61,899 bases of DNA from Reclinomonas americana ATCC 50394 (taxonomy: Eukaryota), in the NCBI GenBank assembly GCA_048213135.1, contig PS015047.1, positions 36,165 to 98,063 on the forward strand, read 5' to 3'. The notes under the pieces were generated by a model. It made no database searches. It worked only from the letters and a program-made list of their open reading frames with translations, and was not told where the DNA came from. Within the stretch, counting starts at the first letter, position 1. Every line of letters begins with the position of its first letter. Positions 1 through 61,899 of this stretch are shown in pieces. The position numbers were made by a program, and so were the translations under genes.

Positions 1-54
1 TTCCAGCTTCGCTCCCCTTGTGTGCGCTGCTCACCTTCTCTTTTCCTCTCGCAG

Positions 55-728
55 CATGCTGGAACACAAGATGCGCCTGGAACGTGCGAAACGAAGGCAG
101 GCGGGCGACACTGAGTCACCGAGCGACACTCGTGCGCCGTCACCCGACAGCAACGCTACGCCACCGTCGACCACTGCCGTCGCCGAGGCGCTGCTGCGTC
201 GGCGTGCGAGTCTACCACCACTGGCCGACTCACCGACGGTGCCGGGTGCGGCCACCAAGCTGCTGGCACAAAAGGCACTGGAGAGATCGGGAGCCATGCA
301 GAGTCGGCACGATCGGGTGCGCCACATTCTCTTGTGTTCAAGAGAAGATTTGTGTAGCTCATCATTTCTCGCAGCGTCACTCGGTCACCGAGTTGCCGCT
401 GCGTGCGGGCTCACCTGCCAGCGAGCAGTTCGTAATCAGAAGCTCTCCCAGCTGCTCTCTCACCACCGCCTCTCACCCATACTGTGCATGCAGAAACTCA
501 CGAACCTCCTCGCCATCCTCCAACGCCGCCCCTGCGGCACGAGCCGCGGGCTTCTCTTCCGTGGCCGACGACAAACCACAGGTGGTGGTCGTGGTGGCCT
601 CGCAGTTGCGCGCTGTCGTCGTCGTCATCACTGCTGCTGCTGCTGTTTGCATGCTCACTCGAGCCGCAGAGACAAGCCATCGACGCCAATGGCTACGATA
701 GAAATCGGCAGGCAAGACGGCGTCGGCG
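55..728 (+). CDS. Partial multi-exon gene, low-complexity hypothetical protein (5' end outside the window, 3' end possibly in the N gap)
   Basis: Polypyrimidine-CAG acceptor at ~54, exon reading MLEHKMRLERAKRRQAGDTESPS...SRHDR, GTGCG donor at 328 and further short exon candidates at ~375-430 and ~494-580. No recognisable domain. Confidence 0.4.
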
Positions 729-1693
729 NNNNNNNNNNNNNNNNNNNNNNNNNNNNNNNNNNNNNNNNNNNNNNNNNNNNNNNNNNNNNNNNNNNNNNNN
801 NNNNNNNNNNNNNNNNNNNNNNNNNNNNNNNNNNNNNNNNNNNNNNNNNNNNNNNNNNNNNNNNNNNNNNNNNNNNNNNNNNNNNNNNNNNNNNNNNNNN
901 NNNNNNNNNNNNNNNNNNNNNNNNNNNNNNNNNNNNNNNNNNNNNNNNNNNNNNNNNNNNNNNNNNNNNNNNNNNNNNNNNNNNNNNNNNNNNNNNNNNN
1001 NNNNNNNNNNNNNNNNNNNNNNNNNNNNNNNNNNNNNNNNNNNNNNNNNNNNNNNNNNNNNNNNNNNNNNNNNNNNNNNNNNNNNNNNNNNNNNNNNNNN
1101 NNNNNNNNNNNNNNNNNNNNNNNNNNNNNNNNNNNNNNNNNNNNNNNNNNNNNNNNNNNNNNNNNNNNNNNNNNNNNNNNNNNNNNNNNNNNNNNNNNNN
1201 NNNNNNNNNNNNNNNNNNNNNNNNNNNNNNNNNNNNNNNNNNNNNNNNNNNNNNNNNNNNNNNNNNNNNNNNNNNNNNNNNNNNNNNNNNNNNNNNNNNN
1301 NNNNNNNNNNNNNNNNNNNNNNNNNNNNNNNNNNNNNNNNNNNNNNNNNNNNNNNNNNNNNNNNNNNNNNNNNNNNNNNNNNNNNNNNNNNNNNNNNNNN
1401 NNNNNNNNNNNNNNNNNNNNNNNNNNNNNNNNNNNNNNNNNNNNNNNNNNNNNNNNNNNNNNNNNNNNNNNNNNNNNNNNNNNNNNNNNNNNNNNNNNNN
1501 NNNNNNNNNNNNNNNNNNNNNNNNNNNNNNNNNNNNNNNNNNNNNNNNNNNNNNNNNNNNNNNNNNNNNNNNNNNNNNNNNNNNNNNNNNNNNNNNNNNN
1601 NNNNNNNNNNNNNNNNNNNNNNNNNNNNNNNNNNNNNNNNNNNNNNNNNNNNNNNNTATTAGGCAGCGAGGACAGGCGGGAATGCAGACGTAC

Positions 1694-2217
1694 CTCGCCA
1701 TTCGGTGGATGCACCATGCGCAACGGACACTCGGATGGACCAGGGCACTGTGAGCGGGCAAGGTGTGAGCGACAGGTGGTAGGTCCACGAATCACATCCA
1801 GGATGCACGCAACTGGTCGGCAGAAATTCGACAGATCCGCACGTGCAGAGTGACAAGAGTCGCAGAAACTGCATACGAAGTAACGAGTGAGCATCACACC
1901 GTTAGGACTATGATGCACAGACAACAAGACGCAACTGCTGGAGTCGAGACAGGCACGGGGAGGGAAGACAGAAAGTGAGCAATAACACAGACTGAAAGAT
2001 AAAAGCACGCAGATTTCTACTCACTGTCTGCATCGGCGGAAAACAGACGATAGAGGAGAGCAACAGTGAGAAGACAAGCAAAACACGCATGACAGGTAAT
2101 CGATGTTCGCAGCAAACCGTCTGCAAAACAGACACCAGTGAGTAACACAGCAGACACACCATCAGACAGCATGCAAGAGCAACTGACCCCAAAGCAGAAC
2201 CACACGCTGTGGTTGCC

Positions 2218-2255
<38 letters not shown>

Positions 2256-5200
2256 GAGGCGGCAAGTAAGAAACGAGTGCACGCGCGTGAACACACTCAG
2301 GGGCATCGACGCAACGCAATACTGCAGCAGAAACTGGCGACACACAATCGATGACACGAGTGAGTACGACGGATAACGATTGATAGAAATGAGGCTGGCT
2401 GGTCAATAATGATCTCACCGACACTGACAACAAGAAGCGCACAGTGTAAGCACAGTGAATACACACAAGACAAGACGAACTGTAACCAACCTTGAACTGG
2501 AGAAGGCGCGAGTAACGTCACAGAACACACAAATCGCAAGTGAGTGACAATGAATACGAGAGACTGGCAGCGAAACGCGTACCTCCCTGCATCACACACA
2601 ATAAGTCACAAGAAGCAAGAAGAACACCGATAATCAGTGCAGTTACTCACAAGAATGCAGTATCATGCTTGGGGCACGACAAGGCACCGCCAGCCACACA
2701 GCCTCCACACACCAGCTCGCTTGGATCAAAGTTGGCAGGATTCTCCGCGCCGCATATCCTCTCACCGCCAAAGTATGGTCGCTGAACGAGCACAATGAGC
2801 AATTCAGAGCAGCGGTGTCCAATCTCCTTCTCTTCCTCATTTGCTTACATATGACCAACATATAAGGAGACACTGTGCTGCACAGTTCACAAAATAATCT
2901 CCATATACAAGCTTGCACAAAGAGCTCAGAAGAGTGACTGTTCAAATCGCACAGTCTATACTGCACACAAAAGCTGACAAAAGAGCAATGGTTCGGCGTA
3001 TTGCTTCCAGCTCACACACTGTTGCTCGTCCAGTCTCTCATCCACAAAAGAAAGTGCGAGAAACAAGACGTGAATTAATTTCACCAACTCTTTCATCATC
3101 TCTCACCTCCCAGTCTTTCATGTCCGTTCTTTCTCTCTCTCTCTCTTTCGATCACTTGCCTGATCTCAAACACCTGTCTACTTGCACCTTTTCTCTTCTC
3201 ATAAACGACCTATGTGTCTATCACCTCATCCTTCCCCTTTCCCACCCTCCCCTCTTTCTCTTCCCCTTTTACCCTCGCTCACCTGACACCTATGGCACAA
3301 ATAAAAGTTGTACCGATGCAGACCATATCCAAGTGGATCACCAAAGAACTGACTGCCCTCGGTGGTGATCTCGGGGCACGATTCGAGCGCATCGAGTCGC
3401 AGCCGAGCAAGACACTTGTCCTGCGCGTTTTCAGCTGTTCAGCAAACTCGCTGCACAGAACTATTCTGTGCAAGAAGCAGAACGCACCTTGACATGCTCA
3501 AAGAGTTCACGCACGGGAGCCATGAGTGGCTCCAGCGACTTGTGCGACATGGTGGTCTTGCACAGCGGGCACTGCGAGAACGAGAAACTGATGCGGCTCC
3601 CTGCAAAGCCGAAGAGTGAGTACACGATCAAAGAACTCACCGCCACGCGATGCAGGTGACCAACCGCTCCATCTGGCCGTCAACATGCTCTCCACACACT
3701 CGGAGTGGAAAATGTGACCGCACTCCAGTCGAATGCAAGGCGCACAGCTCAGCGGTTCCGAGTAGCAAATCGGGCAGTAGTCCGAATCGTCCTGTACAAA
3801 CACACACACACACACACGCATCAGCACCATCTCTGTGTCTTCTCTCATCACAAACAGTCGCGCACCACCGCCGTCTGCGTGCATCCGTACAAGCACGGCA
3901 AGTGTTCCGTTTCGTTGCAAATGCCATGGCAGACGTGTCCGCAAGGGAGAAGCGCGCGACAGCTCTTCTGACAGCGCGACTCGCACGCAGGCTCCGTGCA
4001 CACATTGGAGAGTGCCGGCGACAATGGCTGTGTGCACAAAGTGATGAGACTGGCGGTAACACGAGAATACTGTGCCAACAAAGAGCACGAACCGCGGTAC
4101 ATCGGTTGGCGTCGGTGAGGGCAGACTCGCAAAAGCGGCACGTCTGCGGTCCGTCACCGCGATCGGCTGCGCGCACCTCAATCACCGCCTTGAAAGTTTG
4201 CGGGTCGACCAACGCCATGAGCTGCATGGCGCGGAGAGTGGTACACCGCAGGCGCACGCCGCCCGCTCGCCACTCGACCGACACGGCCGGCACTACTCGC
4301 CTCACAATTGTGTCCTTGAACTCATCCGATATGTCTGATGAGAGGTGGGAATGGTGAGTATTGTGACCAGACAAAGAGACAGACAGACGAGTGGATCGAC
4401 AATGACGCACTGCGGAAGCACACACAAGCGCAGGCCTTCCAGATGGCCAGCGTGCTCTCAATCACATCAATCGTTCCCGCGACATGCATCAACGACGAAA
4501 TGTGCTCGCCACACGCCTCCGCCAGCGCCTCGTCCCACAACTCGCTTTGCGCGGCGACCGCTCGCAACAGCGCACCGATCTGGGCGAGCGAGTCAGAGAT
4601 CCAAGATAGACACCAAGAGCTCATGAGCAATAATTTGCAAACCTCATCGGCGATTTCGGCAGTGACCACAGTGCGCATGCACAACGCGGCGCAGCTGCGT
4701 AACCTAGTCGACCGCGTGACACCCACTCGCTGATCTCGAATGTCGGTGGTCAGCGCACGGGCAAGCGACAGGAGAAGCAGGTCCACCACTTCGCGTGTGC
4801 CACTGGCGTGCGTTTGTTCCACGCCTAAAGTGGTGAACGGGTGATGAATACGCTTTCAATCATATACGCGAGAGCAAATGGCCTGCGTCTCTCTCAAAGC
4901 CACTCCGATGTTTCCACCCTTCCCCTCTTTTGCACTTGACAAGGAACTCGAGCGCAACTTGCTTCTGTCAGTCACCAACTCTCCCTCTTGCCTCCTTCTC
5001 ACCCTTTCCCTCACCTTACAACACCCAATCAGATGAGCGCGTTTTCTCAAAGCCTCTCCTTCTCTCTCACGCCATTCTCTCTTTCACTCCTTCTCTCCAA
5101 TGCTATCATTTGCACTTTCCAACTATACAAAAGCAACTGGTATTTGTATCTCGCCAAGCCTCCCTTCCCTCTCCCCATCTCTCTTCACTCTCCTACCAAA

Positions 5201-7200
5201 CCAACGATCGCAACAGGCCAGATTCTTTCTCGCACTTACTCTCATCCCCTCTCTTTCTCCCCACCCCCCCCCCCCCTTCCCTCCCTTCCCTTTCCCTATT
5301 CTCGCACTTACCAAGGTCATCGTGCAGACCACATACGGCACTGTCGAGCACAGCCGAGTCCGCATTCAACAACACCTTTTTCAAGATGTGCAGACACGTC
5401 CGCTGCGCTCGCACAGTGGCCGTCGACATCAGGCACTCGAGAAGCACCTGCGCACAGCGGATGAGCAAAGAAAGCAAAGAGATTGAAATTCAACAGAAAC
5501 CGCACCTGCACGGGGAGCGGGCGACACACGAGGTTCAACCCAACGGCGGTGGAGCTGAGCAGCTGCATCACTGAAAGGAGCTGGAACACTTGCGTTTCGT
5601 CCTTGTCGGACAGCGCGGCGACATTTAGTGTTCTGTGCATCACGCTAATGAGAAATCCAAAGAAAAGGGGGGAAGTAAACAATCAGTGCTCGACACACCG
5701 CAAGTGGTCCTCGGGTTCGTCAGCCTCGCGCACAGGTGGAGCATCTCGTTTGAGAATGGCCTTTTCACCGGCACTCTGCATGAGGAATGCGGCTCTCTCG
5801 CGCTGTGATCGCACGAGGCGGGGTGAATCCCTTTGCAACTCTCACGTAATCTCTCACAAACACTCCGCACCTGCACAATCTCCTCGTAGTGCTGCCTGTC
5901 GTTCAGCACATTGTTCGCCGTCTCCGAGAGGTCATCGTGGCACTCACGCAGCGCGACGTACGCCACATCCAGCGGCAAACCGAGCATGCCCTGCAACTCA
6001 CGTGCCAGTGGCAGTCGTGAAGCGGCATCAACGACGCCCACAGGACCTGATGGCAGCACTCGGTGAGCAATATCGTGACGGATCCTTCCATCCCCATCAA
6101 CAACACACCTTCACGATGCACCCACGAGGCAGCCTGTTCCACCCTGCCGCGTACTTTCTGATGCCAATCCTGCTGCGCCGGTGCACGCGACGGACCTTCG
6201 TTCACAGAATCCGCAGCGACGGCTCCCAGAGTGCGGGCCGCATACCACCACAACTTGTACACGTCAAAGACGGGCAGCTCTTGCGGTGCGACCTCGTACT
6301 TTTCCAGTGCACTGCAGAGAAGAAAAGTGAGCAGCACGCGGGAGAGCGCTATTTGGTGAGAAAACTCCTCCACGCAACTACTGCACAATGTGCATGTCGT
6401 AGTGATCGCTGATGAGAGTCTGGATCATCTCGCCGACCTCGGCAAAGCAAATCTAACATCACCCACAAAGTAAAAGTGAGCGATAATCGAAGTACGTCAA
6501 TTGCAGACAGGAGCCTATTTCGCACCGCTTCGTCCTCGGAACGCTGCAATCGTCGGCCGTCGATTTGAGGCGAATCTCCTTTCAGTAACCTCTCCGCCTC
6601 CTCAACCACGCCACACGCGAGGCACAGCGCATGCAGGCAATCGAGAGCGTCGCGATGGAATGTGGAGGCCAGCTGCACGGATTTCATGTGCCGTGATCGA
6701 GCACTTAAGTTGGAGCAATGTGAGGGCACACGCAGAGACGAAAAGACAGGTAGCATCAACGGGGAGCAACACGCACACGTCAACATTCATGAGGCAGTCT
6801 TCGAGGGTGGCAATGGCCACCTCTGGCGGCAGGCCGAGCGCGGACAATTCGCGGACGTGCACCAAGCGGGCGCGAACCTTGCTCTCCTCGTCGCGATAGC
6901 GCAGCATCAGAGTCGACGCGGCGGCATGTGAGCACGACAGGTCGGTGGCGATCGCTTTGATGCGCATCTCCCGGACGTCGTCCTCCGACACGTGTTTCTC
7001 GGTGGTCAGCAATGTGGCCGACTGGGAATGGAGAGGAAGGATTGAGAAGGCGATGTAACGAAATGGGGAATGAACACACAATCAACAGTAAATACAACAA
7101 GCGGAACACAACCACAACCGCAATTAACGCGCAAGAACATGATTAACCAAGAGCAAGAGAGACAAACGCGCGAACAAGCAAAGATAAGCACAACTTGAAA

Positions 7201-7261
<61 letters not shown>

Positions 7262-8603
7262 CCTCCCTTCTCCCCTTCTCCCCCCTCCTACCACTCACCG
7301 CGACAGCCTCGGTGGACCGACTCTTGCGCACAACATTGCGCAACAAGTGGAACACCAGCTCGAAAATGTCGCGCTGCATCTTGCGCATGCGACCGTGCGC
7401 GTGCGACGCACTCTCCGTCAACACATCCACCGACTGCGCACACGGATGAGAACAAGACCGAGACTACACCAATGGTGGGCGAGGGGAGGACTCACATCCG
7501 ACTCGGCGCCGCCGTCGAGTCCAGCCAGCATCGATTCCAAATCGTACAATGACGCGGTGAACGCAGCATCTGTGGTCGCCGGGCCGCTGCCACTTGCTCC
7601 ACTGCCGCCGGCGTTGCCACCGTGTTCGCCCGACAGATAGCGATCGGCGAGTCGCGAAAACGTTTCAAACACATAGTTTTGCGTTCTGTGCGTTGCAAGC
7701 AAGTCACAGCCATGCACTCCACAACCAGCGTGTCGCACACAAGACGAAACTGCACATTCTGCGCCATTTGCGCCTCGGGCAGCTGAATGCGTCTCTCCTG
7801 GTACAGCCGAATTTGGCGCACACGGGGAGAGCTGTGGTTGGGCAGCGAGAAGACGAGGAAGTAGGAGCGTGGAGAACACAGTTGCTCGGCGGTGCCCGGC
7901 AGTCGGAACTTGACCCAACCGGTGAGCGCCGAGTCCGACACCTCGGTCGGCGCGTGCACACGATCGCCGTACGTCAGCGTGACCGTTTGCGGTGTCTGTG
8001 ATCGGCTATGAGAGAGAAAGAGAGGCATGCACAATGTGGAAAAGAATGGATGACGGAACATTCTCTCCATCGCGCAGTCGATCCAACTGCACAGCCAGCT
8101 CGGCCACCGGCACTGTGGTGGCGGCCACCGCCACTTCCACCGGACTCATGCCTGGAATCGTGCCGAATGTGTTGGGGCTCTCGTCCAGCAGCAGCACGCT
8201 CTGTGCGATTGGTGTGTGATCAGTAAAGAGAGAGAGGGAGGAGCAGGAGAAGGACAAGAAAAGGAGCAGGGTGAGAAAGGAACGAGAACATGAAGAGGAA
8301 AACAACGAGACAAAGAGGAAGAGGAGGAGAAGGAGGGCATAGAACAAGCAGAAGGAGAGAATGATATGATACTGATAATGATGAGAACAAGAAGAACAAG
8401 AACAAGATGAAGAAGTAGGGAGGAGGATGAACAGGAATGAGAACACCAACTTCTACAACCAGAGACGACGACGACGACAACAACAACAACAACAAGTAGA
8501 AGAAGAAGGAGGAGGAGAAAAACAAGAATAAGTAGCAGGAGGAGAGGAGAACAACAACAACAGCACTAATAACAATAACAATATCATCATCATCATCAAC
8601 AAA

Positions 8604-8638
<35 letters not shown>

Positions 8639-11600
8639 CGGAGTAGAAGAAGCAGAAAAAGAAGAACGAGAAGTAAATTAAGAAGAATGAGACGAAGAGG
8701 AAAACGCCATATAGACCAACACCGACGCCAAGACTGGCATAACAACGACAGCAAACAAGGAGATGCAGACATCGATCCGCAATCTCTACATTCACGAAGT
8801 GCACGACTAACACATACATCTTCGAGCGGACGCTACAACTGAACACACTGCACCGGATATACCCTCTCTTCAAGAAACAACAGAAAAGCTCAAGCATACG
8901 CAAAAAACACTAAAACGCAATTGCATGCATCTCTCTCACTATCGCTGATGGGAACTAAGGCAGAGGAAACGTACATCCGTTGTCTATTACAGCCGTCCCT
9001 CCCTCTCACCCTATCCGTCTCCCTTCTCTTCACCCTCCCCTTCCCCTTATCTCACCCCTTGTCCCTTATTTCCCCACGTCGCCCTTCCCCTAATCTCCCC
9101 CTTCATCCTTCCCCTTTCCCTCGACTTACCACCACCGACGGCAACGACGGCAACGAGAAAGTACCCTCGACGCCCCGCTCCTGCGAACCCGGCAGCGACT
9201 GCCCGGTGCGAATGGACGGCGCGGAGGCGGGAATCAGAGATCGCCGTCGCGACTCTCCAGCCGACGATGCCGTCGCCGCCATCATGTGATGCATGACGGG
9301 GAAGAGCTGCGCGCGGTTCAGCAGGTCGTAGTCCTGACTGCGGAACGGCATGCGGAGAATCTTCAGGATGAGATGGCTGACGGTCGGCGCCGTGTCCGAA
9401 TCCTTGAGCAGGCGCGTCATGGTGGTCAGCAACGTGAGGAACTCGAGTTGCAACAATGTGGCCACGGTGACGCCGCAACCCTCGCAGTTGCTGGCGAAAT
9501 GCATGGCGGCGTCCTTCTCCTCATCTACGCACAGGAGAGAGAGAGGTAAGTCAAAAGCAGCCTGGCGATCTCCCCTTTTTTTCTCGATTCATGGACCTGC
9601 ACGCTGCTGATTGTCGCGGGCCTCTGCTTGATCGGCAGACAGGTACTTGAGACCGAGTCGCGAGGCCGGGTGGCACATAAAGTGCGCGAGATGCCACAGA
9701 ATGTCGTGCGACACCGAGGTGCGGCCGTATATCCTCAGCTGACGTGACGCGAAACGGAAGCTCTGCGCACGGAGGGAACCGCGTTGTCGCCGCTGCGGCA
9801 TAATGTTGGCCACTTGCGTGACGAGCGTGCCGACGCGCTGCTGCAACTCGCTGCTGACACTTCCACTCTGTGCGACGAGGGATGAGTGCACACAAAGGTG
9901 AAGATCCGCGCTCCCCAATACAAACCTGTGTGTAGCGTGACACGAACGGCGACACATCGTGGCTCGGCAGCTCAATGTGCATAAAGGCGACCAGCGCACG
10001 TGCGAATCGGTCAACTGTGCGCGCCGCCATGGCCACACTCTGCGCGTGAATTTCATCAAGCTGCCGCTGCCGCACCTCCACCGAGCTTGCCGCCGACCCT
10101 GTGGCCGCGGAGCGACCCGCAGCTGCAACAGGAGGTGAGGCACGGACAACAAGCATGGTATCGATGTCGATTACACTCACCAGCACGCGCCTGCTCCTCG
10201 AAGAAGCGCGACGGCGACGCGGAGGCGAACGGATTGAAGGGGGTGATGGGAGTGAGCGGCGTGGTCGGCGCCGACGGTTCCCACGATTCGGTGCGTTGCG
10301 CGTACACGGCAAGCTCCGAGGCCGACTGCGTGCGTGCCAAGAGCACACCGACTGCATGGCTTCGAGTAAGCGCAAGTTGACAAAACTCATTCTCTCCGCC
10401 ACTCGCTCACCCGAGGTCTCCTCGTCGGGGGCACCACGACCACCCGACAGGTCCGCCGACGACTTGAGTTGCGGCGGAAGGAAGTGCCGCGCAAACAGCA
10501 GGACCACCATGCGCTGCATTGCCGAGTCCAACAGATGCGCTTGGTACTCTGCAGGCAGGAAAGGAGATGAGTCCATTGATACGCACAGGGGAAGAACTCA
10601 AGACGCAACGCTTGGCATTCTTGGCCAGTGGCGAATTGTTGGCCGAGGCCACCACCGCGTCACACACTCGCTTGGCATTCAACCAGAATACGCCCAGACG
10701 CACAAGGTCGTGCGTGTGCACCAGCTCTTCGTCGGCTGTCAGGTCGGCGTCATCCTCACGGCGCAGCACATCGAGTGCGCTGCAACAATACAGTGCGGTC
10801 AGCCCATGTCCCTCGCCGAGGCATTACCATAAAACTGCCACCACTCACCGCTGAAACTCGGCCGACGGCGACGAGTGCGCAATGAACTTGAGCATCAACG
10901 CAAATGCCACACGCGTGAGGTGAGCCAGCGCCAGCTCGTTGTCCTTGGTCAGCTTGTGCGCCGGTCGCACACCAGCCGCCGCAGACGCGTCACCGCCAGC
11001 AGAGGCAGCAGCGCGAGCGGCGCTCTCGGCGAACGGATCGTGCGCTCCATCGCTGAAGAACGCCGGCGACACAATGTCGTGCGACGACGAACCGAGACGC
11101 GACAGCGGTTTGACAAGATCGGCCAGCGAGCATTGTGTCTCCAGCAGTTGCACCAAACGACCGGCGGTGCTCTCCGGCGCCACACTCGCCGCGCACAACT
11201 CGTCCAGCAGGCTCGCGGCCGCCGTCGACAATTCGTGATTCTCTTGAGGCAGCTGCAGCAATGCAAAAGTCGGTACTGCAACTAATCAATGGACGTCGTC
11301 GATCGCACAAACCTCGACAAACACAGGCTCGCCCGTCGCCGAGTACCGCGTGTCGGTAACACTTTGGCTGACCAAGTAGCGTGGCTCGAGGCTGTTACAA
11401 GGAAATGGTAAGTCTCATGGAGGTTTGCGAAAGACCTTCAAAGTCGCACGCACCCGCCCTGCAACAAGTCGCAAGTAAACAGTGGCGCATACATGCGCTC
11501 GGCGAGAGCCGACGGGTGTCCGTGCGCCAGCTCGGCACACATGGAGGCGGCCAGTGAGCTGCACGACTGGAAGAGGTGCGCTAGGGGAGAGAGTGTTCTG

Positions 11601-14600
11601 TGCAAGGAGGAGAAGGGGATGAGATGGTGCGTCAAAACGCAGGTTATTCGAAGAGGGGTGTACCTGACGAGGTCCTGCTCCTCCAGCGAGGACGATGCGC
11701 TGGAGGAGGGAGATGGTGATCCGGAGTCGACCAGGAAGCCGGTGACGGTGGCGCGGAAGCCCCAGCGAAGGGCGTCGTTCTGGTGAGAATGGGTGAGAGG
11801 AGACGGAGGGGGGAAGGAGGAGAAGGGCAAAGGAGAGGACAAATAAATGAGGAGAAAGAGAGAGGGGGAAAGGGGAGGGCAAGAGGGCACGGAAGATGAA
11901 GAACAGTAAAGACAGCGGGAAAGAAAGTGAGAAGAGTGAGGATTGGGAAAGAGGGGAACAGAGAGAGATTCAAAGGCCGGGAATTCAATGGCCGGGAACC
12001 ATGCAGTAGCATACCTGAGGAAGACACGGCCGATCGCACGGACAGGAAGCCAGTGAACGAGAAAAGATAGAGGCGAGATGAAAGCGAGGAAAGAGAGAAG
12101 AGATGAAAGCTAGGAAAGAGAGAAGAGAGATGAGAGCGAGGAAGGAGAGAAGAGAGAGGAGAGCGAGGGAAGAGAGAAGAGAGATGCCAGCGAGAAAAGA
12201 CAGATGAGAGATGACAGCTCCCTTCACCCCCTCTCACCTCCTCCTGACTGAGCGCCTGGAAATCCATCATCACCGTATCCCCGGGAACGAGCAAGCAGGA
12301 TGGGAAACGACCCTGTTCCACATTGTCGCCACCCCACAGATACCTGTGGATTGGTCGCGAGCGATCCGAGTCGCCCTGCGTTCGGGAAGAAAAATGAACA
12401 CTGCGTTCGCGCGACAATAGATTGGACACCGGCTGCACACACACACACACAGACCTGGAACAGCGCCAGTGTGTCATTCATGTCTGCCGTGCACGACCGC
12501 TTGTCGAAGCGAATCTCCAGGAATCGCGCCCCCGGAACCTGAGCAATGTACGTCCTCGTGAATGTGGTGGGGTACGGATGCGGCGATTCCACCATCTGCG
12601 CAGAGAATGAGTGCGACATGCATGGCAAGACATGGCAGAGAAGATGCGCACAATGGAGACTTGCTGCGGCTGCAAGCCAATGGCGGCGGGATCGAGGCCA
12701 AACGACGTCAAAAACTGATGCAACGCCTGCTGCATCAGCGACAGGGTGCCGAGCCAGCGCGGCAATTCATCGGCGGTGCGCTCGGTCTTGCCGACTTGCA
12801 GACGCAAAAAGGTGCACACAAATGGCAGCAGCTGCGAGAAGAGCGTGGACTTGGCGAGGTACTCGGCCAGTCGCGGGTGCAGACCTGAATGCACAACTTT
12901 TTGAACACGCTTTGCGATTTTTGTCTTCAGAGCAATCACCGAAAGACATACCACGCTGATGTGGCCACAAGACAGAATTGGTGGTGCGCACGCGCTCCAA
13001 AATGTCGACACACAGGTTGAATACATCGTGCACAGCGCCCACAATCGACCGTCGCAGCAAGGCAGCAGTCGATGCAGGGACAGGTGACTGCGACGAAAAG
13101 GGTGAGACACTCTCCCTCCCATCAGCCACGCCCACCCTCGCCCAGTGACGCAACAGAAACCTCGCCAAACGCCCGTCGTAGCATCTCAACAAGCAGGCTG
13201 GCCAGCATGCGCTCTCCGTTCGCTGCTCCCTCGTCGACCAACGCCTGGCCCGTTTCCAGCACCGATAACTCCCGTCCGACTTGCGCCTGAATCAACCGGC
13301 GGAACTGACGGAAGGCGAATCGCGCACTGAGTTTCGTGCCATCCTCGGCCGTGTCCTCCCAAAACTCCGCCGTGCTCTCCCACATGTGCTCCATCGACTG
13401 CACCGTCAGGCGCATCAGCTCGAAGTACGACGCAGGGAACTCCTCGGCGCCCGCCTGCAGCAGGCGGAACAGGAACTGCAGGCGTGCTGGCGAGTCGTAC
13501 AGCACGGTGATGCCGGCCTGCGGAGTGGCGAAGAGAGAGTGGAAGTAAAGAAGCGATCAGATTTGCTAACTGTGCTCAAATGCTCACCTGGAACACATTG
13601 ACGGCGAGCGACACCGCCTGACGAAGAGCATTGCGAGCGACTTGAGGCAGCGACGGGCGATCCACTGTGGTGGCCAGGATGCCTTCAAGGTTGCCGCGCA
13701 GGACAACCAGCTCGCTTGGCTCGTAGAACTCTGCGGAGAACAGAAAAGCATGAGTTAGTCACGAAGTCATAAACGGTTGAGAAGAGGGAGGGAGGGAGGG
13801 AGGGAGGGAGAAATGGAGGGAGGGAGAAATGGAGGGAGGGAGAGGGAAGGACGGAGAGAGAGAGAGAGAAGGACGAAGAGAGAGAGAGATGGAGAGAGAG
13901 AGAGAGAAGAAATACGGAGAGAGAGATTGAAAGAGAGAAAAAGGTGAGAGACAGAGAGACAGACAGAAAGAAACAGAGAGAGAGAGAGAGATACGAGAGA
14001 AAAAGAGACAGGTGAGAGAGGCAGAGAGAGAGAGACACACACACAAGAGAGAGACCAGAGACATGGAAGGAGAAAACGGAGTGATTGAGAGAAAGGGAGA
14101 GAGAGAAGCACGCAAAGTTCTTCTCTTTCATCAAGAAAGAGAATACGTGCTCATTTTGCTCTTTTGCGTCATGTGCGACAATCTGTGTGTGTTAGCGACG
14201 CAACGTTCCACCGTCTCGCGATTGCGTGGATCGGCCTTGAGCTTGTACAGGTTGACCAGCGCAATGCGCAGCAGCTCGGCCGACAGGCGGAATCGTCGAA
14301 CACGGCGTGCCAGTGCCTCGGCTGTCAATTCAAGAAATGAGAAGAGGTCAACGAGGTTACGGAGAGCGCGTGGGAAGGCACTGTACCGACACCCGCCATG
14401 ATGCTGTCCAGCAAGTCGGCCCAGGCGACCACCAACTGCTCGCACAGCACCTTGAAGACGGAGCAGCTGAGTCGGTGCACGTAGGGAATGAACGAGTGGT
14501 ACACACGCGGCTGCTGGGCCGCCTCGGCGACGCCACACTCGAGCAGGAGGAGCTGCTCCAGGTAAAAGGCCACGCGTGGTGCCGGGACCAGCGAGGAGGC

Positions 14601-15180
14601 GGAGGAGGAGGCGTCGGTGTTTAGGAATGCGAGTTGCATGGCTGCGGTTGATCACAGCAAATGAGTGGAAGGATAAGGGAGAGGAAGGAGGAGGAGGAGG
14701 ATACGAAACTGCCAGCTGTGGCGGATGGGCACAGCTTGGGTGCGAGTTCCAGTCCGCGGGAGGAGTACTGGGTTAGAGATGCGACGCTCTTGGTGCCGCC
14801 ATCGTCGTGGGCGTGGTGGTAAGCCGAGACGCCGGTGCAGGTGGTGTGCACGAGACCAAGGGACTGGAAAGGGGAAGGGAAAAGGGGAAGGGATGAGGGA
14901 AGATAGGGGGAAGGGAGGAAGGGAGGAAGGGAGGAAGGGAGGGAAAAGGGGGAACGGGGAAAGGGAGCAAAGGAGCGAGGCAGAGGGAGCGAGGCGGAAG
15001 GAGCGAGTGATGCGGAGGGAGCGAGGCGGAGGGAGCGAGGCGGAGGGAGCGAGGCGGAGGGAGCGAGGCGGAGGGAGCGAGGCGGAGGGAGTGAGGCGGA
15101 GGGAGTGAGGCGGAGGGAGCGAGGCGGAGGGAGCGAGGCGGAGGAAGCGAGGCGGAGGGAGCGAGGCGGAGGGAGCGAGT

Positions 15181-15224
<44 letters not shown>

Positions 15225-18200
15225 GCCAGAGACAGAGGGATAGAGACGGAGGGCGCGATGGACGGAGGGCGCGGCACGAGAGGAGGAGAAAGGGAGGAGC
15301 GGGGCGGAAACAGAGAGACGGAGAGGAGAGAGACGAGAGAGAGCGAGGCGAGAGGAAACGAGGCGGAGAGAGCGAGATGGAAAGAGTGAAACGGAGAGAG
15401 CGAGGCGAGAGGAAGCGAGGCGAGAGGAGAGAGACGAGAGAGACGAGAGAGAGCGATGCGGAGAAGCCAGGCGGGGATAAGCACGGCGGGGGGAATGAGC
15501 CGCAGGTAGTGAGATGAAGGGAGCGATGTAGGGAGCCAGGCGGAGGGAGAAAGAGAGCGAAAGTGAGACTGCGCATGTTCAACGACAAACAAAACATCAC
15601 CTCACGACCCAGATGCACTGCAGACAGGCAGCAGCTCGCCGCTCGCGAATACACTGTGACTGGAAGTCCAACTGGGAAAGGGGAGGAGAGAGCATGCTGT
15701 TGGTCAACCTGCCGTTCAACTCACCGACACACTCTCCCGCCACGCACCTTGGTCGGGCAGCAAGTGCAGATGACGCCCGGTGAGGCTCTCCATCTCGCCA
15801 CCGCTGAAAATGTTGAAGAAACGAGTGTGGCACGATGACTGCGCAGCAGATCAATGCGTCAACCAAGAGCAGCAATGTCAAGCAGAAATGAGTGTGCATA
15901 CCGCAGTGGAGGATGCTTCGTCGGCCACCGAGGAGAGCGCCAACACGGTGCCGTCGCTGTACAAGTTGGCCGAGTCAAGGTCGCCCATGACTGGCTCGAT
16001 TGTGTTGCCTGTAGCCACTCGCCGGGTGAGGAAGAGAGTGAACTCCCGTGACAATCTCCCACTGGCGAACCTGCAACATACAAGGCTTCTGCCGCCGTGC
16101 CGGCGACACAGCGGAGATCGACATGGCACAGTTCGACGATCCGTGTCGATGGTCGCTCGCCAAAAATGAACGGACAAGGTGACTCGGTGAAGACCTCGCC
16201 GGTTTCTGCATGGCGGGTCGTCAATTAAAGTGCGCGGTGACGCAAGTGCGCTCACTTCCGCTCACCGAGCTGAATCACCACCGTCGTCGCCAGAGCCCAC
16301 ATGCAACGCACGCGCCGGTCGCCAATTTCATCGTGCTCCACTGGCACAACGCTGACGGCATTGTCGATGCGAACACGGAAAAGTCGGCCTGAGCCTGCGG
16401 AGGAGAAAAGGTGAGTGCAACAGTCGGATGAAGGGGCACGAAGGATACTGCACGCAACGAGACAGCGCAATAGCACCGGGGGTGGAGGCGCAGACACGCA
16501 CGAATTTCTCCTCGCTGGGCACAGGTACGTACGCAATGCCGACGCCGGCAGTGCGTGGACCGTCAGCCGCGTCGTGCACACTGTACGCCTCTCCGTTGAC
16601 GCCGGCGCAGTAGTGCACTATGCCGTCGACGGACAAGGCGAAGGCGCCGTCAATGGATATCATTTTGTTGCCGTTGGCGGTGATCGGGGCGCAGGTTACA
16701 GGGCCTCTGGTGGTGACCTCCAGGACCTCGCCGTCCTCTGCATCACAAGATGAGGAAGAGGGAAGCGGAGAAGGGAGAGAGGAAGGAGAGGGGGAAGGGG
16801 GAGAACGGGGAAGGGGGAGAGAGAGAGAAGGGAAAGAGAAGAGAAACAAGGGAGAGAAGAGAAACAAGGGAGAGAAGAGAGTGGGACAGAGAGGGAGAGA
16901 AACCAATCGGTACACTGAGGCAGACAGGCAGAGAGACAAAAGAAGGGATAAGAGAGAATAGAGAAAGGAAGCGAGAAAGAATGGGAGAGCGAGTGGCGCG
17001 ACGAAGCGCAGCTGAAGAGATAGAAAGAGAGAGAATGAAAATGAGGGTGCAAGACAGAGAAAGAGAGGAAAGGAGAAGTAAGGAGACGTGGATTGGGAGA
17101 GAGAGGATTGAAAGAGAGGCAGGTTTAAAGACAGAAAACAAATAGAGCGAAAGGAAATGAGAAAAGAGCGAGCAAGAAGATGACACAGAGGACTATCGGT
17201 TACAGACATGCAAACACAAAGAGAGATGCGTGAGGGAGAGAGGGAGAGAGAGAGCGCGCGAGACAGAGAGAGAGAGAGAACGAGTGAGAGAGAAGATGCA
17301 CAACAACTACAGACAGGCAGGCACGGACCCACAGACACAAAAGGAACAGAGTCCGTAAACAGACACAAAGATAGAGTGTGTGTGAGAGAGAGAGAGAGAG
17401 AGACAGGGCACAGGAGAAACGGAGACACAGAACACACGGAGAGTTAGAAAGAGAAAGAAACTATGACATCACAACAATCTCCTGCCCAGCCATCCCTCAG
17501 TCCAAACACACCTGTCAGCGCCAGGAACCTCCCAGCAGTGTCCCCCACACTCGCCACCTGCGTCACGCGGTACGGCTCGAGCCGCGGAACGGTCGTGCAC
17601 TCGGCAGAGTAGAAGACGCGCCCATCTACCGTGATGGCCACGGGCACGTTGCCGTCGAGAATGGCGCAGCTGGCCATGACGAGACCACTGAAGACGCTGG
17701 CGGCTCCCACCGGACTGCTCACGTGTCGGTACGTGAGATGGCAATGGCCGCTCTCTGTGCCAACGGTAAGCGACACGCCTGCATCATTCCACCCACCCTT
17801 CGCCAAAAAAAACGCACCCGTAATCCACATAATGTGCTCGGTCGACACGGCGCAGCTCTGCACGCGTCCCGGATACGCCACGGCCTGGTGGCCACGCTTC
17901 CACGAAATGCGTGACACGCAAAAGAGGGAGCCAAAGACAAACATGTTGCTGGCCGGCTCAGTCGTGGTGGCGGTCGCCGCCGCCGCCGCCGCCGGACCGA
18001 GACGAGGGAACAGTTGTTGGGTGGACACGATTTCGGCCGGGACGCCGCGCGCTGCCGGCACCGCGAGGGTGTGCAGGAAGAAGCGGCGGCGGGGAGGTGC
18101 GGGGGCGAAGGTGGAGGAGGAGGGGGTGGTGGGGAAGTCGTCGAGGAGGGTGGGGGATTCTTCGAGTCCTGCGTCGGCGGCGATCGCGATGCCTACGTCG

Positions 18201-20438
18201 GCGTCGTCGTCGTTTCCTGTGGAGAGGAAGGGGGGACAAGGGAGAAGGAAAGGGAAGGAGAGTGAGAAGAGAGGGCGAATAAAGGACAATTGATATCTCG
18301 CTCCCCCACCAAACACACCGAAAAAGTCGAACCCAAGCATGTCCTGCACCATGTCGTCCTCGAAATACCTGCTCGAGTACGCCAGTCGGCTCTCCTCGTT
18401 CACCGGCACCCCATCGTGCGCGTCGATCCGCACCTCCAGCGCAAAACTCAGAGCGCTGACGCCACCGCTGTTGACGACGCGGTACGAGGTGTGCTGCGGC
18501 AGCGGCGATGCCAGTAGTGCAGACGATGTCGGCTGCAAGGTGAGAGGATCCACCTCCATCCAGCGATTCTCCCCGTCGGCGGCCGTCACAAAGAGGCGGC
18601 CGTTGGAGGCCAGCAATTCGGAGGCACTGCGCGGTAAGGAAGAAGGGGGAAATGGGCAAAGAGAAAAGAGAAGAAGTCTGTGTCAAACACGCAACTGTCC
18701 GGCGGCAAGGGTCGCCGACGTCTGCATCGTGCCACTGGTCGCATCCGTCACCGCACTCAGGACGCACACGAAATCACCGTCCTTGACGAAGAGGCGGTCA
18801 CCGAGGCAGGCCACGGAGAGGCGCGAGTCGGGGTGCCAGGCGTGCGGGACGGCAGCGGCGCGTTTGTCGACGGCCACCACCTCGGCGACAATGTGCGTTC
18901 GTGATGGTACACACAGGTGCCAGCTCGGGAGGGTGACGTTGCGGGCGATGCGATGCAGCAGGGCGGCTGGAACTGTGATTTGCACGTCGTCCTTGTAGGT
19001 CTCCAGCGCCACGAGTGTCTTCAGTAGTATGTGGACGTGACGGCGTGAGAAGGCGGAGTACACCTGCAGGGAGCGGAAGAGAAGTGAGGGGGAGAATGAG
19101 GGGAGGGTTGGGTGAGTGAGCGCACCATGGTCGACAGGAGGAGCGGGAGGTCGAGGTCGGCGGGTGGGCGGGCGGCGAGGGAGAAGAGGGCGGTGTCGAT
19201 GGCCACGAGGAGGTCCTGCGAGGAGGCAGAGTGAGTGGACAAGAGGGGAGGGAGAGGAAGGGAGGGGAAGGGAGGGGAGGGGAGATAGAGGAGCGGGTGG
19301 AGACTGAGTGGGGGCGACGGAAGTGGAGGGAGACGGAAGTGGGGGGAGACGGAAGTGGAGGGAGACGGAAGTGGGGGGAGACGGAAGTGGGGGGAGACGG
19401 AAGTGGGGGGAGACGGAAGTGGGGGGAGACGGAAGTGGGGGGAGACGGAAATGGGGGGAGACGGAAATGGAGACTGCACGAACCTCCGGAAACAACTGCA
19501 GCTCATGCGGGAGCGACGACTCCGATCGATCCTGCACCGACACGAACAGCGTGCGGATCGTGGCCAGTGCCTTGTTGATCACCGAGATGGGCGTGTCGGA
19601 GTGATTCAGGGCGAGGAGGTACATGGAGAGGCCGGAGCGTGCTACGGCGGGCAGTTCGACGACGGTTTGTAGGGCGTCGCGGGAGAGGGAGGTGGTTTCC
19701 TGGTGGAAGGGGGGGAGGGAGAGAGAGGGCGAAAGGGGAGAAGAGTGAGGGAGATGAGGGAGAAACGTGAGGCAAGGATGCATGCGAGCAGAGAGACGAA
19801 GCAGCTGTGCGGCGGGTGGGTAAGTGATTTGGAGTGAGGGAATGAATGAGAGAGTGAGACAAAAAAGAGGGGAAGGAAGAGAAGGATGAGAGAGAAGCGA
19901 GGGTGAGACTGAGGTAGTGTTGCTGACATGCTGCGCAGGGAACAGCATCAGTGGACATGAATAGTGAAAGAGTTCGGTGCGGAGAAAGAGAGTGAGCGAG
20001 AGAAGCACAGAGAGCGAGTGCATTCAGGAAGAGGAGAAAGTGAGTGAGGTGGGATGAACAGATTGCAGTGAGTGAGAGAAGTGGCGCGGAGTGAGTGCGG
20101 GAGCTGCGGATGAGCAGAGTGAACAAGTGAAACAGAAGAGTGAGATGAAGCGAGTGGTGAGTGGGCAGGTGAATGAGAGATAGACCTGGAGTGTGGGAGC
20201 GAGAAAGAGAAAGGGTACGCGAGTGAGTGAGAGAGAGAGAGGGAGTGAGTGAGAGAGAGAGAGAGGAGGGAGGGAGGGAGGAGAGGAGGAGGAGGAGGAG
20301 GAGGAGGAGGGAGGAGGAGGNNNNNNNNNNNNNNNNNNNNAAACACACCTCTCTCTCTCTCTGTGGGTGACTGTGAGAGCCCGACTTCGATGAGCGTGAA
20401 TTACGCAGGTTGTCTTTGCCCTCTCTCTCCTCCCTCAC

Positions 20439-20469
<31 letters not shown>

Positions 20470-20606
20470 GTGCGTGAGTGCGTGAGTGTGTGTGTGTGCG
20501 TTTCTCAACATTCCGTGTCACGGTTGCTGAAGACCGCCCTGCGCGCGAGACTCTCGTATTCTTTGATCACGCTGTCGAGGTCCCAACCCTCGAGAAGCGT
20601 GGTCAT
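1694..20606 (-). CDS. MYCBP2: Giant MYCBP2/Highwire/RPM-1 (PHR)-like RING-Cys-relay E3 ubiquitin ligase, many exons; the last codons fall in the 729-1656 gap
   Basis: Spliced C-terminus: CRFCES..CTEPACESRCQKSCRALLPCGHVCHG..HLPCLYGC (~4150-3870); RING DDSDYCPICYSEPLSCAPCIRLECGHIFHSECVESMLTARWSGSRISFSFSQCPLCK (exons 3791-3665 and 3600-3488); DKCLARLRLDALESCPEITTEGSQFFGDPLGYGLHRYNFYLCHRCQ (3420-3283); RPYFGGERICGAENPANFDPSELVCGGC..CPKHDTAF (2781-2651); micro-exons giving [27 protein letters not shown] (1868-1814); CPGPSECPLRMVHPPNGE (1747-1694). These match the MYCBP2 RING and tandem-cysteine region. Upstream, in MYCBP2 order: RCC1-like segments (~15700-17900), ESPHPY..LEIRFD..LLVPGD..WGFRATVTG (~12600-11720) and a DOC-like RVRQIRL segment (~7990-7790). 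The start ATG at 20606 (MTTLLEGWDLDSVIKEYESLARR) is inferred. Confidence 0.85.
1869..2650 (-). other. Chain of eight micro-exons (2586-2583, 2496-2491, 2423-2419, 2333-2316, 2206-2188, 2120-2118, 2027-2025, 1937-1936) separated by nine 64-109 nt introns
   Basis: Each piece is flanked by CAG| and |GT: GGAG, TTCAAG, TGTCG, TTTCTGCTGCAGTATTGC, CGTGTGGTTCTGCTTTGGG, ACG, ACA, CA. Joined in order they read in frame as the conserved MYCBP2 catalytic motif. Confidence 0.88.
8225..8900. repeat. Intronic low-complexity tract of (GAA/GAG)n, (CAA)n and (CAT)n microsatellites
   Basis: Visible simple repeats such as caacaacaacaa and gaagaagga inside an intron of the E3 ligase gene. Confidence 0.85.
14970..15180. 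repeat. Intronic 14-bp minisatellite (GAGCGAGGCGGAGG)n
   Basis: More than 10 near-identical tandem units visible in the sequence. Confidence 0.85.
19316..19475. repeat. Intronic 16-bp G-rich minisatellite (GACGGAAGTGGGGGGA)n, about 10 copies
   Basis: Tandem units with minor variants (GACGGAAGTGGAGGGA, GACGGAAATGGGGGGA). Confidence 0.9.
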
Positions 20607-20883
20607 GTTGAGTCTCTTTCTTGCAATTGCCACGCGGCTTGTTGCGGAAAAGGCACCTCGGGACATGTGGAAGTCAATGCGTTGTGTGTGAGAGTGACGA
20701 CTCTGGAGCGTTGGTGTGAATCGGCTTGTTCAGTGATGGTGGGAAAGATGTGTGCTATTTTTTCACTTTCCTTGAGTCGCTCCTGATTGCAGAGATGTGT
20801 GAAGTGCGCGACTGCGGGACACGTGTTCGGTCGGTGTGTTCCAAAACTCGTCACGTGTGTTGTGGAGCGCTGCGTGTGTGCAC
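20607..20883. promoter_or_regulatory. Putative bidirectional promoter between the E3 ligase (-) and lipase-TPR (+) start codons
   Basis: 277 bp between the inferred divergent ATGs at 20606 and 20884. The region is duplicated at 29484-30845. Confidence 0.5.
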
Positions 20884-21004
20884 ATGTTGCAGCGTCTGCT
20901 TTCTTGGGGCGGCAGAGTGCTGCTTGGTGTGGGTGGGCTGGTGAGGAGTTCTTGTGGTGATTTACTGCGCCATGGCTTGTTGTCTGATTTTGTTTGTGTG
21001 TGTG

Positions 21005-21056
<52 letters not shown>

Positions 21057-21555
21057 AGGCTGGCGCTGGTCTTGGGCATCGCGCTGACGCTGGCATTGAT
21101 CGTGAAAAGCCGCAAGGCCAGGTCGCACCACCTGCGAGAGTTCCACTCAATGCGCCAGCATTTATCTCTCGTGTGCCACCGATGCGGCCTGTTAGTAATC
21201 CGGCGAATGTTGCCGCGTCCGCGAAAGAGGCCATAGACCAACGCATCAACAGCATCCGCGAGAGCTTGATTACAGCTCTCACTGAGATGAAGAGCTACCG
21301 GGGTCAGTTGGCTGCTCTGGCCTATGCCGTAGATGAGTCCGAGAAACAGCCGGGCGGTATTGGTGTGGCGACACCGGAGGCACGCATTGCTGCTGCTCAA
21401 AAGATGCTCCGCTTGCTTGCCGAGGAGTGCTCATCAATCAGTGTCAAGAACCGCCTGCGCAGTCTGGAGGTGGTGGACGCGCAGGAGACCTATGTCATTG
21501 TGGTTGCGTGTCGCTCGTTCAAGTCGAATGTCACGTGTGCTGCTTCCTGTTCACC

Positions 21556-21587
<32 letters not shown>

Positions 21588-24500
21588 GTTGCTGTTGCTG
21601 CCATCTGCTACGCACGCGGTGTCATTATCTTGTGCCTGTGACGCATGCAGGTGGATCGTGAGCACCGTGAGATCAATTTGTGCATCGCGGGAACGCGATC
21701 CGATGTGGTGATGGTACCAACACCCTCGGCTCCAAAATTTACAGACTCGTGGACCGACGGAGAATGGATGGATCTGAACCATGAGCGTCGGGAGATGTTG
21801 GCTCCGAAGTCGACTGACTTGTGGACCGATGCGATGCTGGCCCTCGGATACGCGTACACCGCCGCTGTACCGTGGCAGTTTGAGGCCGCCAAGGAGGCGC
21901 TGAAGTATGCGCTTTGCGAGGTTGCACCGGCGTACCAAGCCAGTCACGGGCCAGACGCAGGATTCAACCCGTATCGCGTCAGTATTCACGGACACAGTCT
22001 CGGCTCAGCCATTGTGCGTTTTAGTTGTCTCTATTTCTTGTCGGGTCACGCTCATCTCAATCGTGTTCAGTGTGCCTGGTTGAAGCACGGCGATTTTGCA
22101 AAAAATGCCAAGCTTCCAGTGAATGCCTACTTATTTGCCACCATTCCAGTGCCAACGGGATGGGTGGACAATGCCGCTGACAAGGTCTGTTCCTCGTTGT
22201 CGGCTTCCAAGAATGCAAATGAGAAACTCAACAACGCCCAGAATCAGAAATTGAAAGCTGCTCAGCCGTCGAGTGCTGCCGGCATGACGGTGTTCCACAG
22301 CGGAGGTGCTGTTCATGCATACTCGAATTCAGGCGATATTGTGGTCCGAGGGGCGCAGTTGGTCGGTTCGCTTCACCGTGGCTTTCAGTTGCCCGACACC
22401 ATTGAACACGACTCTCCACCAAGCCAGCATGCTATCGTCCATTTCTACGATACTGCACGAGCGGGTACTTCGAATTGATTTAACTTCGCCGTCTGCATAC
22501 GCTCAATTCTAACTATCTGAGTGTGTTCAGCTCTTGGTGAGAATGATGCGTTGTTCATTAAGGACATAATTCGCATACTGCGTGGTACGCTGCAGCCAAG
22601 TGACGGTGAGTGTGTCGTCGCACGTGCGCGACCTGATGGTGTATTTCTTACACTGCTCGAGTCTGCAGATCAAGCTGTCTCTGTTCACAATGTGGAGAAG
22701 GCTCTCTCTGAAGTGTTTGAAAAAATCAACGCACGGCATGTGGATGTGCAACAAAGTGCGCGCTTGCAAGCAGCACTCAATGACTGCTTTCAGGGATTGT
22801 GGAATGGTAAGTGTGTGGTCGTAACACGCTGTTGCAGAACTGAAACTTATTTTTCCAACCATAGAGTTGCGAAAGCTCGTGACAGGAGAAGAAGAGCGGG
22901 GGTCCCTGGATGCGCTGGAATTCCTTGGACCGTTGGTTGACTTGGTGGTGGAAGGTACAATTACGCTCTCTGTGATGTGTGCAAGCTATTTCATTCGATC
23001 GATCAGATTCTTGGTTCTTTGTTCTAGGTAATGACGTTTCGCCGAATCAAACATTCCCTGTCGCGACACGGGCGATTATGCAACACTTAGAAGCAGTTGA
23101 AAGTGCGTTTAAGTTTGTTGCAGCACTTACATTGACTCCTTTTGTGCTGAAGTCATCAGCAGGAGGTAGTATTCCTCGATCTGTGCTACTTGTGTGCATT
23201 GGAGTTCAACAATTTTGTGGTGATCGGATGCCTGTTGCGTATATCACTCTCTCGTAGGTCGGCCATGCATTTTCTCACTGTTCATGTACATGCCACCATA
23301 TACATCTACATCTACAGAGGAGCACAGCAGCAGCTGAAAAGGCATTTGGCATTCTGCAATTAATGGTCAACTGGGAGCAGATGCCAACCGCAGGTGCACA
23401 CTGCTGTGGTGGTGATCACGACGGTGGGCCGTGCGCATCATCATTAGTACCTGAAGTCTGTCAATCTGCGACTGAAATGTCTTAACGTGCTGTAGGGACT
23501 GCTGGCGGCAAATTGTTGATCGCAAGGGAGAAAACTGCGAAATTGCTACGCTATCTAGGAAATTATGCCAATGCGGAAGTGATGCAGCGACACGTGTTGG
23601 CCGAGAATGAGCAACAACTTGGGGTCGACCATCCAGATACCATCACAAGTCGCAGCGGATTGGCCTCTACACTCCAATCGGCTGGCAACTTTTCCCAAGC
23701 CGAGGACATTGGACGACGAGTGGTGATCGACCGCGAGCGGGTTCTTGGAGTCGATCATCCTCATACTATTGGCAGTCGCCACAGCTTGGCGGTGACACTC
23801 CAGTCGCTTGGCAAGTACGAGGAGGCGGAGAAGATTGGACGGCGTGTGGTGGCCGATTATGAGCGGATTCTCGGAGTCGACCATCCAGACACCATTGCCA
23901 GTCGCAATGACCTGGCTTCGTCGCTCCAGTCACTTGGCAAGCATGCCGAGGCTGAGGCAATCGGACGATGTGCTGTGGCCGACTGTGAGCGGATTCTTGG
24001 AGTAGACCATCCAGACACAGTTGCCGTGCGCGATGATTTTGCTTCGGTGCTTCTTTCAGTTGGCAAGTACGCCGAGGCTGAGGAGCTTCAGCGGCGTGTG
24101 GTGGCCGATCGTGAGGTAATTCTTGGAGTTGACCATCCAGATACCATCGCCAGTTTTCGTGTCCTGGCGTCGACACTCCAGTCACTTGGCAAGTATGTTG
24201 AGGCTGAGGACATAGGACGACGTGCTGTGTACAACTGCGAGCGAATTCTGGGAGTCAACCATCCACACACCATCAACGGCCGCCTCGCATTGGCATTGAT
24301 ATTCCAGTCGCTCGGCAAATATGTCGAAGCCGAGGAGTGTGGACGGCGTGTAGTGACCGACTGTGAGCGATGCCTTGGTGTCGACCATCCGCGCACGATC
24401 AATTGTCGCCAACACTTGGCGTCAACACTTCGATCGCGTGGCAAGTATGCCGAAGCCGAGCTGATTGAGCGGCGTGTCATGGCCGACTGTGAGAGGATTC

Positions 24501-26497
24501 TCGGAATTCACCATCCTGACACCATCACCGGACGACTTAGTTTGGCATCTACACTCCAGTCGCTTGGCAAGTTTGCGGAGGCCGAGAAGATCCAGCGGCG
24601 TGCGGTGACCGACCGCGAGCGGATTCTTGGAGTGGATCATCCCAGCACCATCGTCAGTCGGCACAACTTGGCGTCCACACTCTGCTCACTTGGAAAGTAT
24701 GCCGAGGCCGAGGAGATGCAGCGGCGTGTGGTGGCTGACCGTGAGCGGATTCTTGGAGTCGACCATCCGCACACCATCACCAGTCGCCACAGCCTTGTAT
24801 CGACACTTCGATCACTTGGCAAATTTGCAGAGGCTGAAGAAACGGGACGACGTGCTGTGTTCGACAGTGAGCGGATTCTTGGAGTTGACCATCCGGACAC
24901 CGTCGCAAGTCGTCAACTCTTGGCGTCAATCCTCCAACTGCGCGGCAGGTACACTGAGGCCGAGGTGGTACAGCGGCGTGTGGTGGCCGACTTTGAGAGG
25001 ATTCTCGGAGTCTTCCATCCCGACACCGTCTCAAGTCGTCGACACTTGGCCGAGGCACTCAAGTTACTTGGCAAGTATACTGAGACCGAGGCGATTCTGC
25101 GGCATACGGTGGCTGATTTCCAGCGGATTTTTGAAGTCGATCATCCGCACATCATAACCAGTCAACAAGACTTGGCTTCGATTCTTGAGGCGCATGGCAA
25201 GTATGCCGAGGCCGAGGTGATTCGGCGACGTGTGGTAGCCGACCGCGAGCGGATTCTCGGAGTCGACCATCCAGACACAGTCGCCAGTCGCGAAAACTTG
25301 GCTGCAACACTGTATTTCCTCGGCAAATATGCTGTTGCCGAGAAGATTCAGCGGCGTGTGGTGGCCGACCGGGAGCGGCTTCTTGGAGTCGACCATCCGG
25401 ACGCCATCTCCAGTCGTTGCGACCTTGCAATGATGCTCAATTCGCTAGGCAAGTTTGCTGAGGCCGAGGAGATACAGCAGCGTGTGGTGGCCGAATTTGA
25501 GCGAATAGTTGGAGCCGACCATCCAAACACCATCACCGGACGCCACTGCTTAGCATCGATATTTAGGTCTCGTAGCAAGTACGCGGAGGCCAAAGAGATT
25601 GATCGGCGTGTGGTGGTGGACCGAGAGCGGATTCTTGGAGTCGACCATCCCGACACCATCAATAGTCGCCTCGCCTTGGCGTCGACACTCTGGTCGCTTG
25701 GCAAGCATGCCGAGGCCGAGGAGATTCAGCGACGAGCAGTGGCCGATTATGAGCGGATATTTGGAGTGGACCATCTGCGCACTGTCGACTGTCGCCACGG
25801 CTTGGCATTGACTCTCCGGTCTCTTGGCAAGCATGCCGAGGCCGAGGAGATTGATCGGCGTGTGGTGGTGGACCGAGAGCGGATTCTTGGAGTCGACCAT
25901 CCCGACACCATCGACAGTCGCCTCGCCTTGGCGTTGACACTCTTGTCGATTGGGAAGCATGCCGAGGCCGAGGAGATTCAGCGACGAGCATTGGCCGATT
26001 ATGAGCGGATATTTGGAGTGGACCATCTGCGCACTGCCGACTGTCGCCACGGCTTGGCGTTGACTCTCCGGTCTCTTGGCAAGCATGCCGTGGCCGAGAA
26101 GATTCAGCGACGTGTAGTGGCCGACAATGAGCGGATTCTTGGAGTCGGCCACCAACGTACTATCACCAGTCGCAACAACTTGGCAGCTATATTGCATTCA
26201 TTTGGCAAATATGCCGAAGCTGAGGAGATTCAGCGACGTGTGGTAGTCGACTATGAGCACGTTATTGGAGGCGACCATCCAGACACTCATACGAGTCGCC
26301 GTTTATTGGTGGCAATACTGCGGTCTCTTCGCAAGTACGCTGAAGCTTACGAGATTGAGCAGCGTACACGTGGCCATGAAGGTTGGATTCTTCAACTTGA
26401 CTATCCTGCCACCAACAATATCACTGGCACCAGTCGCCACAGCGTACCGTCGACACTGCAGCCGGGTGATATTCCTATATTCCGCCTCGGGTTGTAA
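20884..26497 (+). CDS. Class-3 lipase (alpha/beta hydrolase) domain + helical linker + 22 x 42-aa TPR repeats (kinesin-light-chain/fungal-NLR type)
   Basis: Exon 1 is 20884-20940 (MLQRLLSWGGRVLLGVGGL), exon 2 is 21059-21502, exon 3 is 21651-22013 (INLCIAGT..., VSIHGHSLGSAI with GxSxG at 21990-22004) and exon 4 is 22071-~22464 (YLFATIP, NSGDIVV, QHAIVHF). Short linker exons span 22531-~23394, followed by a 3.0-kb terminal exon 23496-26497 of LGVDHPDT..LA..L..LGKY.EAE repeats. The lipase-to-TPR linkage is inferred; one linker splice (~23100-23320) could not be resolved. Confidence 0.75.
23618..26389 (+). repeat. 126-bp coding tandem repeat array (22 TPR units), including a recent 252-bp duplication (25595-25846 / 25847-26098)
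   Basis: The LGVDHPxT period of 42 aa was counted 22 times. Units 17-18 and 19-20 are nearly identical at the DNA level. Confidence 0.93.
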
Positions 26498-26559
26498 TAG
26501 TTGATATAGATCTCGATTGCAACAGACACATACATCTACGTGGAGAAAAAATTATAGAT

Positions 26560-29480
26560 ACTGATCATATCAAGAAGAACAGTGGGGCATTGGGAAACTG
26601 TTACTTCTTGGTTCTCACCGCCACCATGTCAGCAGCTTGCACTCCGGCCTGACCCGGTTGTGCACGTGGTGTACAGACTACAACCCATACCCATACAGCG
26701 TTGGACAAACATCGAGTAACTTGTACGAAAGCTTGCACAACCCATACCCATACAGCGTTGGACAAACATCGAGTAACGTGTACGAAAGCTTGTCGTGCAA
26801 AGGCGAGAGATGCACTGTCGGACGTTGCGCACTCCGATACAACGCAGGCCAGTCGACACCAACGTTGGAGCCGTACCAATCGAGGTCACAGGGAGCACCA
26901 CCAGCTCGACCTTGGCCTGATCGCCGACCTTCTGCTTGATGGCCTTGACCAACGAACGACTCGTACTTGGCCTTCTTGCCGTTGACAGCAGACTTGACCG
27001 AGTCTTCCTTGGCGAAGGGGCACGTCAACTCCACCACCTGGACCAAGCCGATCTCACCAGTCCCCTCTCTGGTATGAACCAGGTGAGGTCCGGCTTGAGC
27101 CTGGCCAAGTTGGCGTGGTTGGCAATGTCCACCGGCACTGGCAGCAAGTCGGCGTCGACACGCTCGCGCACCAGCTGGCACGCCACACCGTCCACCTTGG
27201 GGCGCCGCACCAGAGCCGCATGAAGGACGTCAAGCACGTTGTCGTGGCGCGTCGTCCACAAGCCCTTCAGCTTTTCACAGCCGTTGATCATGAGCAAGTG
27301 ACCGAGCGACTCCGACTCCTTTCCACAGAGCGGGCACAGCGATCGCGAGGCAGGGCCACCAGCGTTGCCGATGAAGACCGCCGCCTTGTTGTTGAGCATG
27401 ACAGACTTGGTCCNNNNNNNNNNNNNNNNNNNNNNNNNNNNNNNNNNNNNNNNNNNNNNNNNNNNNNNNNNNNNNNNNNNNNNNNNNNNNNNNNNNNNNN
27501 NNNNNNNNNNNNNNNNNNNNNNNNNNNNNNNNNNNNNNNNNNNNNNNNNNNNNNNNNNNNNNNNNTGACACCCAACTTCAGAGCGTGCCCGAGAGCAACA
27601 CCCATCAGATTGGAGCGAACAGCGCGGCGAGGAGCATTCGGATCAGTGGCCACTTGAAACCGAGTACCTGCACCAGGAGCAACCGCAGCAGCACCAGCCT
27701 GAGGAGCAACAGGAGACAAACACACAGAGAAATACCGCTGTGGCGTGGCAACTGGCAGCTGCTGGCGATTAACGTCTGTGACCTCGTTCGTCTGCCGGTA
27801 CTTGGCCACCTAACCAGCAGTCGGCAACGGCGAGAAGTCGTCAACACGACCACCGGCCGCCTTCACCGAGCAGTGGAGCATGCAGGCTCCGCCACACGGC
27901 GAGTCAGCGGTCGGCGGTGTGTCAACAGCTTCACCGCCGAGTTGATCAACAGAGAGGCCGCTCGCTCCACCACAGAGCACAGGCCGAGACCACCTATCGA
28001 CAGCGGAGTGTAGAGGAAGGGTGTGCCGGAGTCGTTGCCGAGGCCAAGGCAGAGTCGGATGTTGTCGCGGATCTTGCGGTCGAATCTGCCGAGCGCGTCC
28101 GGCTGAAGCTCCACTGCCGAAATGACAAAGGTGGCCTTGGTGAGGACGAAGCGGCGAACGGCATCCACATTCCGGAGCGGCAACAACGACGACTGCTTGA
28201 TGGCGTGAAGAGCTGCTTCTCCAGCATCTCCGCCACTTGCTTCTTCGCCTCACTTGTACGAGTCGGTGAGTAGAACGGGTAGCCAAGCCAACGATCGCAC
28301 TCAGTGATAGATGACATGGATCGCAACGCAGTGCCAGCCATCAGCAGCTCGGGATCGAACTCCTCCGCCACAAAGTTCTGCGCCTGCAATGGACCAGTCG
28401 GCTTGTTCCGAGCACGCAGAGCCAACACCAATGACTTCTGCGGGTTGTCGGCAATGCCAGCTGCAGACCACTCGGCCAAAACGCTTGGACAGATCCAGGA
28501 CCAGCTGCGCCTCACGAACAGAAGACACCACCACTTNNNNNNNNNNNNNNNNNNNNNNNNNNNNNNNNNNNNNNNNNNNNNNNNNNNNNGTTTTGTGTTT
28601 TCAGCCACCATGTCAACCCAGCCCATTACCTCAGTGTCGCCCTTGCGGTCGGCAAAGTACTGGAAGACCTCGTACGGCACGCCATCCAAGCCAGTCGCCA
28701 CCGCCTTGTGGAGCGACTTCAGCAGTTTCTGAGCATTCGACACAGTGACCATTGGGGTGTTGCAGAGTGGAGACTCTTGGGCGGCCAAGGTGTGTTGAAC
28801 GTCAGGCATGCGGAAGTCGGCCTCGCTGTCGATGCCGAGATCTTGAAGGTCGGGCCAGTCAGTCGGTGGGTTGTCGACCGCGGCCGTAAGTTGCTGGTAG
28901 AAAGACACAGAGTCGTCGGCCGAGCCAGAGAAGCGGATGTTGGCGCACTTGCCACGCTCGGCCTCGAACTCGTTGTTGACACGCTGGAAAGCCTTGTTGG
29001 CATTGACACGGTAAAGGTGCTGCAGGCGGCTGGAGTTGAGGGCAGCGCGAGTTGCATCAGCCTTCTTCTTTGCCGCACTGTGAAGACACAAGGCCTTGTT
29101 GAGCGCAACAAGCAGACGACTACGAATAGTACTGTAGCTGCCACTCCAGACAGCGCCGGTCGAGGGGACCAACGTCTTGGGAGGCGGTCGACAGCAGCTT
29201 GCCAGTCTTTCGACACGGAAGCACGCAGAGAGCCGGAGCGGAGGCCAGAGGCGACAGCAGGGGGCGCCACCTTGTCAGCCGGCTTAGCCGCTGGCGACTC
29301 GTGGTGGTGCTTCTGGAACAAGCGGAGGAGGGAGCGAACGATGACCAGGTGTTGCTGGGTGGTGCACTCTTCGCGGATGCGACGAGGACGAGAGCCGCCG
29401 GCAGCGCCAGGCTCCTGCTGACGACGGGCAGCCGACTCCGCAGCAGCAGCACACGCTGCAGGGGCCATCAAGCGACCGAT
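26560..29480 (-). mobile_element. Degenerate non-LTR retrotransposon of the RLE (R2/NeSL/HERO-like) type, frameshifted and probably 5'-truncated
   Basis: Minus-strand fragments: LQHLYRVNANKAFQRV and ATGLDGVPY (RT N-terminal extension/domain 0); VVVSSVREAQLVLD, NPQKS and RWLGY (RT C-terminal part); LYTPLSIGGLGL (thumb); CPLCGKESESLGHLLMINGC zinc knuckle; TRHDNVL; LKPDL..VELTCPF..KKAKY restriction-like endonuclease. The RT core lies in or across N gaps, several frame switches are needed, and the ends are approximate. Confidence 0.88.
26680..26792. repeat. 57-bp tandem duplication at the 3' end of the retroelement ORF
   Basis: ACAACCCATACCCATACAGCGTTGGACAAACATCGAGTAAC(T/G)TGTACGAAAGCTTG occurs at 26680 and again at 26737. 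Confidence 0.95.
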
Positions 29481-29483
29481 ATA

Positions 29484-30845
29484 TGTTGAAGACCGCACGC
29501 CCTGCGCGTGAGACTCTCGTATTCTTTGATCACGCTGTCGAGGTCCCAACCCTCGAGAAGCGTGGTCATGCTGTGTCTCTTTCTTGCAAGCGACACGCGG
29601 CTTGTTGCGAAATACATAGGGAGACAAATGTATCCGAAAGCCCGACCGTTACTCCATTTTTCTCCGCAACAACATCAGCAAGCCCAATTTTTTTTTGCGC
29701 GAAACATGATCTCCGGGGCTGTTCGGACAGGTCTGTCAACTCCGTTTCCCGCACAAAAATCGCATCAGTGTGACAGATTCATTTCTTGCGTGACATGTCG
29801 CGAAAAATCTGTGAACACCTTCCCAGAAAAATAACCGCCGTCGTTCCTGACCACTGGCGCACACAGAACTACTCAGCAGCAACCCGCCGACACACTGTGA
29901 CCCTCGACACAGCCTCCACACATGTCAAACGATCTGTCACTGTGTGTCATTGACATCATCTCGATGTGATTGATTGCCAGAAAATTGATAGTGATGGATG
30001 ACCGCACACTCCTCGGCGCCACCGACGACCGCTTTGTTGCCACTGCAGCGGGGATGGTTGCCCTGTGTCCCCACGTCATGAGGATATGTGTTTCACAAAG
30101 AGGCGACGAGTGATGTGGTCGGTGAGAGTGCGCGACACTGACGTTGCTGAAATCATGGTCGTCTGTGTGACTGCGACCGTGGATGACCGCCAAATCATCG
30201 TCTTTGACTGGCCACGTATCAGAAGTGATCTCAGTACCACTAGGAACCGTTGGGCTCACGTGCACACTCCAGAGATCAAACGATCACCCTCTCGATGCAA
30301 ACAAATCGCAGGCACACGATTTTTGGGACACTTTTTTTTCGTAAAATCTGGTTTTTTTTCTCTGCAAATCCGATCCGGAAGAGACTCGAGCCTCTTTGGC
30401 TGAAGGAAGTACCTGGCAAACGCTCTGCAATGACGTGCTCGCTGGGTCTGGCAAGTTAACGGGAAAGGAGTTCTCGAATTTCTTGATTTTCGGATACATA
30501 TGTCTCCCTATGTATGCACCTTGGGACACGTGGAAGTCAATGCGTTGTGAGTGAGAGACGACTCTGGAGCGTTGGTGTGAATCGGCTTATGCTGTGTTGG
30601 TGGGAATGGTATGTGCTATCTTTTCTCTCTCTCCTTGAGTTGCTCACCGTCCAGTGAAGAGTGTGAAGTGCGCGTCTGCGGGACAAGTACGTGTTCGATC
30701 GCGACACGTGCACTGAGGGGCCCTCGACACTCGATTTATTTCTCTCTGTGAGCGCTGAGTGTGTGCACACACATGCTGCAGCGTCTGCGTACTTGGGGCG
30801 GCAGAGCCCTGCTCGTTGTGGGTGGACTGGTGGACCGTGGTGAGC
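29484..30845 (+). repeat. Diverged direct duplicate of ~20525-20945 (inferred E3 exon 1, shared promoter, lipase-TPR exon 1), interrupted by a MITE
   Basis: 29510-29570 is identical to 20547-20607 (61 nt). After the insert, GCACCTTGGGACACGTGGAAGTCAATGCG... aligns to 20653 onward, and ATGCTGCAGCGTCTG at 30773 matches ATGTTGCAGCGTCTG at 20884. Confidence 0.92.
29615..30512. mobile_element. 898-bp non-autonomous TIR DNA transposon (MITE-like; the TA target duplication suggests the Tc1/mariner superfamily)
   Basis: 25-bp TIRs CATAGGGAGACAAATGTATCCGAAA (29615-29639) and TTTCGGATACATATGTCTCCCTATG (30488-30512) with 1 mismatch; TA at 29613-29614 and 30513-30514. The insert is absent from the paralogous site at ~20650, and no transposase ORF is visible. 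Confidence 0.9.
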
Positions 30846-31055
30846 TCTCGTGCACGCGAACCTGTCGTGTATTCCACTGTTTCATTTTCCGATTTATTGT
30901 CATTCACCACATTAATATTTCGATAATGCGAACAAATGTACAACCGTTGACAGTTGCATGATCTTGTTCGTCATGCTCGACAAGTCTGGCCGGCGTGACG
31001 AGGCCGAGGAGATGTAACAGCGCGCAATGACCGATCTTGGCGTGTCAGCACGTTG
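30773..31055 (+). pseudogene. Remnant of a paralog of the lipase-TPR gene
   Basis: Exon-1 copy MLQRLRTWGGRALLVVGGLV, then a TPR-like fragment MLDKSGRRDEAEEM*QRAMTDLG with in-frame stops at ~30973-31055. Confidence 0.6.
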
Positions 31056-31340
31056 AGATGACGATTTGCATGCCTTCTCCAGTTTCTGGTGCTCACTCAA
31101 GATGGTGATTATCATGCAGCTGTGTTGCTGTTTGGATTAGCAAAGTTGTTGTTGTTGTTGTTGAACCCCATCTACGGAAACCGAAAAAGCGCAACGTCCG
31201 TTTTCCGTTTTTTCCCTCAAAAATTACCATTCCTCCCTCAAATTTCTTTTCCACACACGCAACGCGCCAGCACCACACCCACCCACAGCACGGCACTCCC
31301 TGGCGGCCGCTTGCTCCCCACCCCACACCCCACACACCCC

Positions 31341-31886
31341 ATGTCGTCCTTTTTCTTCTTCTCCCGCCTGCAAAAGGCGGCCGTAGAGAGTGCGTTTCCT
31401 CCCAGAAAACGCACTTGGCACTTGCCCGCACTCCGCGTTGCCTTTTTCGCCGTCGCGACGCTCGTCATCGTCCTCCAGCCGACGACGGCAAACGCACAGT
31501 GCCTCGGCACGTCGTTCACCTGCTCCACGTGTGAGGTTCGCCAGCACCGAGAGTGACGCCCTTTTTTTTTTCGTTTCCACCAACGCGTGCCTGCCTCCTT
31601 TTCGTACAGGCTTTTTGCAAGGCATCGTGTCAACCGGCGGGCTACGTGTTCCGCTGCCAAGTGAGCTCCACCAGCTCCTCGTTCCTCGACTACGACTGCG
31701 GATGCACCAACGGCACGGGCTCGTCGGGCTCCTCCTCCTCTTCGTCGTCGTCATCATCGTCGTCGTCGTCGACGTCCGGCAGCTCGTCGGGCCTCCCCGT
31801 GTGGGCCATAGGCGTCATTGGCGCCGTCGGTGCCCTGCTCATCATCGGCATTGTGGTCACCATTCTCGTGTCGGTGCGCCGCACTC
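31341..31886 (+). CDS. Small type-I membrane protein: signal-like segment, 8-Cys ectodomain, poly-Ser stalk, TM helix (C-terminus in the N gap)
   Basis: Exon 31341-31535 (..VAFFAVATLVIVLQPTTANA QCLGTSFTCSTCE), intron 31536-31609, then an exon reading AFCKASCQPAGYVFRCQV..DYDCGCTNGT, a Ser run, and GLPVWAIGVIGAVGALLIIGIVVTILVSV-RR. Confidence 0.75.
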
Positions 31887-32134
31887 NNNNNNNNNNNNNN
31901 NNNNNNNNNNNNNNNNNNNNNNNNNNNNNNNNNNNNNNNNNNNNNNNNNNNNNNNNNNNNNNNNNNNNNNNNNNNNNNNNNNNNNNNNNNNNNNNNNNNN
32001 NNNNNNNNNNNNNNNNNNNNNNNNNNNNNNNNNNNNGGGGCATGGAAATTGTGTAACGAAGAAAAAGAAAAAAAGCAGAAAAGAAGAAAAAAAAAACGCT
32101 GCGAGTAATTAAAATCACGTATGCACTGTTTATG

Positions 32135-33594
32135 TTATTCCGGCAGCGCCTGCTGCAGAAGCGACCACTGCGACAAGCAAGAAGATATCAGTAAAGTGGA
32201 CGTGACTGAATTGCAAGACACACAGAGACGCACCAATGCATCGCCAAATTGCTTCTCGCCCCACGCAAGACTGCGACTGCGTGCCTCGCGCGCAACTCTT
32301 TGTCGCTCCTCGGCGTCCTCCAGTGCACGCTGTGTGGCGGCCACGGCATCGTCGACCGAACGCATGTCGGCATGAAACGCAGCGCCGGCGCCCAGCAAAT
32401 CCACGGCTCCAATCTGCCCGCCGCTGTCGCAAATGGTGGGCACGCCAAACGCCGCGCTCTCCACAATCGTCAGGCCCCACGGCTCGTACGTGGTGGGGTG
32501 GAAGTTGAGGCACGTCTGGCGATAGAGGGTGGCCAGCGCATCGGGCGTCACGTGCCCGAGTATCGTGCACTCGTCGTCGCCGGGAAAGGCCGCACGCAGG
32601 CACTCGATCACTCGTCGCCCGTAGTCGGCGTCGGAGACGGAGCCGACAAGGACCGGTCGAATGCCCCGTTGGCGCAAGAACGGCGCCATGGCGGCACACA
32701 CTTCGGCAAACACCAGCGTGTTCTTCTCCGGACTCAGCCGACAGCAACACAACAAGAACTGTTGCGGCTCCTCCTGCGGCCGCTCCTCCTGCGGCTTCAC
32801 TGCCAGCTCCTGAATGTGCGACGCCAGCGGCGGTCCCAACACATGCACCGGCACCGCACACACTCTGTCGCCCTCCTCGTCTCCAGCTTTCCCGCGACTC
32901 GCCAAGTGCGCCTCCAGTCCGCGCCGCACCGCTCGCGCATCCACACTCGACAGGCACACCACGCAGTGCGACAACTCGCACGCCTCCCACAGCCGCTCCA
33001 CGTAAAACGCCGCATCGTCGGGCGAGTTGGAGGGGTTGGCCGAGTACTCGCGAAACGGGAAGAACACGAAACGCACCGTCGACGGCAGCGACGAGCGGAG
33101 CGCCGAGAAGGCCGGTGCCGATGTCCAGTCCACGCCAATGACGAGGGAGGGCGAAAAGTCGGCGAGGCGTTGGGAGTGGGTGGTGGGGAGGGACTGGGAA
33201 AGGGAAAGGCATTAGGAAGGGAGAATGCAGAGGGATAAGCATTGCTCAACATCATCTTTCTCTCTTTGTATCCACCACCTCCGGCAAGCCATCATTAACT
33301 TCCACGCAGACTCCCTATCCAACCGCCTCCACACCGACACCGCCACACTCCACACTCTCACCACCACCTCTCCACGCTCATCCAGCACCTCCATTCGCCC
33401 ATCACCACCACCACANNNNNNNNNNNNNNNNNNNNACCACCACAGTCATCCTTGTCTCCACTTCTCGCACAGACCACCGTCACCTCATTGCCCGCACGCG
33501 TCACCAGTGAATGCACCATCGATCGCCCATACGTTCCATTGCCGGAAAACAGCGGCGCGATAAACTCCAACGTGAGAAACACAATGCGCGTCAT
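32135..33594 (-). CDS. GT-B fold glycosyltransferase, family 4 (Glycos_transf_1-like)
   Basis: N-terminal MTRIVFLTLEFIAPLFSGNGTYGRSMVHSL; CRLSPEKN; NFHPTTYEPWGLTIVESAAFGVPTI (ExxG-x-E motif). Multi-exon. Confidence 0.85.
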
Positions 33595-33663
33595 CCGCGG
33601 AGGTTTGCAATGAAAAAGGCGCGCGTTTGTTGACTGGTGTGAGCTGTCAATCAACAGAGAAGA

Positions 33664-35395
33664 ATGGGTGTGCGGTGGCAGCAGTTCGCTGCGCTCATGC
33701 GCAAGAACTTTACGTTGCAGGTGCGGGCATGTGTGTCTTCAGAAACTCACTGTTGCAAAGTATTTGGTCACACTCTTTGTTGCTCACACACTTTGCACAC
33801 TCCTATACACGCAAGTGCACACTCTTTCACACAATCGCTCACTGTTGCACACTTTACGCACACTTACACACGCTTTGTGCACACAAACACTCACAGTTGC
33901 ACACTTTGCACTCTTCCACACACTATAACACACAAGTGCGCACTCTGTCACACACTTACACACACAAGCACTCATTGTTGCACTCTTACACACACTTACA
34001 CACACTTTGCACACGCTTTCACACATAAACACTCATTGTCACACACTTTTCGCACACTTTTGCACACTTTGCACTCTTTTACACACAAGCGCACACTCTT
34101 TCACACACTATTGCACATAAACACTCACTGTCACACACTTACACACACCTACACACACTTTGCACACACTTCTGCACACAAGTAGCACACTTTGCACACT
34201 CCACTCACTAATGCACACTCTTTTCACACTCTTTTCCCTCACTCTCTCTTCTTGTGTCACAGCTCCGACAAAAGTGGCTTGTCGGCCTCCAACTTGTGTT
34301 TCCCGTGCTTCTGGTGCTCTTTGTCGGGCTTTTACAGGTGATTATTGATCGGAGGAGCCCTGATGATGTTTTTATGTTTTCTCCACTGATGAACTCCGCT
34401 TGTTATTGTGTGCTATGCAGCTTTTCGTCAACAACTTTACGTTTGAGCTCGGCTCCAATCAGTTCAACAATGCGACCATTCCGCTTGCTGGGCCGCTCTT
34501 CACGGTGCCCTTCCACACGAACCAGAGGTGATGTTGTTCATTGTGTCTATCTCTTCTCTCATCTCACTCTCTCCTCTTTCTCGATCTCTCTATTGGTTTC
34601 CCTTTCTCTGCTCTCAGTCTCCAGATCTCTCTTTCTCTCTCAGTGGCACTCTCTCCGCTGTGTCTCTCTCAGTCTCCCTCTCTCATTGCTTTCTCTTTCT
34701 CTCCTTTCAGACTCTTTCTCTCTGTCTTCTGTTTGTCTTCTATATAAGTCTTTCTCAGTGCCTCTCAGTCTCTCTCCGTCGTTTCGCTTTCATTCTCCTA
34801 GTCCCTCTCTGTCTCTCAGTCTCTCTCTCAGGCTCTTTTCTTCTCCCAGTCTCTCTCGGACTCTTTCTCATTTCTCTTTCTGCCGATCTTTCTCAGCCTT
34901 CTCCTTATCTGCCTTCCTGCGTTGCTACGTCGTTGACTGAATCGCCTTCCGCTCTGTCGCAGCCTGGCCTTCAACAAGGTCTGGTTCACCACCGATGCGG
35001 CCTCCAAGGACCAAGCTGGCCGTCTCACGGCCACTGGCGATCGTGACGGTTTGTGATTACCTTTGTGACTCTCTCGCTCTTTCCGCGGTCTTCTTTCTTG
35101 GCTCTCTCGCTCATTCCCTCGCTCTCTCTCTCTCTCTCTCTCTGCTCTTGTACACTTCTCTTCCCACTCTCTTGCCGTTACTCTCTCGCTCTCTGCCTTC
35201 TCTACCCATCTTTCTCTGCCCTTCTCCCGCTCCAACTGTTCGCACTGGCTTCTGCCTGTCTTGTGCTCTTTCCACACACTCGCACACTTCTCATNNNNNN
35301 NNNNNNNNNNNNNNGGGAGAAGAAGGGAGGGGATTACGTGTGTGGGAGTGAAGATGGGAGAAAAGAAGGCACGCCGGAAGAGAGTGGAGAGAGGA

Positions 35396-35427
<32 letters not shown>

Positions 35428-38400
35428 GATTGTGAGACAACTAAGAGCGGGGAAAGAGCGAGAAGACGGGGAGAAGGGAGACGAAAGGGATGCGGAATAA
35501 GTGTGCGTGGTAGCATGCAGGGAGAAAGAAGACACGACACAAAAGAGTGGGNNNNNNNNNNNNNNNNNNNNTCTTTCCCCTTCTTCTCCCGTTACTCCCT
35601 TCCCCTCCCTTCCCCTTTCACCCTCCCTTCTCCATAATTCCCCTTCCCCTTATACCCTTTTCCTTAATACCCATTCTCCCTAATCCCCCTTCCCCTTAAT
35701 CCCCCCAGGCATGTTAGGCGCCCTCGCCCAATACACCTTCACCTTCCCCAACCGCACCTCCATCCTATTACCCTACTACGACGGCCCGTTCGGCACGCTG
35801 GACGAGATGACCAAATCAGTCTCCTCGACACAGGAGCGCTTCAACGGCCTCACCATCAAGAGCATCCGCAACACGCCCGACCTGCGCTACCTGCTGCCGG
35901 ACTCCATTGTCGAGTTCGGGCAGGTGGACTTTGCGAACGGCGTGCTCTCGGTGCCGCACCTCATGGCCATGGATAACTCGAATTACGAGCGCACGCCGTC
36001 GCTCATCAGCATCCAGCGTACAGTGGCGCAAGTGACGACTGGCTTTGGTGCGTAAGAGGGGAGGAGGAGGAGGAGGACGATGAGAAAGGAGAGGGGCCTA
36101 GTTCTTATTCTCTCTCTCGCGCGTGCAGCCATGCAGACGTCGCAGCAACTCTTCCCGGCCACCATGTCGCAGGCGTTTGACTTTGCCGACTATTTGAAGA
36201 CCGTGAAGCTGCTCGACGCCGTCGGCATTGGCCTATTCCCCCTCGCCCTCTCCTTCCTGCTGCCCATGTACATGACGGCCATTGTGCTGGAGAAGCAGGA
36301 GAGACTGCGCGAGATGATGATGATGGTGAGTGGTGGTTCAAGGAGAGACTCTGTGCTCTTGTTCTGATATATCTGTTGCCCTCTTTGGCACTTGACCGGA
36401 GCGTATCCTCGTGCTTTCTCTCTCGTGTGTTCTCTGTGCTTCATGGACTCTGCTTCCCTCTGTTTTTTTGTCCTCCACACGGTTGTGTGTATTGCTCCTT
36501 GCATCAACGCACTTTGCTGTCTTCCTCTCTTGTCGCTGCTCTGATCACCAGCGCACGCACACTGCACTGTGTGTGGGCAAGTCTGAAATTGTTGTCCTAC
36601 TCGGAGAACGAATTGCAGCTGCATTCGCTCTCTTCACCGTCTATCCCTCTCTGTCTCTCGCATTCTTGAGCTGCTTGTTTCGAGTGCGCTCGAATATCGT
36701 CTCTTGAATTCATATCTCGTCACCGTCAGTGCTGCTCATATCCTCCACTTCATCGTTCGTCGTGAACACTTCCTCAGTCGGAAATGCATGCTGACGGTGT
36801 CTTCTCTTCAACGCCCGTTGATCCTTTCTTTCATCGCACGCGAATGTGGACTCGCTTCTTGCTGTGTCCCACACTCACGACCTGATACTCAAATTCCCGT
36901 CCCTTCTCCTCCCTGCACGCTGATGGTGGTTTCTCACAACATCTGTGGATCTTTTCTTCCGTCGCACACGATTGTGGGCTCACGCTGTACACTTTCACAC
37001 TTTAATTTGTCTCTCACTTTTCCCTCCTCCCCTCCCTGCGCGCTGGTGATGTCTTCTATCCAACATCTGTGGATCCTCGCTTGCATCATCGCACTCTGCT
37101 CCATTATCCTTCCCTTTTCCCCTTAGCCCCTTCCCCTTTCCCCTTCCCCCTCACCCCCTCACCCCTTTCCCTATGTGCAGATGGGCATGCACCCCATCAC
37201 CTACTGGGCCACTACCTACCTCTTCAACTTCATCCTCTACACCGCCGTCTGCGCACTCTTCTTCGGCGTGGAGATCGGCCTCGGCGTCACCATCCTCACC
37301 AAAACCGACTGGCGCGTCTCGTTCTGGCTCTTCTTCCTGTGGGGCCACACGCAAATCGCGCTGTCGTTCCTGCTGAGCACGTTCCTGCGCCGCGTGCGCA
37401 CGGCCACGGTGCTCGGCTACGGCCTGGTGCTGCTCAGCATGTTCGCCTCCAACATCTTGAACACGCAAGTGATCCAGCTCGACCGCGCCCCCTTCATCTA
37501 CTACCTGTACCCGCCGATGGGCTTCTTCCGCGGCCTCTACTTTATGTTCTCCGCCTGCACCGGCATTGTGTCGGCCAAGGCCACGGTGGCCACGGCGCGC
37601 TGCATGTCGTGGTCCGACGTGACCGGCGGCCACGAGATGCAGGAGGTGTACGGTGTGATGGCCGCCGAGACCGTGCTGATGCTGCTGCTCACGTTCTACT
37701 TGGATCGCGTGTTGCCGACAGTTGCGCGACACGATATCGAGAGAGTGTGGTGTGCATAGTCTTGCTTTTGCTGACTCTCTCTGCCAGTCGTGCGGCGGCG
37801 CCGGTGTCCGTGTGTGCCAGCCGATTATCGAGTGCGGTCGGTGCACGTTCTGCGGCAAGCTGAACAAGGACGACGAGGCGTGCAGCTGCTGTCGGCGGAG
37901 TGGACAGGCGGGTGCCGAGGAGGATGATCAGGAGGTGAGGCGGGCGGACAAGGATAGAAGGGAGAAGGGATGGCAAGATTGGGCAAGTAACACCCTTCCC
38001 CCCTCCGCAGTCGCTGATGCCGTCACGTCAACACACGTACGGCTCGGTGAACGCACCGTCCGATGTCGAAGGTGACGCGTTTATTATGGCAACAGTTTTT
38101 CCTCCACTCGCCCTGACTCTTTCTCGTGCAGGTGCTGCCGGCGTGCCAGTAGTACACGTGGACCACTTGGTCAAGGTGTTTGGCAACAAGCGTGCCGTCG
38201 ACGACGTTACATTCTCTGTGCAGGTGAGCGCATGCTGCTTCGAGAGAGAATGAGAGATGGTGCGTTCTCACTCCGCCTTGCAGCGCGGAACGTGTCTCGG
38301 ATATCTCGGCCAGAATGGCTGTGGGTCAGTGCCTGTTCCCTTTATCACGATCATCGTTGTCTTTGCACTCACTTCCCCTTTTGCCCCATGCAGCAAGAGC

Positions 38401-40607
38401 ACCACCATCAACATTGTGTTGCGTTGCATGGCAATTCTAGCTGTTTATTGAAGACTTGTTGGGTTGTTCATCTCTTCTGACGAACAGATCCGGTCTGCTG
38501 CCACCCACCTCCGGCACTGTATACGTGAACGGACTCGACGTGCGCACCGACATTGAGGGAATCCGACAGCAGGTACAGTGAAGTGAACGAGAGTGATGCT
38601 GTGCTCTCAAGTCGCTGACCTGTTGCCCGCTTCGCAGATTGGTCTATGTCCGCAGTTTGACTGCCTGTGGTCAGGTGAACTCCTGGTTTCCTCTATGTCT
38701 CCATCTTCTCTCCTCTCGTTCTCTCCTCCCATCTCGTCCGTTGACACATTTGCTTCTTCCTTCCATCACAGTCATTTTCCTCCGTCTCTTGTCCTCCCAC
38801 CTCCTTCTTTTCTTCCCCTCTCATCTCTATCAAGTCCCATCTCCTTCTTTGCATGCCCCCCCATCTCCCTCTCGTGTCTCGTGTCACTTCCTTGTTGCAC
38901 CTCTTGCCGGTCGTCAGCTGACTGTTCGCTACTGCCTTTTCGCCGTCTTTCTGTGCTAGATTCTCGTTCTCCCTTTCTCGTAACCCACAGCTCACTCCAA
39001 TTCTCTTCCTCGTCACTCTCCCTCATCCCGTTCTCTTTGTCTTGCCTCCCCTTCGTTTTCTTGTTACTTTCTATAACTGCCATCCTGTCTCTCGTCCCCT
39101 TGTTCACTTCTCCCTTTATCTCACCTTGTCCTCTCCTCCCCTCTATCACCTACCTTCACTTCTCCCTTTATCTCACCTTGTCCTCTCCTCCCCTCTATCT
39201 CCTACCTCTCCTCCTTGTCCGTTCACTTTTCTCTTACTTTCTCCTCCCTCTCTCCTCTGCCTCTTCGCTCCTCAGCCCTTCATTTCGTCGTCATTCGCCT
39301 TAGTTTTCTCTTAGTTCTTCCGTGTCATTCACCTTACCTCCCTTCTGTTCCCCTCCTCTCTTCTCTTCTCCCCTTCTCCCCCATTTCCCCTCACCCTTTC
39401 CCATTTCGCCCCCTTCCCCTCTTCCCCTCTTCTCTTCCCCTCTTGTACCGTCTTTCCTCCTTTGCCCCCTCACCCTTCCCCCCCTCACCCTTCTCCCTCC
39501 CTCCCCCCTCCAGACCTCACCCCCCGCGAACACCTCCTCTTCTTCTCTCGAGTACGAGGACGCACCGCCCGGGAGGCAGCCGACGAAGCAGTGCGTTGTC
39601 CCTTCCCCCCTACCCCTCCACCTCTCCCTCTCCCTTTGCTCACCCTTTCCCCCACCATAGGCCTACCTGCTGAAAGAAACCGGCCTGGACGACGTGATGA
39701 ACCGACAATCCGCTCGTCTCAGCGGCGGCATGCGTCGCCGCCTCGCCCTCGCCATCTCCATCATCGGCAACCCACCACTGTGCATCTGCGACGAGCCGAC
39801 CACGTTGCGCTCTATCCTCAATTCTTCCCAATATCATTCCCACTGACTCCTTCGGTGATGAACAGCGGCCTCGATCCCGACAATCGCCGACAAGTGTGGG
39901 ACGTGCTGCACCGCTTCAAGCGCGATCGCGTACTATGGCTTACCACGCACTCGCTCGGTTCGTTTGTTTTCTGGGATTGGGGATGAACCAGTTGTCCAGT
40001 TCGTTTCCTTCCGCAACGATCTTATTCTCTCTCTCTCTCTCCCTTTTGCCACACAGACGAGGCCGATGTCCTCTGCAACGAGCTGGTGATTCTCGCTCAC
40101 GGGCGCGTCCGCGCACAAGGCACCCCACTCGCTCTGAAGGCACGTTTCGGAAGCGGACACAAGCTGACACTCACGTTTGCGCTCGGCCGCGAGGAGGACG
40201 CCGTACGGTACGCACCCTCTCTCCTCCTCCTTCTTCCTCCTTCCACCGTCGACTGAATATGCGATATATGTGCACTACTTTGCAGATTTGTCGAGGAGCG
40301 CTTCCCCGACAGCTTGCTGCTGGGCGAGTTCGCCTCCAAGAAGCAGTACCTGGTGCCGAAGGAGACCGCGCGCGCCTCGGCCATCATCGCCATCATGGAG
40401 ACTGAGTCGACACAGCACGGTGCGTGTGTGTTTTCTGTGATGTGTGCATTGACGAGAGAACATTCACTCTGATAATATTCTTTGTGCGCATGATTCTCTT
40501 TTCCTGTTTTGGTGGTGTGGTCAACAGGTGTCGTCGACTGGGGCTGCTCACAGGCCTCACTGGAGGACGTGTTCCTCAGCGTCATCAACGACGGTGAAGC
40601 CGAATGA
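33664..40607 (+). CDS. Half-size ABCA-family transporter (one TMD + one NBD), many exons
   Basis: ABCA N-terminus WQQFAALMRKNFTLQ; IVLEKQERLREMMMM|MGMHPITYW; Walker A GQNGCG|KST; IGLCPQFDCLW; signature LSGGMRRRL; Walker B ICDEPT|TGLDP; switch LTTHSL|DEAD; C-terminal DWGCSQASLEDVFL, TGA at 40605-40607. Confidence 0.92.
33770..34245. repeat. Degenerate (CACAC/CACTT)-type low-complexity repeat filling ABCA intron 1
   Basis: Recurrent cacacacttacacac and ttgcacactt motifs. Confidence 0.75.
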
Positions 40608-41244
40608 ACCGCGCACACACACACAGAGACAAACAAACAATGGAGGAAACCATCCGTTGAGAGCGCGCGCGAAATGGGCTCACAGACACAGGTGCGCTCG
40701 CAACAACATCAAAAAGATCCGGTTTCCCGTACGCGACCCCCAGCAAGCCCCCGCACACACAACAGAGTGGAGAGCAGAGAGAGCGCGCGTGTGAGCGGTG
40801 AGAGTTGGGCTCCGAGAAGGCAACTGGTGGCCCGCGAAAAGCCGTCGATATGCGTTTTTCAAAATCCGAGCACATCTCGCACACGATGGTCTCTCTCTCT
40901 CTCCATCTGAGCACACGTACCAGTAGTAGAGTCTATGCGATATATGGGGGCACGGGAGCAAGAGAATATACGCAAAGGCATCGCAGGAATCGCCGTGACT
41001 CATCGAAGGGACAGATGAGCGACCGAGGCAGATTATTCAAAAAAAGAATAATCTCGTTTTGTTCGTAATCGAAGGCGCTGAGAGAGCACACACACACGCA
41101 GAAGAAAAGCACACTCATTGACTGTGGAGTGCTTCTCTTTGTAAACACACGCAAACTCTCACACACAAACACACACTGAGTCTGTGTTTGTAACGTTTTC
41201 ACACACACACACTCTTTCTGGCTCTCTCGCTCTCTCTTTGTGCG

Positions 41245-44200
41245 ATGAGTGACAAGACAATGCTTTCTGCTGTGGAGGCTGCCACGTCAGCAGCAGAGGA
41301 GAAGAGAAGAAGAGAGGCGGGCGAGGACGGCGACGATGAGCAAGACAACGAGGACGAGGAGGATGTCACAGACGCAGCTAATGCACTGGAGGTGTGTGTG
41401 TGTGACAGCGTGAGAGAGGCAGTGACACAACACAGACAGAGTGTGTGTGTGAGAATGAGTGGCAGTTGTGTTTGTTGTGTGTGTGACGTGAATAGAGATG
41501 CTATCGTGGATTCTTACTTGTTCCATGTACACTTGCGTTTTTCGACATTGCAACTTGCACTGTGTACATGCAACCACCCAGCACACAGAGAACACACATA
41601 CACAGAGAGAGAGAGATACACATAGGCACACAGACATACAATCGATTTCCGCATTGCACAAGTTTTTAGAATCATTTGTCTGGAAACGCTAAAAAAAGAT
41701 GCATTGGTGTGCTGAATGTTCTCTTTTTTGTGTTTACATAAGGTATTGGCGACACTGGCGGCGCACTCGCCCAAGCAACAACAGCAAGCAGTGGTACAGA
41801 CGCCACCCGCGCTCGCGGTGATTGTGCCGGTGACGTTTCCCGCCAAGGCGTCGCGAGCGACTCCGCTCACTGCGCTGATTCCCACGGTGGTGACTTCGAC
41901 AACTGCATCGGCGACAACAACAACAACGTCGGCGTATCGACAGCATCCGCTTTCGTCAGGTGCGGCGGCTGCTGCGGCCGCCGCTGCACTGGCCCACCGT
42001 GCGTCGCCGTTGTCCGGGAGGTCTGTGTGTGTCCCGCGCTGTAGTTTGTGCGTTTCCGCGCGCGCGCGCTCATTGTGTGTGCGTTTTAAAGACCGCTGCT
42101 TGTGCGTGCGCCTCGTGCGACGCCGTCTCCTCCTCCGCCTTCGCTTCCGACTGCGATGGCGTCGCCGGTTCATTCGTCGAGTGGATTGGCGAGTGTGACA
42201 GTGGCGGCGGCGGCGGCTGCGGCGGCGGCTGCGGCTGCTGCACGCAAGAGGTTTACCTGGTCGNNNNNNNNNNNNNNNNNNNNCGACCGATTCATGATCT
42301 GTTCTTGCGGTGTCTCGATGGTGAGTCACCCGGGATGGGAGGGAGAGAGAGGGGAGGAGGGAGGGAGGTTTTGTCTCTTGCTTCGCCCTTTTCTTCACCG
42401 TGTTCATGCTCGTGCATTCGCTCTCCTTCTTCTGCTTGCCCTCATTCTTCTTCTTTCTCTCTCTCTCTCTCCTGCATTCGCTCTGTGATCTCCTGTTTAC
42501 CTTTCGCCAGTCTGGTCAGTTCTCTCCTTTCTGCGTTCTCTCCTCCTCTCTCGCCCTTCTTCACCTGCTTGTTCATCTTTCGCTCTCTCACTCTCTCTCT
42601 CTCTCTCTCTCTTTCCTTTCTCCTTCCCCTTCTCCTTCTCTTTCCCTCTCCCTCTCCTTTTGCTCATCCTTCTCCTCTATTGCAGGCAAGACGGACACTC
42701 CCAAGAACATTCTCATGCGCATGCGACAGTCGATTGAGTGCCCCGCCAACCTCTCCATGTCGCACATCAAGTCGCACCTGCAGAAGCACCGACAATCTGG
42801 GTTCGTTTACTTTCTCCCTCCTTCCTAACTTCTCTTCATTTGGTGCTGTCCGGGAGGGATTTGCACAATCAGTTTTTTTCCTCCCACCACTCTCTTGTTC
42901 CGTCCGCTTGTGTGTTGCCGTGCGGCTCCTCCTATGTTGTGCCTGTTGTTCTACACGGGTTGTGCATGCGCTTTTTGCTCCGGTGATTTTTAGCTGTGAC
43001 TCCGCATTGAGCGATTGATTCTTTTGTCTGTCAGTCGCATATGCGATTCCTTTGCACCGACTTTTTGTGCTGTCGCTTCCCTGTTTTGTGTATTATTCTT
43101 TCCACATATATCGGTGACAAGCATCTACCGTCGCTGGTCACTCCCTCCCTCCCTCTCCTCCCTCGTCGTCATTGTGCTGTTTTGCTAAAAATTGTTCTTT
43201 CTCCACTGTCTTTTAGCGGGCCTCAGTCTGATTCTTTCGATCCAGAAACCAATCATGCTCTCATCTCTCCGCGCGCTCATGCAGAGGATCAAGTCGGCGA
43301 CACAGTGGCGACGAGTCGGGGTTCTCTGACGACGCGCCTCCGATGCCGTCCAAGGTCCGCATTGTCGAGGTTACCGAGGCCGTGCAGCGAAAGGTTTGTT
43401 TTTTCGATTGCCTTTGTCTGATTGATTCTCTTGTCTAAAAAAGCGAGAAAAAACAATAGCACGGGTCGTCGTCTTCCTCTTCTTCTGCTGCGGCCATGGT
43501 GTCGACTCCATCGCCGCTGGCCTCGATGCCAGCGCGTCAGGCGCGCGCAGTGCCCGCAGTGACTGCGGTGCCTACACTGGCTGCCGAGCTGCAGCGCCAT
43601 AGCCAATCGCGCCCCCAGCAACAACAACAGCAACAGTCGCGCCACTTTGCCGCTGTGATTGGCTCGCCCAGCTCCAACTCGCCATCGCCGCCCTCGTCCA
43701 TGTCTTCGTCGTCGGCGTCGAGTGGCATGGAGATGTCGGTGGACAGCAGTGCGCCCGGCTCGGCGTTCACTGCCGCGGTGCTGACATCGCCGCGCAACAG
43801 CACCAGCAGCAGCGTCTTGGTGGGCGCCAGTCCCATCTCCATGGGCCCGTTGCAGTCGGCTACGGCGGCCGCGCGGTTGCTGGAGGCGCAGGCCATGGTG
43901 CCGCTTCCTGCGTCGGCGCTCTCGCCTCTGGCTGTGGCAGCCGTTGCTGCCGCTGCCGCCGCCAAGAAGGCACCGGTGTACGAGCAGTTTGTGTTTGGCA
44001 ATCCCGCCGCCGCTGCTGCTGCTGCGGCCGCGGCCNNNNNNNNNNNNNNNNNNNNCAGCTCGCATCGCTCGTCAACTCAAGGCAGTCTCGGCGCTGTCGG
44101 CGGGGTGTCCATGGCCGATGGCGACGACACCCCACCGCAGGAGGACGATGATGCGGTGATGTCGGATGGCTCCAATGGCGGCGACGCCTCGCAGAGCGTT

Positions 44201-44726
44201 CCCAATGCTCTCTGCTCGAGTCACGCCAATGTCATGGATTGGCTGAGCGACATGGCCAATCGGTACTTGTGGACGGCGGAAGAGGTGTGTTTTTCCCTGG
44301 AATAGGAGAGTATCTCTGAGAATTTTGTGCTAACCGGCACTCGCTTCTTGCAGCATCGCATGGTGGCGGTGGAAATGTCAAGCGGGCACGGTGCTCGCAT
44401 GATGAGCGTGTTGGTGCGGTGTTGGCCGCGATTGCGCGAGATGCTGCTCAACAAGTTGCCGATGGTGAGTGTCGCCGCGAAGCACACACACACACACACG
44501 TGTTGTGCGTCGCGTGACCCTCATCACTGCGTTCTCGCTTCTGTAGGGATTGGTGGCGGCCATGGACGAGGACCTGGAGCGTGCACGCTATTCCAGCTCC
44601 ACGCCCGAGCCGACATTCCTCATCTCTGGTCACCCGCACAAGGAGCAGCTGACCGACTTGATCCGCGTGGTGATCAAGCAGACGCTGGCAGAGGCCGCGG
44701 CCCAGGCAACCGCCACTCCCGCATAA
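41245..44726 (+). CDS. GARP (SHAQKYF-class Myb-like) transcription factor with long low-complexity regions
   Basis: RKRFTWS[gap]RPIHDLFLRCLD|GKTDTPKNILMRM..LSMSHIKSHLQKHR at ~42243-42795. The terminal exon ends in TAA at 44724-44726. The start at 41245 is inferred. Confidence 0.8.
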
Positions 44727-44937
44727 GCAGGGGGTCTCTTCTGGTTTTTTTAGTGATTAATGAGTTCCATAGTGGTGTTGTTTAACGAGAAAAGGTGTGT
44801 GGTGGTGTGTTCTCCAATATGCGCGAGTGTCTCTTGGCTGGCATTCGTGCGCTTGTGTTACTAATGAATGAAAATGTTTTGTTTGGAAGAAGGGGGTTGG
44901 CTTCATTTGCGCGCAGCAGACGCGAAGGCTTGCGCCT

Positions 44938-45487
44938 TTAGTGGAACATCGGTGCGAACTCGCCCTTGCAGCTGCGGAAGGAGTTGCTGCAGCGAAAGTC
45001 GACGTGGTAGCTCTGCGACGGGGCGAGGGTGGTGAGGAGCGAGGTACGGACAACAGGATGTCGGAACACAGTACCTGGTCGCCCCACGAGATGGCGACGC
45101 CTCCCTGCGAGGAGCCACGCTCTGTGGTGCTCCACACCTGATTGCCGTTGGCGTCGGTGAGCACAATGACGTACGTGTCGGGCTCCACAATGGAACCCTC
45201 GTCGAAGACGAAGGACATGGTCGAATTGTTGGGCACGCCGTCGCACTGCACAGTGCCCTCGGTGTCGTGGTGTCCGAGGTGAATGCCGAAGGCTGTGTAC
45301 GGAAGGAGGGGTGTTTGAGAGAGAGGTTGGGGTTTTGCGGGGATGTGGGTGGCGTGGCGTGCACGCAACAAGCGCTGGTGCACGGCCAGCTAGACTCCAC
45401 GTACGCCGCGACCTGCAGCAGGGCGCAGCAGACGCAGATCGTTGCGGACATGACGAGGATAATGGTAGAGGTGGGCGACTTGCTCAT
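44938..45487 (-). CDS. Small secreted Cys-containing protein (~135 aa, 3 exons), unknown function
   Basis: Signal-like MSKSPTSTIILVMSATICVCCALLQVAA; donor GTTGCG at 45369; exon 2 SFGIHLGHHDTEGTVQCDG..ISWGDQ; exon 3 SYHVDFRCSNSFRSCKGEFAPMFH-TAA. Confidence 0.65.
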
Positions 45488-46265
45488 GGTTGGCGTGCGA
45501 GATGGAGAAGAGGCAGAAGGTGAGAGGGGGGACGTCGATGCAAACTCGACCAACAATATTAATACTGGAGTTCGTTTCTGCCGACATTGCAAGACAGGAT
45601 TTGTATCAACATATACCCACCGACAGCAAAAGCAAGTCAAGTGCCTGCGGAGAGTGCAGCGATCGATGTGCTTGGAGAGCTCGACACACGCACGCGCGCG
45701 AGAAAGATTCACGAATTCGAAAACAGGACCATCGTGCAGGCGCGCGATCGGCATTCGAGCTTGCAAACCTCAGCATACTGCACTCACATTGATGGCGCAC
45801 CAACAGACGCTCTCCCTGAGCGAACGCGAGGCCGAGGAGCCGGACATGTCCGCGCATGCAACAACACACCTGCAGCACGCACTCGCCCATCGTTCGACGC
45901 ACTGCACACCTGCATGCCTCTCTCTCTCCTCTCTTACACACACAAGCGATGACCGCCAGCCAGCCAGTCTCATACGACGAGAAACAGCGCACAAAAACGA
46001 TCGATATCAATCTCCCGCCAATCATTCAAACCACAGTGTGTGAGAGAGATAGAGAGACTCTGTGCGAGTGCGTGTTTGTGTGTGCGCTCTTTCTGTTCAT
46101 CCGTGTGAGCGCGTCACAGTGACTGTTGCTGTGCGTGAGGAACAACACACACACTGCAGCAGCAGCAGTCGACCTCCACTTCTGCATTCTTCCGCACGCA
46201 CACGCACGCGTGGAGAGCCTTCCACGTGCTCCACTGAGTGTGCGTGAGAGAGAGACAGACACAAC

Positions 46266-49200
46266 ATGGGCGCAGGTTGCTGTCGAGCATGCTGTGTGGA
46301 GGTACGCTCACTGCATGCATGCATGATTCACTCTCTCTCTTTAACACACTCACTCACTCACTTCTCTCGCTGCTCAGTCGAGCCACGACAGACTTCGACA
46401 AGTGGCGACCAAGGCCGACCGCGTTCCGCCCACTGGCCTCACAGGCAACTCCTTTGTGGGAGCAGCCTCACCTGCGCACGCACATCACCAGCAACAAGCA
46501 GCAGGCAATGGAGGAGCAGGAGGAGGAGGAGGCAACGTGCGAGTCAGCATCAGCTCTGCCTTCTTCGCCGACGACTCTGCCCTCGGCTTCCAGGTGCCCA
46601 CGCGCGCACGACATAGCATGGTTGTGGAGAACGCAGAAGAGCTCGCAGCAATGGTGCAGGCACAACGCGCATCGTCGCCCATGTCTCCACAAATGGCGCA
46701 GGTGTTGCATAAGCAGCTGTTGCTGGCGGGAGCTCCATCGCCTCCTCAGCAGCAGCAACAGCAGCGACCATTGTCTCCGCAGTCGCTCATGTCGAACTCG
46801 TCGTCAATGAGCAACAGCAGTGGCGGAGGAGCAGTCATTGGAGGGATGCAGTCGACGGCGAATGGTCACAAGGCGACGCTGTGTCTGTTGGTGTTCAAGC
46901 ATCCGCCGCCCGTGCCGATGATTGGCGATGAGGAGCTGGAGGCGGTGTTGAGTCGGTTGCCGCCGAGGCCAGCGGCGACGCTGGTCAAGCGTGTGGCCAC
47001 CACCATGCGTGTGTTGCAGGAGAAGTTCATCAGCGCGGATGATTTGTGTTGGATCTTGCGACGTGTGTTGGCGGAGCCCGTGGAGCCTGCTGTCGTGAAT
47101 GCGCGGGTGGCGGGTGTGGTGGCCGAGGCTGCCGCAGCGAGGGGTGGTGGCGGCGGTGGCAATAGCCTCACGGGAAGTCTGGCCGAGGACTTTGAGTCGT
47201 GCGAAGATGCCGATGTCGATTTGTATGATGTCCACCTGGACATGGACGAGGGTGCCGAGGGAGAAGATTGGGGCCCGCCAGCGGGAGCGAAGGCGGGGGA
47301 GGAGGAGGCGGCGGCGGAGGCTGTTATTGCTCCCCCGCCGCACTCGGCACAGGCTTCCGCCGCCACACGACCTCGCCCGCCGCCACCGCCTCCATCCGTG
47401 CCGCTCCTCGCCATCCCGGCGGCGCAACCAGAGGCCGGTGCCACAACAGCAGCAGCAGCAGCAACAGCGGCCGCGCCGGTGGTGGAATCAGCATCGAGGA
47501 GGATTGTGATGGACAACGAGAACCGGCCGGCCTCCAACGAGGCAGTGGAAGAGGTGCAAGTGTCGGAGTTTGGCTCGGCAATGGAGCTCGGCTCGCCAAT
47601 GAGCGAGACGGAGGCGCGGGGTGCCGACGGGCGGAGCTCAGCCGCGTCGAGCAGTGTGTTTACCGAGGCCCTGGAGGCTGGCGATGGACGGAGCTCGGTG
47701 ACCTCCAGCAATGCCTTTACCGACGCGCCGGCCGAGTCCGACGTGATGTTCACGCCGGCGGTGCAGCCGGAGCCGCTGCCGTCGGTTGATGCGAGCGTGC
47801 CAGCACCGCAAGCCGCGGCACCGCCGTCGCGCCCTCCGTTGCCGCCCATTGAGGATTTGCAGGCCGCCGCCGCCGCCGCCGCCGCATACTTGTTTGCGCC
47901 GATCGGCTCGGACGCCTCCGCTTCCGCTTCCCTGGCCGGCACGACGAGCGAAATGCAGTCGCCGATGGTGCAGGAGAAGTTGCCGTTCCCCGACCAGGAG
48001 GACGAGCAACAGCCGCCACCACCAGCGCAAACGACGACAACGACGGAGGAGGAGAAGAAGGAGGAGGAGGAGAAGAAGAAGAAGGAAGAGGAGGAAGACG
48101 AAGAGGACGATTTCGGTCTCGCCGGCAGCGACGAAGACGGGGAGGATCAGCTGTACACGGCGGCCACGGCCACCATGGCCACACCGCGCGATTTCGTGGT
48201 CAAGGTGCCGGAGCGCGGTGCGCTGCCCAGGCTCAACTCGAACGGACCATCTTCGCAGCGCTCGGGCGCGTCTGCCAATCGCATTGTGCGCTTCCAGCAG
48301 GAGCCTGTGGGCGTGCGAATGGCGGTAGAGGGCGTCTTGCAGGAGACCACTCCGGCCGAGTTGCAGATGGCGCGCTCGCCAACACCGTCGCCCGCCACGT
48401 CGCCAGACAATGTGCCGTCGCCCGACGGCTCACCCGCACGCCTGCCGTGGGACGAAGATGACGGCGAAGACAACGGTGTCACCCCGGCCTTGCGCGAGTC
48501 CGTTCTCGCCGCCGCTCGCTTCTTTGGCGCCCGCGTGGCTGACCCGGAGAACTTGTCGCGGGTGAGTGGGGCAGAGAAACACGAGAGAGAGGGGAGAGGG
48601 AGAGAGAGACGCGCGCGAGAGCAAAGCCGAGAGGAGGAAGCTGTGAGTTTCTGAGGAAGATGAGGAAGATCATCTTGCTTATTGTCTTCCACTTCCCCCC
48701 TTCCCCTCCCCTCCCTCTCTCACAGGTGCTCATGGTGGTTCCCACGGAGCTGCACGCGGCCGTGTGGCACGAGATGGAAGACCGTGGCGTGGCCCCGATG
48801 CATCCGCTCACCTTCCAGCGCTTCTCCAGCGCCGTCAGCGTGCACGCGCAGCACCTCCTCAACGCGCACACCACCGACGTGACGCCCGAGGGCATCGCGC
48901 GTGCACTGCGCGCCAGCGCTCCCCGCAACGCCCAACAGCAGATCAGCAAGGCCCTCGAGCGACACCGCTTCACGTGCCGCCAAGTGGCGACGTTGCTGGT
49001 GAGCTCGGCCGACGTGACCATTCGCCGCGAGCTGCGCGACCACCTGGTGGTGATCGACCCGCAGAACCTCAACGTCGTCCTCAGCGTGCTGGCCTCGCAC
49101 CCGCAGTTTGGCGAAACCGTCAAGCACACGTGGGAGATGTTTGTGCAGCTCATGTCGCACGCGAGTGACCGGGTCTACCGACCGTCCGCGTGGGTCGACG

Positions 49201-49271
49201 AGCACAGGGCCATGTACCCGAAGAAGAGCGAACGCAAGTCGGTCAACATCCAGATCGTCGTCGACGAGTAA
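46266..49271 (+). CDS. ~920-aa protein with N-terminal myristoylation/palmitoylation motif, disordered Pro/Glu-rich middle and C-terminal DUF4476-like domain
   Basis: Exons 46266-46301 (MGAGCCRACCVE), 46378-48561 and 48726-49271 join in frame. The C-terminal PMHPLTFQRF..HRFTCRQVATLL..VIDPQNLNVVL resembles DUF4476 (recognised by eye only). Confidence 0.7.
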
Positions 49272-49328
49272 TGAACTTAAAGAAGAACAAAGGACAAGTC
49301 CCATTGCTTGCGATCAGTCTAAACAAAC

Positions 49329-52300
49329 ATGGAAGATGCGCTGCAACAGTTGCTCGTCACTGGAAGCAAGAGAGGCCTGTGTGCTGTCACACACTCTCTT
49401 TCTCTCTCTCACACTCACTCACTCTCTCACACACACACAGAGAGTCAAGTTCCGAGCTTACTGGAGGCCGTCTGGGCTGCAGCTCGCAGTGAAGGCGACA
49501 CATGGCATCGCCTGTTGCTGTTAATGTGTGAGAAGGTGAGCAATAAGCTCACTGACTGTGAGAGAAAGAGACACTGATCTCTCTCAGTTCCTCCGAGAAT
49601 CGAAACGAGTGCGACGACTGTTGCTGGTGAGAGCCCTGCAGGCACTCGATCACATGCTGTCCTCTGTCAGTGGAGACAGGTTGGTGCCTCTCTCTGTCTC
49701 TCACACTCTCACAATCAAAGAAGGCCCTCATCTGACACAACTGAGCAACAGCAGTCAGTGTTGTTGGATGCAATCGACCATGCAATCAGTGCTCACCTCG
49801 TCTTCTGTGGACAACACTCGTGCGTGCATGGTGGTTGCGTTGACTGCGGGCGAGTGTGCGCGACTGGTGTGCCTCCATCATCAACAAGGGGAGGAGACTG
49901 CACCAGTGGCAGCAGCAGCAGCAGCAGTGCAGAGTGTGCTGACTGTGTTCATGTCACTGGTGCCATCGCTCGTCCACTGTGCGACACGACACAGGTACTT
50001 CCATGCAGTTGATCGTGTTCTTTTTTCGAGTTGTTGTGGTTGGTCATACTGTGTTGACGCGACAGTGTGCTTGTGTCGGCTGAGCGACAGCCGACGCGAG
50101 TGTCGGTGGAGGCACTGGATGCTGTGTGGTGGATGGTGTATGCGGCGTCGTGTGATGCTGCTGCTGCGTCGCGTGTGTGGCAGTGGGCGTCGTCGCTGCG
50201 TGCGGCACTCGGCGTGCTGCAGGAGGTTGCGTGCAGAGGCCGTGTTGGTGAGCTCGCTGGTGGCTGATGTTGTGTGTGNNNNNNNNNNNNNNNNNNNNCC
50301 CCCACGCACCAGCCTGCCACTCGTGACGATTGTCGCGCTCCGCCAGGCCATCCGCCTCCGCCCTTTGCTGCAACCGCACCACCGTATCACACGACTCCAC
50401 CACGCCCTGCAAGCCGCGGAGAAACNNNNNNNNNNNNNNNNNNNNGGAAAGAAGAAGGAAGAGAGTGTGTGCTTATTGGTGGCGTCCTCACACTTGTGCA
50501 GCCGTGGAGGAGGCACAGCAGTGGTTTGCGTCTCGCATGCGTCTGTTTAGCTTGTGCTTGGTGGAGAATGCGGCGTCGGTGCGACCGCTGCGTGGCACGA
50601 GTCGCGAGTATGTGGGCTCGTTGATTGTGTCAGTGTCTGTTGCGTGGCGGGTCAAAGTTCGTGCATTGCCTTCTCTCTCTCATACTTCGTTGTCGGAGGC
50701 AGGCGCGACTCGAGGACGATATTGAGGGCGAGTCGGAAGACTCGTCGGCCGGCATTCAAGAGGAAATTGTGTGCCTGCTCACATGCGTCTGCCTGGTGTT
50801 GGGTGCTGTCGGACAGGCCACGGCGACTGCCATGCTGCAAGAGGATGGTCAGATGCAACAGGCTCTACTGCAGCTGCTGCCTGGCTTGGTGCGTGCGCGT
50901 CGTGTGCCAGCCTGTTCTCACCTTGCACTCACCCCTCGCGCCCGTTAGATGACACACGGCAACGACGCGGTGGTGGATGTGGCCTCGCAGTTGCTGCACG
51001 CCGCGCTGCCGTCGTTTGATCGTGCAGCACGCGAGTTCATGGTGCAGCAGTTGCTGGAGACGCTGGATGAGAAGGACAAGGCGTCGCGCATGGCGTCTGT
51101 GTTCCTCGCCGAGTATGCCGTCCTGTTTCGTGGCCAGCCATGTTACCTTTTCTTGCACAGCCTTCGTCTCACTCGCCACACGCAGAGACAAGGACCTGGT
51201 GCTGCCGGCGGTGTTTGCCCGCCTGGACTCTGACAAGCCGCAAGTCCGCCGCAACGCGTTGTCGGTCGTGGAACGGCTGTGTGACCTCAACGTGCATGTG
51301 CTGCAGGACGATGCAGAGCTGAGGTTTGATTGCAGGGACACTTCCCTCCGCTTCCTCACGCGTCTCACCGCACTCTGCCGCCGCACAGCAATCGCTTGTG
51401 TGACCTGCTCGTTCGCCGACTGAGCGACGAGGACCTGTCGTCGCGAACCGCCACGTCGCGGGTGTTTTCCGTGGTTGGTGAGTGGACCATCATCATCGTT
51501 GACGAGAAGCGTGTGTGCTCACGCCTTCCTCTTTGCGGTGCCGTAGAGCCCGAACGCAGTCTGCCACCAGTGACGCGCGCACTGACAGCGCGCGATGAGC
51601 GAACACGTGCGGCGGCCGAGCGAGCGTTTGTGGCGATCATGTCGAGCAATCCGTACACGGATCAGGCGATCAGCACACTGCTGGAGGTCTTGAGGTTGGT
51701 ATCCAGCTCTGTGGACTTCCTTCGTGTTGCAGCGGGGTCACTCATTCCTTCTTGACAGCGCTGATGCCACCGTCTCCACCGTCTCCAGTGGAACGGAGGC
51801 ACCTCGCTCACCAGCGCAGATTGGCAAGAATCCGACGGCGGCGGCAACGAGTGTGGCTGCCGAAATCACACCGTCGCAGCGACTGCTGGAGCGCGTAGTG
51901 CGTCTCACGGATCAGTGGATTGGCAAGGTACGCTTCATGAACTTGTGGCACGTTTCCTTCTCGCCGCCTTGGCTGACTAGTGCGGTGCAGATGGATCCTG
52001 CGACACTGAACGCGGTGGCGGTGGAGACGTGTCGAGTGATTCTGTCGCGCCCGAACCACCCCGCCGCTGTCTCCTTCCTGTCGAGTGCCTCGTCACATCT
52101 GTTCCCACGCACATTGGCGCACGTACTCCCGCTGCTGGTCGGCCACATGGCGCGCGAGAAACCGTACGTGCGGTTGGGAGAGGGGGGAAACGGAGGCTTT
52201 GCTGTCTGACGACGTAGTGTGTGCAGTGTGACCGAATCCTATGTGGCGTCGCTCCGTGCTCTTGACGAGGACGACTTTCATCGTGTGTTCACGTTTGCTC

Positions 52301-53743
52301 GGCTCAGTCCGTTGCTGGTGTTGCGGTCGTTGCCAGTGAGCGCCCTGCGTGACCCGCTGCTCGCGGCACAGTGTGAGGAAGATCTTGTGCGACTTGCTGG
52401 TAAGTTCGTGGACCTTGAATGCCTGTGCTCTTGCTCATTAATCTGGTGTACAGCGTGTCTGCGTGAGCGCATGCACAACATCCTCGAGGGTCGCGAGGTG
52501 CGGAAGCTGGCTGCTGAGGGTCTCGCCCGATTGCCAGCTGCCTTGGTGCTCGATCAGGTCTTGCAATTCATCGAGGTGCGTGAACCCAACAAGTTTCGCG
52601 ACTCGATACTTCTCTTGTCCTCACTTTGCATGACACACAAAGGAGACGAGCGCTGAATCCGATCTGGAACTCGTCAAGTTGCACCTGTATGTGGCGTGTT
52701 GCATGCTCAACTATCATCAGTCGCTATGTGGCGACGGAGGCGAGCAGGAGACCACTGCACAGCGTCGACTCGTGCATGCACTGATCCGCCTGCTCGACCT
52801 CCCGCGTGTCAGTTGCGAGAAGGTATCATGTGCACTTTTGTGCCAACGCATCTAACACACCGTGTTTGCAGGCGAGCAAGTGGAGAATCTGCATCGTGGT
52901 GTCATTGACTGCCTGTCGTTGGTTGCCGCTGTCCAGTTGGATAGCCTAAAGAATCCAGTCGTCTTGGAGCCGCCGCCGCCGCCGAGGGAGGAGGAGAGCC
53001 ATCGCCCGGTTATTGAAGGTGCTTTTTCACGACATATTTCCTTTATTTCCTTCCCGCCTGAGACTCTCGCGCTGCAGAAATCGAGACCCCTATGCCCACA
53101 CAATCGGCATCCTCCTCATCGTGGCTGTTGGAGGAACTGCTCTCCTCCATCACGACGTCGGCAAGCTCGCCGTGGTCATCGTATGCCTTGCCAGTGGTCG
53201 CCGCACTGCTCCCGCGCGTGTCCCTCGCTACGGCACTGAAACTCTTCTCTCGCCTGCACTCGACGCTTGTCGATCTGAGCGCAAACACACATACAGCGGT
53301 GCCACTCCGCATCGCTGCACTGAACGTTGCGTGGCTTAACCCCGCTCGTGTCTCTGTGTGGCGTCTCACTCTGCGCCTCTCGTGCAGACCCTCTTCCACT
53401 TTATCATGCGCGTCAAGGAGAGCGCGTACGCCTCTGCTGTCGCCCTTCTCACCGTCGCCGTGGACTGCACACAAGACCCGCAAGCAGAGGCAAGCATCAC
53501 CTGCATTATCCAACTTCATACACGCTATCCTTTCTCACCTTTTCCTATTTCCAGGTCCGCATGGCTGCCGTAAAACTCATCGGCAGCATCATTGGCACAT
53601 GCGTCAATGCTCTGGAACGCACACCGGCACTAGTAGAGCGCACTCAGCGCACTCTACAGTCGCTGGCGCAAGCCGACGAGTCGCGTGCAGTTCGCAGCTT
53701 AGCCGAGAGCCTGTCCTCTGCCGTGTCCTCTCATTCTTCATGA
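49329..53743 (+). CDS. HEAT/ARM-repeat protein, many exons
   Basis: HEAT-like segments VFARLDSDKPQVRRNALSVV, LVRRLSDEDLSSRTATSRVF, ALTARDERTRAAAERAF, EVRKLAAEGLARL and VRMAAVKLIGSII; TGA at 53741-53743. Confidence 0.72.
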
Positions 53744-54005
53744 ACGACTCGGTTGGTTCATTTTTCTTCATTGCATCGTGTGGAGAGGAGGAGAAGACAG
53801 AGCAGTGGTGTGTGTGTGTGTGTGTGTGTGTGCATTTCCTCTTTGTGTTTGTCCGAGTGTGTCTGTGTCTGTGTCTCTGTCTCCCTGAATGAGTGCTGCT
53901 TCGGAGCACTCTGCGCTGCTTGCCTTTGCGCGCTCGTGCTTTTCCGAGTGGTCACTGCAAGAAGTGTGCGACTCCAATGCCTTTCCCTGTGACAAGACAC
54001 TGTTC

Positions 54006-56742
54006 ATGTCATTGGTGGCCGACTTGGTGAGTGTGAGTGTGTGTGAGTGAGAGAGAGAGAGAAAGGGCACTTTTGTGTGAGGTTCAAGTGGGCAATTGCG
54101 GGAAATCGTGACTCATCACTTCGTGTTCGGAAATGTTTGTCCGCAGCGTCGGTGTGAGGAGGCGGCGAGTCGGATCGACGAGGTGGCGGAGCGAGGACGA
54201 GGGTACGTGCGCGTGTTCATAAGGAGCAATTGTTGTTTCTCACAAGCGTCATGGGTTGCAGGTTGCGCGAGGGAGCCAATTTTCAGCTGCTGTCCAAGCC
54301 GGCGCAGAGCCGACGACTGTTGCCGCTGACGATTGAGGAGATTTGGGTGCGCTGCGAGTCGCTGGATGGCGCAACATCGGTGTTGCGCGACATGGCGGAG
54401 GAGGCGTTCTCGGAGGCTGTGGTTCGGTCGCGTGGTGCACTCGGACTGGCCACCAATCGGCGCAGCGGGCAACGACACTCGCGCCGCCTGCGCCAGGAGA
54501 AGAGTGCAGCACATTTGCGGCGACCCTCCAAGCTGCAAGACTCGGTGGTGTATTCAAGGAACACGGTCCATCAGGCCCTCGTGCTGTGTGCGTTTCTCGG
54601 CTTGCTGCAGCATCAGCTGTTCGAGCGACTGTTGGCCGTGGCGAGTCGCTCAGGTCTGCGGAAGCACGCTGTCCTCTCTCTCTCTCTGTGTGTATCACCT
54701 CCCTCACTTGTTGCGAACAGCAGGCCCCACATTGGCGACGGCAGTCAAGCGCCTGGACAAGCACCTGCACAATGCGTGCGTTCTGCTGCCCTCCCGCCGT
54801 TTCTCTCGTGGGTGTTTTTGGGTCATCTGACTTGTGCGCAGACTGCTGCGTGCTCTCGATGGTGCCTCGTCAATGGCAGTGCCGACGTCGGTGTGCATCG
54901 CCAGCTTCCTGGAGGGCGTGGTGTATCCGCCCGGCACCGTGCGATCGCCCAAGAGTGCAGTCGCAGACGCCGCTGGTCTGCCGCCACCCGACGCTCAAGT
55001 ATTGCGTGCCGTCTCGTCCGAGTTGCACGCGCACTTGACCAAGCTGGCGGCCGCTGCATGGCCGCAGGTGTGCATGTAAGCAAAGATGTTCACAGCTGTG
55101 CTCTATGGTTGACCGCTCTCCATCATGCAGATCCGCGACAACCTGCCGAGGCTGGCGGCGTTCGCCGAGCAGCAGGGTTACTTTTCTCCCACCTCCAGCG
55201 TGCCGCGGTTTCCCGGTCGCAAGTTGCGCAGGCTGGGCGGGTGAGAATTGTGTACTCTTTGAAACTCATACGTGTCACGCAGGAGAGCCAGTGCAGTGGA
55301 ACGAGGCTTTCTGCTCGTTCTCGGAACACTTGTGGGCAACGGTGGCTTTCTCGGTTTGTCAGAGGCTTGGGTTCTCTCACTCACGCCTCCACTTCTTTTC
55401 TCACCAGTTCGTGGCACAGATCTCGTGCATCGCTGCGAGGATGCGCATGCAGTTGAACGGGTGCTTGTCTCGCTGCGCCAGTGGGATCGACGGCTGTGCA
55501 TTCCCATGGTTGGCGACTCGTCGTGCTTAATATCCATTGTGACTTGCTGCTGACTTTTTGCTGGTGCACCGCTGCAGCTCCACCAGTTCTCCCAATTGTG
55601 TGCGTCGCATCTGGACCGCGTCTTCCGCCCCAATCCGGTCACCGAGGCGCTGGAGATCGACGTGGCCATGTTGCCTCTCGACGTGGTCGTTGTGCTGCTG
55701 ACGGTGCAGTTGGACGCGTGTGGCGCCGTGTGCATGGAGTTGCGTGCGTGGGGCGGCAACGGAAGTGGTCAATTAACGCTGACTTGTCATCTGTCTCTGG
55801 CAGTGGTGACGCTGTGGAGCAACCGCCAGTGTCGCCCTGGGATTCCGAGAGGGTGGAGGAGATGGAGGCTGAATGCAGTGAGAATGTGGCGCCGGAGGGC
55901 GTGTTTGCCGGCAGCTCTCGGCGAAGGTGAGGACCGCTGCCTTCCAAAGCACTCTTACATCCTGCCTCACTACCCATCAGAGTGCGCCCTGCGCAACCAG
56001 TTGACGCGGACATGGAACCGCCGGAGTCCAAGCGTCGACGAGTGGGCGAATTGGTCTCCGTGTGCGAAGCCACTGTCTGTGAAGGCCCACCACAACCCAT
56101 GGCCCGGTCGCCGCCGCCACCACCACCTCCGCCACCACCCATACCGAGTCCGCGAATGGCGACACAAAGCCGCGTGGTGCTGCTGGAGGTGTGTCTTTCA
56201 CTCCTGCATTGTCTTTCGTTGCCCGACGCTGACGCCTGCTGTGGTGCATGCAGGGCCCGAGTGCCAACTCGGCGCTGGTGAGCACAGTGCAAGTGGGCGA
56301 GTGGGAGAATGGTGCTTCCTCGGGTGCGCTGGTTGCCCCCGTCGATGAGGCAGCCGCACCGTCGCACCGTCGCTGGCAGGTGTGTGCGGCCACATGATTG
56401 TTGCCTCGCACTGAAGGCTCACGTCTCCTGCTCCAGCTTCTGTGCACGTTGTCGAGCACACTGGACTGCGGCGTCACTGTCGACGGAGTGCACGTCACGT
56501 ACCAGTTTCCAGGCGCAGATCCGTGCTCGATCACGCTGCCGGTGCGAGTGGCACTTGACTGCGGTCACCGATCTGCTGCGCAGGCTTGTCGTTTCTCGCA
56601 AATCAATGTCAATGGCAGCTCCGATGGGCTGACAATCATCATTCTGCACACAGGTCGACTACAGCACACTGGTGAATGGAGCCGGCACACCACGCGTTAC
56701 TTGCACGTGGCAGTGGCGGTTGGAAGAAGAACAGTGAACTGA
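54006..56742 (+). CDS. Hypothetical multi-exon protein
   Basis: ATG exon MSLVADL|GTGAG followed by a series of GT-AG-bounded coding exons. The last exon LLCTLSSTLDCG..GRRTVN ends in TGA at 56740-56742. No domain was recognised. Confidence 0.5.
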
Positions 56743-56762
56743 AAAAATATAGCACAAACAAT

Positions 56763-59700
56763 TCACTTTTTGGGACCCTTCTTTCCACCAGCGGGTGCAC
56801 CCTTCTTGCCGCCCTTGGGGTTCGGGTCGATTTTTGGTGCCGCCGACCCAACAATGGTGTCACTGCGCAGAGGGGAAACAATGAGAATGCCGAAGAGAGA
56901 AGGAACATCAATCTCGGCAGATCAACGCACGCTTCCTCCTCCGCTTGCAGTCGGCCCAGTTCGTCACGGTACGTGTCATTGAACAGCGACTGATCGATGC
57001 GAGTGGTCTGGCAGAGGACCACCACGCCCTCGCACCAGCCACGCAGCCACACTTGCTGCTCTTGCAAGCGACTCGACTCTGCAAACGAGGGACGTCAGAC
57101 ATCAACCAAAGCATCGCCGTCTTTTTCGCACAGAGAGACAGACCTTGAGTGTCAAACTCGCGAATCTTCTCCGAGGTCGACGACAGGAACCGGCGGAACA
57201 CAAAGTCGCGACCACGAATCACCGACTTGTTGACAGGCGCGGCATTCGTGGAGTAGCCGCCGCCCAGCAACTCCATCGGTGGACCGCCGGATCCCTCTCC
57301 ACCATCTGCCGCATTCGCAGCAGCGGCAGCCGACGGACTCGCCAACATCGGCAGCGGTGCGCCAGTGAGCATGCGCGTGACGCGCAGCTCGTTGAGCGGC
57401 AGACCCAGCACCTCAATGGTGGGGAACAGCTGGCCTTCCGCGGCTGCCGCACCACCAGATCCAGCCGCCGCCGCTTGCTCGAGCAGCTTGGCGCGCAGCA
57501 GACCCTTGATGTTCTTGTGCTTTCCGGCAACAATGTTGTCGCCCGGAACAANNNNNNNNNNNNNNNNNNNNNNNNNNNNNNNNNNNNNNNNNNNNNNNNN
57601 NNNNNNNNNNNNNNNNNNNNNNNNNNNNNNNNNNNNNNNNNNNNNNNNNNNNNNNNNNNNNNNNNNNNNNNNNNNNNNNNNNNNNNNNNNNNNNNNNNNN
57701 NNNNNNNNNNNNNNNNNNNNNNNNNNNNTATCGTGGTGAGAAGTCACACGGCGCACACTGTAGCCACACGACAACCGCACCTGACGAATTTCACGATTGG
57801 CCGTGTCGCGATGATTGTCGGCAAACTTGATGAGAGACATGGCGATCTCGGCCTGAATGTGGGCCAACGTCTCATTCGCATCACCCTTGATGGTGTGCGG
57901 TCGCACAATGGGCCGGTTGCCCAACTTGGCAAAGTACTCGGTCACCAGTGGCTTCACAGCATCCATGAAGGCCGCATGCACTTGATCGCGCAGTGTGTCA
58001 ATCGGAACGCTGTGTTCGGCAACCGCCGATCAGGACTGACAAAAAGAGAGCGACAAAAACACGGACGCAACATGTCGAATTCCACAGGCTCGTCGAACGG
58101 AATGCTCAGCGAATCGACGGCCGGATTGTGCACGGCATATTGCACGTCACCGGGCACCTTGATGGCCGGCACTTCATGCTGGAGGACGCACAAAAAAACT
58201 AAGGGGAACGAGAAGGCAGAAAAAGGGAGCATAGGAGACATCGCCCACACCTGCAGCATGCGTACAAAACGACATCGCTGATGCATTTCCAGGCGAGCCT
58301 TGTCGGCCACTTGCAGCAAGTAATTGCCGGCCGGCGTCTGCCATCACAAACGAACGGTGTGAGTACACACACTCTCCCCTTCCTTCACCTTCACCTTCGC
58401 AATCACCTTGCCAACAGTGGTACGCGTTCGTTGCGCCACATACTCGGCGAGATCGTCGGCGCTGGACTTGGCGGCCTCGCACGCACCATCGAGCTCCGCA
58501 ATCCAGTCGGCAATCGCACGCAAGCGTTCCGAGTTGACCGACGTCTGCACTCGCAGCTCGTTCATCTTGGCCGAGAACGCCTCCTGCACCTTCTCGCAGA
58601 ACGCCACGTCGGCGGCGTGCATGGTGTACTTGTCGGCGACCAGTCGTGACAGGCTTTCCTTGTCGGCGCGGATCTTGGTGACGGTGGTCTCCAGTTGCGT
58701 ACGCAGCTGCTGCGCGAGTGTCTCGGCCTCAGCGCGCAGTTCGGCCAACATGGCCAGGAACTCTTCTCGCTCGGAGGGGTGGAAGTCGCCACCTGTCTCA
58801 AAGTGTTGCCAGGACTGCAGCGAGGAGGTGAGTGACGAGAAGGGGAGGGGAGGGGAGCGAGAGGAAAAGGGGACTCACATCTGCGACTTGTTGATTGTTG
58901 CGATCCACCAGTGCCAACAACCCCTCAACGTCCTTCCTGACGCGAGCCTCCTGATCGTTCAGCAGCACATCGTGGGCACGAATGTTTTCGGCCACGTCGC
59001 GGTTCGCCGCCTCCAGCGAGGGTATGCGCTGTGTTTTTCAGAGGCGCAAGTTGCGTGTGAGTGTAAGACGGCGGTCAAAGCTCTCGTGCAAAAGAACATA
59101 CACACCTCCGCGCTACCAAACGCTCCATACAGCGCCTGCACCTGTGCGCGGTGATCGTCGAACGCCGACTGAATCTCCTGCACCAGGTTCTGCACCGCCG
59201 ACGCCGACCGCTGGGTGACGGCCGACGTGGAATTGGCGTGACGCTGCAGGCGCGCGCGGTGGCTGGCAAGCCCGCGCACGCGCTGCGTGAGAGCCGAGGC
59301 CGCCATTGACGGGCGCGGAGCGTGCATACGCAGGCGCTTCTCCAGCAGGGAGTCCGCATTGTCCTAAAGAGAGAAGTGAGAATGCATCGCGGCCATGCTT
59401 CAGAATGAGGGGTACGCACAATCTCCTCGCGCATGAACGACTCGGCAGTGGCTGTCTCGCGTCGCTTGGTCTCCACCAAAAAGTCAATGAGCTCCACGCG
59501 CCACTTTTCGCGCAGCTGTCGCAACCGTTCGTACTTGATCACCAGAAGCTGCGACAAGGCGGCCGAGTCAGCAATTGTACAAAGCATTCGGCATGCGCGC
59601 GTACAACGCACCACGGTGCTGTGCGAAATGTGCTTCGCCTCCTCCGCTGCTCTCTGCACCTGCTCGGCAGCCAGACGCTCTCTCTCCCTCTCCTCTGGCG

Positions 59701-61734
59701 TCGGCTCTGGTGGTGGCGGTGGCGGCGGTGGATCCTTTGCGCCCTTGCCAGCCGGAGCTGGTGGCGGTGAGGCGGGTGGCGGTGAGGCAGCAGCTGGTGG
59801 CTGTGGTGGTGGCGGCGGTTCGGGGGCCGGCTCGAATGAGCCATCGTCGCGAGGCGGAGCCGTAATGTAGTTCAGCATCCACGACAGATTCTGTGCGCAC
59901 GCGCGTTGATAGTGAGAAACGGCGTGGCTTTGCATCATGGTAATGCACAAACCGGCGCAGGAGTCGCCGAGGCCCATCGGACCTCGCCAGCCGTGAAGAC
60001 CACCATGTCGGCCAGTGGATCTGGCATGGGTGGTGCATCCACGTGAGCCGAGGCCGCAGCGGAGCTCGCCGGTCTGCAAGAAGAAAAGAGAGAGAGAGAG
60101 AGATGAGTGTGCAGAAGGACGGGGAAGGAGAGGTCGACGACCAGCGCAACTTGGCCGCCTTTCCCGCCTTCCCTGCCGATGCAGCTGCCTTGCCACCCTT
60201 TGCGGGGGCCGCTCCACGTGCCTCCTCTTGCTCGCTCTCCAGTCTGGCCTGCCACTCGGCAGCAAACCTGGCATTCCATCGAGTGAGAACAAGCACAACG
60301 CCAATGTGTTGCAGTGATGCCCACTCAACTTGGATCGTATCAAGTCCGCCGACTCCACCTGCATCTCCTTGATGAGCTGCTGCTCGTAGTGATCAAAGCG
60401 CCGGTTCACGTCCTGCGCGTAGTCCTTGACGCGTTGTGTGCGTTTTCGGTGATACTCGTGGTACTCTGACGGGTAGTGAGCATCACGAGTCAACACGACA
60501 CGAGAAGAAAGTCGCTCACCGGCGAGAATCTTGTCGAGCACCGCAAACACCTGTTGGAGTGCATCGTGCGCACCGGCCTCGGTCGGACTCTGCGTCATTT
60601 CACGCAGCGCCCGTTCGTGCTCGTCCTGCGTGCAAATGAGTGAGGGTGTGTTGGACTGTCGATGATACAGAGAGATGTGAGCACACCTCCAGCTCCTTCA
60701 GAATCGATTCGTCCTCGTTCAGCATCAGCCCGAGGTCGCGGCGCACCATGTCATCGGCCTCCTTCACAAACTGCTTCACGTGCTGCACGAAATCGTGCAC
60801 CGTGATCGTGGACGTGATGACGGCCGTGTGTGGTCTTTCCAGGTACTCGTCGTTGTACACGTGGTGCGCCTCGTCCCACAAATGCGACGCGGCGTCGCGC
60901 ACCCTCAATATGTGCTGCTTGCGATCTTCCTCCAGCTGCTGGCAAGTGGTGCGGATGCACTCGTCGAACTGCTCAACAGGCACATGAGCCACGTGCTCCA
61001 GACGCGCTTTGGTGGCGTCCTTGTCGGCGTGCAGCAGGTTCTCCATGTTGTGCTGCGCAGCCACGCAGATGAGCACATTGGCGGAGACGGAATACAGGAA
61101 AGAAACGGTCGACTGACCTCGTGCTCGTCGTAGCGACCGAGGAAATCGGCGTGGAAGGCAGCGATTTTTGCACTCGTGGTGCTGCGCAAACAAAGTCAGA
61201 GCGAGGCAAGGGGTACAGGAGGAAGTGTGCATGGCGTCGCACCGGAAGCGCTCCTCAGCCGCCTCGAGAAGGTGCTTCGAGTAGGCACTCAGCGGCGTGT
61301 TGATCAAATCCGACACCTGTACGTGCGTGCGCGCGTGAGATGAGCGTGACGCATGAAGCAGACACAAAATGACTGGCACACCACGGACCTGCTGATCGCA
61401 CAACTCCACCAACTTGTCCGTCTGCGACTCCACCTTGGCCAGCGATTGCTGGCGCACGTCGTGCTGGCGGTAGCGTTCCTCGGAAAAGTGATCGCCCAAT
61501 ACGCCTGCGAGCACAGAAGTGAGTGAGCAGCCAGAATTGTGAACAGGCACACTCGAGGGGAACGCAACGGAGTGCCTTGTCGTGGTGCACGCCACGCCAC
61601 GCCAGCTTGCGCTGCTCCCACAAGTGTCGCGTCTCGCGCTCTCGACGGGTGGCGTGCACGCGAAGGCGCGTGATAATGTCGGTGAACATTTTGCGCACCT
61701 CCACGAGTTTGAGGTTTTGTTGCAGGGCGAATTC
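56763..61734 (-). CDS. CCDC180: CCDC180/CFAP76-like axonemal coiled-coil protein (partial; continues beyond the window)
   Basis: Long coiled-coil exons (..RERETRHLWEQRKLAWR.., ..LLEKRLRMHAPRP.., ..VRPHTI.., ..GRDFVFRRF..QQVWLRGW..), with a Lys/Gly/Pro-rich tail GKKGAPAGGKKGPKK and TGA at 56765-56763. The family was assigned from remembered motifs, not from a search. Confidence 0.6.
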
Positions 61735-61829
61735 CTGAGGAAGGGAGGGGAAGGGGGAAGGGTGAGAAAGGGAAAGGGAAAAGGGGAGGGGCAGGGGGAA
61801 GGGGGAAGGGGAAAGTGGGGGAGGGAAAG

Positions 61830-61899
61830 GGGGAAGACCGAAGGGGGAAGACCGAAGGGGGAAGACCGAAGGGGGAAGACGGAAGGGGGAAGATGGAAG
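61830..61899. repeat. Intronic 14-bp purine-rich minisatellite (GGGGGAAGACCGAA)n
   Basis: Tandem units at the window end. Confidence 0.8.

Follow-up and report, generated by a model that had tools for sequence, protein, structure and literature searches.

A recurrent GTTGCG class of 5′ splice sites in a 62-kb window and its possible displaced pairing with U1

Introns that begin with GTTGCG form a genuine recurrent donor class in the 61,899-nucleotide stretch of DNA analyzed here (the window), a class that is real, specific and frequent. An earlier note had listed 11 such sites; GTTGCG is present at each of these coordinates on the named strand, and the existence of the class is confirmed, on stronger grounds than in that note. 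In total, 23 candidate GTTGCGY introns were collected at eight loci (18 with T and 5 with C at position +7), which corresponds to ca. 8–16% of the window's donors, or roughly one intron in seven. Twelve of them, with donors at 605, 10609, 13154, 14204, 16458, 18695, 23234, 50639, 55223, 55739, 58071 and 60150, lie beyond the earlier list. The data suggest that some introns are read one base out of step by the splicing machinery, or that the U1 RNA has been retuned.

Specificity and frequency of the donor class

The GTTGCG hexamer occurs 31 times on the plus and 37 times on the minus strand of the whole window. We have searched for the presence of a top-5% acceptor 48–86 nt downstream of GT sites, using neither reading frames nor a donor model. 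GTTGCG was acceptor-associated in 22 of 67 cases, compared to a base rate of 11.4% (7559 GT sites; p = 2.9 × 10⁻⁶), and ranked first among all hexamers. The GTTGCGT heptamer, associated in 17 of 23 cases against a background of 11% (p = 5 × 10⁻¹²), was the only one among 928 heptamers that passed Bonferroni correction. Its association was limited to +48..+86 on the same strand (1–6 of 23 in other windows of distance, 1 of 23 on the opposite strand) and was unaffected when the acceptor model was retrained without GTTGCG introns. In addition, GTTGCGT is present 23 times in the window, with 10.1 occurrences expected.

The earlier note had asked whether independent base frequencies could produce the class; they fail to do so, since a hand calculation from the base frequencies of 164 predicted donors yields ca. 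0.5 GTTGCG donors, whereas nine were found by a gene finder run without a donor model. The number rose to 13 of 157 once a self-trained hexamer table was supplied; both counts come from a finder that misplaced ca. 40% of donors in the ABCA gene, as judged by homology-guided alignment. The analysis covers one 62-kb window, in which 3 of the 23 junctions have a homology basis.

Introns with GTTGCG donors

The homology-backed junctions belong to an ABCA half-transporter gene on the plus strand, which was compared with nine homologues using a spliced aligner whose rule was bare GT..AG with no donor matrix. Alignment with P0152, a 932-aa relative, defined 18 introns, including those with donors 37721, 38418 and 39804 (all grade A). 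Removal of the 67-nt GTTGCGC intron at 37721..37787 creates the junction ...YLDRVLPT|SCGGAG..., in agreement with LPT-SGSG and IPRGTSGVAV of relatives; this donor was obtained with six of nine homologues, while the remaining three led to 37745 (twice) or 37752. Once the 70-nt GTTGCGT intron at 38418..38487 is spliced out, the Walker A region is whole again, with GKSTTINIV|SGLLPPTSG at the junction. Here, eight of nine homologues agree on the donor, and the pair is the sole frame-keeping GT..AG combination with a good acceptor. The third intron (GTTGCGC, 62 nt, 39804..39865) was recovered with all nine homologues, and its removal restores CDEPT|TGLDP, identical to DEPTTGLDP of P0152. As the earlier note had it, other donors mostly carry G at +5 (11 of the 16 validated non-GTTGCG donors of this gene). 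For the possible link to micro-exons raised in the earlier note, a single case was seen, the validated 24-nt micro-exon at 38394–38417, which ends at donor 38418.

At most sites outside the ABCA gene, the frame by itself permits in-frame alternative donors. In the large RING-protein (E3) region, on the minus strand, grade B was given to GTTGCGT donors chosen by the finder without a donor model. These include the introns at 6312..6378 (67 nt, acceptor score 16.3), where a stop in the upstream frame lies right at the donor; at 10549..10609 (61 nt, acceptor 13.9); and at 18627..18695 (69 nt, in frame, acceptor 13.0), which holds the single stop (18683–18685) between an ORF of 446 and one of 412 codons in the same frame. 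Donor 14204 was chosen with an acceptor 474 nt away (at 13731), and a strong acceptor is also present at 80 nt (14125..14204). Two grade C introns of this region, both GTTGCGT, share their acceptors with donors that the finder preferred: at 13088..13154 (67 nt, acceptor 13.4), the preference was an in-frame GTTTCT 6 nt upstream, and at 16395..16458 (64 nt, acceptor 14.5), an in-frame GT 39 nt upstream. In the 3′ part of the region, a low-scoring micro-exon region, the GTTGCGT candidates at 1748..1813 (66 nt, acceptor 10.5 with a CTCAC branch-like site) and 1869..1935 (67 nt, acceptor 12.8) are also grade C; the finder took a GT 5 nt downstream in both, and donor 1935 has an acceptor-like CAG 2 nt in front of it. 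Donor 2315 (GTTGCGT, grade D) has no strong acceptor within 130 nt; an acceptor scoring 13.6 at 195 nt would define a possible intron, 2121..2315, with a (TG)n run. A candidate GTTGAG donor at ca. 20510 spans an N gap.

At the other loci, the finder without a donor model chose GTTGCGT introns (grade B) at 45293..45369 on the minus strand (77 nt, small gene 44938–45487), the sole frame-keeping pair with a good acceptor; at 53326..53387 on the plus strand (62 nt, acceptor 12.3, large gene 50537–56397), where the upstream frame ends in a stop four codons beyond the donor; and at 61505..61568 on the minus strand (64 nt, acceptor 13.7, coiled-coil gene 56763–61897). With the self-trained hexamer table, introns graded B′ were chosen in the last two genes. 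They are 55739..55803 (plus, GTTGCGT, 65 nt, acceptor 11.4) and 58010..58071 (minus, GTTGCGT, 62 nt, acceptor 9.3), each with an alternative in-frame GT 9 nt downstream, and 60074..60150 (minus, GTTGCGC, 77 nt, acceptor 16.3), for which GTs at 9 and 12 nt downstream would also keep the frame. The plus-strand grade C candidates are 605..669 (GTTGCGC, 65 nt, gene fragment 56–701, acceptor 9.0 with GCTCAC), which the finder did not choose; 23234..23317 (GTTGCGT, 84 nt, acceptor 11.7), upstream of a TPR gene and outside all predicted coding exons, which may be a 5′UTR intron; and two in gene 50537–56397. Of the latter, 50639..50698 (GTTGCGT, 60 nt, acceptor 10.7) overlaps with a canonical donor, GTCTGT, that starts 4 nt further upstream and was preferred by the finder. 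For 55223..55282 (GTTGCGC, 60 nt, acceptor 10.1), the finder's alternative, GTGAGA at 55241, leads to a 42-nt intron, below the 60 nt of the shortest homology-validated intron in the window. In a lipase-like gene, GTTGCGT donor 21503 (plus, grade D) opens a possible 148-nt intron, 21503..21650, with an in-frame junction ...ETYVIV|VDREHREINLCIAGTRS, a weak Lipase_3 match downstream and in-frame alternative donors, e.g., 21530.

Of the 11 sites listed earlier, three are homology-backed and four combine a strong acceptor at 62–77 nt with the choice of a finder that had no donor model, while 1813 and 1935 are intron-like with an uncertain exact cut, and 2315 and 21503 are weaker. That the true cut lies at another GT (for example at +6/+7, 5 nt downstream), or that the motif is intron-internal, repeat-borne or due to chance, is very improbable and largely refuted. 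The finder's choices at 1813 and 1935, the in-frame neighbours at several other sites and the fact that a donor is seldom fixed by frame alone speak for such an artefact. However, the validated donors 37721 and 39804 have no GT at +6/+7, the homologues that agree on 38418 require a cut at G+1, it is implausible that exons would conserve GTTGC in all three phases, no similarity is shared among the intron bodies, and chance is excluded by the acceptor-association and count tests.

Pairing register and U1

CA|GTTGCGT differs from the common nine-mer CAG|GTGCGT in one substitution, T for the first G of the intron, and a one-base deletion or shift turns the class into GTGCGT, which ranks first among canonical hexamers (9 of 157 predicted donors, 3 of 16 in the ABCA gene). 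The proposal of a one-base offset between GTTGCG and GTGCG(T) is borne out by position +7, as acceptor association is seen in 17 of 23 sites with T and 5 of 44 otherwise, all five with C. On the exon side, G is present at −1 in 1 of 23 class donors compared to 15 of 16 validated ordinary donors (Fisher, 1 × 10⁻⁸), and the two exon bases of the class match canonical −3/−2 preferences better than −2/−1 (Wilcoxon p = 0.002). Since a bulged register would retain the pair between −1 G and C9, a shifted register fits better, and we infer that U1 docks one base out of register on class sites. U1 snRNA would dock on CA|GUUGCGU as on CAG|GUGCGU, with G+1 replacing the exonic −1 G, U+3 the +2 U, G+6 the +5 G and U+7 the +6 U; since no GU would lie at the usual U1 cut mark, cleavage is proposed to occur at the sole GU, one base upstream. 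The pairing of U6 with sites that have no +5 G is a point against this explanation.

The C at +5 is strict: association drops from the 17 of 23 GTTGCGT sites to 2 of 4 for GTTGAGT and 0 of 12 for GTTGTGT, which neither a shifted nor a bulged register on canonical U1 explains. In model duplexes with canonical U1, GUUGCGU scores −2.7 and GUUGAGU −7.1 kcal/mol, so A would be preferred at the fixed C. The class is predicted to pair with the canonical U1 5′ end worse than 400 random GT sites do (mean −1.05 vs −2.48 kcal/mol, AUC 0.28), and the minimum-energy duplex adopts the shifted register at few sites only and weakly, at most −3.7 kcal/mol. This poor predicted pairing and the preference for A make an adapted U1 plausible. 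In such a U1, the invariant +5 C would face G rather than pseudouridine, the 5′ end being adapted to GUGCGU-type sites; when G is placed at U1 position 5 in silico, the AUC is 0.80–0.82 for the class and 0.71–0.75 for ordinary donors. An altered U1 in this lineage is a conjecture from these models. No snRNA genes were found within the window. Validated ordinary donors are split about evenly between A (8) and C (7) at +4 and thus do not demand G at U1 position 5. The variant U1 or U6 snRNA suggested in the earlier note is plausible and has a precedent, since U1 and donors vary together in Mastigamoeba (ACGUAC with GUGCGC) and Entamoeba (AACAAAC with GUUUGUU), according to the available part of Roy & Bowser (2022, bioRxiv 10.1101/2022.06.08.495308). 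The same source describes a +4C preference with standard U1 in Thecamonas and Mamiellales, so that an altered U1 need not follow.

One alternative, which we consider unlikely, is a fully complementary snRNA, either a U1 variant or the sole U1, with a 5′ end ACGCAAC or ACGUAAC that pairs perfectly with GUUGCGU without shift or bulge; in that case, one U1 base would bulge out whenever an ordinary GUNNGU donor is paired. The exactness of the heptamer favours it (acceptor association in 1 of 36 GT[ACG]GCGT, 2 of 25 GTTG[AGT]GT and 0 of 27 [ACT]TTGCGT sites), and the missing −1 G suits a site that does without support from the exon. In silico, ACG(C/U)AAC splits the class from random GT sites with an AUC of 0.99, by construction, and equals or surpasses canonical U1 on 65 other donors (0.75–0.78 vs 0.71). 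Entamoeba has a 7-nt U1/donor match that includes +7 U, and Physarum is said to carry standard and modified U1s (Roy & Bowser 2022, as far as available). Such an RNA would, however, need an insertion plus two substitutions within a segment that ranks among the most conserved known in any RNA, and −1 G falls below background (ca. 28% base G content), a depletion predicted by the shifted register and not by simple indifference.

A one-nucleotide bulge (U+2 or U+3) on canonical U1, the kind of register that the earlier note had proposed, is less probable still. Its downstream alignment on GTGCGT stands, being the same as in the shifted register, and thus accounts for +6 G and +7 T, and the register occurs in humans. 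The bulge itself fits less well: it keeps G+1:C8 and would gain from −1 G:C9, a G that the class avoids, and GUUGAGU or GUUAAGU (ca. −7 kcal/mol) would suit canonical U1 better than GUUGCGU, opposite to the association counts given above. Slightly below it we place recognition chiefly by other means (a sequence-specific protein, or U6/U5 contacts), with the GTGCGT match secondary. This would suit the poor predicted canonical-U1 pairing, the strict +5 C and the preference for G/C at +8 (17 of 23); yet no candidate factor is known, and the requirement for +6G/+7Y together with shifted exon-side preferences is what a displaced U1 helix predicts.

Kind of intron and known systems

Class introns are 60–84 nt long and resemble the other introns in branch-like sites of the CTSAC type, pyrimidine tracts and YAG. 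An introner family was rejected, the intron bodies being unrelated (mean similarity −0.153 compared to −0.150 for 49 other short introns). U12-type introns have an RTATCCTT donor and a TCCTTAAC branch site near the 3′ end. The class resembles them in its long near-invariant 5′ motif that does not depend on an exon-side G, but neither element is present in class introns, and a U12 type was rejected since branch-like sites, tracts and lengths match those of the remaining introns. That these are ordinary major-type (U2-type) GT-AG introns with a second, high-information donor class of the lineage, read by a shifted and adapted U1, has, as a joint reading, about an even chance of being correct.

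A shifted (+1) U1 register is known at atypical human 5′ splice sites (Roca & Krainer 2009, as cited in Tan et al. 2016, PMC4856993, available in part). There, too, all U1/5′ss pairs are displaced by one position with cleavage at GU, +6G/+7U act as +5G/+6U, and exon-side preferences move by one. By that account, the human sites are rare and varied, whereas the window has one fixed heptamer at the frequency given above, with an invariant +5 C disfavoured by canonical U1. The human bulge +2/+3 register (Roca et al. 2012, as cited; 68 predicted and 54 curated of 201,541 sites in Table 3 of Tan et al. 2016) likewise involves GUU... donors with one U extra relative to the consensus, but the −1 G pair is expected to be kept. 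The co-evolved U1/donor pairs of Archamoebae share with the class a +3 U, a seven-base motif that prefers U at +7, a GC-rich +3G/+4C character and a U1 5′ end able to change with the donor. In Entamoeba, however, the motif is near-universal (88–90% GUUUGU), retains +5 G and belongs to an intron-poor genome (Roy & Bowser 2022, in the part available), while the genes of the window are very rich in introns and combine ordinary AG|GTRNGT donors with a minority class without +5 G. For Mamiellales and Thecamonas, the available part of the same source describes no GTTGCG-type second class, but the window's ordinary donors (GTGCGT, GTGAGT, rare +3 A) resemble their GYGCGY or +4C donors.

GTTGCG donors in the ABCA gene and among predicted introns

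The recurrence of GTTGCG donors is confirmed and extended: the hexamer is present on the sequence at all 11 donors named in the earlier note, and further sites of the same kind were found. The interpretation offered there, a bulged register or a variant U1 or U6 snRNA, is partly supported. The analysis covers one window and relies on gene models of our own making.

The gene for an ABCA-type half-size transporter (33664-40607, + strand) contains about 19 introns. Two of them (36326-37180 and 38675-39513) are long, CT-rich and of low complexity, and the remaining 17 measure 60-660 nt, with 14 of the 17 under 110 nt. Read by eye, the donors at 38418 and 39804 each belong to the sole GT..AG pair that keeps both frame and motif, giving the joins GKSTTINIV|SGLLPPTSG and CDEPT|TGLDP, respectively. 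Relatives of the gene were found by an exhaustive HMMER search with its 198-aa membrane exon as the query; those that could be named come from Heterolobosea sp. BB2, Fonticula alba, Dictyostelium and Riccia, and the cluster of the closest relative, protein P0002 (52% identity), includes a full-length form of 932 aa, P0152. A near-length word-index search with the ABCA exon gave no matches, and no protein encoded by the window itself was among the matches of the homologue searches with window queries.

Homologous proteins were aligned to the DNA with a self-written protein-to-genome spliced aligner whose sole knowledge of splicing was the GT..AG rule, without a donor matrix. The alignment of P0152 yielded 18 introns between 33721 and 40527, with GTTGCG at donors 37721, 38418 and 39804; when the hand-read linker intron at 38072 is added, the hexamer accounts for 3 of 19 ABCA donors. 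With nine homologues, the donor at 39804 was recovered nine times, that at 38418 eight times and that at 37721 six times, the non-recoveries of 37721 being placed at 37745 (twice) and 37752. The 446-aa ORF of the big RING protein had no homologue among the longer proteins searched, and the junctions in this large gene on the - strand are candidate ones. A homology-validated micro-exon of 24 nt (38394-38417, +), which encodes part of the Walker A motif, ends at donor 38418; it is the sole micro-exon link to the class noticed in the window.

For the whole window we used a self-made Viterbi gene finder that accepts any GT as a donor and trains its own models of coding sequence, intron composition, acceptors and branch sites. 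The finder predicted 164 introns, most often 55-70 nt long, and GTTGCG was the joint commonest donor hexamer (9/164), although no donor model was included; with a self-trained hexamer table added, it became the top donor hexamer (13/157). The recurrence goes beyond independent base frequencies, which the earlier note had named as a possible trivial cause, since the single-position frequencies of the 164 predicted donors, when multiplied, predict about 0.5 GTTGCG donors versus the nine found. The finder is rough: it misplaces about 40% of ABCA donors relative to the homology model and also yields doubtful introns of 41-49 nt, so that its counts serve solely as bounds. In a frame-only enumeration the donor was seldom unique, with in-frame alternatives at most sites; among frame-keeping pairs with a good acceptor, only 38418 and 45369 were uniquely fixed. 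One 69-nt intron (18627-18695) takes out the sole stop between ORFs of 446 and 412 codons in the same frame. Removal of the candidate introns restores the protein by homology at the three ABCA introns, and the other 20 candidates are compatible with a restored frame, not uniquely so. GTTGCGT donors carry a second GT at +6/+7, a potential donor 5 nt downstream that would shift the frame, at 1813, 1935 and 16 other sites; at 1813 and 1935 the finder picked this downstream GT.

Association of GTTGCGT with downstream acceptors

Because the finder is rough, we added a test independent of both reading frames and donors. For each GT-word, we determined the share of occurrences followed 48-86 nt downstream by a top-5% acceptor, the base rate being 11.4% over 7559 GT sites. 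GTTGCG, which occurs 31 times on the + strand and 37 times on the - strand, was the best hexamer, with 22/67 occurrences acceptor-associated (p=2.9e-6). The signal was found to reside in the heptamer GTTGCGT (17/23, with best-acceptor distances of 60-84 nt), the sole Bonferroni-significant word among 928 heptamers (p=5e-12). Words related to it gave 5/44 (GTTGCG[ACG]), 2/25 (GTTG[AGT]GT), 1/36 (GT[ACG]GCGT) and 0/27 ([ACT]TTGCGT), and the ordinary donor hexamers GTGCGT and GTGAGT gave 17/79 and 11/60, respectively. The excess is limited to +48..+86 on the same strand (1-6/23 in other windows, 1/23 on the opposite strand) and stayed the same when the acceptor model was retrained on 155 introns without GTTGCG donors. 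The heptamer itself is present 23 times, versus 10.1 expected under an order-2 Markov model.

We regard 18 of the 23 GTTGCGT occurrences as likely donors. Sixteen have an associated acceptor and are placed on the predicted sense strand or a short way upstream of a gene; the other two, 2315 and 21503, would require introns of greater length (195 and 148 nt, respectively). Left out of the count were 58694+ and 59050+, which run antisense to a gene, and three occurrences that lack a good acceptor (31263-, 49834+ and 50226+). Five GTTGCGC sites (605, 37721, 39804, 55223 and 60150) are also donor-like, two of them (37721 and 39804) being proven by homology, which brings the inventory to 23 candidates in eight loci. 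About 5 of the 23 GTTGCGT words are thus implausible as donors, versus about 10 expected by composition on both strands, which may reflect avoidance of the word at places other than intron starts. Microsatellites of the (TG)n or (GT)n kind lie within the two longest of the candidate GTTGCGT introns, at ~2226-2290 (-) and ~21555-21583 (+). Gene finders with position-independent donor matrices will mis-call class introns in this genome, with frame shifts and broken models as the result; our own finder mis-called them at several sites.

Intron type, pairing register and U1

All 23 candidates begin with GT and end with AG, and they match the other introns in length, in a CTCAC/CTGAC-like branch region that lies 10-25 nt before the 3′ end, in the pyrimidine tract and in YAG. 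Membership in an introner or transposon-derived intron family is ruled out by the intron bodies, which have no common sequence: their mean pairwise score is -0.153 versus -0.150 in 49 other short introns, and the sole matches between them are 10-11 nt long and fall at the donor or in the branch region. Introns of the U12 type have an RTATCCTT donor and a TCCTTAAC branch site, and this type is rejected on motif, the donor being GTTGCGY and the 3′ regions carrying CTCAC/CTGAC-like sites like those of other introns. With unrelated bodies and with the branch region, tract and length of other introns, the class is therefore neither an introner family nor U12-like.

Ordinary donors of the validated set (33721-40420, +) have the approximate consensus AG|GTG(A/C)GT, with A or C at +4; +3 A is present in 2/16 validated ordinary donors and in 12/164 donors of the predicted set. 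Positions +3..+7 of the class read T-G-C-G-T/C and match canonical +2..+6, T-G-(A/C)-G-T, the nine-mers CAG|GTGCGT and CA|GTTGCGT differing by one G->T change. At +7, the 23 candidates have T 18 times, C five times and never a purine; 17 of them have G or C at +8. The last exon base, -1, is G in 1/23 class sites versus 15/16 homology-validated ordinary ABCA donors (Fisher 1e-8), or 22/33 ordinary donors when 17 good finder donors with +5 G and +6 T are added (Fisher 1.6e-6), and exon bases -2/-1 of the class fit canonical -3/-2 preferences better than -2/-1 ones (Wilcoxon p=0.002). Both sides of the class are thus as expected of a U1 helix shifted by one base. The earlier description of the class as GTGCG with one extra T holds for the intron side; the bulge proposed along with it does not agree with the exon side. 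In the bulge +2/+3 register, the pairs G+1:C8 and U+2:A7 would be kept and a -1 G:C9 pair would contribute, and -1 G is depleted below base composition. The exon side of the class therefore favours the shifted register over the bulge. The same displaced pairing is described for rare shifted-register sites in humans (Roca & Krainer 2009, as cited in Tan et al. 2016, PMC4856993), and Tan et al. count only 54-68 of 201,541 human sites in the bulge +2/+3 register.

The C at +5 of the class is strict. Among words of the form GTT-NN-GT, acceptor association is enriched solely with GC as the inner pair (17/23; GA 2/4, TC 2/7, GT 0/12), and donor counts for GTTGCGT : GTTG[AT]GT are 18:2 versus 9:15 for GTGCGT : GTG[AT]GT (Fisher 5e-4). 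Duplexes were modelled with ViennaRNA using the textbook U1 5′ end. A model GUUGCGU site gave -2.7 kcal/mol with this canonical U1, versus -7.1 for GUUGAGU. Real class sites paired weakly (0.5 to -3.7 kcal/mol), with the shifted structure at only a few of them, and as a group fell behind 400 random GT sites in pairing (mean -1.05 versus -2.48 kcal/mol, AUC 0.28); the AUC of canonical U1 on 65 ordinary donors was 0.71. Canonical U1 pairing thus fails to explain the class in these models. Hypothetical U1s with G at position 5 (ACGUAC, ACGCAC) reached a modelled AUC of 0.80-0.82 on the class and 0.71-0.75 on ordinary donors, and a hypothetical seven-base ACG(C/U)AAC reached 0.99 on the class, by construction, and 0.75-0.78 on ordinary donors. 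The fixed +5 C points to a putative adapted U1 or some other specific reader.

A fuller reading, which we put forward as a tentative and rather doubtful one, is that the major spliceosome of this lineage may have two modes of 5′ splice-site recognition, the ordinary AG|GTRNGT and, in addition, CA|GTTGCGY. The latter would be recognised by a U1 snRNA that is either retuned or a second one, carrying G opposite +5 or even matching in full as ACGCAAC. If this were true, about 1/7 of introns would rely on a pairing register, or on a variant snRNA, that is rare in humans. To our knowledge, co-evolution of the U1 5′ end with donors has so far been exemplified by a few intron-poor lineages. As reported by Roy & Bowser 2022 (bioRxiv 10.1101/2022.06.08.495308), Entamoeba combines GUUUGUU donors with a U1 of AACAAAC and Mastigamoeba GUGCGC donors with ACGUAC, Thecamonas and Mamiellales prefer +4C yet have standard U1s, and Physarum has standard and modified U1s together; U1 retuning therefore has precedent in these cases, yet is not obligatory. 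A co-evolved pair of the Entamoeba or Mastigamoeba kind would have the atypical site as its dominant consensus; here that site is in the minority (3/19 ABCA donors, 9/164 to 13/157 predicted ones). Full-text literature searched with the motif and intron or splice terms yielded primers and unrelated sequences but no description of a GTTGCG donor class; logos in figures are not searchable, and an earlier depiction is possible.

The topic bears on how U1 and U6 handle donor diversity and on possible co-evolution of the U1 5′ end with donors. In a genome with a fixed out-of-register heptamer, without +5 G, in a large minority of its introns, class and ordinary donors would stand side by side within single genes, and non-canonical registers could therefore be studied in a natural setting. 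Such a genome would also help to show what sets the cleavage site after U1 departure, and whether U1 snRNAs are dual or retuned could be tested in it.

Genes and minor features of the window

The 61.9 kb are eukaryotic nuclear DNA with a GC content of ~56% and 13 N gaps. Pfam, run on the long ORFs, gave four domain matches: a RING finger (3510-4181, -), TPR_10/TPR_12 in an intronless ORF of 1003 codons (23486-26494, +), a glycosyltransferase ORF of the GT4 family that has few introns or none (32138-33211, -) and the ABC-2 membrane domain (37127-37756, +). Rfam over the window returned no family at gathering score and no snRNA match at E<=1. Weak sub-threshold matches to Hsp83 3′UTR and plant miRNA families at 20200-20472 and 35356-35656 lie in low-complexity sequence adjoining N gaps and are taken as chance.

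The intronless TPR ORF contrasts with the other genes of the window, which have an intron every 100-300 nt. At 1657-3100 (-), 3′ of the RING domain, tiny putative exons alternate with many intron-like segments of 45-90 nt at a low coding score; this stretch may belong to the RING-protein gene as its 3′ end, or be an intron-bearing UTR or a different gene. The protein predicted for the gene at 41455-43438 contains a SHLQKHR-like motif (~43300-43400, +), which we take to resemble Myb domains of the SHAQKYF class.

Follow-up and report, generated by a model that had tools for sequence, protein, structure and literature searches.

A predicted chain of eight micro-exons in the tandem-cysteine core of a putative RING-Cys-relay E3 ligase gene of Reclinomonas americana

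The PHR proteins (MYCBP2, Highwire and RPM-1) are giant multidomain proteins that carry RCC1-like, PHR and APC10-type domains. The downstream catalytic cysteine of MYCBP2 is said, from the work of Pao et al. in 2018, to be C4572. In MYCBP2 (PAM/Highwire/RPM-1; PDB 5O6C and 6T7F) a RING finger is followed by a tandem-cysteine domain, and the same order is found in the gene described here.

Introner elements and bursts of intron gain are examples of lineage-specific intron gain, and in recursive splicing, as in the fungal stwintrons, adjoining units are removed stepwise. Ultra-short micro-exons of 1–15 nt occur in plants and fungi, and both Arabidopsis and Fusarium (CYP621A) have an exon of 1 nt (PMC8831610, PMC4674806 and PMC12940212). 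In the micro-exon genes (MEGs) of schistosomes, long runs of tiny exons form most of the coding region (PMC4350168).

Here we describe a gene on the minus strand of the window (the whole 61,899-nt stretch of R. americana DNA that was analysed) in which the 20 most conserved amino acids of a RING-Cys-relay (RCR) ligase appear to be split over eight predicted micro-exons and nine short introns. Between positions 2650 and 1869 there are eight pieces of 4, 6, 5, 18, 19, 3, 3 and 2 nt, each preceded by AG and followed by GT, and all nine spacers begin with GT and end with AG (Table 1). An initial annotation of this DNA had given the coordinates and letters of all eight pieces, and direct re-reading of both returned the same values, as well as its figures of 60 coding nt spread over 782 bp with nine introns of 64–109 nt. 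When joined, the pieces form a single open frame from 2781 through 1694 and correspond to the tandem-cysteine segment that is conserved in RCR-type E3 ligases. Removal of the spacer restores both the frame and the conserved sequence in nine of nine cases, and does so for candidate intron 10 as well.

The other exons of the gene had been described as mostly 50–500 nt, and the four nearest upstream exons (about 127–136, 113, 138 and 131 nt) lie in that range. The downstream flanking exon (1868–1694, 175 nt), which had been taken as a single undivided exon, needs amendment, as it probably contains a tenth intron of 66 nt (1813–1748). The first seven bases of this candidate are identical to those of introns 5 and 9, and the closest relative, P0001, aligns with a score of 67 when it is removed and 44 when it is retained. 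As the candidate is in frame and free of stops, a transcript that retained it would stay in frame. The draft assembly has 13 runs of N, and the 3′ end of the gene falls in the gap at 729–1656.

Table 1. Predicted features of the micro-exon chain and its flanking exons, in order along the minus strand (positions in the window)
Feature	Position	Strand	Length (nt)	Intron phase	Basis or remark
RING-finger exon	3665..3791	-	~127		5′ limit within 3791-3800, not fixed; zf-RING_2, E 2.5e-6; spliced alignments; tblastn
Intron	3601..3664	-	64		Ordinary short intron upstream in same gene
113-nt exon	3488..3600	-	113		Spliced alignment, P0024 path
Intron	3421..3487	-	67		Ordinary short intron upstream in same gene
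138-nt exon	3283..3420	-	138		Spliced alignment; tblastn
Intron	2782..3282	-	501		After 138-nt exon
131-nt exon	2651..2781	-	131		First catalytic cysteine equivalent; 5o6c_A and 6t7f_A, E 5e-6, chain residues 135-179
Intron 1	2587..2650	-	64	2	GT..AG; no internal AG; read-through translations of P0003, P0010 and P0039 suggest a similar position
Micro-exon 1 (GGAG)	2583..2586	-	4		Spliced alignment; alternative 10-nt form 2586-2577 possible
Intron 2	2497..2582	-	86	0	GT..AG; branch-motif and boundary-repeat checks
Micro-exon 2 (TTCAAG)	2491..2496	-	6		Spliced alignment
Intron 3	2424..2490	-	67	0	GT..AG; branch-motif and boundary-repeat checks
Micro-exon 3 (TGTCG)	2419..2423	-	5		Spliced alignment
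Intron 4	2334..2418	-	85	2	GT..AG; CTCAC 27 nt from 3′ end
Micro-exon 4	2316..2333	-	18		Spliced alignment
Intron 5	2207..2315	-	109	2	GT..AG; 33-nt dinucleotide microsatellite at 2221-2253
Micro-exon 5	2188..2206	-	19		Cys codon 2196-2194 aligns with MYCBP2 second catalytic cysteine (chain residue 195)
Intron 6	2121..2187	-	67	0	GT..AG; CTCAC 18 nt from 3′ end
Micro-exon 6 (ACG)	2118..2120	-	3		Spliced alignment; shuffles
Intron 7	2028..2117	-	90	0	GT..AG; no internal AG
Micro-exon 7 (ACA)	2025..2027	-	3		Spliced alignment; shuffles
Intron 8	1938..2024	-	87	0	GT..AG
Micro-exon 8 (CA)	1936..1937	-	2		Spliced alignment; shuffles
Intron 9	1869..1935	-	67	2	GT..AG; CTCAC 19 nt from 3′ end
Exon 9a	1814..1868	-	55		First part of 175-nt flanking exon
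Candidate intron 10	1748..1813	-	66	0	In frame; GT..AG, no internal AG, CTCAC-type motif near 3′ end
Exon 9b	1694..1747	-	54		Ends at GTACGT donor; rest of gene in assembly gap 729-1656

The pieces resemble the plant and fungal micro-exons in being below exon-definition size, in having a conserved coding function and in being of a kind that annotation routinely misses (PMC8831610, PMC4674806 and PMC12940212). The arrangement is different: the available text of PMC8831610 describes at most two adjacent clusters per gene in plants (Peptidase M1), whereas the window gene has eight micro-exons in a row, six of them of 2–6 nt, with introns of 64–109 nt. The long run of tiny exons is shared with the schistosome MEGs. 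However, MEG exons are symmetrical, so that the frame survives the skipping of any one, and their products are variable secreted proteins; in the window gene four of the eight pieces (4, 5, 19 and 2 nt) are not multiples of three, and what is encoded is an invariant catalytic core. We found no comparable chain in the main texts of the literature on microexons and MYCBP2, on tandem microexons or introners, and on 2–3-nt exons.

The chain was recovered with a purpose-written spliced aligner that permits any GT..AG intron of at least 40 nt and exons of at least 1 nt, and to which the earlier coordinates were not supplied. The identical chain was returned in all 16 runs (eight homologue targets, each with two intron penalties), which bears out the claim that it encodes the segment with the second catalytic cysteine. 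When 2650–1869 was shuffled with dinucleotide composition preserved, none of 400 shuffles reached the real score of 190 (null mean 90, null maximum 130). Even so, at zero intron penalty random sequence can reach up to 130 of 190, and micro-exon models are thus easy to over-fit. Shuffling only the part with the 4-, 6- and 5-nt pieces (2650–2334) gave no score of 190 in 300 attempts, with a maximum of 176, and the same was true of the 3-3-2 part (2187–1869; 0 of 300), where the maximum was 180. The three smallest pieces therefore have the weakest margin.

Over a longer 2.6-kb stretch, where each intron cost 8 score units, P0024 scored best of the homologues (608) and gave the full chain, and two of the three homologues ran partly off it. 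The path of P0037 used a 10-nt exon (2586–2577) in place of the 4- and 6-nt pieces, and that of P0015 followed the chain as far as the 19-nt piece and then took a route with stop codons. A scan of the window that was blind to homology picked out two 4-intron chains in the target region, whose bounds differ in part. Its other hits were a 3-intron chain at 20008–19700 (minus strand) and a 4-intron chain at 34338–34710 (plus strand); the latter was rejected as a micro-exon chain, as it consists of an ordinary exon and an 83-nt intron followed by low-complexity sequence rich in CT. Elsewhere in the window the motif has no intact, contiguous copy.

Several lines of evidence relate the product to MYCBP2, as had been claimed. 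The zf-RING_2 match lies in the frame at 3510–4181 (minus strand) and aligns with the RING of eight homologues. This RING finger is directly upstream of the tandem-cysteine domain, as in the RCR module, and homologue P0024 matches 5o6c_A over the whole module (E 4.4e-96). Pfam, the matches to structure chains and the Cys/His columns all agree on a RING plus tandem-cysteine (RCR) ligase. Since both flanking exons are homologous to one and the same domain of MYCBP2 and of its relatives, the missing 20 residues must come from the DNA between them. The product of the micro-exons aligns without gaps with chain residues 179–206, the joined 28-residue segment being identical at 22 of 28 positions to the animal-type homologue P0041, whose letters there, compared by eye, are those of human MYCBP2 chain 5o6c_A. 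Alignment ‘residue for residue’ with human MYCBP2 thus holds in the sense that there are no gaps, and not in the sense of full identity.

Chain residue 143, which we take to be C4520 of human MYCBP2, the upstream catalytic cysteine, pairs in the alignment with a cysteine of the 131-nt exon. The codon at 2196–2194, which was found inside the 19-nt piece as the initial annotation had placed it, aligns with residue 195; the two chain residues are 52 apart, the same spacing as C4520 and C4572. A C4520S form of MYCBP2 is described as catalytically inactive in PMC12664034. It is only after the predicted splicing that the product has the downstream catalytic cysteine. We regard the whole as a predicted RCR E3 ligase catalytic module, for which a cysteine relay and Thr/Ser esterification are putative. 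We make no claim of orthology to MYCBP2: a Pfam search of nine long minus-strand frames further upstream (3640–10597) returned no domain, and hence none of the others of PHR type. Rfam gave no match in the window. In ten further frames of the window, Pfam found only TPR and a glycosyltransferase. A search for homologues with the glycosyltransferase returned nothing, and all clusters from the Atlas were bacterial.

A full HMMER search with the 131-nt exon found 51 relatives, and a word-index search with the same exon among proteins of 77–2000 amino acids found nothing. Neither the word-index nor the HMMER protein searches returned a transcript-derived protein of the same organism. The closest relatives are RING-RCR proteins of 543–1107 residues from protists and environmental contigs, another respect in which the gene differs from MYCBP2. 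Across 45 homologous loci the segment contains 0–2 introns, none of them at the nine positions seen in the window, and in animal-type loci, unlike here, it is one exon or is interrupted by a single intron. The eight-micro-exon arrangement is absent from all relatives examined. With at most two introns in the relatives and no shared positions, nine or ten gains within about 115 coding nt are implied.

The spacers have the features of U2-type introns, judged from their GT..AG termini, a branch-like motif and a tract free of AG that leads up to the acceptor. Eight of the nine have such a motif no more than 50 nt from the acceptor, and in six it is CTCAC proper; intron 5 has none of the listed motifs within that distance, and intron 1 has a weak one only. 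Internal AG dinucleotides are depleted, with 8 observed against 16.5 expected in the nine introns (ratio 0.49, P = 0.007). All eight lie within the first 32 nt of their intron, which leaves the stretch from the branch region to the acceptor free of AG. The lengths, 64–67 and 85–90 nt, match the two short introns further upstream in the gene (64 and 67 nt).

The sequences of the introns point to no particular origin. Pairwise comparison of the nine revealed only short motif matches, and comparison of each with the local coding sequence, as a test for tandem duplication, gave nothing above shuffles (p 0.18–0.99, nine introns). No copies were found elsewhere in the 62-kb window except of the microsatellite of intron 5, and boundary repeats are of 0–2 nt, none of them target-site-like. 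With no sign of a common origin, of duplication or of boundary repeats, no model of intron origin is supported. The introns therefore differ from introners, in having no mutual similarity beyond the branch motif, no copies in the window and no target-site-like repeats. They also differ from recursive splice sites, which are zero-length, in that real coding letters stand between the units.

The explanation that we consider very probable is that this is a real, functional RCR-type E3 gene with a constitutive, lineage-specific micro-exon chain, from which one intron is spliced after another. In this lineage alone, ordinary short U2-type GT-AG introns would have entered the tandem-cysteine core in a dense cluster, with nine of them in 60 coding nt and a probable tenth 55 nt beyond, leaving eight constitutive micro-exons. 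Each intron of 64–109 nt would be recognised by intron definition, through its own donor, CTCAC-like branch site and AG-free tract. Where an acceptor and the next donor are 2–6 nt apart, neighbouring introns could presumably not be engaged together, so that removal would be successive. The splicing had been described as ‘strict, ordered’; the anatomy requires no fixed order, only successive removal, and the order need not be the same each time. Only the fully spliced message would encode the second catalytic cysteine and the remainder of the domain in one frame. That the chain is spliced, that it is used constitutively and that its introns leave in succession is what we infer from the DNA sequence.

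It is also conceivable, if unlikely, that the chain is real and acts as a regulated gate, the ‘splicing checkpoint’ proposed in the initial annotation, in which the introns leave slowly or in a set order and incomplete splicing, by skipping, retention or alternative donors, sets the amount of active ligase. The DNA does hold in-frame alternatives: the 10-nt exon at 2586–2577 with a 153-nt intron could replace the 4- and 6-nt pieces, and candidate intron 10, in frame and stop-free, could be retained. The skipping arithmetic given initially is correct, in that loss of a 2-, 4-, 5- or 19-nt piece shifts the frame and loss of a 3-, 6- or 18-nt piece does not, which leaves the latter skippable. In addition, the introns on either side of plant micro-exons tend to be detained and to be removed after polyadenylation (PMC8831610). 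However, the alternatives change or delete residues conserved in the aligned homologues, and the resulting isoforms would probably lack activity rather than have a regulatory role. The anatomy is explained equally well by a neutral load of gained introns.

We think it very unlikely that the locus is a relic, that is, a non-functional or poorly spliced copy (an unprocessed pseudogene), or that a paralogue elsewhere supplies the activity. The missing 3′ end of the gene and the nine further upstream frames with no recognisable domain would be compatible with decay. Against this, the joined coding sequence runs for ∼750 nt with no stops or frameshifts, and its product keeps all 27 of the Cys/His columns conserved in eight homologues. 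The donor and acceptor dinucleotides are intact in all ten introns, and the depletion of AG suggests continuing selection on the choice of 3′ splice site. It is exceedingly improbable that the spacers are not spliceosomal introns at all and are instead an artefact of assembly or insertions at the DNA level, such as inserted repeats or sequences eliminated in the manner of ciliates, as the draft state of the assembly and the microsatellite in intron 5 might suggest. Their termini are GT..AG rather than TA or pointer repeats, with boundary repeats of 0–2 nt; they have branch-like motifs and an AG-free 3′ region; they share the size class of the gene's ordinary introns; and, the microsatellite excepted, they are not copies of each other, of the coding sequence or of other parts of the window. 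Ciliate-type DNA elimination was ruled out by the GT..AG termini and the G+C-rich composition.

If the chain is spliced as we suppose, a stronger claim may be put forward tentatively: that no conserved enzyme core seen so far has spliceosomal introns packed as densely or ultra-short constitutive exons in as long a series (ten introns over ∼115 coding nt, and a 3-3-2 run), that the chain arose in a local, lineage-specific burst of gain, and that it could be removed only by successive, recursive-like splicing, since the footprints of adjoining splice sites overlap.

For annotation, the consequence is that a pipeline would report a ligase with no second catalytic cysteine, or would split or drop the gene. 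Gene predictors had been expected to miss the chain; indeed, tblastn searches with 11 homologues matched nothing below position 2650, and ordinary similarity search is blind over 2650–1694, where protein-guided alignment permitting 1-nt exons recovers the chain. For intron evolution, nine or ten gains would be piled into the most constrained part of the protein, and with no detectable shared origin of the introns and no boundary repeats they are hard to fit to any single known mechanism of gain. For splicing, exons of 2–6 nt leave no room for the preceding acceptor and the following donor to be recognised at once. Eight micro-exons in a row, if true, would show the reach of intron-defined stepwise splicing and offer a compact natural substrate for studying splicing order, as well as a natural test bed for intron definition and the lower limit of exon size.

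The eight putative micro-exons of the chain lie on the minus strand exactly where the initial annotation had placed them (4, 6, 5, 18, 19, 3, 3 and 2 nt, 60 nt in total), each with AG directly before it and GT directly after, within the 782 bp that separate two flanking exons. The last codon of the upstream, 131-nt exon is left open after two bases, and the first base of the downstream exon completes a split codon. Joining the pieces gives a single open frame from 2781 to 1694; the 3' end of the gene falls in an assembly gap. From the RING exon to 1694 the joined product contains no stops, and it retains all 27 of the Cys/His columns that seven or more of the eight homologues conserve.

Features of the ligase region and of the rest of the window
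Feature	Position	Strand	Detail
131-nt exon	2781-2651	-	upstream flank
Intron 1	2650-2587	-	64 nt
Intron 2	2582-2497	-	86 nt
Intron 3	2490-2424	-	67 nt
Intron 4	2418-2334	-	85 nt
Intron 5	2315-2207	-	109 nt
Intron 6	2187-2121	-	67 nt
Intron 7	2117-2028	-	90 nt
Intron 8	2024-1938	-	87 nt
Intron 9	1935-1869	-	67 nt
Downstream exon	1868-1694	-	175 nt as first annotated
Candidate tenth intron	1813-1748	-	66 nt; GT start, AG end, no internal AG, CTCAC-type motif near 3' end
Alternative exon	2577-2586	-	10 nt
Long intron	2782-3282	-	501 nt
Dinucleotide microsatellite	2221-2253		33 nt, inside intron 5
Dinucleotide microsatellite	3796-3817		just upstream of RING exon
Three intron-like units	19700-20008	-	gaps 21 and 7 nt
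TPR frame	23486-26497	+	1003 residues
Glycosyltransferase frame	32135-33211	-	358 residues

Because micro-exon models over-fit easily, we wrote our own spliced aligner, which accepts GT..AG introns of 40-400 nt wherever they fall and exons down to 1 nt, and which is blind to the annotated coordinates. The chain was returned exactly in 16 of 16 runs (the conserved segment of eight homologues, at intron penalties of 0 and 4). Its score was 190. When the 782 bp were shuffled 400 times with dinucleotides preserved, at zero intron penalty as the most permissive null, the mean was 90 and the maximum 130, none reaching 190. Since the shuffles attain two thirds of the real score, a sign of large model freedom, the weakest parts of the chain were tested separately. 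With only 2187-1869 shuffled (the 3-3-2 run), none of 300 shuffles reached the real score (maximum 180), and the same was true of the 4-6-5 run (only 2650-2334 shuffled; 0/300, maximum 176). Over a longer range (4300-1694, penalty 8 per intron) the outcomes were mixed among homologues. The full model came back with P0024, the homologue with the highest score (608). With P0037, the 4- and 6-nt pieces were replaced by the single 10-nt exon and a 153-nt intron, and with P0015 the path departs from the chain past the 19-nt piece and runs into stop codons. The 10-nt exon uses a donor 6 nt beyond micro-exon 1 and skips the 6-nt piece; it keeps the frame and swaps two residues that all eight aligned homologues conserve. 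Run with 11 homologues as queries, standard tblastn gave no match below position 2650, which supports the earlier warning that gene predictors are likely to miss the chain.

The spacers themselves have the character of introns. Apart from the 109-nt intron 5, they fall into two size classes, 85-90 nt and 64-67 nt, the latter like the ordinary short introns of the same gene (its ordinary introns measure 64, 67 and 501 nt, and the exons they separate are about 127-136, 113, 138 and 131 nt long). Eight of the nine have a branch-like motif no more than 50 nt from the acceptor; in six it is CTCAC itself, as it is in one of three control introns. Internal AGs, a feature not used in finding the chain, are rarer than composition predicts (8 observed against 16.5 expected, P = 0.007); all eight are within the first 32 nt of the spacers and none is between branch region and acceptor, the pattern expected if selection acts on 3' splice-site choice. 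As intron 5 contains a microsatellite, its length is likely to vary between individuals. The sole long intron of the region has a purine-rich low-complexity start, unlike the T-/G-rich short introns nearby.

The downstream exon probably contains a tenth intron. In alignments it shows 17-23 surplus residues, depending on the homologue compared, and these coincide with a 66-nt stretch that opens with the same seven bases as introns 5 and 9. For P0001, the closest relative (77% identical over the 131-nt exon), the alignment score is 67 with this stretch removed and 44 with it kept. The candidate is in frame and stop-free, so keeping it in the message would add 22 residues to the product.

On its own, the 131-nt exon matches the human MYCBP2 RING-Cys-relay (RCR) module of known structure (residues 135-179 of chains 5o6c_A and 6t7f_A, E 5e-6), and a RING finger lies upstream of it (zf-RING_2, E 2.5e-6, Pfam). 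Homologue P0024 matches 5o6c_A across the entire module (E 4.4e-96), and that alignment displays the human letters of the segment. The match to this segment, described initially as residue for residue, is indeed gapless, but identity is 22 of 28 against an animal-type homologue bearing the human letters. Two of the window's cysteines fall opposite chain residues 143 and 195, and their spacing of 52 is that of C4520 and C4572, the latter reportedly catalytic. Excerpts of one study describe MYCBP2 C4520S as catalytically inactive (PMC12664034). Nine further upstream frames gave no Pfam domain, and hence none of the other PHR-type domains; orthology to MYCBP2 is not claimed.

HMMER with the 43 residues of the 131-nt exon found 51 proteins (P0001-P0051, E <= 0.001), in 21 of which, by our own reading, the conserved tandem-cysteine segment follows unbroken, immediately behind the stretch matched by the exon. 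Of ten checked for source, eight belong to environmental contigs; the other two are from EukProt transcriptome sets, one of them an amoebozoan. In five of six longer proteins (650-1107 residues) a RING-type finger was the sole recognisable Pfam domain, in one case with a B-box; the sixth gave no Pfam match. Together with the homologous metagenome loci (L001-L051), these environmental and amoebozoan proteins of 543-1107 residues indicate that RING plus tandem-cysteine modules are widespread outside animals.

A homology-blind scan of the window for chains of intron-like units flagged the ligase region and little else, one chain of three units being tabulated. The TPR frame, with about 22 highly similar TPR_10/TPR_12 repeats, is unbroken, so long coding stretches free of introns occur in this genome as well. 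The family-4 glycosyltransferase frame (Glycos_transf_1, E 5e-16) is likewise intron-free; of the ten nearest protein Atlas clusters listed, nine are recorded as bacterial and the tenth lacks a taxon record, and a word-index protein search with this frame gave no match.

Exons as small as 1 nt are documented, as are plant genes with adjacent micro-exon clusters (excerpts of PMC4674806 and PMC12940212, and of PMC8831610, respectively). Schistosome micro-exon genes, as characterised in part of PMC4350168, are built mostly from tiny symmetrical exons, whereas the pieces here are asymmetric, 2-19 nt, and encode an invariant catalytic core; our literature search found no report of a comparable run.

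The ten short introns would most likely be removed by ordinary intron-defined splicing. Where a donor and the preceding acceptor are 2-6 nt apart, their binding factors cannot sit together, and neighbouring introns would have to go successively; a fixed order of removal is not implied by this anatomy. In plants, the introns on either side of micro-exons tend to be detained (excerpts of PMC8831610), and by analogy slow removal of the introns here is plausible, nothing more. The splicing checkpoint on the ligase proposed in the initial annotation is a possible but much less likely reading.

As to origin, the nine introns resemble neither one another beyond the branch motif (pairwise comparison), nor local coding sequence, nor, the microsatellite excepted, the rest of the window, and repeats at their boundaries are only 0-2 nt. 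There is thus no support for an origin as introner copies, by tandem duplication of exon sequence or through recent repair-type insertion; old, since-diverged gains cannot be told apart by these comparisons. The 51 metagenome loci were aligned with the same spliced aligner and 45 were counted, after dropping L005, which a repeat truncates, L033, whose path is doubtful, and four loci that could not be aligned in full (L029, L040, L044 and L050). The ~150-nt segment contains no intron in 31, one in 11 and two in 3, and none of the 45 shares a position with the nine introns; positions in the tandem-cysteine segment vary from lineage to lineage. For P0003, P0010 and P0039, read-through translations suggest an intron whose position coincides with or adjoins that of intron 1, and for a group of G+C-rich relatives they suggest one a few bases off intron 5. 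In P0001 the whole segment is uninterrupted, and the intron cluster would therefore be a gain in the lineage of Reclinomonas americana.

Follow-up and report, generated by a model that had tools for sequence, protein, structure and literature searches.

A putative lipase-like/TPR fusion protein with a P-loop-free linker in Reclinomonas americana

In plants, EDS1, PAD4 and SAG101 combine a class-3-lipase-like N-terminal domain with an all-helical C-terminal domain and act in immune signalling. Among fungal NLRs, according to the part of Dyrka et al. (2014; PMC4986451) drawn on here, there are proteins with a sesB-like or patatin lipase domain, a NACHT or NB-ARC module and TPRs, NB-ARC being preferentially associated with TPR. 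In the same part of that paper, NLR repeats count as highly internally conserved, of the hypervariable type, if they are >85% identical to each other across 100 aa or more.

Here, we describe a locus of Reclinomonas americana ATCC 50394 (GCA_048213135.1 PS015047.1:36165-98063; this whole stretch of DNA, 61,899 nt, is referred to as the window) that an initial annotation had presented as a lipase-TPR fusion resembling an NLR-like immune receptor. The results support an architecture with an N-terminal lipase-like hydrolase, a P-loop-free helical linker and, encoded by a single exon, a long array of KLC-type TPRs. A lipase-like enzyme joined directly to TPRs without an ATPase switch is an unusual pairing. 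With modest confidence, we favor the reading that the locus is one lineage-specific eukaryotic gene of nine exons, encoding a two-module lipase-like/TPR protein of about 1616 aa.

Gene model, repeat array and linker

The spliced model (20884-26497) comprises nine exons and eight introns, all of the latter GT-AG, and its 4851 nt encode 1616 aa with zero internal stops; there are no N gaps within this region. The features of the gene and of its downstream copy are as follows.

20884..20940, + strand: putative exon 1, ATG + 19 codons, donor GTGAGG; from the splice model, with a predicted start codon
21059..21529, + strand: putative exon 2, 157 aa without a family; helix prediction dominates, with a beta-strand-like end abutting the lipase exon
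21651..22464, + strand: exon 3, divergent class-3-lipase-like alpha/beta-hydrolase domain (from motifs and codon-frame signal)
22531..22605, + strand: linker exon 4, phase 1-1 (splice model)
22669..22806, + strand: linker exon 5, phase 1-1 (splice model)
22865..22954, + strand: linker exon 6, phase 1-1 (splice model)
23028..23165, + strand: linker exon 7, phase 1-1, with the first in-frame Met downstream of the lipase exon
23328..23393, + strand: linker exon 8, phase 1-1, whose junction is the least certain one of the model; alternative acceptors were checked by hand
23496..26497, + strand: exon 9, a single 3-kb exon with the TPR array and the stop codon
23552..26323, + strand: TPR units 1-22, 42 aa each (TPR_10)
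25568..26071, + strand: two-unit block recently duplicated in tandem, with units 17-18 at 25568-25819 and units 19-20 at 25820-26071
26324..26461, + strand: degenerate 23rd TPR unit (unit match, E 1e-6)
30600..31083, + strand: decayed paralog fragment of about 0.5 kb (blastn, nhmmer, alignment and translations)

The exon 1 peptide is hydrophobic, rich in Gly and Arg and devoid of acidic residues, in agreement with the Arg/Gly-rich, acid-free N-terminus described in the initial annotation. Exon 1, together with some 145 nt of 5' flank, recurs at 30600-30832 (72% over 236 nt, with a core of 84% over 83 nt; blastn E 1e-19), which identifies exon 1 as the 5'-terminal part of the unit. This copy belongs to a fragment about 4 kb downstream of the gene, in which 30943-31083 is a single TPR-unit remnant with in-frame stops (nhmmer unit profile, E 5.4e-6); a lipase part was not found in 30600-31083. 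The decayed paralog of the annotation is thus a short remnant without the lipase part. The two adjoining transposons that it had also listed were not recovered, as none of the 28 scanned ORFs (from 49 ORFs of at least 60 aa in the region 26.5-31.1 kb) had a transposon-type Pfam match at E <= 0.1.

The TPR array lies in an uninterrupted ORF of 1003 codons (23486-26497) that matches Pfam TPR_10 in 22 stretches (E 5.7e-233, 747.9 bits), TPR_12 in 21 stretches (E 5e-184, 597.4 bits) and TPR_NPHP3 in 12 stretches (278 bits). The units follow each other in exact 42-aa register (TRF period 126, 21.3 copies), so that the intronless 3-kb exon with 22 TPRs is as originally described. The characterization of the repeats as highly similar, by contrast, did not hold: the 231 unit pairs share on average 59.6% of their amino acids and 69% of their nucleotides, and the sole close pair is formed by units 17-18 and 19-20, which differ at 16 of 252 nt and 10 of 84 aa (dN/dS 0.55). 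The median dN/dS between units is 0.33. The TPR units are under purifying selection overall, and the array grows by tandem duplication of units under such selection; dN/dS values of 0.33-0.55 do not indicate diversifying selection at the level of whole units. The array also does not reach the internal conservation that defines hypervariable-type repeats in the cited part of PMC4986451, the best block having 74 of 84 identical aa and thus being shorter than 100 aa. Among the array and its best 120 relatives, the internal identity of 0.60 ranks 39th of 121; the relatives have a median of 11 units and no more than 24, compared with 22 here. The most variable repeat positions are 32, 35, 36, 39 and 42, with the i, i+3/4, i+7, i+10 spacing that one helix face would give; a variable helix face is expected of any TPR array.

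The Leu/Ala-rich linker between the lipase-like domain and the TPRs is 188 aa long, not about 250 aa as first estimated. The absence of a Walker A motif from it was corroborated for the spliced model and for all + frames of 20700-23600, with the pattern G-x4-GK[ST] as well as with the looser [AG]-x4-GK[STQ]. The translated pieces yielded no NTPase Pfam match, and the linker resembled neither the TPR-unit profile nor the non-TPR parts of the 120 TPR relatives (best E 0.36). A NOD with Walker A, the defining feature of NLR/STAND proteins, was therefore not found, and "NLR-like" describes an analogy, not membership. What stands of this designation are the C-terminal superstructure-forming repeats (22 TPR_10 units and a degenerate further one); the N-terminal domain, probably lipase-like but below curated thresholds, is a candidate effector domain.

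The solenoid of 22-23 KLC-type TPRs may bind one or more protein partners, a possibility for which the variable positions on one helix face offer a basis. Partner binding could position or regulate the lipase-like domain, and the protein would then be a (phospho)lipase or esterase directed by its partner, with no ATP-driven switch involved. The partner might be either cellular, as in scaffolded lipid remodelling, or foreign, as for an immune sensor; the immune or conflict reading is tentative. In this case, the TPRs would recognize a non-self protein and free a membrane-damaging lipase, and the protein would be a minimal counterpart of lipase-NOD-TPR receptors that works without an ATPase. The enzyme-then-TPR order is that of fungal sesB-like and patatin NLRs, as described in the part of PMC4986451 used here, but the NOD module is missing. 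Conflict-type partners dominate the best 120 TPR relatives (CHAT 30, NB-ARC 27 and TIR_2 8 in their Pfam lists), and the array is long, with unit duplication still ongoing; however, its internal identity is ordinary among these relatives and falls short of the >85% in that source, the dN/dS values give no indication of diversification, and the variable helix face is generic. The decayed paralog and the orphan effector domain are both compatible with fast birth-and-death evolution. On balance, we regard an immune function as doubtful.

One gene or two

Codon-frame advantages were compared with those of 5000 random windows, and under a codon table learned from an unrelated ORF the proposed frame was the best-scoring one for every segment. 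For the lipase exon, the advantage was reached in 0.06% of the random windows, and for exon 2 (0.317) in 0.86%; the ORF of exon 2, which had no match in Pfam or NCBIfam and a best PHROG hit of E 0.013, ranked 21st of 250. The signal was weaker for exons 7-8, with an advantage of 0.175 that was matched by 11.5% of the random windows.

An in-frame TGA (22476-22478) is located 12 nt beyond the proposed donor of the lipase exon at 22464, and the lipase frame would stop there if the next intron were retained, so that a lipase-only product is possible. The locus might thus comprise two genes mistaken for one: a short lipase-like gene terminated by this TGA, and a TPR gene with its start at a Met of exon 7 or exon 8. 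Both of these exons, with their weak coding signal, contain an in-frame Met, and that of exon 7 could initiate a TPR-only product; moreover, chance alone readily yields short GT-AG chains, and a fused homologue was not found in any search. However, exons 4-6 lie downstream of the lipase stop but upstream of the first Met, and their pooled codon-frame advantage of 0.487 was matched by only 0.1% of the random windows. As these exons carry a coding signal but lack an in-frame Met, they would require an upstream exon, and the phase of the lipase exon fits them; the six introns that follow the lipase exon are all in phase 1. The TPR ORF opens barely upstream of its acceptor (ORF from 23486, exon 9 from 23496), and its first Met falls within TPR unit 1. 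We therefore consider two separate genes unlikely. A single gene, as proposed in the initial annotation, is supported by the full GT-AG splice chain and by the codon-frame signal in the Met-free linker exons, and a single transcript would be expected to span the locus.

Some variation of this transcript would preserve the frame. The 63-nt intron before exon 5 keeps the reading frame and contains no stop codon, and a transcript retaining it would encode 21 additional aa. Exon 8 is preceded by a 162-nt intron, and the frame is also kept if exon 8 is skipped.

The lipase-like domain

All four lipase motifs that had been reported were recovered in frame 0 of a 278-aa ORF (21642-22478).

21684-21695, + strand: IAGT, lipase ORF frame 0
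21990-22004, + strand: GHSLG nucleophile elbow, lipase ORF frame 0
22335-22337, + strand: candidate catalytic Asp codon (NSGDIV), lipase ORF frame 0
22428-22430, + strand: candidate catalytic His codon (QHAIVHFY), lipase ORF frame 0

The length of this ORF alone is uninformative because the window contains 251 stop-to-stop ORFs of at least 110 aa. Its codon-frame advantage, however, ranks 8th among the 250 of these that were scored, and GHSxG occurs only 3 times in 57,035 ORF residues. In a shuffle test with GHSLG fixed, four more family motifs appeared in the correct order and spacing in 1 of 200,000 shuffles, a post hoc value from patterns written with the sequence known; the Asp/His motif pair (NSGDIV and QHAIVHFY) was in order in 0.28% of shuffles. 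When the domain was aligned by MAFFT with 29 cyanobacterial Lipase_3 domains, GHSLG fell into invariant columns of the family, and the Tyr of YTFG as well as the His and Tyr of H-x4-Y into invariant or nearly invariant ones. Compared with the family, the domain has insertions that follow the oxyanion-region motif and that precede the Asp. A low-complexity insert of about 30 aa lies in the surroundings of this residue, and because of an insertion the alignment misplaces the Asp region. In the ESM Atlas, a protein language-model search, 27 of the 30 nearest clusters belonged to the Lipase_3 set (best 0.94, 176/256 features shared), and after removal of PF01764 the next clusters were Abhydrolase_6, Phospholipase-like and Mbeg1-like, all below 0.9.

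Profile, homology and structure searches gave much less. The match to Pfam Lipase_3 (PF01764), at 13.9 bits (E 0.053) and restricted to profile positions 62-87, stays below the 22-bit gathering threshold. With hhalign, the profile of the 29 family sequences was aligned over 18 columns, at a probability of 20.5% and covering only the GHSLG elbow. With the lipase region as query, phmmer returned 0 relatives at E <= 0.001 among 1.84 billion representatives, and there was no sequence match in the PDB. The AlphaFold2 model had a pLDDT of 35.9 from the single sequence and of 53.8 with the lipase alignment, with values of 60-86 confined to residues 1-130 and below 50 in the C-terminal half with the Asp and His. 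For this low-confidence model, Foldseek found nothing at E <= 0.001, and the best VIA-align Z of 5.4 lies in the "common" range of the tool; the tied rows include several lipases as well as other alpha/beta hydrolases.

The module could be non-enzymatic: it might be an ORF that arose by chance and happens to include the pentapeptide GHSLG, or a degenerate lipase-like domain that has no catalytic role and functions in binding, comparable to PAD4 and SAG101 beside EDS1. The sub-threshold Pfam score, the restriction of the hhalign match to the elbow, the zero homologues, the poor structure models, the frequency of long ORFs in the window and the low-complexity insert near the candidate Asp would all agree with this alternative. 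Non-catalytic lipase-like domains, however, usually miss at least one catalytic residue, and here the candidate Ser, Asp and His are all kept, in family order; the strong codon-frame signal and the consistent Lipase_3 neighbors among language-model clusters also argue against it, and we judge it improbable. The N-terminal module is probably a very divergent serine hydrolase of the class-3 lipase type with a candidate Ser, Asp and His, although Pfam membership remains below threshold. The class-3 lipase identity given in the initial annotation is thus backed by the motifs, their order and the language-model neighbors, but not by the Pfam score or by phmmer relatives.

Comparison with known systems

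Like class-3 lipases (PF01764; for example, Rhizomucor miehei lipase and plant PLA1), the domain has GHSLG, Y-x-x-[GA]-x-x-P, N-x-x-D-x-V and H-x4-5-Y in family order, and the language-model neighbors of its exon are Lipase_3 clusters. It differs from them by its sub-threshold Pfam score, its insertions, the lack of a detected sequence homologue and the fusion to TPRs: no TPR unit was present in the 6 long Lipase_3 ORFs sampled from 401 cyanobacterial genomes and, conversely, PF01764 was present in 0 of the best 120 TPR relatives.

A class-3-lipase-like N-terminal part and a helical C-terminal part are also shared with EDS1, PAD4 and SAG101. EDS1 complexes appeared in weak VIA-align rows (7xey, Z 4.8; 4nfu, Z 4.4; 8zf0, Z 4.2), all in the "common" range and for a low-confidence model built on the lipase alignment. 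In contrast to the array described here, the helical EP domain of these plant proteins is not made of TPRs, and no sequence similarity to them was detected. Kinesin light chain and nephrocystin-3 have the same repeat type as the array (TPR_12 and TPR_NPHP3), but far fewer units than 22-23, and instead of a lipase-like head they carry an N-terminal coiled coil or, in NPHP3, a P-loop NTPase.

The fungal lipase-type NLRs resemble the protein in having an N-terminal lipase/esterase-type domain and a C-terminal run of 42-aa KLC-type TPRs, which reaches about 21 units and is altered by unit duplication, as far as described in the part of PMC4986451 considered. The best TPR matches of the array include fungal NB-ARC-TPR proteins (37-44% identity). 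However, the fungal receptors contain a NOD, whereas here only 188 aa without Walker A separate the two domains; their repeats share >85% identity in that part of PMC4986451, compared with 60% here; and the hydrolase is class-3-lipase-like rather than sesB/SERAC1 or patatin.

The top-scoring relatives of the array are bacterial TPR-CHAT proteins (JGI and ENA records annotated as [quoted passage not shown]; E to 2e-187, 34-45% identity), in which TPR_10/TPR_12 arrays are likewise fused directly to a P-loop-free hydrolase; only 1 of the 30 CHAT-bearing relatives contains G-x4-GK[ST]. Unlike the protein described here, they are prokaryotic and intron-less, their enzyme is a caspase-like protease instead of a lipase, and the order is reversed, with TPRs that begin near the N-terminus and end several hundred residues before the C-terminus (in the 12 of 30 proteins viewed). 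Taken together, the P-loop-free TPR-CHAT proteins and the fungal lipase-NOD-TPR receptors are the nearest analogues, and the TPR-CHAT proteins provide a precedent for P-loop-free enzyme-TPR fusions.

Gene model and coding signal

All parts of the gene at 20884–26497 (plus strand), that is, the lipase-like domain, the linker and the TPR array, are joined by a nine-exon model with eight GT-AG introns of 58–162 nt each. The spliced model is 4851 nt long and has no internal stop codons, all six introns from the lipase exon on are in phase 1, and none of the 13 N runs of the window lies within 20884–26497.

Proposed exons of the gene (GT-AG splice model)
20884–20940, plus strand: exon 1
21059–21529, plus strand: exon 2
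21651–22464, plus strand: exon 3 (lipase exon)
22531–22605, plus strand: exon 4 (linker)
22669–22806, plus strand: exon 5 (linker)
22865–22954, plus strand: exon 6 (linker)
23028–23165, plus strand: exon 7 (linker)
23328–23393, plus strand: exon 8 (linker)
23496–26497, plus strand: exon 9 (TPR array)

The window has a eukaryotic appearance: its introns are short and of the GT-AG type, there are (TG)n microsatellites, and N runs mark gaps in the scaffold. Chains of GT-AG introns can be found by chance, and therefore the individual pieces were tested for coding signal. With a codon table trained on an unrelated ORF alone, the proposed frame was the best-scoring one for every segment. The strongest frame signal of all was observed for exons 4–6 (matched by 0.1% of random windows), which contain no Met; they lie downstream of the stop codon at which the lipase ORF would end if unspliced, and upstream of the first Met in frame. 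For exons 7–8 the frame signal was weak and was matched by 11.5% of random windows. The TPR ORF starts only 10 codons upstream of its acceptor, and its first Met is located inside unit 1 of the array. The frames of the segments, the lack of Met in exons 4–6 and the late opening of the TPR ORF favor a single gene. It is therefore rather probable, judging from these sequence features, that the lipase-like part and the TPR array belong to one gene that would be expressed as a single transcript. A (TG)n/(GT)n microsatellite, the length of which may differ from isolate to isolate, lies in both proposed intron 1 (20941–21058) and proposed intron 2 (21530–21650), at 20991–21055 and 21556–21589, respectively.

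The lipase-like domain

The four motifs that the initial annotation had taken as a complete class-3 lipase set (IAGT, GHSLG, the Asp of NSGDIV and the His of QHAIVH) were all recovered at their annotated positions within the ORF 21642–22478. The length of this ORF alone is no evidence, because 251 stop-to-stop ORFs in the window reach at least 110 aa; 72 have at least 220 aa, and almost none of the long ones contains a Pfam family. For 250 ORFs, the advantage of the ORF's own frame over its two shifted frames was scored with a codon table for which the TPR exon served as training set together with an unrelated ORF, whose glycosyltransferase domain has Pfam support. The lipase ORF had rank 8 of 250, and two of the seven ORFs above it were the training sequences; when 5000 windows of equal length were drawn at random, just 0.06% of them matched its frame advantage. 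The 57,035 ORF residues contain GHSxG three times, and apart from the lipase ORF it lies in poor ORFs.

The exon falls short of formal membership in Lipase_3: the Pfam profile scored 13.9 bits (E 0.053) with the lipase ORF at a cut-off of 22; the match covered profile positions 62–87 alone, around the nucleophile elbow. Searches with the lipase exon yielded no phmmer match at E ≤ 0.001 among 1.84 billion representative proteins, no longer form of the protein in a word-based search, no entry in an exact-sequence look-up of the collection, nothing relevant among the PDB sequences (best E 1.4), no NCBIfam or PADLOC match, and a best E of 0.13 with PHROGs. A tblastn search of phage records returned six records with E values of at least 0.4, none of them annotated as a lipase. 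When a profile of 29 bona fide Lipase_3 domains, all taken from genomes of cyanobacteria, was compared with the exon by hhalign, 18 columns at the elbow were aligned with a probability of 20.5%.

In an ESM Atlas feature search, 27 of the 30 nearest clusters belonged to the Lipase_3 set, with a best value of 0.94 (176 of 256 features shared); exclusion of PF01764 left alpha/beta hydrolases of other lipase-like kinds as the next clusters, none of which reached 0.9. When the exon was aligned to the 29 family members with MAFFT, the residues that fell into invariant or nearly invariant Lipase_3 columns were GHSLG, the YTFG Tyr and, from H-x4-Y, both the His and the Tyr. The Asp region was shifted by a low-complexity insertion. 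In 200,000 shuffles that kept GHSLG in place and permuted the rest of the sequence, the four additional motifs ([RA]G[TS], Y-x2-[GA]-x2-3-P, N-x2-D-x-V and H-x4-5-Y) occurred jointly in the family order and spacing once, a figure that overstates the case because the patterns were composed after the sequence had been seen.

Structure prediction with AlphaFold2 gave a useless model from the single sequence (pLDDT 35.9) and a pLDDT of 53.8 with a lipase alignment. The latter model is weak, and circular, since the lipase alignment was its input. Residues 1–130 have pLDDT values of 60–86 with a visible strand-elbow-helix arrangement, and the half with the Asp and His is below 50. No PDB match was returned by Foldseek at E ≤ 0.001. 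The top Z of VIA-align (wide) was 5.4, in a range that is common for unrelated folds and with the lipase alignment as model input; the tied rows include fungal lipases, a feruloyl esterase and EDS1 complexes. Taken together, the exon likely encodes a divergent class-3-lipase-type hydrolase, though below the membership threshold. As the domain is an orphan among the representative proteins, it is a test case for how trustworthy language-model and motif evidence is where profile methods fail.

Genomic surroundings

The decayed paralog that had been noticed next to the gene was borne out. The fragment 30600–31083, which was detected by DNA-level searches only, copies the 5' flank and exon 1, followed by one stop-broken TPR unit; the lipase part is absent. 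The similarity extends slightly into intron 1, and therefore the fragment is a genomic duplicate with deletions, whereas a retrocopy is ruled out. The fragment shows local duplication. No additional TPR or lipase copy was found in the window by tblastn at E ≤ 0.01.

The two transposons that had been proposed nearby could not be substantiated, as none of the 28 ORFs scanned between 26.5 and 31.1 kb had a transposon-type Pfam match at E ≤ 0.1. Minus-strand ORFs at about 27025–29274, broken by N runs at 27414–27565 and 28537–28589, had no Pfam match at E ≤ 0.1; presumably, they resemble two parts of a non-LTR reverse transcriptase, its start and its C-terminal zinc knuckle. A direct repeat with a unit of 57 bp, present in 2.0 copies with 98% matches, begins about 180 nt past the stop codon of the gene (26680–26792).

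Other open frames in the window
3510–4181, minus strand: RING-finger ORF (zf-RING_2, E 2.5e-6)
32138–33211, minus strand: GT4 glycosyltransferase ORF, 358 aa in one open frame (Glycos_transf_1, E 5.2e-16)
37127–37756, plus strand: ABC-2-like ORF (weak ABC2_membrane_3, E 2e-4, 21 bits at a cut-off of 31.6)
46345–48651, plus strand: open frame of 769 aa, no Pfam family, rank 15 of 250 by codon-frame advantage

The glycosyltransferase ORF scored 25.9 bits with 'GT4-conflict', marginally under the cut-off of 26, and a word-based search for homologues found nothing at E ≤ 1e-5. A comparison with Rfam was without a match. The frame at 46345–48651 may be another gene, of a family without a match. At about 19020–19580, a long minus-strand ORF contains a proline-rich tandem peptide repeat of about 16 aa, mirrored on the plus strand by a Gly/Glu/Arg-rich sequence; a minisatellite is more probable here than a gene.

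The TPR array, the linker and comparison with known architectures

The single 3-kb open frame of the array was confirmed (23486–26497, plus strand, 1003 codons). Pfam assigned TPR_10 to it with E 5.7e-233 in 22 stretches, TPR_12 with E 5e-184 and TPR_NPHP3 with 278 bits. The LG-x-x-HP anchors follow each other at exactly 42 residues 21 consecutive times, and Tandem Repeats Finder reported a period of 126 with 21.3 copies and 69% matches. With a profile of the 22 units, the tail was seen to hold a degenerate 23rd unit (E 1e-6), whereas the sequence upstream of unit 1 gave no match. Thus, the 22 repeats of 42 aa stood, but not their alleged high similarity, as the mean pairwise identity is 59.6% for amino acids (68.8% for nucleotides). 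This is also below the more than 85% identity over at least 100 aa by which, in PMC4986451, high internal conservation of fungal NLR repeats is defined. Units 17–18 and 19–20 go back to a recent tandem duplication, with 16 differences in 252 nt, 10 in 84 aa and a dN/dS of 0.55, and the median dN/dS of 229 unit pairs is 0.33. The most variable unit positions are 36, 35, 42, 32, 19 and 10; the spacing of positions 32, 35, 36, 39 and 42 is that of a single face of a helix. For the TPRs of fungal NLRs, polymorphic sites are described on the concave side (PMC4986451). Surface variability, however, is expected for any TPR array.

The array matched 4433 proteins at E ≤ 1e-20. The best 120 of these relatives are 27–48% identical to it. 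Their internal identity has a median of 0.54 (the array has rank 39 of 121), and their unit number has a median of 11, a 90th percentile of 16 and a maximum of 24, compared to 22 here. According to precomputed Pfam lists, the partner domains among these best 120 of 4433 relatives are CHAT (30), NB-ARC (27), cNMP-binding (14) and TIR_2 (8); Lipase_3 was found in none.

The absence of a Walker A motif, as initially annotated, held for the spliced model and for every plus-strand frame of 20700–23600. The linker contains no such motif, and its length in the model is 188 aa (residues 448–635, rich in Leu and Ala) rather than the previously estimated 250 aa or so. Scanning it with the TPR-unit profile gave no unit match, and its comparison with the sequence outside the TPRs in the best 120 of 4433 relatives revealed no similarity (best E 0.36). 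At the sequence level, the lipase-like domain and the TPR array therefore appear to be connected without a nucleotide-binding motif. Of the best 120 relatives, 72 have a Walker A motif, yet among the 30 that carry CHAT just 1 does, and therefore P-loop-free enzyme-TPR fusions exist. In the 12 of these 30 TPR-CHAT proteins that were inspected, the array begins near the N-terminus and stops several hundred residues short of the C-terminus, so that, unlike here, the non-TPR part comes after the array.

Lipase_3 matches were found in 70 of 401 cyanobacterial genomes. Six long Lipase_3 ORFs (753–2659 aa) from these genomes are all devoid of TPR units and have RTX, DUF11 or laminin-G domains. Three giant ORFs come from loci to which a search of the genomes had assigned a short stretch of Lipase_3 type; they resemble secreted lipases with several domains.

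Giant cyanobacterial ORFs
L061, 2336–7486, minus strand: RTX calcium-binding repeats and DUF11; Pfam Lipase_3 confirmed
L064, 8406–16382, plus strand: RTX repeats; Pfam Lipase_3 not confirmed at E ≤ 1e-5
L066, 2897–5155, plus strand: RTX repeats; Pfam Lipase_3 confirmed

Altogether, no Lipase_3-TPR fusion was found among the best 120 of 4433 relatives or the six cyanobacterial ORFs, and a full-text literature search retrieved no description of a Lipase_3-TPR architecture without an NTPase.

The initial observation was largely correct: an orphan lipase-like domain on a TPR_10 array without an NTPase is a new combination, and the general kind, an enzyme with sensor repeats, is already known. The finding would be an ordinary one if the gene proved to be a housekeeping scaffold in single copy, or if there were two genes. 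The proposed immune receptor is a reasonable analogy and, as a reading of the gene, rather unlikely. Even less likely is an ATPase-free, two-module protist receptor, in which the 22-unit TPR solenoid would sense a foreign protein and directly free the orphan lipase-like effector; the broken paralog 4 kb downstream suggests that such a receptor would evolve through the duplication of units and a birth-and-death process of genes. Provided that the fusion exists and has activity, long arrays of sensor TPRs would connect directly to a lipid-cleaving enzyme and would need no nucleotide switch, the hallmark of NLRs. It would extend the catalogue of eukaryotic effector-repeat architectures and provide a simple system for studying the control of an enzyme by a repeat solenoid. 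ATPase-free wiring of an array to an enzyme was otherwise seen here only with a protease (CHAT), and the putative receptor would represent a minimal sensor-effector design, parallel to yet independent of the STAND/NLR receptors.
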